DNA of 32,000 nucleotides from Lachnospiraceae bacterium ZAX-1 (GCA_046533095.1 JAJQRA010000035.1:1-32000), one strand, 5' to 3'; counted from the stretch's first letter, positions 1 to 32,000 are shown. Notes: generated by a model not told the origin, from the letters alone. A program made the numbers and translations.

Positions 1-145
1 TGGATCCGGTCGGCGTTACCACAAGGCTTGACAAGATTCCGTTTTCCCTTATGGATTCCGTCAGCTCTTCCAAATCGCCGAGGTCGTCCCTGGTGTTGAT
101 CGGGTTTTCTATGATATAGCCGATTCCTATTTCCTTTATCTCCAT
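1..145 (-). CDS. ParB-like N-terminal domain protein, 5' part only (gene continues past the window edge)
   Basis: Reverse translation from the ATG at 145 gives MEIKEIGIGYIIENPINTRDDLGDLEELTESIRENGILSSLVVTPTGS. This matches the ParB/Srx-type pattern (I..NP.N.R....L.EL..SI...G.L.P..V). A GGAGGATAAA RBS lies upstream. Confidence 0.55.
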   Translation of the reverse strand, partial: MEIKEIGIGYIIENPINTRDDLGDLEELTESIRENGILSSLVVTPTGS

Positions 146-154
146 TTTATCCTC

Positions 155-352
155 CTATTTTAATATCCTGTCCGAACCTCCGGTTGCCAGTGTTCCAGCC
201 CCCAGTGTTTCTGTTGCCAGTGTTCCAGCCCCCAGTGTTTCTGTTGCCAGTGTTCCAGCCCCCGATATTGTGATGACCGGTACAATATTTCCCATATTGA
301 CCAAACGCAAGACTTCATCCCAAGGGATTTCACGCACAATTATTTCACTCAT
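155..352 (-). CDS. Small phage hypothetical protein carrying a 3x GAGTLATETL repeat
   Basis: ORF track 155-361. An ATG at 352 (MSEIIVREIPWDEV...) is preferred over the GTG at 361. The C-terminal half is encoded by the 30-bp tandem repeat. Confidence 0.45.
   Translation of the reverse strand: MSEIIVREIPWDEVLRLVNMGNIVPVITISGAGTLATETLGAGTLATETLGAGTLATGGSDRILK
183..265. repeat. 30-bp tandem repeat, ~2.8 copies (gttgccagtgttccagcccccagtgtttct)
   Basis: Copies at 183-212 and 213-242 are identical. The third copy diverges after ~22 nt. The array is in frame within CDS 155-352. Confidence 0.9.
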
Positions 353-377
353 TTTATGCACCTATCCATTCTATTTC

Positions 378-608
378 TCATTTCCTTGATACAAAATCCC
401 GCCTCCTTGCCCGATTTTGCCATTCGATTTCCTTTTTTAGAAATTCTTCAAAGAGAATCGTGTTAAAAACGATGACGCTGTTTTCCTTTAATGGGTTTTT
501 CTTCCTTGCAAAATTCTGGTTTGGGCGATTAAAGTATTTTCTTAGCTCCAACTTGGAAAATCCAAGCGGTTCTAGCTCGCTCATTTTCATCTGCATTTTT
601 GGGAACAT
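378..608 (-). CDS. Phage hypothetical protein (basic)
   Basis: The ORF is open to 725, but the ATG at 608 follows GGAAAGGAGCGAGGAAA. That start also avoids overlap with the RBS-supported small ORF at 634-783. Confidence 0.4.
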   Translation of the reverse strand: MFPKMQMKMSELEPLGFSKLELRKYFNRPNQNFARKKNPLKENSVIVFNTILFEEFLKKEIEWQNRARRRDFVSRK

Positions 609-633
609 TTTCCTCGCTCCTTTCCGCCTCTCC

Positions 634-783
634 TTATTTTTCTTTGATTTGCTCCGCAAAGCACTCGCGCTCATCTGGGACGTTCCCGTTACAGCAGTTT
701 CTTTTAAAACATCCTTCGCACTCAAAATCGAACCCCTCGTACCGCATCTCCACGGAATAGTCCGCCTCGTATCCTTTGCACAT
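634..783 (-). CDS. Small Cys-rich phage protein (49 aa, below the ORF-track cutoff)
   Basis: Manual translation gives MCKGYEADYSVEMRYEGFDFECEGCFKRNCCNGNVPDERECFAEQIKEK. A strong RBS (GGGAGGTGATATAG) lies directly upstream of the ATG at 783. The ORF packs tightly after the stop of 789-1100. Confidence 0.45.
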   Translation of the reverse strand: MCKGYEADYSVEMRYEGFDFECEGCFKRNCCNGNVPDERECFAEQIKEK

Positions 784-788
784 CTATA

Positions 789-1100
789 TCACCTCCCTAG
801 GCTTTTACAGCCTACAATTTTCCCCTCACTGTCCCTTACTATTTCCGCCGGTACAAGTAGATCTGACCGCAGGGGGTTTGCAGATTTTACTAGCTGCGAC
901 ACGATATAAAATGTACCGTACTGGTAAATTGGCAGTCCCTCGCATTTTCCGAACTTGGTCGTAGTCGTTGGTATATCGCCAATCGGCTCGCAGGCTACGG
1001 TGTCCGACTTGAGCCTTATGCTAATACCAGATACTGGGATTGTTTCTCCCCCAATGATGTTGATGGGGTGCGGTGTTGCGTTAATTATTTTTATTTTCAT
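789..1100 (-). CDS. Phage hypothetical protein
   Basis: 103-aa ORF with AAGGAGGAAAAAA before the ATG. It is packed in the operon with its neighbours. Confidence 0.6.
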   Translation of the reverse strand: MKIKIINATPHPINIIGGETIPVSGISIRLKSDTVACEPIGDIPTTTTKFGKCEGLPIYQYGTFYIVSQLVKSANPLRSDLLVPAEIVRDSEGKIVGCKSLGR

Positions 1101-1122
1101 TTTTTTCCTCCTTGAATTTCAT

Positions 1123-1389
1123 CTAATCCTTTGCGATATAGTCGAGTATAAATTTGGCCACAGCTTCTCTTTCTTCTATTGGCAGGGCGGATAGATCAGG
1201 ATTTTCCGAGTTAAGGATAGCGGCAGTGTACTCGCAGACGCGCTTGTTTTCTAAATAGCCTGTTGCATATTCCCTGTTTCCGCTGTGGTTTATTTCGTCT
1301 TCATTGATCAGGCGGTAGACTGCGTACATTGTTTTACCTCCAATCGAATTGCTTGTTACTTCCCATTTGACTTTCGTTTCTTCGTTCAT
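1123..1389 (-). CDS. Phage hypothetical protein
   Basis: 88-aa ORF with AAGGAGAAGAAA before the ATG. Confidence 0.6.
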   Translation of the reverse strand: MNEETKVKWEVTSNSIGGKTMYAVYRLINEDEINHSGNREYATGYLENKRVCEYTAAILNSENPDLSALPIEEREAVAKFILDYIAKD

Positions 1390-1461
1390 TTTCTTCTCCT
1401 TGATTCGATTTCTATATTTATAGTTGCGTTTTGATATTCTTTCCTTTTGGCATTGAAGAAA

Positions 1462-1659
1462 CTACGCCATAGGCTTGCTTGCTTCTTCAAGGCAGGCTCT
1501 TCTAATGGCACTTGTCGTCAGTGCCATTAGATCTATTGCCTGTAATGCAGAAAATCCTTTCCCTTTTATCCAGTCAAATAGTTCGAACCTTAATTCTTCC
1601 TGCTCGATTGTCAGTGTGTTGTATTTCGGAAAATCTCTCTTTTCCCTTGCTAATTCCAT
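1462..1659 (-). CDS. Phage hypothetical protein
   Basis: 65-aa ORF with GGAGGTGAAAAG before the ATG. Confidence 0.55.
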   Translation of the reverse strand: MELAREKRDFPKYNTLTIEQEELRFELFDWIKGKGFSALQAIDLMALTTSAIRRACLEEASKPMA

Positions 1660-1680
1660 CTTTTCACCTCCTTTGTGTCG

Positions 1681-1809
1681 TTATGGTTTCTTGTTCTTCC
1701 TTATCCATCCCCATAAAATCTGTAGCACAAGGGAATTCATTGTTGTCCCGCGTTCCTTTGCTATTTCCCTCAAACCTCCATGCAGCTCTTCGGGGATCCT
1801 TAGTGTCAT
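1681..1809 (-). CDS. Ribbon-helix-helix (Arc/CopG-like) small DNA-binding protein, 42 aa (below the ORF-track cutoff)
   Basis: Manual translation gives MTLRIPEELHGGLREIAKERGTTMNSLVLQILWGWIRKNKKP. It shows the typical RHH pattern (beta strand (T)LRIPEEL, then helix-helix ...A...G.S.N.......). GAGGAAAAGT precedes the ATG at 1809. Confidence 0.55.
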   Translation of the reverse strand: MTLRIPEELHGGLREIAKERGTTMNSLVLQILWGWIRKNKKP

Positions 1810-2017
1810 ACTTTTCCTCATTCTATCAACTCCCTATGATTGTTTACTTTTTGCGTTCTTTATGGTATCATTACTAATGCAGAAAACGCCGAGCCAAGCC
1901 CCGCCCGGGGGAAGGTGTAACGACTGGACACGGAGCAACCTATTTTTGTAGGCTGAAGGCACAGTCTGAACTCATAGGCGACTATGAGAGCTATGCAGAA
2001 ATGACATAGCCACATCT

Positions 2018-2251
2018 TTATGATGGAGCAACAAATTGGATTAATATGGAAAATAGTAAACATGGCGCACTTAAATTTTTAGTAAACAGCACATTGAAAC
2101 CAGCAACGAGTAAAGCAGCGTCCACGATAGCTAATGAGGCACCTTTAGGCGACAACCCTATTTGCAGTCTCGATGAGGTAAGCAATTGCCCTGCCATGTG
2201 GCAACATGTGGTCTGTACTCCGTAAACTCGGCGAAACTCTGCATTTTTCAT
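2018..2251 (-). CDS. Doubtful 77-aa ORF (possible small membrane protein) inside the coding-poor gap
   Basis: It is the only ORF of 60 aa or more on the operon strand between 1810 and 2288. A GAGGA lies ~9 nt before the ATG and the C-terminal half is hydrophobic. No motif was recognised. The local GC is higher than in the neighbours, so this may be non-coding. Confidence 0.25.
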   Translation of the reverse strand: MKNAEFRRVYGVQTTCCHMAGQLLTSSRLQIGLSPKGASLAIVDAALLVAGFNVLFTKNLSAPCLLFSILIQFVAPS

Positions 2252-2288
2252 TTTTCTACATCCTCATCCCCTTTCAAAACTTGGAAAG

Positions 2289-2486
2289 CTATTCTGGAAT
2301 TAGCAGTTTCTCGGTACTACCATTAACGGTAATCTCTCCATCGCTTAGCAGTTCTATCTTGGGGAACGAATCGGCTAGCCGTGCGGCTTCATTTAAAAGC
2401 TCTACAAGCCGATTCATCTTCTCTAGTACTTCGTCTAGCCCTATGGGCATAATCTGTATATATGCTTCCCCTATTTTGTGTTCCAT
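2289..2486 (-). CDS. Phage hypothetical protein
   Basis: The ORF is open to 2588. The ATG at 2486 (MEHKIGEAY...) follows CAGGAGGTGAAAAG. Confidence 0.5.
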   Translation of the reverse strand: MEHKIGEAYIQIMPIGLDEVLEKMNRLVELLNEAARLADSFPKIELLSDGEITVNGSTEKLLIPE

Positions 2487-2523
2487 CTTTTCACCTCCTG
2501 TGGTGGGGTGCTGTGTTAATATT

Positions 2524-2541
2524 TTATAACTTATAGTTAAC
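2524..2541. promoter_or_regulatory. Operator-like site O3 (TTATAACTTATAGTTAAC)
   Basis: Third copy of the TATAACTT-N-AGTTA dyad motif seen in the switch region. It overlaps the 3' end of the cro-like gene. Confidence 0.45.
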
Positions 2542-2740
2542 TCTTTTGTAAAAAAATAATGTCTTCTGGCACTTTTGCGATATCGCAAAACATTTTGAAT
2601 TGTGCGGGCTTTGGTATGATTTTACCCTTCTCCCAGTTTAAGATCGTGGATTTATTGACCTCCATTTTTCTGGCAATTTCTTCTTGTGTCAATCCTGCAT
2701 TAACCCTTGCGGCCGCTAGACTAATTTTATAATCGCTCAT
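2537..2740 (-). CDS. Cro-like XRE-family HTH protein
   Basis: The sequence is MSDYKISLAAARVNAGLTQEEIARKMEVNKSTILNWEKG, a classic HTH_3 signature. The ATG at 2740 follows CAGGAGGTGGCAAAA; the track start at 2749 is a GTG inside that RBS. The gene is divergent from the CI-like gene. Confidence 0.8.
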   Translation of the reverse strand: MSDYKISLAAARVNAGLTQEEIARKMEVNKSTILNWEKGKIIPKPAQFKMFCDIAKVPEDIIFLQKS

Positions 2741-2760
2741 TTTTGCCACCTCCTGAAAAT

Positions 2761-2789
2761 AGTATATTATAACTTTAAGTTAATGTCAA
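2761..2789 (-). promoter_or_regulatory. Sigma-A-type promoter for the cro-like/early operon (TTGACA-17-TATACT)
   Basis: On the minus strand, the -35 TTGACA is at 2784-2789 and the -10 TATACT is at 2761-2766, with a 17-nt spacer. The spacer is operator O1. Confidence 0.6.
2767..2784. promoter_or_regulatory. Operator O1 (TTATAACTTTAAGTTAAT; core dyad TAACTT-T-AAGTTA)
   Basis: A perfect 13-bp palindrome at 2770-2782 lies in the spacer of the leftward promoter. Confidence 0.55.
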
Positions 2790-2819
2790 TAGGTAAAAGT
2801 TATATTTTTTATTTTATTA

Positions 2820-2848
2820 TTGCATTTCTATAACTTTTAGCTTATACT
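2820..2848 (+). promoter_or_regulatory. Sigma-A-type promoter for the CI-like repressor (TTGCAT-17-TATACT)
   Basis: The -35 is at 2820-2825 and the -10 at 2843-2848, with a 17-nt spacer that contains operator O2. Confidence 0.5.
2828..2846. promoter_or_regulatory. Operator O2 (TCTATAACTTTTAGCTTATA)
   Basis: It shares the TATAACTT..AG.TTA motif with O1 and O3 and lies in the spacer of the rightward promoter. Confidence 0.45.
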
Positions 2849-2878
2849 AGTACTATCAAGATGAAAGCGGGTGATTGA

Positions 2879-3286
2879 ATGCCAGAGAGCGAGCTAAACA
2901 AGATTATATCGGAGAAAATAGCATATTATTTAGAAAGAACCGGAAAAACGCAAGCAGGACTAGCTGATTACATGGGCGTATCTCAAGCTACTGTATCAAA
3001 CTGGTGTAATGGAATTAAGATCCCCAGAATGGACAAGATAGACAATATATGTGCATTTCTTGGCGTAAAACGGTTTGATATAATGAATTCAGATGAAAAA
3101 GGGAAGGAGGACATCCAAGGCTACTACATAAATGACGACGCCAGAGAAATGGCAGAATTCATGTTTCGAAATCCAGAGTACAAGGTATTATTTGATGCTT
3201 CTCGGAAGGTTAAAAAAGAAGATATAGAATTTGTAAAGCAAATGATAGATAGGATGAGGGGAGACACATATGATGATGGATGTTGA
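2879..3286 (+). CDS. CI-like XRE-family repressor
   Basis: The HTH_3 signature is KTQAGLADYMGVSQATVSNWCNGIKIPRMDKI. The gene is divergent from the cro-like gene and overlaps the start of the ImmA-like gene. Confidence 0.8.
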   Translation: MPESELNKIISEKIAYYLERTGKTQAGLADYMGVSQATVSNWCNGIKIPRMDKIDNICAFLGVKRFDIMNSDEKGKEDIQGYYINDDAREMAEFMFRNPEYKVLFDASRKVKKEDIEFVKQMIDRMRGDTYDDGC

Positions 3287-3512
3287 CTGCAAAATAATTA
3301 ATTTACCTACTTCCGTATCGGCTTATACGTTGCCAAGAAATGGAGAAAGCTACACGATCGTTATAAACGCAAACCTGACGTACGAAAGACAATTAATTGC
3401 ATATCAGCATGAATTAGAGCATATTTTGAACGAAGACTTTGAAAAAGATATGGACGCAAATTTAATCGAATTTGAACATCGGATTAAAGAAAATTCAAAA
3501 AATATATCATAA
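3270..3512 (+). CDS. Short ImmA/IrrE-like metallopeptidase (HEXXH)
   Basis: It has the motif YQHELEHI (HEXXH) and sits immediately after, and overlaps, the repressor gene. AGGGGAG precedes the ATG. Confidence 0.6.
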   Translation: MMMDVDCKIINLPTSVSAYTLPRNGESYTIVINANLTYERQLIAYQHELEHILNEDFEKDMDANLIEFEHRIKENSKNIS

Positions 3513-3524
3513 AAGGAGAACAAT

Positions 3525-4262
3525 ATGGGGAAAAAATCAAGAGTTATTCATGCAATATCGTCATTTTTAATTATTTTATCAATAGTGGTTAGTTCGCCAA
3601 TAATTTTGCAAGGATTTGGCTCTAACGACATTGTAAGTAATGCAGAAGCTGCATCAAAAACAAAACTAAATAAGAGTGATATATACATAACGGTTGGAAA
3701 TTCTATAACCTTAAAATTAAGTGGAACTAATAAAAAAGTCACATGGTCTAGCAAGGATAATAAAATTGCCACAGTAAAAAAAGGAAATGTGTTCGCAAAG
3801 AAAAAAGGAAGTACAACCATTACAGCAAAAGTATCTGGAAAAAAATACAATTGTAAAGTTGTTGTAGAAAATCCGTCTATTAATATAAGTAAAAAAAATA
3901 TGGACATAGGAGATTCCGTAACTTTAAAAATAAAAAATACCAAGCAAGATATCAAGTGGTCGTCCAGTAATTCTTCTGTAGCTGAAGTTTTTAGCGATGG
4001 TTGGGTTATCGCATTGGATTATGGAACAGCCGTAATCACTGGAAAAGTCGGAGGGTTAAAGTATAAATGCATTGTTACCGTCAAAAACGCTAATTCTAGC
4101 AGCGATACCAACAACGATGTAAGTAGGACTGTATATGTAACGCCAACTGGAAAAAGATACCATTTCAGTCCGACATGCGGAGGGAAAAATTCAAGAGAAA
4201 GTACATTGAATTATGCAGTAAATACACTCGGATTGACCCCTTGTAAAAAATGTGTGCATTAA
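3525..4262 (+). CDS. Membrane-anchored/secreted protein with two Big_2-type Ig-like repeats and a C-terminal His/Cys motif
   Basis: N-terminal hydrophobic anchor (AISSFLIILSIVVSSPII). Two ~75-aa repeats (..G.S.TLK...T...V.W.SS....A.V...G.V.A...GT..IT.KV.G..Y.C.V.V) typical of Big_2. The C terminus is GKRYHFSPTCGG...LTPCKKCVH. RBS AAAAGGAGAA. Confidence 0.7.
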   Translation: MGKKSRVIHAISSFLIILSIVVSSPIILQGFGSNDIVSNAEAASKTKLNKSDIYITVGNSITLKLSGTNKKVTWSSKDNKIATVKKGNVFAKKKGSTTITAKVSGKKYNCKVVVENPSINISKKNMDIGDSVTLKIKNTKQDIKWSSSNSSVAEVFSDGWVIALDYGTAVITGKVGGLKYKCIVTVKNANSSSDTNNDVSRTVYVTPTGKRYHFSPTCGGKNSRESTLNYAVNTLGLTPCKKCVH

Positions 4263-4344
4263 AATAAAAAAAGAAAAGCGTAGACGTTTTAGTAGAAAAA
4301 TCTATCAATAAAAAGCACTTCGGAAAAATAAGGAGGATATATAA

Positions 4345-4626
4345 ATGGCTAGACTGAACTGCCCAAAATGCAAAGGTACTCAAATACAGCTTTTGTCCAT
4401 AGACAACAACATGAAAGTAAAAAACAAGACAACTATTAATTTAAACCCACTCCATCCATTTACATTAGTAAACACAAAAGAGGTAAAAAAAGAGAAAACT
4501 TCTGGGGCGAAAATCGCGGCAGGGCTAGCGACAGGAGGTGCTTCACTTTTATTCACCGGGACTAAGAAAAAAAATCATAATGAATACTTTTGTTCTGGGT
4601 GTGGAAACAGATGGATCGGGAAGTAG
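4345..4626 (+). CDS. Zinc-ribbon protein with a central Gly/Ala-rich hydrophobic segment
   Basis: CPKC near the N terminus and CSGC near the C terminus. The segment AKIAAGLATGGASLLFTG could be a membrane helix. Strong RBS TAAGGAGGA. Confidence 0.6.
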   Translation: MARLNCPKCKGTQIQLLSIDNNMKVKNKTTINLNPLHPFTLVNTKEVKKEKTSGAKIAAGLATGGASLLFTGTKKKNHNEYFCSGCGNRWIGK

Positions 4627-4638
4627 GTATAGAATAAG

Positions 4639-4667
4639 GGAAGTTGCAAATGTAGCTTCCTATTTTT
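4639..4667 (+). terminator. Probable intrinsic terminator after the zinc-ribbon gene
   Basis: GGAAG...CTTCC stem followed by TATTTTTAT. Confidence 0.45.
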
Positions 4668-4699
4668 ATAAAATCGGACTGTCAAGCAATCTTTGACGG

Positions 4700-4733
4700 T
4701 TCAAAGAGAAAGAAGAAGCCAAAACACAGCTTC
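4700..4733 (-). terminator. Probable intrinsic terminator after the coiled-coil gene
   Basis: On the minus strand, a GAAGC-loop-GCTTC stem is followed by TTCTTTCTCTTT. Confidence 0.4.
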
Positions 4734-4745
4734 CCCTTTGACGAA

Positions 4746-4991
4746 TCAGCTTGCTTTTTCAAGCTGTTCCACCCTTTTGTTTAAATTTTGCAAAGCTTTA
4801 GCCTGATCTAGCATCAAGTTGGTCAGGACATCGAACGAATCCGATAGGTGGTCGAGCCTTGTGGAATGGACTTTCAGCGTGTCCTTGATCTCTGCTACAT
4901 CCGTGGTAAGTTGCGCTACATTTGTAGTAAGCTGCGCTACATCCGTGGTAAGCTTTTCCAGTATGGATAATATCTTTTCTTCGTTATTCAT
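4746..4991 (-). CDS. Coiled-coil protein with 3x LTT(D/N)VA(Q/E) heptad repeat
   Basis: The ATG at 4991 (MNNEEKILSILEKL...) follows TAGGAGGAAACAAG. The sequence has heptad-like periodicity throughout. Confidence 0.55.
   Translation of the reverse strand: MNNEEKILSILEKLTTDVAQLTTNVAQLTTDVAEIKDTLKVHSTRLDHLSDSFDVLTNLMLDQAKALQNLNKRVEQLEKAS
4894..4956. repeat. 21-bp tandem repeat x3 (gctacatccgtggtaagttgc)
   Basis: Three consecutive units with 2-4 mismatches, in frame in CDS 4746-4991. Confidence 0.85.
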
Positions 4992-5293
4992 CTTGTTTCC
5001 TCCTATGTGGTTATTCGTTTCCCATCTCGTCATGGCAAGCCAAGGATTCGCAAGGCAAAAGCGAACAAATACTATATAGTATTGAGGTGGGAAATCCTAT
5101 ACAAATGATAACACGGTTCGTCTAAAATGTAAATTAAACTATAAATTAAAAAGAAAGGAGTGACTTCATGGAAGCAATTAAATTTACTCGGGCGTATTTG
5201 CGTATTACGGCGGGGTACTCCGTTAGAAACTAAGTAGGGCATTACCCCCATACCTAAATCACAAATCACAATTCTAAACGAAAGGAGAAATTT

Positions 5294-6397
5294 ATGGCGA
5301 CAAAATACACAGCGGACAAAAATGGAATATTTTCCACCCTTGTGTGGGACGGCACGTACACCGAGGATGGCTCCAAGCATCGAAAACAGATCCGGTCTAA
5401 GAAGTCCAGCAAGGACTTGGAGAACCTCGTCAAACAGTACCAAAGGGATGTAGAGGAACGCAAGGCGGTAAACTCAACAAATATCTCTTTTTGCGACTAC
5501 GCGGAGCAATGGCTTGCGCTGTACAAAGCAAACAGAGAAATTAACACCATCTATGCGTACAAAAACGTCATGAATGCGCATTTTCCGAAAATTAAGGATG
5601 TAAAGCTAAAGGATATCAGAAGGATGCACCTACAAATGCTCTTAAACGACTGCACACCTACGACCGGAAAGAAATTGTATGTAACTTTTAAGCAAATCGT
5701 CAAGTCGGCTATCATAGACCGCTATCTACCTGCAATCGCTATCGAGGACATTTTTGTAGGGGTAGAATGTCCAAGGCCGATACAAAAAGAGCGACGCACG
5801 CTGACAGCAGCAGAAAAGAAAGCTGTAGAGCATGGCGATTTTCTGGCGATGGACAAAGCTTTTTTATATATCATCTATAGCTGCGGACTAAGAAAAGAAG
5901 AGGCTCTTGCCCTCTCTGTCTTTGATATCGACTTTAAAAAATCGGAGATAAGCATAACCAAAGCTTTAGTTTTTGATGGAAACAATCCAGTGCTCAAGGG
6001 GACAAAGAGCAGCCACGGAGTGCGCAAAGTGCCGATGCCCAAAATGCTGCAAGAATACCTATCAGAGTACATCAAAACCCTGCCAGGCACAAACCTTTTT
6101 TTTATGAAAAATAATCCGCATATGACCAGAGCCGGATATGGCGTGATGTGGAACAGAACCAGGAACGAAATCACCCGATACATCAAAGGAGAGGGACAAA
6201 TTCCAGAAAATCTGACGGCGCACATTTTTAGGCACAACTACTGCTCTATGCTTTGCTATCAGATCCCGACCGTATCAATCAAGCGAATTGCCGCGCTGAT
6301 GGGTGACACGCAAAAGGTCGTGCTGGATACATACGACCATATTATTTTAGATAAGGAGGACGCGCAAAAAGCGGTAGAAAATGCGATTGGATTCTAA
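5294..6397 (+). CDS. int: Tyrosine site-specific integrase (phage integrase family)
   Basis: The catalytic signature is recognisable: GLRKEEALAL (Arg), HIFRHNY (His-x-x-Arg) and VLDTYDH (Tyr). The N-terminal region is of the arm-binding/SAM-like type. RBS GAAAGGAGAAA. Confidence 0.9.
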   Translation: MATKYTADKNGIFSTLVWDGTYTEDGSKHRKQIRSKKSSKDLENLVKQYQRDVEERKAVNSTNISFCDYAEQWLALYKANREINTIYAYKNVMNAHFPKIKDVKLKDIRRMHLQMLLNDCTPTTGKKLYVTFKQIVKSAIIDRYLPAIAIEDIFVGVECPRPIQKERRTLTAAEKKAVEHGDFLAMDKAFLYIIYSCGLRKEEALALSVFDIDFKKSEISITKALVFDGNNPVLKGTKSSHGVRKVPMPKMLQEYLSEYIKTLPGTNLFFMKNNPHMTRAGYGVMWNRTRNEITRYIKGEGQIPENLTAHIFRHNYCSMLCYQIPTVSIKRIAALMGDTQKVVLDTYDHIILDKEDAQKAVENAIGF

Positions 6398-6558
6398 CAG
6401 AAATCTAACTTTTTGTGCCGATCTAACGGAAATCTAAATATTAAAAAGCTATAAAAATGCATAAAAAGAACCATTTTAAAAATAGCAAAAATGACTACAT
6501 ACAGCGTAAACACTGCGTTTTCGGCGATTTTTAAGATTTGAAAATATTGAAATAAATT

Positions 6559-6864
6559 CTACATGCGTTCACCTGGTGTCACATCCCCTGGTGTCACATC
6601 CCCTGGTGTCACATCCCCTGGTGTCACAGTACCAAGTGTCAAGTTTATTGTGATCGGAGCCGAGCTACCTGCAACAATGGAAACTTCCGTTGGCGATATA
6701 CTAATTCCTCCAGTGGATTCAAATCCTGCCTTTGCTACATTCGCATCAAAGGGCACTAGCGAAAGCGTTAAGCATACAGTCATAAGAATTGCAAGTACCC
6801 TCTTCATGTTTAGGCGCTTAAAGCTTAATTCAAATGTCTGTCCAGTATTATTTTGTCCTGTCAT
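6559..6864 (-). CDS. Small secreted protein with C-terminal (TPGDV)x4 repeat
   Basis: The ATG at 6864 follows CAGGAGGAAATAATAT. An internal MKRVLAILMTVCLTLSLVPFDANVAKA looks like a signal peptide; the alternative start at 6807 has no clear RBS. Confidence 0.55.
   Translation of the reverse strand: MTGQNNTGQTFELSFKRLNMKRVLAILMTVCLTLSLVPFDANVAKAGFESTGGISISPTEVSIVAGSSAPITINLTLGTVTPGDVTPGDVTPGDVTPGERM
6572..6628. repeat. 15-bp tandem repeat, ~3.8 copies (cctggtgtcacatcc)
   Basis: Perfect consecutive copies at 6572, 6587 and 6602, plus a partial copy at 6617. In frame at the 3' end of CDS 6559-6864. Confidence 0.95.
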
Positions 6865-7573
6865 ATATTATTTCCTCCTGTGTTTTAATATTGGGCGGTG
6901 TCGCCCTGTTGTCTACCCACGTTCGCTTGCTGTCGATTTTTTGTGTCATCGGGCATTTTTCCATAATTTTGAAAATTCATTCAGATTTCTTACTCCCACA
7001 GCAGATTTATGCGAATCTTTCATAGGGTTTTGTTCGTCCTCTTCCTTCGTTTTCATTGCTCCTTTCAAAATATACTTGAACGTTGTGGATATATTGTATA
7101 CCCTGTTATCAAATTAATCAAGTTCTTTTTATAAAAAAATTAAAATTTATATATAATTTTTTTAAGTTTTTGTTAAGCTTTTTGAAAAAATTTTTCGATT
7201 TTCTGTAGTTCTATATCTTCCAAACTACCTAAAATTTCCTAGCTTGATTGTTCCCTAGGTTTTCATTTCCTGTGTTTTTACAGTTTCAACATAAAGGAAC
7301 TGTTGTCAGAAAGCCATCGACATTTTCCGAAAAAACTCCGTGCAGAAAATTATATGCAACAAATATTTATTCACTCCGGGTAAATACCCCGTCGCTTGTG
7401 GCGGGGAGATTTATTATGAAGATGCTTCTGAAATGACACAGTAATACTGTGTCAAAAGTAGAGCGAATTTTAAGCAAAAAATAAAGCCCCCTTCTTAGAG
7501 TGCTCCATTTTTTGCAGGAATGACGAACAGGGGACTAAGGCTATGCTTTTATCCTATTTACGAGGTAAATTTT

Positions 7574-9274
7574 TTAGCTATGAAGAGGGGGATTTTCGGG
7601 TTTCATTTTCGCGCCTTTTCTAGCAATGTTTTCCATAATCCAAAAAAAGACAAACAAGAGTGGGGTTGTAAATGTCTGGGGATTATTGACCAGCCCCTGC
7701 ATAAGATAGGAGAGTGCGGTTACGCTGCCAATAAGCAGGATTGGCCGTTCCTTTGCCAGTTTCCAAAATCGGACGACAGAGGAAACCAACATGCCAAAGT
7801 ACCCCACAACCCCTAGAAGACCTGTTGTAACAAGAAATTGCAGAAATTCATTATGGGCATCCAGGAACATGACCTTGCCAAGCACGGTTGGCATTTCTGT
7901 TCTGTAAGTCTTATTTATAAATGCAGGAAAGCGATTCAGGTCGACGCCAGACAATTTGTCTATCAAAGGAAGCTCCCTCCATTCCCACACCGTACGTTTC
8001 CAGATGTATCCACGATTGCTTCCGAAAGAGTCCTCTAACTTTAGTGCGCCTATCCAGTGGAATTTCCCTGCAGTTTCAGGGAGAAAATTTGCTATCCCAG
8101 CGGTCAACGCAAAAATGAATAGGGCATACAGCAGTAGCCCAAACCCGATATTCCTTATTCTTATTAAAATTTCTTGGCGCGCTAATAGTGTTTGTTTTGC
8201 AGAAGGGGATTCTATTTTTTGGCATAAGAAGTAGAAGAGTGCAAGAAAGATTATTTCCAGTAGGAGCAATTCTGTACAAAATAGAAATTTTTGCACCTTG
8301 TTTTCCATAAATTCACTAGAAATTTTTGCACCTTGTTTTCCATAAATTTACTAAAAAGAGGTGCATCTAAACCGAATGAAGCACCTAGTGTGGTGGATAT
8401 TCTCATTAAAACTGAACTTAGGGTAAACAGCCCTGCAAGTTGACAGAATGCCCTTATTTTTGCAAAAGAAGACATAGAAAAATAGAGTAGTAGCAAGTAA
8501 GCACTTGAAATACCCAATATCCAGCTTTCGCTTTTGGTTGCATATGTCCCGCAAAATCCGATGACTAAGAATATGGCATAGATTGACTTGGAAACTTTCG
8601 TTTCGCTTAGGTAGAAAAGGCACATCCCAATCGGCATAATTATGCAGTCATAATTAGACGTAAAATTAGCATTTCCTATCGTACTTAAAAAAACGCTATA
8701 TTGAGTTCGAATCAAATTTGTATACATACCAAGCAAATCAATTCCAAAAAAGTTTAGGACTGACAACCCAAAGACAAGCATATTGGTGAACAAGAATATC
8801 CAAATCAAATGTATGGTTGGCTGTAGATATCTGGATATCATAAAATACACAATGATGCACAGGCCCATAAAAAATGCCCCGAGCATGCGCCCATCCTTGG
8901 CCCAAAATGCGTTTACTTTATCATCGCTATTAAGAGTAGAAATAACCACTGCAATGAAAAAATAAGAAGCCAAACAGGTCAAGACGACTGCTTTTATACC
9001 AGAGGTTCTTGGTTCGAGCGGTTAGCGATGTTGGTTCTACCGTGTTGCGCTGGGTTTTAAAAAGTTTCATGCTTAAATTTAACAGTAGCAGAAAAGTGGC
9101 AACCAGGCAAAAAACGAGTGCACTTGTTTGAAAGAAAGAGGTTTTGGCCTGTACAATATCGATATAGTTATTTCTATAATATAGCGGGAATAGCCCGATC
9201 ATCATAACTGTAAATCCATATGTGATGAATCCCAATAGGATATCCCCTTTGTTCTCATATACGTTTGTTTTCAT
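7574..9274 (-). pseudogene. O-antigen ligase / Wzy-family polytopic membrane protein, split into three ORFs (8930-9274, 8251-8982, 7574-8308)
   Basis: All three consecutive minus-strand ORFs are very hydrophobic. The last carries the Wzy_C-like segment (..FLDAHNEFLQFLVTTGLLG..). The break at ~8283-8352 is explained exactly by a 35-bp tandem duplication. The break near 8980-9030 is a simple frame change. Confidence 0.7.
8283..8352. repeat. 35-bp direct tandem duplication (1 mismatch) that frameshifts the ligase gene
   Basis: 8283-8317 reads agaaatttttgcaccttgttttccataaattcact and 8318-8352 is the same except c>t. The peptide FMENKVQKFL is therefore encoded twice: at the end of ORF 8251-8982 and at the start of ORF 7574-8308. 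Confidence 0.95.
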
Positions 9275-9328
9275 ACTTCACCATATTTCTATCCTGAATT
9301 CCTGCATTCTTTTCGCGTATACGAAATT

Positions 9329-9517
9329 CTAAGTAGCCTTGATACTCTCAATTATATCATCCACCGTATCAAATGGCAATAGAATTTGCTTTTTGGTTAG
9401 TGCTTTGGCGAATCGGTATTTTCCATTGTTAAACACAGTGATAATAGTGGACAACTGATTGAACACATGATTCATTGAAGTTGAGTTGTCCCCTAAGAAC
9501 CAAGACAACTTCCTCAT
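9329..9517 (-). pseudogene. Unassigned ORF fragment (the frame stays open upstream of the Met)
   Basis: 62-aa ORF with no RBS. The reading frame continues upstream without a start, which suggests a gene remnant. No motif was recognised. Confidence 0.2.
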
Positions 9518-9798
9518 CAGATAGGCTCTGATTACACAGGCAAGAAGCTGGGAGTTTGGCAGTTTGACGAGGCTAAAAGAAAAACCGAGCTACTACTACA
9601 GAGCAAGGAAATACAAGGAAATTGAAGGGCAAAAATAGATAGCCCTTGGTCTGCAGTGAAGCAAATAGAGGGAAGCAAGCTGAATTTCTTCGTCTAAGGT
9701 TGATTCCCTCTAATCCCAATGAATAAAGCTCTTTGATAATAGATGTATTAAATTGTCGAACGTTTTACTTATTTTGCATAGCTACCTTTAAGGTATAT

Positions 9799-10254
9799 TT
9801 AAGAAAGAATAGGTATACAAAACTCACAATACCCTTTTTCAACAAGTCCAATTTGATATCGTTCTAAGACTGGACGATTTTCATCAATTTGACGTTTTTC
9901 TTGTGCCAAAATGTCACCAATTGTTTCCCAAAAATGCTTTACATCATCGGCAGTATGTAAGACCTCAAACACAAGATACGCTCCATGTGGCAATTTCCCA
10001 TGACGAATTGTATTGTCTTGGAAATCAGTTTCAGTAACAAAGCAAACATCATAGCGGCATTTTTCTGGTGGAGTAACCGTAGCGTCATCTTGTGCTATTC
10101 CATATATTATTCCAGTTTCATTCCAAAGATTTTGATTGCGTATCCATTGTTTCATGTTCTCCATAAGTTGAAAATTTTGTGCTCCACCGTATGGACCGAT
10201 TTGGCGCATATAAACAATAGATTGTGCTGTGATATTCTCAATACGAGCTTGCAT
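9799..10254 (-). CDS. GyrI-like small-molecule-binding domain protein
   Basis: The sequence pattern MQARIENITAQSIVYMRQIGPYG...GIAQDD......CRYDVC........G.YLVF is typical of the GyrI-like/AraC_E_bind fold. The ATG at 10254 follows GAAAGGAAGG. Confidence 0.65.
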   Translation of the reverse strand: MQARIENITAQSIVYMRQIGPYGGAQNFQLMENMKQWIRNQNLWNETGIIYGIAQDDATVTPPEKCRYDVCFVTETDFQDNTIRHGKLPHGAYLVFEVLHTADDVKHFWETIGDILAQEKRQIDENRPVLERYQIGLVEKGYCEFCIPILS

Positions 10255-10293
10255 AAAATACCTTCCTTTCAATTCAACAGGTTTTTCCTGTAT

Positions 10294-11127
10294 TTATTTT
10301 TTCTTAACAGGATAATAAAATTCAGTGGTACTATCTTCCGGCAAAATATTCTGTTCTGGGCTTTCTGGACTTTTCCTGAATATCTCAAACGGAGATTTTA
10401 TAAAATAATATCCCGCTAACTCTGCCCAATCACGTTGTTTAGCATAGATAGATGTTAATTTCGAATATGGTCCTTTCATGATTGACTTTACACATAAGCC
10501 AGCTTTGAAATCCCTTGTTCCTGTTACAATTTCTTTAACAGGTATGGCAAATTCAATATCATACTCTGTCGGATTAAATTCAGGGCTATGATACATTGTC
10601 ATGGGCATACCTGTCATCGTAAGGTTACTCATAGCAATTTTCTCAAAGAGCTTACTGAAAAATCCAACATATCCTTTTGAACATTCTTCTAAGTTCAATA
10701 CTTTGCGAATATAAAGAATATTCATAGTTGGAACATCAACAAGTTCCACGTCAATACGATTAAGATATGACATTACTGAATTTCCACTTTCCAAACTCTC
10801 CATATCATCATAAATTAGTTGTAACGTAGTTGCTAAAGATTTAACATCATCTTGAATATCACTCTTTTTCTTACTCAAAAATGTGTAGAGCGTGCTATCC
10901 CTATCATCTTCATCTACATCAATTATGGTCTTGATTTCCTCTAATGAAAAATGCTGTGATTTCAACCGATTGATAAACAGCATTGTTTTTAGCTGTTCTA
11001 TCGAATAATATCTGTATCCGTTTTCGGGATTTACTTCACTTGGCTTAATCAGTCCTATTTCAGCATAATAGCGAAGTGTTTTTGCTGATACTTCACATAT
11101 TTTTGAAAACTCTCCTATAGCTAACAC
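10294..11127 (-). CDS. MerR-family transcriptional regulator with C-terminal GyrI-like effector domain (BmrR-like architecture)
   Basis: The N terminus, (M)LAIGEFSKICEVSAKTLRYYAEIGLIKPSEVNPENGYRYYSIEQL, is a MerR HTH. The GTG at 11127 follows AAGGAGGTGG. The longer track ORF (to 11241) would run over its own promoter. Confidence 0.75.
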   Translation of the reverse strand: MLAIGEFSKICEVSAKTLRYYAEIGLIKPSEVNPENGYRYYSIEQLKTMLFINRLKSQHFSLEEIKTIIDVDEDDRDSTLYTFLSKKKSDIQDDVKSLATTLQLIYDDMESLESGNSVMSYLNRIDVELVDVPTMNILYIRKVLNLEECSKGYVGFFSKLFEKIAMSNLTMTGMPMTMYHSPEFNPTEYDIEFAIPVKEIVTGTRDFKAGLCVKSIMKGPYSKLTSIYAKQRDWAELAGYYFIKSPFEIFRKSPESPEQNILPEDSTTEFYYPVKKK

Positions 11128-11155
11128 GAAGCCACCTCCTTGTATTTTCAATTCA

Positions 11156-11186
11156 AGTATAAACTTTGCCCCAAGGGTAAAGTCAA
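11156..11186 (-). promoter_or_regulatory. MerR-type promoter: TTGACT - 19-nt spacer with dyad - TATACT
   Basis: On the minus strand, the -35 is at 11181-11186 and the -10 at 11156-11161. The 19-nt spacer contains the imperfect dyad ACTTTACCC..GGGCAAAGT. An overlong spacer carrying a dyad is the hallmark of MerR-regulated promoters. Confidence 0.55.
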
Positions 11187-11289
11187 CGGCTTTTTTGAAC
11201 TTCTGCCTTTTTTGAATTCCATTTTTGATTCCGTTCTCCAAGGCATATTGTGACTCGCCAAATTGCGAATTACCATCACTATTTTATTT

Positions 11290-12124
11290 TTATACTTCCA
11301 TTCCACACTTCATATTATCTAATATTTCATGATAGCGTTTTGTTGCCAATTTACTTGGGCTACCTTTTCTACAAAAGGATAATTTGGCAAGTTTTGGGAC
11401 AACACGTTCTACGATTACTTGTCCATCTACAGTCTTGCTTTTTAATATTTCGAATGTTTCAAGAAATCTATGGTCGCTTTTTGCCTGAGCATAAAATGAC
11501 AGAACGTATACGTAATAAAACAAATTATACCCGCCAAGAGGGTATCCCACTTGCATAAACAGTGACCCAATTCCATAGTGGCATGGGCTAATAGGTTTGC
11601 GGATATTCCAATGCTGAAGCAGAAAATCTACGGCTTTATCCGACTGCAAGTCATTATTTAGTAAATTTCTATAACGAAATGCATCTAAAACTACAAGCGT
11701 AGTGTATAGCGTTGAATATTCTGTTTCCTCGCCCAAAGCTGTATTTATTACACTTCCATCCACCATCGAGTTGCTGTGTTTCCAAAAAATACTGGAATGA
11801 TTTCTGTATTCTGCTATCAGCAGAGTATCCCATATGACATAAGGTATTGAGGGCTAAAGCAGTTTGGCAAGGATAAATTCCGCCTTTGGGAAAAACCCTA
11901 AACCTCCCATCTTTTTGCCAAGTACGGAGAATCAATTCTGCAGTGTCTTTTAAAAGTGGTTCATCTGGAGACATGCCGAGTTCTAGTAGGTATAGAGTAC
12001 TCCCTGTAAACGGAGAACCTTTCATTAGACGAATATCTTTTGTTGACCAAAGGTCACTTCCATTGTCATATCTGTGCGATATAATTTCTTCAATATCTGA
12101 TAAATATGGGTTATCTATCTTCAA
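11290..12124 (-). pseudogene. Prenyltransferase/terpene-cyclase-like (alpha-alpha toroid repeat) protein with one frameshift
   Basis: ORFs 11669-12124 and 11290-11766 overlap in different frames and read through as one protein (..QQLDGGWKCNKYSFGR / EETEYSTLYTTLVVLDAF..). The DGGW/DGxF repeats resemble squalene-cyclase/prenyltransferase repeats. The frame change is near the TTTGGG run at ~11720-11735. The start is a TTG at 12124 after AGGAGG. Confidence 0.5.
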
Positions 12125-12125
12125 G

Positions 12126-12306
12126 TTATTTGCCTCCTGCTCTGTTTAATTTGAACACTCTAAAATCTTTCTTATTATACACAATATCCAAAAAGATGCC
12201 AATTTTTTTGTTTAAAAATCAATTTGTAAGGCTCAATAATTCTCTTAGCATACCCATTTCTACTATAATATTCCATTTGAAGAAGGTGATGGGTGGCAAT
12301 GGCTAA
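12126..12306 (-). pseudogene. WYL-domain regulator remnant (C-terminal piece, with stops and a frameshift)
   Basis: Minus-strand translation gives ..YSRNGYAKRIIEPYKLIFKQKNWHLFGYCV**, and then in the +1 frame YNKKDFRVFKLNRAGGK*. This is the canonical WYL-core pattern (R.IEPY.L.....WYL.GYC......R.F.L.R). Confidence 0.5.
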
Positions 12307-12309
12307 GCG

Positions 12310-12745
12310 AAAGTTCTTAATTTTTCTATAGTCGTACTTTTATGATTCCAAGACGTAAAATCTATGATAATGTCATTTTCCAGTAACAATTCTTTATGCT
12401 TTAACAGTAATACCGTTACAATTTTTGATATTTTTTCCTAATCTAGCAGATCTGTAATTCCATCAAAGTGGTCAGAATCATTATGTGACGGATATTCATC
12501 TGCATACCTCCATCGCCACTGATACGTAATTCTATCAAAGTGATCAGAATCATTATGTGACAGTACAAATGTTGCTAATTCATACCCATTTTTTGATTCA
12601 TATATTCAATTACTCGTTCAGCATGTTCTTCACATCCACAATCATAAACTACTAGCTCACTTTCATTATCAATAATAATAATACAATCTCCAAAATTTTT
12701 GCTGCAATTTTCATAGCCTTTTGAACTTAAAACTTTAACGAACAT
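12310..12745 (-). pseudogene. MBL-fold metallo-hydrolase remnant with internal 72-bp-spaced duplication
   Basis: The ATG at 12745 gives MFVKVLSSKGYENCSKNFGDCIIIIDNESELVVYDCGCEEHAERVIEYMNQKMGMN*. A shifted frame then carries ..THNDSDHFD.. twice (the HxHxDH-like MBL motif). There are several stops. Confidence 0.45.
12456..12561. repeat. 34-bp segment repeated at a 72-bp period (2 mismatches)
   Basis: 12456-12489 reads aattccatcaaagtggtcagaatcattatgtgac and 12528-12561 reads aattctatcaaagtgatcagaatcattatgtgac. Confidence 0.9.
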
Positions 12746-13138
12746 AATTTCTCTATTCTCAGTACTAATCGCACTTCAATAAAACGAATGATTTAAATCG
12801 ATAAACAATAGTTTTATTTATGAAAAAAGAGAAAATGACCGATTCTCTGGTACAATACGAGAATAATGTTGGTGAATATCTTTGAAACGTCTGAAAACCA
12901 AACCTTCTGGCTTGTTTATTAGAAATATAAATAATACCCTCAATTTTGAACAGATTTAACCATTTATGGTCATTAGCAATTGAGTATGTAAGGACTAAAG
13001 CGCCAACGTTAGTTCTTTCTTTTTGCCTATTCGATATAAATAACAATTTTCAGAATACCTTTTAGCCTTACATCAACTCCCTGTAACTTGTTACAGCCAA
13101 TAGTTGCTCAACGAGTATATTAACGTTTGTGTATGGAT

Positions 13139-13747
13139 TCATTTTGCCAATTGAATTGCAAATGTTGCTTCTTCTTGTGAATATTTCTCTGCCAAACTTT
13201 CAGCATTTTTTATCGCTTCTTCAACACTGCCATTTTGAATAGCTTCAAAGATGTGATTGGGTAACAAGTCGTTTAAACGAATGATTTTACTGCCTTTACT
13301 TTCATAATAGCACAGCATTTCGTCAATTTTCCTTTTATCATAACTTGTAATGCAATCTGATAATACACTAACGCTATAATTTGCTTTGCGTAAGTTGTAA
13401 CAGGTTGATTTAACACAAGCAACAGCATCTGCTCCTGCTATGTAAAAATCACATATTTCATTTTTGCTAATAAAGTCTGTAAATTCTTCACTGCTTAATG
13501 CGTTTCCTTTGTATTTTGTAAAAACATTTTTTGATGCTATTCTTAAGTCTGAGGCTAATTCAGCGCCGCGCGTATTGGGTTTTAAAGTCCTCGTTCCGGC
13601 TGACAAATTTTCATGCCTTATATAAACAACATGAATATCATGATTGACTGCCCAATCAATCGCTTTGTTGATATTTTTAATAATATCCTTGTAATTCTTT
13701 GTTATGTCATTTTGAATATCTATGATTACTAAGGCTTTTTTCTGCAT
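13139..13747 (-). CDS. Isochorismatase-family cysteine hydrolase
   Basis: Family pattern: MQKKALVIIDIQND (Asp), ...VVYIRH..., ...FYIAGADAVACVKST (catalytic Cys context). The ATG at 13747 follows CAGGAGGAGACACT. Confidence 0.75.
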   Translation of the reverse strand: MQKKALVIIDIQNDITKNYKDIIKNINKAIDWAVNHDIHVVYIRHENLSAGTRTLKPNTRGAELASDLRIASKNVFTKYKGNALSSEEFTDFISKNEICDFYIAGADAVACVKSTCYNLRKANYSVSVLSDCITSYDKRKIDEMLCYYESKGSKIIRLNDLLPNHIFEAIQNGSVEEAIKNAESLAEKYSQEEATFAIQLAK

Positions 13748-13868
13748 AGTGTCTCCTCCTGATAGGTAGATTGATTTGGTTGCTTTTTTATTATACCTTA
13801 TAATTGTTGACAACAGTATGGCAACAATCTATAATGATAATAAAGAAATTTTGGAAGGCGGCTATCAG

Positions 13869-14208
13869 ATGAAAGTTGACAGGCTTGTTAGCATTATTAT
13901 GATACTCCTTGAAGTATTGGCAAGGGTATTGCCATAAAAGAAATGATTTTCGCCTATTCAAACTATCCCGCACATCAAACCTGCAAATCCAAGAGGAATT
14001 TTTTTCACCACGAGATTATCAAAAACCGCAGTTGGATTTTGCTGATATTTTGGCAACTATGCAAACAAAAATCAAAATTCGTATTCATAAATCTGTCATG
14101 GACAGGGTACTTGATTTTTGTGTTAATGAAAAAGACGCGCTTAACAAAATAACAACTAGGCTTGCAGAGTTTGTAGGCAAAGCAATTTTATCGGCATATC
14201 AATCATAG
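13869..14208 (+). pseudogene. YafY/WYL-type regulator remnant (internal deletion)
   Basis: The ATG at 13869 gives MKVDRLVSIIMILLE, a typical YafY HTH N terminus, then a stop after 22 codons. The ORF at 13909-14208 resumes in the WYL core (WQGYCHKRNDFRLFKLSRTSNLQI...). The gene is divergent from the isochorismatase gene. Confidence 0.5.
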
Positions 14209-14314
14209 CGTTGATGTTTTTACATGTTGCTAAATGACAACGTACAAATATGCTATAGGTAAATAGGCTTGAATTCACAATAAGACAGATATGTTTCCAC
14301 GAAATACAAAAAAC

Positions 14315-14344
14315 GGCAAGGCTAGTTTTAAAACCTGTCTTGCC
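14315..14344. terminator. Bidirectional hairpin terminator between the island and rlmD
   Basis: GGCAAG (14315-14320) pairs with CTTGCC (14339-14344). The hairpin is flanked by an A-run upstream and ATTTTAT downstream, so it is T-rich on both strands. Confidence 0.5.
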
Positions 14345-14385
14345 ATTTTATCAATTTTCTAATAAATCCAGTATTTAAGCCATTT

Positions 14386-15963
14386 CTAGCTGTCTTTCCT
14401 TGACGTCAACACAACACTCTCAACATGAACGGTAGATCCAAACATATCAATCGGTTGGATACGCTCTACAAGAAACCCTCGTTCACACAAATACTTTAAA
14501 TCGCGTGCAAGGGTTGCGGAATCACAGCTGACATAGATCAGTTTCTCCGGTTTTATTGTGGCGATTGCATCTAGCAGTGACTGCTCACAGCCTTTTCGCG
14601 GAGGGTCAACAACAATTACATCTACATGTGTTTTTTTCGCAGGGTCAACGACATTTGCATCGTATTCCGGCAATATTTCTTCTGCCTTGCCAACAAAAAA
14701 ATCTACATTTTCGATGCCGTTAATTTTAGCATTATGCTTTGCATCAGCAATGGCTTGGGGCACAAGTTCCACACCATATACCTGTTTTGCTTTTTGTGCC
14801 AGAAACAATGAGATGGTACCAATTCCACAGTATAAGTCCCACACCGTTTCTTTACCGGTCAATCCGGCATATTCTAAAACAGTCTGATATAGTTTGCTGG
14901 TCTGAATAGGATTTATCTGATAAAATGACAAGGGTGAAATTTGAAATTTGATACCAGCGATATAGTCCGTTATATAATCTTGCCCCCATAGGTTCCTGAT
15001 TTCATTGCCCAAAATCACATTGGTATTCTTTGTATTTATATTAAGGGTGATGCTTGTCATACCATCAAGTTTACATAATTTTTCGATCAGGTGTTCACTA
15101 TGTTTTAGGCTCGTCCCATTGATCACAAGGCATACCATAATTTCTTTGGTCGTAAATCCAAATCGAACTAAGACATGGCGGATGAGCCCGGTACCCGTTT
15201 TTTCATCGTATGCGGCAATGCCCCATTTTTTCATAAAAGATAGCACGATATCCAGTATTTGTTCATTTACGGCAACACCTAGATAACATTTATGGTTGGC
15301 AATAATGATATGGGTCCGGCTTGCGTAGAACCCAGCTACAGTGTTTCCGTCTTTGTCTCGTCCAATTGGAAACTGTGCCTTATTTCGGTAAAAAAAAGGC
15401 TTCTCCATGCCGATGATTGGATAAAGAGCCTCGTTTTGTAGATGTAGCCCACCAATTCGCTGTAGGTTGTTTTTTACCTTATTCTGTTTGAAATCTAGCT
15501 GCTTTTCATAAGCAAGCGCTTGCAATTGGCAGCCACCGCATTGTCGGTGAAATGAGCATAATGGTTCAATGCGATCAGGAGAAGGCTCCAATATATCAAG
15601 CAATCTGGCATATCCGTAATGCTTTTTCATACGCATGATTTTTATAAGAACCTTGTCTCCAATGATGGCGTCTTTCACAAATAAGGGGCGACCATCTACT
15701 TTGCCGATACCGGATCCATCTACCCCCATATCTTCAATGACTAGTTCTAGTATCGTATCTTTTAAAAGAGCTGTATGTCCATGGACGAGTTCCAATGCAG
15801 TATCTTTTGAAAGAGCGGTATGTTCATGGACGAGCTCCAATGCGGTAGCTAGCTCACGCGATCCGTTATTTTCATATCCAGTATTTTCATATCCAGTATT
15901 TTCTATATGACAGTTGGAGCTTCCCTGATTAAATGTTGTCGCCATAGTCTCTTTACTTTCCAT
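14386..15963 (-). CDS. rlmD: 23S rRNA (uracil-C5)-methyltransferase, RlmD/RumA family, with a repeat-built N-terminal extension
   Basis: TRAM-like start (..LELVIEDMGVDGSGIGKVDGRPLFVKDAIIGDKV..). Fe-S Cys motif CSFHRQCGGCQLQ. SAM-binding motif DLYCGIGTISL and the catalytic region DPPRKG...YVSCD. The ATG at 15963 follows ACGGAGGATT and overlaps the yhaM stop. Confidence 0.85.
   Translation of the reverse strand: MESKETMATTFNQGSSNCHIENTGYENTGYENNGSRELATALELVHEHTALSKDTALELVHGHTALLKDTILELVIEDMGVDGSGIGKVDGRPLFVKDAIIGDKVLIKIMRMKKHYGYARLLDILEPSPDRIEPLCSFHRQCGGCQLQALAYEKQLDFKQNKVKNNLQRIGGLHLQNEALYPIIGMEKPFFYRNKAQFPIGRDKDGNTVAGFYASRTHIIIANHKCYLGVAVNEQILDIVLSFMKKWGIAAYDEKTGTGLIRHVLVRFGFTTKEIMVCLVINGTSLKHSEHLIEKLCKLDGMTSITLNINTKNTNVILGNEIRNLWGQDYITDYIAGIKFQISPLSFYQINPIQTSKLYQTVLEYAGLTGKETVWDLYCGIGTISLFLAQKAKQVYGVELVPQAIADAKHNAKINGIENVDFFVGKAEEILPEYDANVVDPAKKTHVDVIVVDPPRKGCEQSLLDAIATIKPEKLIYVSCDSATLARDLKYLCERGFLVERIQPIDMFGSTVHVESVVLTSRKDS
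15737..15843. repeat. 45-bp tandem repeat, ~2.4 copies, in the rlmD 5' region
   Basis: Units at 15754-15798 and 15799-15843 have ~6 mismatches, with a partial related unit at 15737-15753. They encode TALELVHEHTALSKD / TALELVHGHTALLKD / TILELVIED. Confidence 0.9.
15867..15909. repeat. 15-bp tandem repeat, ~2.8 copies (tattttcatatccag), in the rlmD 5' region
   Basis: Two perfect copies plus one diverged copy, encoding (E)NTGYENTGYEN. Confidence 0.9.
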
Positions 15964-16912
15964 AATCCTCCGTTGTTTTGCGAATATTCGATTCAAACAG
16001 ACGGTTGTAGCCAAGCCAATCCGTACTGCCGTATGGTGCTGCGGCAAAGGCCTCTTTCATGGTCTGTAGCTTTGCATCGGTATTGTCGGCAAAACTAAGC
16101 GCAACGGCCTCGGCCAAAGCAGGCTTTTTAGGCGATCCAAACGCTAGCTCGCCATGATGGGATAAAATGCAATGCTTTAGCTCTGTCGCAAGCTTTGATG
16201 GGAATTTGGGAATTTGGCGAATCCGCTCCCCCACTAGCTCTACACCAATCATGATATGCCCAAGCAGCTGCCCCTCATCGGTGTAGTCGTTTGCTGGAAA
16301 TGCGGACAATTCGTAAAGCTTGCCGATATCGTGAAAAAGTGCGGAGGCAATCAATAAATCTTTATGAAGCATCGGATATGCCTGTGTATAAAATTTACAT
16401 AATTTCACTACATTCAAGGTATGCTCTAGTAACCCCCCAACGAACCCATGGTGGACAACTTTCGCGGCACTGTGAAATTGAAACTGTTTGATAAATTCGG
16501 CATCCTCAACAAAAAAGCTATTTGCAAGCTGTTTTAGAAAAGGGTTTTCCATTTTGTCAATGAAATCCACAAGTTCCTGATACATTACATCAATCTCTTT
16601 TTCACTGACCGGAAGATAATCTTTTGGATCGTATTCTTCTTCCCTTGCCTTGCGCACCCGCTTTACATTCAGTTGGAGGGCACCTTGAAAGCTCGTAACG
16701 TCGCCAACAACGTCTATGTAGTCTAATACATCAAAATCATCAATTCCCTGTGAATTGGGCTCCCATATCTTTGTATCTAAAGTGCCGGTTTTGTCCTGTA
16801 AAATTAAATTTACATAGGATTTCCCATTTTTTGTTAAAGCAGTCTGCTTATGCTTGCATAAGTAAATACCTCCAACTTTTTCACCTTCTCGCAAGGTCGC
16901 TATATATTTCAT
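15953..16912 (-). CDS. yhaM: 3'-5' exoribonuclease YhaM (OB-fold + HD domain)
   Basis: The sequence is MKYIATLREGEKVGGIYLCKHKQTALTKNGKSYVNLILQDKTGTLDTKIWE (OB fold). The HD region has HHGFVGGLLEHTL, ALFHDIGK and SHHG. The ATG at 16912 follows TTGGAGGTATCAAATAAT. Confidence 0.85.
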   Translation of the reverse strand: MKYIATLREGEKVGGIYLCKHKQTALTKNGKSYVNLILQDKTGTLDTKIWEPNSQGIDDFDVLDYIDVVGDVTSFQGALQLNVKRVRKAREEEYDPKDYLPVSEKEIDVMYQELVDFIDKMENPFLKQLANSFFVEDAEFIKQFQFHSAAKVVHHGFVGGLLEHTLNVVKLCKFYTQAYPMLHKDLLIASALFHDIGKLYELSAFPANDYTDEGQLLGHIMIGVELVGERIRQIPKFPSKLATELKHCILSHHGELAFGSPKKPALAEAVALSFADNTDAKLQTMKEAFAAAPYGSTDWLGYNRLFESNIRKTTEDYGK

Positions 16913-16961
16913 ATTATTTGATACCTCCAATTTTTTCACCCTCTTGCAAGGTGACTATATA
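16866..16961. repeat. 41-bp segment duplicated at a 55-bp period across the yhaM start (5 mismatches)
   Basis: 16866-16906 (yhaM codons 3-15) is repeated at 16921-16961 (upstream copy). The upstream copy supplies the GGAGG that serves as the yhaM RBS. Confidence 0.9.
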
Positions 16962-17074
16962 GCTCGTATGAGTAGGGACAAAATGCTGTTCCTATCATCC
17001 GATTCATGGTATGAAAAAAATGTGCCTTTTTACCCCAATTTGCGTTGCAACTTCTGATAAACAATATAATTTGA

Positions 17075-18385
17075 TTAAGGTAAAACACCGATCGTTGCAG
17101 GAGGGCATTCAAATTCTGTATAACTATCTGCATTTTGGCGTAGTACAGTTAATGTCACTGTCTGTCCGGGTTCCATCGAAAGCAGTTTTTGTGTATACTG
17201 GTCTGCGCTATGCACTTCTTCTCCATTTACTTTTATAATAACATCTGCAACTTGAAGGCCTACTGCCATAGCAGGCGATTCTAAGTGAACAAAAGAGATG
17301 TAAATGCCTTTTGGAATATCATACTCCTTTTCAATGGCATCGGTAACTGTGTTGACTTGTAGCCCAAGATAAGGAATGTCCTTATTGTTTGAGAGATATT
17401 CAATGATTTGTTTTAGTTCGGATATGGACAGGGCGGTAAGTGTATTTTGACCACCTGCATTTGCGTAATCCTGCATGACAAGTCCAACGATTTCACCATC
17501 TAAATTGATAAGGACGCCATTCCCCTCTTGGTTGCCTGTGATATCCGTTGTAAAACTGGTATAGTTGCTGTCTTTGGTAGAAATTGTATTTCCCGAAGAA
17601 GTAATAGTGCCACATAAAATGGAATAATTAGAACCTTGGGGACTCCCAATTGCAATGACAACTGTCCCTTGTGAAACTGTTAAAGAATTGCCTAGTTGCG
17701 CTACTTCGATTTTTTCAAACGTTTCTTCTGAAATACTGGCAAGGTTCACGCTTATGATGGCGATCCCGGTGTTTCCGTCATATTTTTTCATGGTGGCAGG
17801 TACAGTATCTCCGTTGATAAATGTAATATGGATTAACTCTGCATCGGTGATTACTTTTTTTTCGGTTAATATCAAGAGCTCCTGTCCATTGTTATAGATA
17901 ATAATGCCGGAGGATTGATTTTCTAAAGGAGAATTAAACAAATCCAAGCTAGTTGTTACACTGGTCACCGTGACGACCGATTTGTTCGCCTTTTTGCCGA
18001 CTGCATATAACTTGTTTTGCAGGGCTTGGTAATCCACCACTTCTAGCTCTTTCATTTCTGTTATGTAGATAGGTTGGTTTTCGATAGCATCGTCTTGTGT
18101 GTCTGCTGGTTCTACCGGCTCGGGCGGCGTTTCTGGCTCCTCGGGCTCTTCATCTTTTGGAATACTTATCGTGGGGTCTGCTTCTGGATAGAGCCATGCT
18201 TGCATGGCGGGCTGTAGCAGAACGAATATAAAACATGAAATAAGTCCAAAAATAACCGCAAAAACAATAGTCGATACTCCACGGAGCATTAACCGCCGTT
18301 TGTTAATAGGCTTGTCCTTGATTTTTTCTTTGATAAAAGCGAATTCCTGTTCTTCTGGATGCCCTTTCTGCTCTTCTTTACCCAT
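17075..18385 (-). CDS. Membrane-anchored HtrA/DegP-like (S1C fold) protein with C-terminal PDZ; catalytic triad apparently not conserved
   Basis: N-terminal TM helix (VSTIVFAVIFGLISCFIFVLL). Trypsin-like core (SSGIIIYNNGQELLILTEKKV..., ..IAIGSP.G.., TTDITGNQEGNGVLINLDGEIVGLV). PDZ-like end (PYLGLQV...GIYISFV...SPA..GLQVADVIIKVNGEEV). RBS TAGGAGGATTTGCT. Confidence 0.7.
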   Translation of the reverse strand: MGKEEQKGHPEEQEFAFIKEKIKDKPINKRRLMLRGVSTIVFAVIFGLISCFIFVLLQPAMQAWLYPEADPTISIPKDEEPEEPETPPEPVEPADTQDDAIENQPIYITEMKELEVVDYQALQNKLYAVGKKANKSVVTVTSVTTSLDLFNSPLENQSSGIIIYNNGQELLILTEKKVITDAELIHITFINGDTVPATMKKYDGNTGIAIISVNLASISEETFEKIEVAQLGNSLTVSQGTVVIAIGSPQGSNYSILCGTITSSGNTISTKDSNYTSFTTDITGNQEGNGVLINLDGEIVGLVMQDYANAGGQNTLTALSISELKQIIEYLSNNKDIPYLGLQVNTVTDAIEKEYDIPKGIYISFVHLESPAMAVGLQVADVIIKVNGEEVHSADQYTQKLLSMEPGQTVTLTVLRQNADSYTEFECPPATIGVLP

Positions 18386-18455
18386 AGCAAATCCTCCTAT
18401 CAGCTATTATACGTTTTTCCTTCCCTAGTTGCAACATTTTTATTTTTAGGGTAAA

Positions 18456-18573
18456 ATGAAAATAACAACAAGAAAGAATACTTCCTATATGGACGAGAAC
18501 TATTTATGGAATGAAAAATAACAACAAGAAAGAGTGCATCCTATTTATTATATGGACGAGAGCTATCTGTGGA
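18456..18573. repeat. Imperfect tandem duplication (55 + 63 bp) in the htrA-like/mutS2 divergent intergenic region
   Basis: 18456-18510 reads atgaaaataacaacaagaaagaatacttcctatatggacgagaactatttatgga. 18511-18573 reads atgaaaaataacaacaagaaagagtgcatcctatttattatatggacgagagctatctgtgga. Confidence 0.85.
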
Positions 18574-18644
18574 TAGAAGCTATATGCTGCGTCATCGATC
18601 TTTTGGTAAAAAATAAAAGGGAATGAAGGTTAAATAAAAATAAA

Positions 18645-21116
18645 ATGAACGAAAAATCTTTAAAAACACTAGAATATACAAAAATAATAGCTATGCTGGT
18701 AGAACAGGCCACTTCACAAGCAGGGAAAGAGCTGTGTGAGAATTTGCTGCCTTCTACGAACCTGTTGGAAATTGAGGTGGCACAAAGACAGACAGCCGAT
18801 GCGCTGACAAGGATCTTTCAAAAAGGGAACATTTCTTTTTCCGGTTGCCATAATGTAGGGGCATCACTAAAACGTTTAGAAATTGGCGGAATTTTAAGTA
18901 TTGGAGAATTGCTGCGCATTTGTTCCCTGCTAGAGGTTGCAAAACGAGCTAAGGCCTATTCACGCAGTATGAGAGAGATAGATGGGAAGGAATCTTCGAG
19001 TTCCAAGGATTCCAAAACATCCCCGGATTCTTCAAATTCTGTGGATTCCGAAACTTCCTTGCATTCCAAAACATTTGCGGACTCCCTAGATGGGTTTTTT
19101 GGCCAAATTGAACCACTTGCTCCACTGCAAGGAGAGATTCGGCGGTGTATCTTGTCCGAGGACGAAATTGCAGATGATGCAAGTGCCAATTTGAAAAATA
19201 TCCGTCGGTTGATCCGTGGCATCCATGAAAAGATCCATGCTCAGATGAATACCATGCTAAACAATACGGGTATGCGATCCCATTTGCAGGATGCTGTTAT
19301 TACAATGCGCAATGACCGCTATTGCCTGCCGGTAAAAGCGGAATCAAAAAGCCAGGTACCCGGCATGATTCATGACCGGTCCGCAACCGGAGCAACCCTT
19401 TTTATTGAACCGTTGGTCGTTGTGAATCTTAACAACGACTTAAAAGAAATGTTTCGAAAAGAGCAGGATGAGATTCAGGCTATTTTATCAAATTTAAGTA
19501 ATTTAACGAGCGAATATGTAACGGTAATTTCGGAAAATTTTAAAATATTGACACAGCTTGATTTTATTTTTGCAAAGGCTTCCCTTGCGAAGCTATATAA
19601 TGGGACGGCACCGCTGTTTAATACAAATGGGCGGGTGCAGATACGAGGTGGACGCCATCCTTTGTTAGACAAGAAGAAAGTGGTGCCGATCGATCTTCCT
19701 CTTGGGAAAGAATTTCATTTGCTGATTGTGACCGGGCCAAATACCGGTGGAAAAACGGTGTCTTTAAAAACAGTGGGGCTGTTTACGCTGATGGGGCAGG
19801 CGGGGCTTCATATTCCGGCAAAGGATCGATCAGAGCTTGCCGTGTTTGAAGAGGTATATGCAGATATTGGCGATGAGCAGAGCATTGAGCAAAATCTAAG
19901 TACATTTTCTTCCCATATGACAAACATTGTTTCTATTTTGAAACGAGTCGATGAACATTCATTGGTTTTGTTTGATGAGCTTTGCGCTGGGACGGATCCT
20001 ACAGAGGGTGCGGCTCTTGCCATTTCTATTTTGGCCAAATTGCATAGCAGGGGGATTCGGACAATGGCAACGACACACTATAGTGAGATTAAGGTGTATG
20101 CATTGGGGACACAGGGCGTAGAAAATGCCTGCTGTGAATTTTCTGTTGAAAATCTAAGCCCTACTTACCGCCTTTTAATTGGGATTCCCGGGAAAAGCAA
20201 TGCTTTTGCGATTTCAGGGAAATTAGGCTTGCCACCCGAGATTATTGATGATGCAAAAAGCCGTATGGACGAGAAAGATGAAAGCTTTGAGGATATCATT
20301 GCCAATTTGGAATCAAGTCGAAGATCCATCGAAAATGAAAAACTTCAAATTGCACAATACAAAGAAGAGGCCAAACGCCTCAAAGAAAAACTAGAGGGTA
20401 AGCAGGAACAATTCGATCAGCGACGTGATAAAATACTAAGGCAAGCGAACGAGGAGGCCCTTAAAATTTTAAGGGAAGCAAAAGAAGTAGCGGATGAAAC
20501 AATTAAAAATTTTAACAAGTTTGGAAAAGGGGGTATATCTGCAAAGGAAATGGAACAAGAGCGTACGAAGCTACGTGGTAAAATGGGCGATATGGAAAAA
20601 AATGTCTCTCTAAAAAAAGACGGCGGCAGCAACCATAAAGCACCCCAAAATCTTAGAGTTGGAGATAGTGTCAAGGTACTAAGCATGAATCTAAATGGAA
20701 CAGTCCACACCTTGCCGAATGAAAAAGGGAATTTATATGTGCAGATGGGAATCTTTCGGTCGCAGGTAAATATGAAAGATTTGGCTTTAATGGAAGAATC
20801 CGGCACAACAGCAAACAAACCAAAACCCACCAGAACCGAAAGCAGTAAACTTAGAATGGGAAAATCTGCCAACATTTCTGCGGAAATCAAATTAATTGGC
20901 AGAACAACAGACGAGGCCATTGCCCTGTTGGATAAATATTTAGACGATGCATATCTGGCACACCTGCCATCTGTGCGTATCGTGCATGGAAAAGGTACCG
21001 GTGCCCTAAGAAAGGCAGTGCATACACATTTAAAACGCTTAAAATATGTGAAATCGTATCGTCTTGGCGAGTTTGGCGAGGGTGATGCAGGCGTGACAAT
21101 AGCAGAATTTCATTAA
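18645..21116 (+). CDS. mutS2: Endonuclease MutS2 (MutS domain + C-terminal Smr)
   Basis: Walker A motif ITGPNTGGKTV, then DELCAGTDP.EGAAL and TTHY.E. The C-terminal Smr region reads GRTTDEAIALLDKYLDDA....VRIVHGKGTGALRKAVH..L. A Ser/Asp-rich low-complexity insert lies near residue 115-150. Confidence 0.9.
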   Translation: MNEKSLKTLEYTKIIAMLVEQATSQAGKELCENLLPSTNLLEIEVAQRQTADALTRIFQKGNISFSGCHNVGASLKRLEIGGILSIGELLRICSLLEVAKRAKAYSRSMREIDGKESSSSKDSKTSPDSSNSVDSETSLHSKTFADSLDGFFGQIEPLAPLQGEIRRCILSEDEIADDASANLKNIRRLIRGIHEKIHAQMNTMLNNTGMRSHLQDAVITMRNDRYCLPVKAESKSQVPGMIHDRSATGATLFIEPLVVVNLNNDLKEMFRKEQDEIQAILSNLSNLTSEYVTVISENFKILTQLDFIFAKASLAKLYNGTAPLFNTNGRVQIRGGRHPLLDKKKVVPIDLPLGKEFHLLIVTGPNTGGKTVSLKTVGLFTLMGQAGLHIPAKDRSELAVFEEVYADIGDEQSIEQNLSTFSSHMTNIVSILKRVDEHSLVLFDELCAGTDPTEGAALAISILAKLHSRGIRTMATTHYSEIKVYALGTQGVENACCEFSVENLSPTYRLLIGIPGKSNAFAISGKLGLPPEIIDDAKSRMDEKDESFEDIIANLESSRRSIENEKLQIAQYKEEAKRLKEKLEGKQEQFDQRRDKILRQANEEALKILREAKEVADETIKNFNKFGKGGISAKEMEQERTKLRGKMGDMEKNVSLKKDGGSNHKAPQNLRVGDSVKVLSMNLNGTVHTLPNEKGNLYVQMGIFRSQVNMKDLALMEESGTTANKPKPTRTESSKLRMGKSANISAEIKLIGRTTDEAIALLDKYLDDAYLAHLPSVRIVHGKGTGALRKAVHTHLKRLKYVKSYRLGEFGEGDAGVTIAEFH
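18990..19097. repeat. Degenerate 18-bp tandem repeat, ~6 units, inside mutS2
   Basis: Encodes ESSSSK/DSKTSP/DSSNSV/DSETSL/HSKTFA/DSLDGF. The recurring unit is gattcc-aaa-ac-t. Confidence 0.7.
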
Positions 21117-21241
21117 GAGAATTAGAAAGTGCTATGAAAAGGTGTAGGTATCGTTCAACGAAATCTAGAAAGCGATGATGAAAGTGTGCATAGATACTTT
21201 AACCCAAGTTACGATGAAGAGGGAAGTATGAGGAGAGAAAT

Positions 21242-21943
21242 ATGGTAGCAAAACAAAAAATACTGATTGTAGATGATGATGTGAATATTGCAGAACTTAT
21301 TTCGCTTTATCTTACAAAAGAATGTTATGAAACAAAGATGGCCAATGATGGAGAAGAGGCTCTTTCCATGTTTGAACGTGATGAGCCGAATCTGATCTTG
21401 TTGGATCTGATGCTGCCTGGAATAGATGGATATCAGGTATGTAGGGAGATTCGCACAAAATCGAATGTCCCTATTATCATGCTGTCCGCAAAAGGTGAAA
21501 TTTTTGACAAAGTATTGGGGCTTGAACTTGGAGCAGACGACTATATTATGAAACCATTCGATTCTAAGGAATTAGTGGCAAGAGTAAAAGCAGTGTTGCG
21601 GCGATATCAGCCGGTTAAGGTGGAACCGGAAAATCCAAACATACGTTGCGTGGAATATCAGGATCTTGTAATAAATCAAACGAATTATTCGGTTATGTAT
21701 TATGGGGAGCCTGTGGATATGCCGCCAAAGGAACTGGAACTTTTGTATTTTTTGGCCGCATCCCCGAACCAAGTTTTTACAAGGGAACAGCTGTTAGATC
21801 ATATTTGGGGATATGAATATATCGGTGATACAAGGACGGTCGATGTCCACGTAAAGCGTTTGCGGGAAAAACTAAAAGACCATGATGAATGGAAAATTTC
21901 AACGGTATGGGGCATTGGATATAAATTCGAAGTGAAACGGTGA
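21242..21943 (+). CDS. OmpR/PhoB-family response regulator
   Basis: The receiver domain has ILIVDDD...LILLDLMLPG.DG....IR......PIIMLSAKG......GLELGADDY..KPF. The winged-helix C terminus has RTVDVHV.RLR.KL. RBS GAGGAGAGAAAT. Confidence 0.9.
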   Translation: MVAKQKILIVDDDVNIAELISLYLTKECYETKMANDGEEALSMFERDEPNLILLDLMLPGIDGYQVCREIRTKSNVPIIMLSAKGEIFDKVLGLELGADDYIMKPFDSKELVARVKAVLRRYQPVKVEPENPNIRCVEYQDLVINQTNYSVMYYGEPVDMPPKELELLYFLAASPNQVFTREQLLDHIWGYEYIGDTRTVDVHVKRLREKLKDHDEWKISTVWGIGYKFEVKR

Positions 21944-22003
21944 AATCTAAAAAGCTAAGGTACAACGGTGAAATCTAAAAAGCTAAGGTACAACGGTGAA
22001 ATC
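21937..22003. repeat. 28-bp perfect tandem repeat, ~2.4 copies, at the RR stop / HK start junction
   Basis: The unit acggtgaaatctaaaaagctaaggtaca occurs at 21937-21964 and 21965-21992, with a partial copy at 21993-22003. The first unit includes the response-regulator stop codon. Confidence 0.95.
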
Positions 22004-22031
22004 CGAACTTGGATCTAAATGTAGAGGTGAA

Positions 22032-23456
22032 ATGGTGAAACGGACACTTTATTTTAAATTTTTAGCGGGCTATGTGGTATTTGGAATTTTGGGGTTTCTT
22101 GCCGTTGCTACGTTTACCACGCGTGCTACAGCAGACTATATAAAAGAAAGCACAACAGGCCAGTTGTATAAAGAGGCCAATATGATTGCCTCTACCTATG
22201 CACAAAATTACTATAAAAATGCATTGACCGTGAAAGAGGTACAAAATCATTTGCGGGCGATTGATACGTATTTAGATGCGTCAATCTGGATTGTCAATAC
22301 AAGTGGCAAGATTCTTATCAATTCAAGGGAAGATACCGATATCAATAATCTAAGGGAGATAGATGGATTTGATATGTCGTCGTTTGGCAATAAATATTAT
22401 CAGGTTGGAGATTTTTTTAAGAGTTGCAGCGAAGAATGCCTGACCGTGTATTCGCCCATTACGATTAATTATCGTAAAAGGGGATACGTACTCATACATA
22501 AGGCCACAAGGCAGCTTGCCGGGTCATCGAATGCATTTATCAATATCTCGTATGTAACCCTTGCAATTGTGTTCTTATGTGCATTGATTGTGCTTATCAT
22601 ATTTACCTATACCGTTTATGTTCCAATACGAAAAATAACAAAAGCAGCCGATGCCTATGCCGCCGGAAATTTTGACTGGAAATTAGAAAATTTTGCCAAT
22701 GATGAAATCGGTTATTTGGCCGCTTCGTTACATTATATGGCAACAGAACTAAATACGTTAGAGGACGATCAAAGGAAATTTATTGCCAACATATCCCATG
22801 ATTTTCGTTCCCCTTTAACTTCGATTAAAGGCTATGTGGAGGCGATTATGGATGGTACGATTCCGATAGAGGCGCAGGATAAATATCTTGGCATTATCGT
22901 TTTTGAGACGGAGCGTTTAAATAAGTTAAGCGCAAGTATGCTGGAGCTTAATAAATATGGCGTGCGTGGAAGCATGCTTGATGTCAGCAACTTTGATATA
23001 AATCATACAATTAAAACGACTGTCCGTTCATTTGAGGGGACCTGTAAAGAAAAACGGATTTCATTTGAGCTGATCCTTACCGGGCAGACTCTGTTTATTT
23101 CAGCAGACGTAATGAAAATCCAACAGGTGCTTTATAACTTAATTGATAATGCAATCAGGTTTAGCCACCCCGATTCTATGATAACGATTGAAACGACGGA
23201 AAAAAATGAAAAAGTATTCATTTCCGTAAAAGATACCGGTGTTGGAATCCCAAAAGAAAGTTTAAAGAAGATATGGGAACGCTTTTATAAAACAGATGTT
23301 TCTCGAGGGAAAGACAAGAAAGGAACAGGCCTTGGACTGTCAATCGTGAAAGATATCATACAAGTCCATAATGAAAACATCAATGTCATCAGTACCGAAG
23401 GTGTGGGGACGGAATTTATTTTTACATTGCCGATTGCAAAACGAAGTGAAAATTAA
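22032..23456 (+). CDS. Sensor histidine kinase (2 TM, HAMP, HisKA, HATPase_c)
   Basis: H-box SHDFRSPLTSIKGY, N-box LIDNAIRF, G-boxes DTGVGI and GTGLGLSIV. The start is taken at ATG 22032 (MVKRTLYFKF...) after AGAGGTG. The track start at 21996 is a GTG inside the 28-bp repeat. Confidence 0.85.
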   Translation: MVKRTLYFKFLAGYVVFGILGFLAVATFTTRATADYIKESTTGQLYKEANMIASTYAQNYYKNALTVKEVQNHLRAIDTYLDASIWIVNTSGKILINSREDTDINNLREIDGFDMSSFGNKYYQVGDFFKSCSEECLTVYSPITINYRKRGYVLIHKATRQLAGSSNAFINISYVTLAIVFLCALIVLIIFTYTVYVPIRKITKAADAYAAGNFDWKLENFANDEIGYLAASLHYMATELNTLEDDQRKFIANISHDFRSPLTSIKGYVEAIMDGTIPIEAQDKYLGIIVFETERLNKLSASMLELNKYGVRGSMLDVSNFDINHTIKTTVRSFEGTCKEKRISFELILTGQTLFISADVMKIQQVLYNLIDNAIRFSHPDSMITIETTEKNEKVFISVKDTGVGIPKESLKKIWERFYKTDVSRGKDKKGTGLGLSIVKDIIQVHNENINVISTEGVGTEFIFTLPIAKRSEN

Positions 23457-23563
23457 AGTATCAATATCTTATATTTGTGCATACATTGATACAACAATAC
23501 GTTTTGTGAACTGTACGAAAACAGGGTATTAAGATAGAATCCCTTCGTACAGATGGGAGTCCT

Positions 23564-24043
23564 ATGGCATATAATCGCATGAATGCAGTTGCCTATGCGC
23601 ACAGATGGGCATTTGCCAGAAATCCAATGTACATGAACTTTACTGGAATAGGCGGAGATTGCACAAACTTCATTTCCCAATGCATTTTAGCAGGGGGAGC
23701 ACCGATGAATTATGAAAAAACATTTGGGTGGTATTATAATTCATCCAAGGATCGTGCCCCTGCATGGACTGGCGCAAGATATCTTTATAATTTTCTAACA
23801 AAAAGCAAGGAAATAGGGCCTTCGGCAAAGGAAATAGCATTAGAAGAACTGGAAATAGGCGATATTGTGCAAATAACATTTGATGGAATTGTGTTCACCC
23901 ACTCATTGCTTGTAGTTGAAGTACCCGCGAAACCAACCCTTGACACTATTTTGATTGCAACCCACACAAACGACAGCGATCATCGTGCACTGTCCACCTA
24001 TCATGTAGTGCGTTTTCGCTATTTGAAAGTGAATCTACTGTAA
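23564..24043 (+). CDS. Putative amidase-domain (Amidase_6 / NlpC-P60-like Cys peptidase fold) protein
   Basis: The sequence YNRMNAVAYAHRWAFARNP.Y.NF...GGDCTNFISQCILAGG is the characteristic N-terminal Cys motif of this family. There is a downstream His (..THS..). RBS GGGAG. Confidence 0.65.
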   Translation: MAYNRMNAVAYAHRWAFARNPMYMNFTGIGGDCTNFISQCILAGGAPMNYEKTFGWYYNSSKDRAPAWTGARYLYNFLTKSKEIGPSAKEIALEELEIGDIVQITFDGIVFTHSLLVVEVPAKPTLDTILIATHTNDSDHRALSTYHVVRFRYLKVNLL

Positions 24044-24200
24044 ATAGAAAACAGTAGTGATATGCTACCGCAAAAAGATAGCGAAGCAAGTGGAGCAAAA
24101 ATATTATGCCAACGAAAAGGCATGGTATTTTTGCTTTTCCTATACACAGGTGGCTAGCACGAAGTCATTTTTTGTTCGATCGGATAAAAAATGTTTCCAA

Positions 24201-24246
24201 AAATCTACAGTTTTGGAAATAAAAGTGTAGATTTTTGTCTACACTT
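24201..24246. promoter_or_regulatory. Three TCTACA half-sites including a perfect 9-bp inverted repeat, overlapping a likely extended -10 promoter
   Basis: AAATCTACA at 24201-24209. AAGTGTAGA (24223-24231), a 6-nt spacer, then TCTACACTT (24238-24246). This is followed by TGTTATGAT (24248-24256), ~34 nt upstream of the regulator ATG. Confidence 0.4.
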
Positions 24247-24289
24247 ATGTTATGATATTAAGTATAGTAGGCTGAAAGTGGGTAGATAC

Positions 24290-25291
24290 ATGAAGATGGA
24301 CTTGCTGTTAAAACAAGCGTTAGAGGTTTTTCCGAACTTTCTTATCGTTGACGATTGTAGTAAAGTCGCATATTTAAATGAACATTTTGCGGCACTGCTC
24401 GGGATTACACTTGATCGTGCAATTGGAAAACCGGTAACGCAAGTCGTTCCGAATGCAAGACTTGATATTGTTGTAAAAACAGGAGAGGCAGAGATTGGTT
24501 CCTCCATTATTTTGTTTGACCATGTGAAAAATGATTATATCACGGCAATCTGTAATCGGTTGCCGATCAAACAGAACGAAATAACGATTGGTGCAGTGGG
24601 AATTGTTTTTCCGAATGAGCTTGAATGGGAAAAAACAGGAAAGGATTTACAGGACATATTCCCTCTAGAACGGTTTGGAACGAGATCATTTGGGTCGGAA
24701 CGATTTGGATTGCGACCATTTGGAGCAGAACAATTTGGAACGAGGTCGTTTGAACCGCAACGATTTGGATTGCGACCATTTGGAGCAGAACAATTTGGAA
24801 CGAGGTCGTTTGAACCGCAACAATTTGGAACGAGGTCATTTGAATCGGAACAATGTGGATTGCAGGCATTTGGAGCAGAACGATTTGAATCGGAAACATT
24901 ATCCTGCCAACGCATGGAAATGGAGAAAAAAGCAATCATAAAAGCACTGGAAAAAGCCAACTATAATAAGACGAAAGCAGCGCATTTTTTGAATATTGAC
25001 CGTTCGGCACTATACAAAAAAATGAAACGTTATAATCTGTCACAGCATGAGCATGCGATGGATGAAAGTGAGCATGTAGGGAAGAAAAGCGAAAATATAG
25101 AAAACGAAAGCGAGAATGCAGGAAAGAAAAGTGAAAATATAGAAAACGAAAGCGACCATGCAGGGAAGAAAAACGAAAACGTAGAAAACGGAAGCGAGAA
25201 TGCAGGGAAGAAAAGTGAAAATATAGAAAACGAAAGCGACCATCAGGGAAGAAGAGAACAATTTAAAAGAAAGAGAGGCGAGGCATATTGA
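24290..25291 (+). CDS. PAS-domain + Fis-type HTH (HTH_8) transcriptional regulator carrying two internal tandem-repeat arrays
   Basis: The N-terminal region is PAS-like (FLIVDDCSKVAYLNEHFAALLGITLDRAIGKPV...). The Fis-type HTH is MEKKAIIKALEKANYNKTKAAHFLNIDRSALYKKMKRYNL. The start is taken at ATG 24290 (MKMDLL...); the track start at 24191 lies in the promoter region. Confidence 0.7.
   Translation: MKMDLLLKQALEVFPNFLIVDDCSKVAYLNEHFAALLGITLDRAIGKPVTQVVPNARLDIVVKTGEAEIGSSIILFDHVKNDYITAICNRLPIKQNEITIGAVGIVFPNELEWEKTGKDLQDIFPLERFGTRSFGSERFGLRPFGAEQFGTRSFEPQRFGLRPFGAEQFGTRSFEPQQFGTRSFESEQCGLQAFGAERFESETLSCQRMEMEKKAIIKALEKANYNKTKAAHFLNIDRSALYKKMKRYNLSQHEHAMDESEHVGKKSENIENESENAGKKSENIENESDHAGKKNENVENGSENAGKKSENIENESDHQGRREQFKRKRGEAY
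24671..24897. repeat. 30-bp tandem repeat, ~7.5 units, with a perfect 60-bp higher-order duplication
   Basis: 24701-24760 is identical to 24761-24820. The units encode (E/Q)(R/Q)FG(T/L)R(S/P)F(G/E)xx. The array sits between the PAS and HTH domains. Confidence 0.95.
25064..25254. repeat. 42-bp tandem repeat, ~4.5 units
   Basis: Units start at 25064, 25106, 25148, 25190 and 25232. They encode ES(E/D)(H/N)(V/A)GKK(S/N)EN(I/V)EN and form the C-terminal tail after the HTH. Confidence 0.95.
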
Positions 25292-26820
25292 AATTTAACT
25301 TTAGAGGGCTATTGAAAGAAAAAGTGTTTGAATCCGTTCTATCTGTTTTGCCAATTACAGCGATTGTACTGATTTTAAGTATCACCATAGCCCCACTATC
25401 TCCAGGAGCTTTGATATTATTTCTATTTGGAGCATTGATGCTTGTTTTGGGAATGGGATTTTTTACACTGGGGGCAGATTTGGCGATGATTCCGATGGGC
25501 GATGGGATCGGTGCACAGATGAGCAAAGCTAAGAAAATATATATTCCGCTCATTGCGTGTTTTGTTTTAGGTGTGGTAATAACGCTTGCAGAACCTGACT
25601 TACAGGTTTTAGCAGAACAAGTACCGGCAATTCCGAACATGGTATTAATTCTTACCGTAGCGTGCGGGGTAGGTATCTTTCTTTTAATAGCAGAACTTCG
25701 TATGCTATTTAAAATTCCATTATCTTATACACTGTTTTTTTTCTATACGATTATTTTTGCGCTTCTTATTTTCACACAGGATACGTTTATTCCGGTTTCC
25801 TTTGACTCCGGTGGTGTTACAACGGGGCCAATTACCGTTCCGTTTATTATGGCAATGGGTATCGGACTTGCATCAGTGCGAAGTGATAAGAACTCTGCAA
25901 ATGACAGTTTTGGATTGGTTGCGCTTTGCAGTATTGGGCCGATTCTTTCTGTCTTGATATTGGGCATCGTATATGAGCCGGATAATGCAGTCTATACACC
26001 GGTTAAGCTTGAAGAACTGGCATCTACGAAAGAGGCTGCACAACAATTTGCAATTGCGCTGCCTATCTATATAAAAGAAGTGGCAGTGGCATTGGTGCCG
26101 ATTGCGATTCTCTTCTTATTGTTCCAGCTAATATTTAAACGATTTCACCACCATCAAATCGGTCGTATTATTGCCGGCCTTATCTATACGTATATTGGGC
26201 TTGTATTATTTTTAACAGGCGTAAATGTAGGGTTTATGCCAGCCGGTGAGTTTATTGGTGCAACCATCGCAAGCGGTGCCGCAAAATGGCTACTGATTCC
26301 AATTGGTATGCTGATTGGCTATTTTATTGTTAAGGCGGAACCGGCCGTTCAAGTTTTAACCAAGCAAGTTGAAGAAGTTTCCAATGGATCTATTACGGAA
26401 AAATCAATCAGCCACAGCCTATCGATTGGTGTTGCCGTATCGGTTGGAATTGCGATGTTGCGTATCTTGACCGGACTTTCTATTTTGTGGTTTTTAATAC
26501 CCGGCTATGCAATTTCTCTGGTTATGACGTTTTTCGTTCCACAGATGTTTACCGGAATCGCATTTGACTCTGGCGGTGTTGCGAGTGGGCCGATGACGGC
26601 TACGTTCTTGTTGCCTTTAGCAATGGGGGCATGCCAGGCAGTAGGGGGAAACATATTAACAGATGCATTCGGCATCGTGGCAATGGTAGCAATGACGCCA
26701 TTGTTGACAATTCAGATGTTAGGACTTTTTAGCAATATTAGGAAACGGATCGAAAAGGAACGAGGACAAGTTTCACTTGGTGAAATTGAAGATAATATTA
26801 TATACTTCGACGAGGCATAA
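25288..26820 (+). CDS. Polytopic membrane protein with two DUF1538 domains
   Basis: The diagnostic motif appears twice: FDSGGVTTGPITVPFIMAMGIG and FDSGGVASGPMTATFLLPLAMG. There are many TM helices. The TTG start at 25288 overlaps the stop of the regulator gene (ATATTGA), which fits translational coupling. No in-frame ATG lies nearby. Confidence 0.75.
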   Translation: MKFNFRGLLKEKVFESVLSVLPITAIVLILSITIAPLSPGALILFLFGALMLVLGMGFFTLGADLAMIPMGDGIGAQMSKAKKIYIPLIACFVLGVVITLAEPDLQVLAEQVPAIPNMVLILTVACGVGIFLLIAELRMLFKIPLSYTLFFFYTIIFALLIFTQDTFIPVSFDSGGVTTGPITVPFIMAMGIGLASVRSDKNSANDSFGLVALCSIGPILSVLILGIVYEPDNAVYTPVKLEELASTKEAAQQFAIALPIYIKEVAVALVPIAILFLLFQLIFKRFHHHQIGRIIAGLIYTYIGLVLFLTGVNVGFMPAGEFIGATIASGAAKWLLIPIGMLIGYFIVKAEPAVQVLTKQVEEVSNGSITEKSISHSLSIGVAVSVGIAMLRILTGLSILWFLIPGYAISLVMTFFVPQMFTGIAFDSGGVASGPMTATFLLPLAMGACQAVGGNILTDAFGIVAMVAMTPLLTIQMLGLFSNIRKRIEKERGQVSLGEIEDNIIYFDEA

Positions 26821-26838
26821 GGAGAGGGGGTTTGGGCA

Positions 26839-27519
26839 ATGGCAGAAAGACAAGAAGGTACAAAGCTGATTATATCGATCGTAGAACGCGGACAGGGAAA
26901 AAACCTCACCAAGATATATTCGCAAAATAATGTATCTTTCCATTATAAAAGTTATGGAATAGGAACGGCGTCTTCGGAATTGCTGGATGTCATCGGTTTT
27001 GGAAGTACGGAACGAGATATTTTATTTAGTGTTGCCACTACAGCCAATGCAAATATGCTGATGAATAAATTAAACAATGAACTAGATAGTAGCATTGACG
27101 CAAAAGGAATTGCAGTTGATCTATCGATTACGGCAATGAATGCAATGGTTGCAGCTGTATTAATGCGGCAGGGGCAGGTGGAACAGCAGAATGGAGGAAT
27201 CAAAATGGAACAGGAAGGAAATAACAGCCTTATCGTTGTGATCATAAACAGAGGATGTACGGATGATGTGATGAATACTGCCCGTGCTGCAGGGGCAAGA
27301 GGCGGTACGATCATACGTGCAAGAGGCACGGGGGCTGAACATATCGAGGCATTTTATGGCATTACCTTTCAAGCGGAAAAAGAAATTGTATTTATTGTCG
27401 CCTCAGGGGAAAAAAGGAATGCTATCATGGAAACGGTAAATAAAAAACATGGTTTAAATACGGAAGCGGCAGCCATGCTTTTCTCCCTTGGAATTGACCA
27501 GATTCAGCGTCTCGGATAA
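26839..27519 (+). CDS. Tandem P-II-like signal-transduction protein (two P-II-type halves)
   Basis: The second half (LIVVIINRGCTDDVMNTARAAGARGGTIIRARGTG....EKEIVFIVASGEKRNAIMETV) matches the P-II-like pattern. The first half (KLIISIVERGQGKNLTKIY...YGIGTASSE...ERDILFSVAT) is a diverged copy. The gene starts 19 nt after the DUF1538 gene. RBS GGAGAGGGGG. Confidence 0.65.
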   Translation: MAERQEGTKLIISIVERGQGKNLTKIYSQNNVSFHYKSYGIGTASSELLDVIGFGSTERDILFSVATTANANMLMNKLNNELDSSIDAKGIAVDLSITAMNAMVAAVLMRQGQVEQQNGGIKMEQEGNNSLIVVIINRGCTDDVMNTARAAGARGGTIIRARGTGAEHIEAFYGITFQAEKEIVFIVASGEKRNAIMETVNKKHGLNTEAAAMLFSLGIDQIQRLG

Positions 27520-27523
27520 AGGC

Positions 27524-27612
27524 TATGGATTGAAGATACGCAAGGAAGGTACCAAATATCCATCGCTCATCTTATCAAACGTTTGTATGGATTGGATGCG
27601 CAAGGAAGGTAC
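27524..27612. repeat. ~28-nt motif repeated at a 62-bp period upstream of the TM1266-type gene
   Basis: 27524-27552 reads tatggattgaagatacgcaaggaaggtac and 27586-27612 reads tatggattggatgcgcaaggaaggtac. Confidence 0.8.
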
Positions 27613-27639
27613 GGCTGAACCGTTACGTGGAGGTTAAAT

Positions 27640-27891
27640 ATGGATACAAGGGTTGCTATCATAGGGATTATTGTGCAAGAGGAAGCATCGGTAGAAAGGC
27701 TGAACCAGATATTGCATGATTATGCCAAATATATTATCGGACGTATGGGGTTGCCCTATCGTGAGAAAGCGGTGAGTATCATTAGTATCGCAGTGGACGC
27801 GCCACAGGATACAATTAGTGCTTTGGCCGGAAAACTAGGGAAACTATCCGGCGTAAGCAGTAAAGCGGTCTATGCTCCGATAGGCAAGTGA
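27640..27891 (+). CDS. TM1266-family (ACT-like) putative iron-only hydrogenase system regulator
   Basis: The sequence RVAIIGIIVQEEASVERLNQILHDYAKYIIGRMGLPYREKAVSIISIAVDAPQDTISALAGKLGKLSGVSSK matches my recollection of the TIGR03959-type family. The gene lies next to hydF. RBS GGAGGT. Confidence 0.7.
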   Translation: MDTRVAIIGIIVQEEASVERLNQILHDYAKYIIGRMGLPYREKAVSIISIAVDAPQDTISALAGKLGKLSGVSSKAVYAPIGK

Positions 27892-27917
27892 TTCTAATCT
27901 AAATAAGAAAGCCCCTC

Positions 27918-28110
27918 GCAAGATGCAAGTGACTGGATGGGTGGCAGACGATCCGCTCAAGCAGGAGAAGCCCTCCTTGCAAGATGTAAGCGACTAGATG
28001 GGCGGCAGACGATCTGCCCAAGCAGGAGGAGGGCTCCCGCACAAGATGTAAGCGACTGGATGGGCGGCAGACGATCTGCCCAAGCAGGCGAAGGGTTTCT
28101 TCGCAAATGT
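27918..28110. repeat. 61-62-bp tandem repeat, ~3.3 copies, each with a GGCAGA-CGA-TCTGCC hairpin, in the hydF leader
   Basis: Units start at 27918, 27979 and ~28041, with a partial unit from ~28093. The consensus is gcaagatgtaagcgactggatgggcggcagacgatctgcccaagcaggaggagggctcc. Confidence 0.9.
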
Positions 28111-28150
28111 ATGCGACACGAAAGATAAACAGGAATGGAGGAAATATAGC

Positions 28151-29428
28151 ATGGGATTAAACAGTACGCCACAATCTGATAGGATACATATCGGATTTTT
28201 TGGGAATAGAAATGCGGGGAAATCAAGCGTTGTAAATGCAGTAACAGGTCAGGATTTATCCGTAGTTTCAAAGGTGAGTGGAACCACAACAGATCCGGTA
28301 TTAAAATCCATGGAATTGTTGCCGATGGGGCCAGTGGTTGTGATTGATACACCCGGTTTTGATGATGAAGGTGAACTTGGAGCACTTCGCGTGAAAAAAA
28401 CGCATAAGATTCTAAATAAAATAGATGTTGCTGTCTTGGTTGTGGATGCTTTAGTCGGGAAAAATAAGACGGATGAACAGTTGATTTCTATCTTTAAAGA
28501 GAAAGAGATCAATTACATTCTTGCATACAATAAATCGGATTTGCTGGTGAAGCAAGAGCGGCGATTAGACGATGGATTACAGGTAGAGCAAGAGCAGCGG
28601 TCGGACGATGGATTGCAGGCAAGGCAAGCGCAGCAATTGGACAATGAACTATACATAAGTGCAAAAACAGGCTACCAAATAGAAGAGTTGAAAGAAAAGA
28701 TAGCGACATTAAGTGTGACAGATGATCTAACACATAAGATCATAGGGGATTTGATTTCACCTTTGGATTTTGTCGTATTGGTTATTCCCGTTGATTCTGC
28801 CGCACCAAAAGGTCGGCTGATCCTACCGCAGCAACAGACGATCCGCGATGTCCTAGAGTCAAATGCAACTGCGATTGTTGTACAGACAACACAGCTTAGC
28901 GATACTCTAGCACAACTTGGCAAAAAGCCAAAGCTTGTCGTTACAGACAGCCAGGCATTTGAAAAAGTCAATGCCGATACACCAAACGATATTTTACTAA
29001 CTTCCTTCTCCATCCTTTTTGCCAGATATAAGGGCGATTTAGAATTGACAGTGAAGGGGGTAACGGCGCTTCATACTTTAAAAGATGGGGACACGGTATT
29101 AATTTGCGAAGGTTGTACACACCATCGTCAATGTGACGATATTGGAACCGTAAAACTGCCTAGATGGATTAAAAAATTTACAAATAAAAATTTGAATTTT
29201 GAATTTACATCCGGAACGGGATTTCCGGAAGATTTAACGGAGTATCAATTGATCATCCACTGTGGTGCCTGTATGCTCAATGAGCGGGAAGTGAAATATC
29301 GCATGAAATGTGCGAAAGGGCAGAATGTACCAATTACAAATTATGGCATTGCCATTGCATATATGCATGGAATTCTAGAACGGAGCGTGGAGGTATTTCC
29401 GGATATATTAGCGCAGGTTAGAAAATGA
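28151..29428 (+). CDS. hydF: [FeFe]-hydrogenase H-cluster maturation GTPase HydF
   Basis: GTPase motifs GNRNAGKSS (G1), DTPG (G3) and NKSD (G4). The C-terminal cluster-binding Cys/His motifs are CEGCTHHRQC and HCGACM. RBS GGAGGAAATATAGC. Confidence 0.85.
   Translation: MGLNSTPQSDRIHIGFFGNRNAGKSSVVNAVTGQDLSVVSKVSGTTTDPVLKSMELLPMGPVVVIDTPGFDDEGELGALRVKKTHKILNKIDVAVLVVDALVGKNKTDEQLISIFKEKEINYILAYNKSDLLVKQERRLDDGLQVEQEQRSDDGLQARQAQQLDNELYISAKTGYQIEELKEKIATLSVTDDLTHKIIGDLISPLDFVVLVIPVDSAAPKGRLILPQQQTIRDVLESNATAIVVQTTQLSDTLAQLGKKPKLVVTDSQAFEKVNADTPNDILLTSFSILFARYKGDLELTVKGVTALHTLKDGDTVLICEGCTHHRQCDDIGTVKLPRWIKKFTNKNLNFEFTSGTGFPEDLTEYQLIIHCGACMLNEREVKYRMKCAKGQNVPITNYGIAIAYMHGILERSVEVFPDILAQVRK
28552..28648. 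repeat. 36-bp tandem repeat, ~2.7 units, inside hydF
   Basis: Units at 28552-28587, 28588-28623 and 28624-28648. They encode QERRLDDGLQVE/QEQRSDDGLQAR/QAQQLDNE, directly after the G4 NKSD motif. Confidence 0.85.
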
Positions 29429-29502
29429 GGCTGATGTAGAGGCGAGGAAGTACGGTTGGATCGCAACAAAGTGGGGGAGGATACGGCACACCTTTTGAAT
29501 CG

Positions 29503-29542
29503 GTGCACTTGGTAAAGTAAAGACTTTGTGGCACAAGTGCAC
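29503..29542. terminator. Long hairpin between convergent hydF and the 4Fe-4S gene (possible bidirectional terminator)
   Basis: GTGCACTTG (29503-29511) pairs with CAAGTGCAC (29534-29542), a 9-bp perfect stem with an inner AAAGT/ACTTT pairing. There is no strong T-run. Confidence 0.35.
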
Positions 29543-29663
29543 TTCGCCAATATTTTACAGGCTTTTATCAATCAGGAACTTCAGCATTCATTATTATAGA
29601 AAGCCTATTTTACAGAAAAAATTTCACAGGCTCTTCCTTGTGCTTGGTCTTAAAGATCCAGCA

Positions 29664-30602
29664 TTAGCATAACATGAGTGTTTCGCCGCTATCAATTAGG
29701 TCAAAACATATTTGTAGGTTCCTCGGAATTGCAGAATTGAATTTATCGAATCCAAATATCACAGCGCGCTCTTGTAGTGACTGGGATACGTTATCATATC
29801 CTGCGTCGCTCAATATATGGGCTGTTTCTTCTTCATCAAACGAGACGGCAGGATAGGTACGCAAATTGGCATCCGTGTTCATCGGGCACCCGTACTGACA
29901 CTTCATACAACGAACAATTGAATGATGAGCAGAATTAGGCACAGGTGGAAAAGCTCCCGGCACTGTACTCATACCAGAGTAGCATTTGTCCGTGTTAATG
30001 AGAAACCGGTCACGTGTAATTGCGCCTGTTTTACAATTAGTAATACACGCACCGCAGGTTTCGCAATTTAGTGCGACAGGCGTGATATCATGCCAAACTT
30101 CACAGTCCGGCAAAACGTCGGAATAGTAGGTGGCATATCCAAAATAGCTGCCGAGCCCTTTAATATATGTAATATTGTTGCGACCATATACGGCAAGCCC
30201 ACATTTAGCCCCGAGCAGTTTTTGCGGGAAACCCGGCATCATCGGAACCTCAGCGGAGTGATAGCCTAGTTTAGGCAGAACAGCATCAACATAAGCCGTC
30301 ATCTCGGAAGTATCATACATTTTCACAAATGCTGAGAACACTTTGTACTCCCTGCCGTTTAGGTGAAACACAGCTTCGGCATAGCTGTAATGTGGTACGG
30401 CCGCTACGATGATTGACTTCGCTTTGAAGGGTAACTTTGGTACGTCAAACGTATACATTCCAGTTATCTTTTGTTGAAATTCGTTCAATCCGGTATCATG
30501 CTTGAATTCTTCAACGCTATGGCGCAAATCCTCAAGACGCTCTACAGGGACGACACGCAGGATTTTTTCGTCACGCGTGGCGATTTCGGTAAATGTTGTC
30601 AT
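29664..30602 (-). CDS. 4Fe-4S dicluster-domain protein (QueG / reductive-dehalogenase-like)
   Basis: Two ferredoxin-type motifs: CETCGACITNC and CMKCQYGCP. RBS TAAGGAGAATGTACT. Only the family is assigned; no function is assigned. Confidence 0.6.
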   Translation of the reverse strand: MTTFTEIATRDEKILRVVPVERLEDLRHSVEEFKHDTGLNEFQQKITGMYTFDVPKLPFKAKSIIVAAVPHYSYAEAVFHLNGREYKVFSAFVKMYDTSEMTAYVDAVLPKLGYHSAEVPMMPGFPQKLLGAKCGLAVYGRNNITYIKGLGSYFGYATYYSDVLPDCEVWHDITPVALNCETCGACITNCKTGAITRDRFLINTDKCYSGMSTVPGAFPPVPNSAHHSIVRCMKCQYGCPMNTDANLRTYPAVSFDEEETAHILSDAGYDNVSQSLQERAVIFGFDKFNSAIPRNLQICFDLIDSGETLMLC

Positions 30603-30636
30603 AGTACATTCTCCTTAAAGATAATTTGCATATTAA

Positions 30637-30654
30637 AGTGTATATACACTATAT
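30637..30654. promoter_or_regulatory. Copy of the MarR-box (AGTGTATATACACTATAT) upstream of the 4Fe-4S gene
   Basis: 18/18 identity with the right part of the palindrome at 31128-31149. It lies ~35 nt upstream of the ATG at 30602. Confidence 0.55.
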
Positions 30655-30689
30655 GCTGATAACAAGATCGATTGCAAATAATAATATAA

Positions 30690-31118
30690 CTACTCAAACT
30701 CAGACAAACGTGCCAATGTATTAGCCAGCAGAGCCAAACTTTCCACACCGATGGCATCTTCTAAATTGCTCTGAGCGTTTTCCCAAAACGGACGTGCGGT
30801 ATCATAACAGCTGGCTCCTTTTTCAGATAAGGTTATCTGCCGGCTCCGCCCCTTAGAGGCATTGTCACAAATTAGCCCCTTCTTTTCCAATATTTTCAAA
30901 TTGCGCACAAGCGTTGTCCGCTCTAAGGACAATGCGGCGGCGATTTCGCTGACGCTGACAGATTCTGAACAACCAAGCTGGCTAAGAATAGAAAACTGGC
31001 TGACGGTTAATCCGCTAGGTGCAAGATTCTTATTATACATATCTGTGATCATCTGCCCAGTACGCCGAACATTTAGGCAGTGGCAAGGATATGTTTTGTT
31101 ATGCGGCTTCTCTTTCAT
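30690..31118 (-). CDS. MarR-family transcriptional regulator
   Basis: The winged-HTH pattern is LTVSQFSILSQL.......VSEIAAALSLERTTLVRNLKILEKKGLI. The gene lies upstream of, and on the same strand as, the 4Fe-4S gene. Confidence 0.8.
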   Translation of the reverse strand: MKEKPHNKTYPCHCLNVRRTGQMITDMYNKNLAPSGLTVSQFSILSQLGCSESVSVSEIAAALSLERTTLVRNLKILEKKGLICDNASKGRSRQITLSEKGASCYDTARPFWENAQSNLEDAIGVESLALLANTLARLSEFE

Positions 31119-31127
31119 AAAACCCCC

Positions 31128-31149
31128 ATATAGTGTATATACACTATAT
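31128..31149. promoter_or_regulatory. Perfect 22-bp palindrome ATATAGTGTATATACACTATAT (candidate MarR operator)
   Basis: The palindrome begins 10 nt upstream of the MarR ATG (31118). The same core recurs at 30637-30654. Confidence 0.6.
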
Positions 31150-31227
31150 TACTCCTATTTTTCTTTTCTGTCAACATCAAATTGAGAAAGCAACCGTAGT
31201 CCTTAACCTCAACAATAAGCGCACCTT

Positions 31228-31536
31228 TCACAGTGAGCTTACTTGCTTGTGATGGCATTGCCTTTTTCCAGTAAGGTTATCCTTTACATAGATTGCTTTC
31301 CCCTTAAGCTGATAGCCTTGCAGCGTGCTGTCATTAAATGCAGTGACAGCTATATTGCTGTTTTTTCGAGATTGAGCAAGGTATTGTTCATAAAAACATC
31401 AAACAAAACTAGATTTCCATTCTGTATATTGGTGAAAAAACCTGGTATTGCGTTCGGTTCTTCTGCATAGGTTGAAAGCACCCATGTCTTTGCTTCCTCT
31501 TAATAGCTTCGTTATTTCATTGTTCAGTTTGCTCAT
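31228..31536 (-). pseudogene. Pyridoxamine-5'-phosphate-oxidase-like (PNPOx/FMN-binding split-barrel) gene with at least 2 frameshifts
   Basis: Manual translation gives three pieces in three frames. They are MSKLNNEITKLLRGSKDMGAF.., then ..TYAEEPNAIPGFFTNIQNGNLVLFDVFMNNTLLNLEKTAI*, then ..AVTAFNDSTLQGYQLKGKAIYVKD... Each piece is under 60 aa, so none appears in the ORF track. Confidence 0.45.
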
Positions 31537-31629
31537 TTTATACACCTTTCATTTTTGTTCCGTCTATCGAACATTGACCTTCCGATGGTATTTTGAACAA
31601 ATAATTTTATACTTATTTTGTCAAAAGTG

Positions 31630-31658
31630 TTGACAATGGAAAAACAATAAGATATAAT
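31630..31658 (+). promoter_or_regulatory. Consensus sigma-A promoter TTGACA-17-TATAAT for the SPFH gene
   Basis: The -35 is at 31630-31635 and the -10 at 31653-31658, with an exact 17-nt spacer, ~47 nt upstream of the ATG at 31705. Confidence 0.7.
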
Positions 31659-31659
31659 A

Positions 31660-31680
31660 ATGATATCAAAATAATATCAT
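31660..31680. promoter_or_regulatory. Dyad ATGATAT-N7-ATATCAT just downstream of the -10
   Basis: 7-bp perfect inverted arms at 31660-31666 and 31674-31680. The position fits a repressor operator over the transcription start. Confidence 0.35.
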
Positions 31681-31704
31681 ATAAATTCAAAAGGAGGATT
31701 TACA

Positions 31705-32000
31705 ATGAACGATAACAAAAATGGTGAAGATAGGAATATGGCGGCAGTGGAGAAAATGGCTCCTGCAACTGGGGGGATGGGAATTTTACTGTTAAACATC
31801 GTACTTATGGCAGGGACAATCGGAGCTTGTGTGTGGGGGATTGTCCATGAGAATGGTGTGCTTGCTGTTGTGGGGGGGCTATATGTTTTCATCGTGGGAC
31901 CGATTTTGTTTTGCGGATTAAAAACACTAAAGCCGAAAGAGGCGTTGGTGCTTACGCTGTTTGGAAAATATTATGGAACGCTTAAGGGAGAGGGCTACTT
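31705..32000 (+). CDS. SPFH/band-7 (stomatin-like) domain protein, 5' part (runs off the window)
   Basis: Manual translation gives MNDNKNGEDRNMAAVEKMAPATGGMGILLLNIVLMAGTIGACVWGI...GPILFCGLKTLKPKEALVLTLFGKYYGTLKGEGY. It has an N-terminal membrane hairpin followed by the typical SPFH start. RBS AAAGGAGGA. Confidence 0.65.
   Translation, partial: MNDNKNGEDRNMAAVEKMAPATGGMGILLLNIVLMAGTIGACVWGIVHENGVLAVVGGLYVFIVGPILFCGLKTLKPKEALVLTLFGKYYGTLKGEGY

Follow-up and report, generated by a model that had tools for sequence, protein, structure and literature searches.

Results

Genes and tandem arrays of the window

The window, a 32-kb stretch of DNA from Lachnospiraceae bacterium ZAX-1, a gut-type member of the Clostridia, begins with a mobile element (positions 1-6400; integrase at 5294-6397) and continues through an O-antigen-ligase-like gene, the remnant of an MBL-fold gene, rlmD, yhaM, htrA, mutS2, a response regulator and histidine kinase (RR/HK), a truncated sigma-54 activator, a TM1266-like regulator gene and hydF. 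Synteny with the MutS2 loci of relatives is lacking in the segments 6500-14300 and 23500-32000. Fifteen tandem arrays, composed of adjacent head-to-tail copies of local sequence, were found in the window (Table 1). Eleven are strong arrays by TRF, counted when non-redundant with a period of at least 12 and a score of at least 70; four further, more diverged arrays were seen by repeat search and direct reading. An earlier note had claimed at least 17 arrays; the arrays are real, but the confirmed total is 15. Its 62-bp array at 27524-27612 is just a 28-nt motif occurring twice (27524/27586), with unrelated intervening and following DNA. A 39-bp pair inside rlmD (14593-14661) is a possible additional array.

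The arrays are all 40-230 bp long and lie 0.1-4.7 kb from their neighbours, and prophage, accessory DNA and conserved core all carry them. No motif common to the arrays was detected and k-mer sharing did not go beyond random expectation, which agrees with the proposal that duplication was sequence-unspecific. Long microsatellites were not found in the window by TRF. A CRISPR array was rejected, because the units abut without spacers and the 27524/27586 pair consists of two copies only.

Table 1 Tandem arrays in the 32-kb window
Position	Strand	Repeat structure	Location	Detection
183-263	(-)	30 bp x2.7, 100%; 15-bp sub-period		TRF
4894-4956	(-)	21 bp x2.9 (~3 units; TRF: 4894-4954), 82%		TRF
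6572-6641	(-)	15 bp x3.8, 100% (6572-6628), plus one decayed copy		TRF
8282-8357	(-)	35 bp x2.2, 95%; one mismatch		TRF
12449-12561	(-)	72-bp pair, 41-nt core at 90%		Repeat search/direct reading
15755-15847	(-)	45 bp x2.1, 89%	rlmD	TRF
15867-15908	(-)	15 bp x2.7, 96%	rlmD	TRF
16866-16969	(-)	55 bp x1.9, 84%	yhaM 5' end	Repeat search/direct reading
18459-18578	no strand	56-63 bp x2, 7-nt indel, decayed	htrA-mutS2 intergenic	Repeat search/direct reading
18990-19097	(+)	18 bp x6, about 55-60%	MutS2	Repeat search/direct reading
21917-22040	(+)	nested duplications; 28 bp x2.4, 100% at 21936-22003	RR/HK junction	TRF
24667-24900	(+)	30/60 bp, 7 units (TRF: 24667-24859)	truncated sigma-54 activator	TRF
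25064-25253	(+)	21/42/84 bp (4.5 x 42 bp)	sigma-54 activator tail	TRF
27913-28110	(+)	61-62 bp x2.9 (~3 units; TRF: 27913-28095), 85%	upstream of hydF	TRF
28541-28648	(+)	36 bp x3 (TRF: 28551-28634, x2.3), 72-81%	hydF	TRF

Arrays of the mobile element

At least two arrays that had been taken for new duplications are inherent to phage protein families and vary in copy number among unrelated phages. At 183-263 the array is made of the NTGxx pentapeptide repeats that mark a small phage protein family, whose members carry the N-terminus IVREIPWDEVLR followed by (NTGxx)n; frame -1 of the window reads GWNTGNRNTGGWNTGN, and NTGxx units occur in variable number at 80 IMG/VR loci. The C-terminal domain of the family is missing from the window's gene, which looks frameshifted or truncated, with the conserved N-terminus in frame -2 and the repeat in frame -1. 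The array at 4894-4956 encodes LTTDVAQ heptads, characteristic of the family of this 95-aa coiled-coil prophage protein. Adjoining the integrase end of the element, the array at 6572-6641 lies in a 101-aa ORF with a signal peptide, where it encodes a C-terminal (TPGDV)n stretch that is followed directly by the stop; no viral relatives were found.

Arrays in conserved genes and at gene boundaries

In rlmD, roughly 64 aa are inserted ahead of the TRAM domain, downstream of the conserved start (ATG 15963). The 45-bp array there was copied from the first TRAM-domain codons, and the 15-bp array encodes ENTGY units in the same N-terminal insertion. The MutS2 array accounts for a Ser/Asp-rich insertion of 30 aa (residues about 116-151) with units derived from the local ...ADSLD sequence, and the MutS2 match is 2.47 kb long here compared with about 2.36-2.42 kb in all 160 relatives. 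In the HydF GTPase, 12-aa units occupy the loop that follows the G4 motif NKSD, and the protein exceeds the modal HydF of 400-402 aa by 24 aa, exactly two units. None of the relatives examined has the MutS2, RlmD or HydF insertion. The yhaM array duplicates the 5' coding end of the gene; its upstream copy is out of frame and non-coding, and supplies GGAGG ahead of ATG 16912. The claim that housekeeping genes were hit stands for rlmD, mutS2 and hydF but not for the coding sequence of yhaM. Such hits are also less unusual than had been supposed: other lineages independently carry in-frame repeat insertions in the same HydF loop and at the same rlmD 5' end, so that only the density is unique here.

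The array at 21917-22040 duplicates the junction of the response-regulator stop and histidine-kinase start, and the older, diverged junction copy bears the perfect 28-bp array. Relatives (e.g. L001) have an overlapping GTGA stop/start at this junction, and its duplications were missing in all relatives examined. The array at 27913-28110 sits upstream of hydF, in the gap that separates this gene from the TM1266-like regulator gene. The gap measures 260 nt here versus 29 nt in the syntenic contig L162, and the array was lacking in L162 and in every relative examined. A structured RNA or tandem riboswitch at 27913-28110 was rejected (no Rfam match at gathering threshold or E<=1; fold z-score -1.8). 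The duplication at 18459-18578 lies between the divergent htrA and mutS2 genes. At six sites (MutS2, RlmD, HydF, the RR/HK junction, the regulator tail and upstream of hydF) the orthologous position is single-copy in relatives, the last two as compared with L162, and the insertions are lineage-specific and of local origin, in line with the earlier note.

Decaying genes and the sigma-54 activator

The 35-bp duplication frameshifts a gene for an O-antigen-ligase-like (Wzy_C-like) membrane protein, as noted earlier; deleting one copy (8317-8351) restores a 470-aa frame. The Wzy_C match of this protein is under the Pfam cut-off, and the gene has at least two lesions. The 72-bp pair reported in a dead MBL gene was likewise seen, and duplicates the SHNDSDHFD metal-binding motif of the decayed remnant. 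A frameshifted squalene-cyclase-like gene, a WYL remnant and a three-gene deletion relative to L162 were also found, and non-coding and pseudogene DNA together make up about 30% of the window by a rough count. The gene previously labelled a PAS-Fis regulator is instead an orthologue of a sigma-54 activator without its AAA+ (ATPase) domain. Between its PAS and HTH_8 domains, where the AAA+ domain was lost, the array at 24667-24900 encodes ERFGxRxFGx decapeptides. The array at 25064-25253 forms a 75-aa C-terminal tail that the orthologue lacks, and fills the site of a 33-nt intergenic gap in L162.

Reading frame and age of the arrays

Open frames contain nine of the 15 arrays, every one with a period divisible by three, and periods of 35, 55, 56-63, 28 and 61-62 bp were found only outside intact frames. 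This partition, described in the earlier note, holds as stated but is nearly tautological, because an ORF with a non-3n duplication no longer counts as intact. Several 3n arrays stand in terminal tails, where frame matters little, and it is doubtful whether the ORFs at 155-361, 6559-6864 and 24191-25291 are live. Unit divergence spans 0 to about 40% across arrays, and five of the six coding arrays measured show synonymous divergence of 0.33-0.54 between their units; the arrays were therefore not produced in the single burst that had been suggested. The pN/pS between units is 0.6-0.8 in MutS2, HydF and RlmD, close to neutral; the coiled-coil and 14-aa tail arrays have values of 0.26-0.27. Microhomology arms at the junctions, taken as the array length beyond two periods, measure 2 nt, exact (35-bp array), 12 nt (28-bp array) and about 3 nt (45-bp array); the other arrays are multi-copy or eroded, and as evidence the microhomology is weak.

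Array density compared with chance and with relatives

The chance expectation from 200 second-order Markov simulations was 0.005 arrays per window. The baseline consisted of 160 orthologous loci of relatives (2.3 Mb), and is approximate, with many short-read MAGs and a few loci that duplicate each other (e.g. L005 = L083). Density was 0.344 arrays/kb in the window versus 0.028/kb in these loci, which predict about 0.9 arrays for the window; cultured-isolate relatives alone had 0.011 arrays/kb, and no relative locus of at least 20 kb had more than 4 arrays. The abnormal density put forward earlier was thus confirmed at 10-12 times that of relatives overall. The excess was 45-fold for arrays with at least 95% match, 14-fold at 85-95% and 4-fold below 85%, and an excess rising with identity suggests that new duplications have lately been arising more often or are being lost slowly. 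In the strictly orthologous rlmD-HK block, 3 arrays stood against 0.13 expected (22-fold, P = 4e-4), and 9 arrays occurred in the 25.5 kb outside the mobile element, at the same density. The non-coding and pseudogene DNA, roughly 9 kb, holds three TRF-detected non-3n arrays, which by this rough estimate is about tenfold above the non-3n arrays of relatives, so neutral DNA is enriched too. Among the closest relatives examined, none exceeded 70% MutS2 identity. Judged from one 32-kb window, tandem duplications have been fixed or retained 10-40 times more often in the ZAX-1 lineage than in related Lachnospiraceae. A single window need not represent the genome, or this one may have drawn attention because it is extreme.

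Discussion

Many independent events, each a short (15-85 bp) tandem duplication of local sequence, have left their mark on the window. We consider it probable that they arose by frame-blind microhomology or slippage-based duplication, followed by array expansion and a selection filter, an ordinary copying error that either happens unusually often in the ZAX-1 lineage or is unusually seldom undone. Each duplication would be made by a frame-blind, sequence-unspecific copying error, likely replication slippage or template switching between short direct repeats (microhomology-mediated tandem duplication). Two-copy arrays would then grow, giving the nested 15/30, 30/60 and 21/42/84-bp periods, and selection would purge duplications that break needed genes. 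Four classes of duplication would pass such a filter: those that stay in frame within tolerant loops or termini (MutS2, RlmD, HydF); those across a gene boundary, where the stop or start codon survives in one copy (RR/HK junction, yhaM start); those between genes; and those in genes already dispensable or decaying (O-antigen-ligase-like gene, MBL remnant, truncated sigma-54 activator).

The density could also reflect retention rather than production, with an ordinary duplication rate and inefficient purging caused by a small effective population or relaxed selection, weak deletion bias or lost repeat-collapse pathways. The several decayed genes (O-antigen-ligase-like, squalene-cyclase-like, MBL, WYL, sigma-54 activator), the three-gene deletion, the persistence of old, synonymously diverged arrays and the near-neutral pN/pS in MutS2, HydF and RlmD units all favour this reading, and with so much non-coding and pseudogene DNA, relaxed selection or weak deletion bias could explain much without a higher mutation rate. 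However, the excess is largest for the youngest arrays and is present in non-coding DNA, so that protein-level selection cannot explain it. Retention as the main cause is therefore judged unlikely, and production is probably what is raised; weak deletion bias is still compatible with the data, and both accounts can hold together. Somewhat less likely is an outlier window of accessory DNA or prophage in an ordinary genome. One window was analysed, and it includes the mobile element and the two non-syntenic segments, but arrays occur in prophage, accessory DNA and conserved core alike, the conserved rlmD-HK block alone is enriched and the density outside the mobile element is equal; the effect probably reaches beyond the 32 kb.

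It is improbable that the arrays each serve a function for which selection maintains them, be it as flexible linkers or tails, as spacing or operators upstream of hydF, or as a means of uncoupling overlapping genes. The NTGxx and heptad repeats are conserved in their phage families, the coiled-coil and 14-aa tail arrays have low pN/pS and the upstream yhaM copy supplies GGAGG. Against this, the MutS2, RlmD and HydF insertions are missing in all relatives examined, one duplication destroys the O-antigen-ligase-like gene, the array upstream of hydF has neither an Rfam match nor a fold z-score beyond -1.8, and a tenfold excess over unrelated genes fits no function. The high density is the one point in favour of a dedicated enzyme-driven system (nuclease, recombinase or reverse-transcriptase-based), which we regard as very improbable: the arrays share no motif or junction sequence, their periods run from 15 to 84 bp with no favoured length, no candidate gene adjoins them, and the same kinds of event occur in relatives at lower frequency. 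Scarcely credible is an assembly or sequencing artefact. The three 100% arrays (183-263, 6572-6628, 21936-22003) and the 35-bp pair could in principle be mis-assembled, but most arrays have diverged copies, which assemblers never create, their lengths are below or comparable to read length, and the sequence comes from a contig of 181.7 kb in an isolate assembly at NCBI.

A stronger version of raised production, which we put forward tentatively and think rather unlikely, is that ZAX-1 is a natural tandem-duplication hypermutator, fixing 15-85-bp duplications genome-wide at 10-40 times the rate of relatives through a heritable change in lagging-strand/Okazaki processing (the bacterial flap-nuclease counterpart of Rad27), single-strand exonucleases or replisome stability. 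If so, one mutational route would lengthen conserved proteins, uncouple overlapping genes and inflate intergenic DNA.

The process is a known one, met here at unusual density. Its closest counterpart is microhomology-mediated tandem duplication or RecA-independent replication slippage (bioRxiv 10.64898/2026.02.28.708716; earlier work in E. coli and S. pombe such as PMC8639346). The former is reported to be universal and to seed multi-copy repeats (bioRxiv 10.64898/2026.02.28.708716). The arrays resemble such duplications in being head-to-tail local copies of tens of bases that grow from two to many copies, without sequence specificity, in coding and non-coding DNA. Unlike in those reports, fixed events here exceed those of related genomes 10-40-fold in density, and only two or three young arrays still show readable microhomology arms. 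Ehrlichia ruminantium, an obligate intracellular bacterium, has accumulated tandem repeats, tens to hundreds of bases in size, far above the norm, and its intergenic regions are lengthened by them (Collins 2005, Frutos 2006, cited in PMC10710844); their expansion and contraction target non-coding DNA. Repeats of tens of bases far above the norm, some of which lengthen intergenic DNA, are likewise seen in the one 32-kb window of ZAX-1, but this is a cultured, free-living-type Lachnospiraceae, and its arrays lack the non-coding concentration, nine of 15 being in open frames, conserved enzymes included. Contingency loci of Haemophilus and Neisseria consist of slippage-prone 1-9 nt units in many copies at promoters or 5' ends of surface genes (PMC2651432). 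The present repeats are similarly slippage-prone and able to switch reading frames; phase-variable loci of this type were rejected, given units of 15-84 nt in 2-7 copies within intergenic DNA and housekeeping genes. Two arrays, at 183-263 and 4894-4956, fall in with intrinsic repeat proteins (pentapeptide and heptad coiled-coil phage proteins), whereas the other 13 lie at places that are repeat-free in relatives, as far as an orthologous site could be compared (not at 6572, 8282 and 12449).

Census and density of tandem arrays

Eleven non-redundant arrays, that is, short head-to-tail DNA duplications with a period of at least 12 and a score of at least 70, were detected in the window using TRF; our own period scan and a repeat search were concordant. 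Four further arrays were evident in the sequence, and the 15 arrays in the window are real. The earlier note had counted at least 17, including positions 27524-27612, which were rejected as a tandem array because only a 28-nt motif occurs twice there and the sequences after the two copies are unrelated. All results refer to this one 32-kb window and the orthologous loci of relatives.

The window contained 0.344 arrays/kb. Simulating 200 windows that share its trinucleotide statistics gave 0.005 expected arrays per window; the real DNA of relatives is a better control. Under the same criteria, the MutS2 loci of relatives (n = 160) contained 65 arrays in 2.31 Mb (0.028/kb), and cultured isolates (n = 9) contained 0.011 arrays/kb; in this baseline, short-read MAGs make up many of the relatives, and the same contig is counted twice in a few cases. 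Arrays covered 3.4% of the bases in the window versus 0.29% in relatives, whose loci of at least 20 kb held at most four arrays each. In the orthologous block rlmD-yhaM-htrA-mutS2-response regulator (RR)-histidine kinase (HK), 3 arrays were observed versus 0.13 expected (22-fold, P = 4e-4). The density was unchanged when the mobile element was removed (9 arrays in 25.5 kb). The comparison with relatives had been proposed in the earlier note and was conducted on orthologous loci; the array excess is real and quantitatively unusual.

The PAS-HTH ORF product was 100% identical to the NCBI protein MFP3155835.1 (LQZ18_15690) of ZAX-1, encoded on a 181.7-kb contig, in a protein search, and the HydF ORF exactly matched a ZAX-1 protein. 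No MutS2 more than 70% identical to that of the window was found in 185,579 species-representative genomes or in a metagenome collection, and a literature search on 'ZAX-1' returned nothing.

Coordinates of arrays, genes and gene remnants in the window
Feature	Position	Remark
Integrative mobile element	1-6450	
ParB-like gene fragment	window start	mobile element
NTGxx gene	155-361 (minus)	
30-bp array	183-263	in NTGxx gene
Cro/CI-type repressor	2879-3286	mobile element
Secreted protein	3525-4262	mobile element
Tyrosine integrase	5294-6397	mobile element
Two 21-nt direct repeats	6393-6442	after integrase
Cluster of gene remnants	11250-13100	
Squalene-cyclase-like/prenyltransferase-like gene		frameshift near 11740, no homopolymer there
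MBL-fold remnant	within 11250-13100	
72-bp array	12449-12561	too diverged/gapped for TRF, evident in sequence
30-nt pair in rlmD	14593-14661	39-nt spacing, 80%
55-bp array	16866-16969	too diverged/gapped for TRF, evident in sequence
Switch of gene orientation and GC skew at the divergent htrA/mutS2 intergenic region	17000-18650	
56-63-bp array	18459-18578	too diverged/gapped for TRF, evident in sequence
18-bp x6 array	18990-19097	too diverged/gapped for TRF, evident in sequence
PAS-HTH regulator	24191-25291	

Arrays in conserved genes

Insertions relative to orthologues were observed in the coding sequences of rlmD, mutS2 and hydF, which the earlier note had listed as hit. MutS2 carries a 30-aa Ser/Asp-rich insertion made of 18-bp units and grown from a local ...ADSLD; the insertion was absent in 12 of the 12 closest relatives, and the match was approximately 100 nt shorter in 160 of 160 relatives. 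In RlmD, about 64 aa containing the 15-bp and 45-bp arrays are inserted ahead of the TRAM domain, and the 45-bp unit duplicates the first codons of this domain. The ancestral start is retained (ATG at 15963, GGAGG upstream, overlap with the yhaM stop). HydF is 425 aa long versus a modal 400-402 aa, and its extra length consists of two 12-aa units within the loop that follows the G4 motif. The yhaM gene had also been listed, and this did not hold: its 5' coding end is the source of the 55-bp duplication, but the upstream copy is non-coding and out of frame, and the yhaM protein is thus unaltered.

The stop/start overlap at the RR/HK junction is GTGA in the closest relative. The window holds this junction twice through an older, diverged duplication, inside which lies a perfect 28-bp x2.4 array; the stop is taken from the first copy and the start from the last.

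The 30-nt pair in rlmD encodes ANVVDPAKKT / VDVIVVDPPRKG beside the catalytic DPPR motif. It may go back to an old in-frame duplication, in a loop whose length varies; L001, a close relative, is no shorter here than the window.

The regulator and the region upstream of hydF

The syntenic contig L162 carries, in order, the intact sigma-54 activator P0002 (464 aa; PAS / sigma-54 AAA+ / HTH_8; L162 6001-7395), DUF1538 (83% identical to that of the window), a PII-like gene, three more genes, a TM1266-like gene and HydF (401 aa). No array with a period of at least 12 was found in its 13.4 kb. The regulator of the window is an orthologue of P0002 and can be aligned with it at the PAS and HTH ends, but has lost the whole AAA+ domain of approximately 290 aa, the place of which is occupied by the decapeptide array. 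Where L162 has a gap of 33 nt, the regulator has a tail formed by the 42-bp array; its frame is open and runs into the start of the DUF1538 gene that follows. Given this loss and these arrays, the regulator, which the earlier note had called a PAS-Fis regulator and treated as a live ORF, is derived and probably crippled, and not clearly live.

The gap taken up by the 61-62-nt x3 array is 260 nt long and measures 29 nt in L162. A structured RNA or riboswitch was considered for this array and rejected (no Rfam match, fold z-score -1.8). A promoter/terminator scan returned background level only.

Compared with L162 9677-12945, a PALP enzyme, a MarR regulator and a radical-SAM protein (likely HydE) are missing at window 27519-27640, between the PII-like and TM1266-like genes. 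The remaining 120 nt carry the 28-nt motif at 27524 and 27586, a pair that might represent two operators or the scar of a deletion.

Events at the same sites in other lineages

Independent arrays occur in further Lachnospiraceae at the 5' end of rlmD or the yhaM-rlmD junction, with a period of 33 bp in the loci L005 and L029 (L083 likewise) and of 39 bp in L003 (7193-7305), which suggests a recurrently tolerant or slippage-prone spot. The L029 RlmD N-terminus reads MKKNDRAEVIS-MKKNDLVEVKIED. Among HydF homologues (P0034, P0040, P0113 and P0039 in alignment A1), unrelated insertions occupy the loop after the G4 motif in several lineages, and some are repeats themselves (AGETKEAE units in P0034 and P0040). 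Relatives undergo the same kind of events less often, even at the same places. P0039 has a tandem duplication of about 31 aa where the dimerisation domain begins.

Reading frame

Each of the nine arrays that lie in open frames has a period that is a multiple of three, and periods of 35, 55, 56-63, 28 and 61-62 bp occur outside intact frames only. The periods thus split as claimed in the earlier note, but this partition is the expected outcome of selection on the reading frame, and there is some circularity in the test, since any duplication with another period inside an ORF removes that ORF from the intact class. Three of the in-frame arrays sit in terminal tails where the frame is of little importance, and relatives share the bias (47 of 65 arrays). 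In the O-antigen-ligase-like gene, a frame of 470 aa reappears once either 35-bp copy is taken out; the duplication is a real frame-breaking lesion, as the earlier note had held, and at least one other lesion is present in this gene. This lesion and the boundary-spanning duplications are informative and show that the input is frame-blind.

Age, proposed mechanism and possible retention of the arrays

Unit identity was 100% in three arrays, followed by 97, 96, 91, 89, 85 and 81%, and fell to approximately 55-60% in MutS2. This wide spread reflects a long-running process and no single burst; the earlier note, which had described a burst with mostly 0-15% divergence, was right in outline in its interpretation and overstated in several details. 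Synonymous divergence between units was 0.33-0.54 in five of the six coding arrays measured and pN/pS was 0.26-0.84, both based on small counts and serving as a rough guide. The excess was 45-fold for arrays of at least 95% identity, 14-fold at 85-95% and 4-fold below 85% (not significant). The skew towards near-perfect arrays indicates either present-day activity of the process or slow removal of fresh duplications.

No k-mer common to the units or junctions was found, the array lengths showed no preferred period, and periods were nested (15/30, 30/60 and 21/42/84). All this is compatible with a first copy made by slippage or microhomology-mediated tandem duplication and a later expansion of the resulting repeat, which would yield the nested periods. 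Microhomology at the junction could be read in no more than three arrays, all young (2, 12 and ~3 nt), and the microhomology step is thus one that we infer. The process is of a known kind; a preprint describes the route as universal and raised by Rad27 loss in yeast (bioRxiv 10.64898/2026.02.28.708716).

More duplications may be produced, or fewer removed. The enrichment of young arrays and of non-coding arrays favours raised input or slow collapse of duplications, and the abundance of decayed genes in the window favours relaxed selection. Non-coding and pseudogene DNA together make up about 30% of the window by a rough count, a high share for a bacterium.

If the excess is genome-wide, ZAX-1 would offer, in culture, a bacterium whose single-copy DNA turns into tandem repeats fast enough for direct study. 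It could reveal the bacterial functions that normally suppress short tandem duplication, for which yeast data implicate Rad27/FEN1, and would show both the repeat-tolerant places in conserved enzymes (MutS2, RlmD and HydF) and stop/start-spanning duplications that separate overlapping genes. If the excess is local only, it represents an ordinary, well-understood mutation class that is unusually dense in one region. Ehrlichia ruminantium (PMC10710844) is the closest described repeat-rich bacterial genome; it has another lifestyle and its repeats target non-coding DNA, and ZAX-1 is unlike it in both.

Mobile element and other features

The 30-bp array belongs to a family of small phage-encoded proteins whose N-terminus (IVREIPWDEVLR) and C-terminal domain (...ECGQLWW...) are conserved and whose (NTGxx)n pentapeptide stretch varies greatly in copy number. 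The family is widespread in IMG/VR (80 loci, L165-L244), and a GenBank phage has 8.3 copies of a 15-bp unit (L161 1449-1591). The 21-bp array corresponds to heptads of a small coiled-coil protein, relatives of which have their own heptad repeats. Both arrays are inherent family repeats, although recent local expansion is evident in the perfect 30-bp units. In the NTGxx gene of the window, the N-terminus lies in another reading frame than the family repeat, and the C-terminal domain is missing; this copy looks frameshifted.

Searches of phage and plasmid collections with the mobile element returned one weak phage match and zero plasmid matches. The nearest IMG/VR relative of the integrase was only 47% identical, and no viral relative of the TPGDV protein was found. 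The secreted protein has what we take, by eye, to be Ig-like (Big_2-type) repeats. The 21-nt direct repeats may be integrase arm sites or an attachment site, and a 101-aa secreted ORF ending at 6559 may have been shortened by insertion of the element.

In the cluster of gene remnants, a 33-aa fragment presumably resembles a WYL domain, as judged by eye. Gene orientation and GC skew change sign at the divergent htrA/mutS2 intergenic region, and the cumulative skew is lowest there, near 17 kb. The switch probably merely mirrors the coding-strand purine bias.
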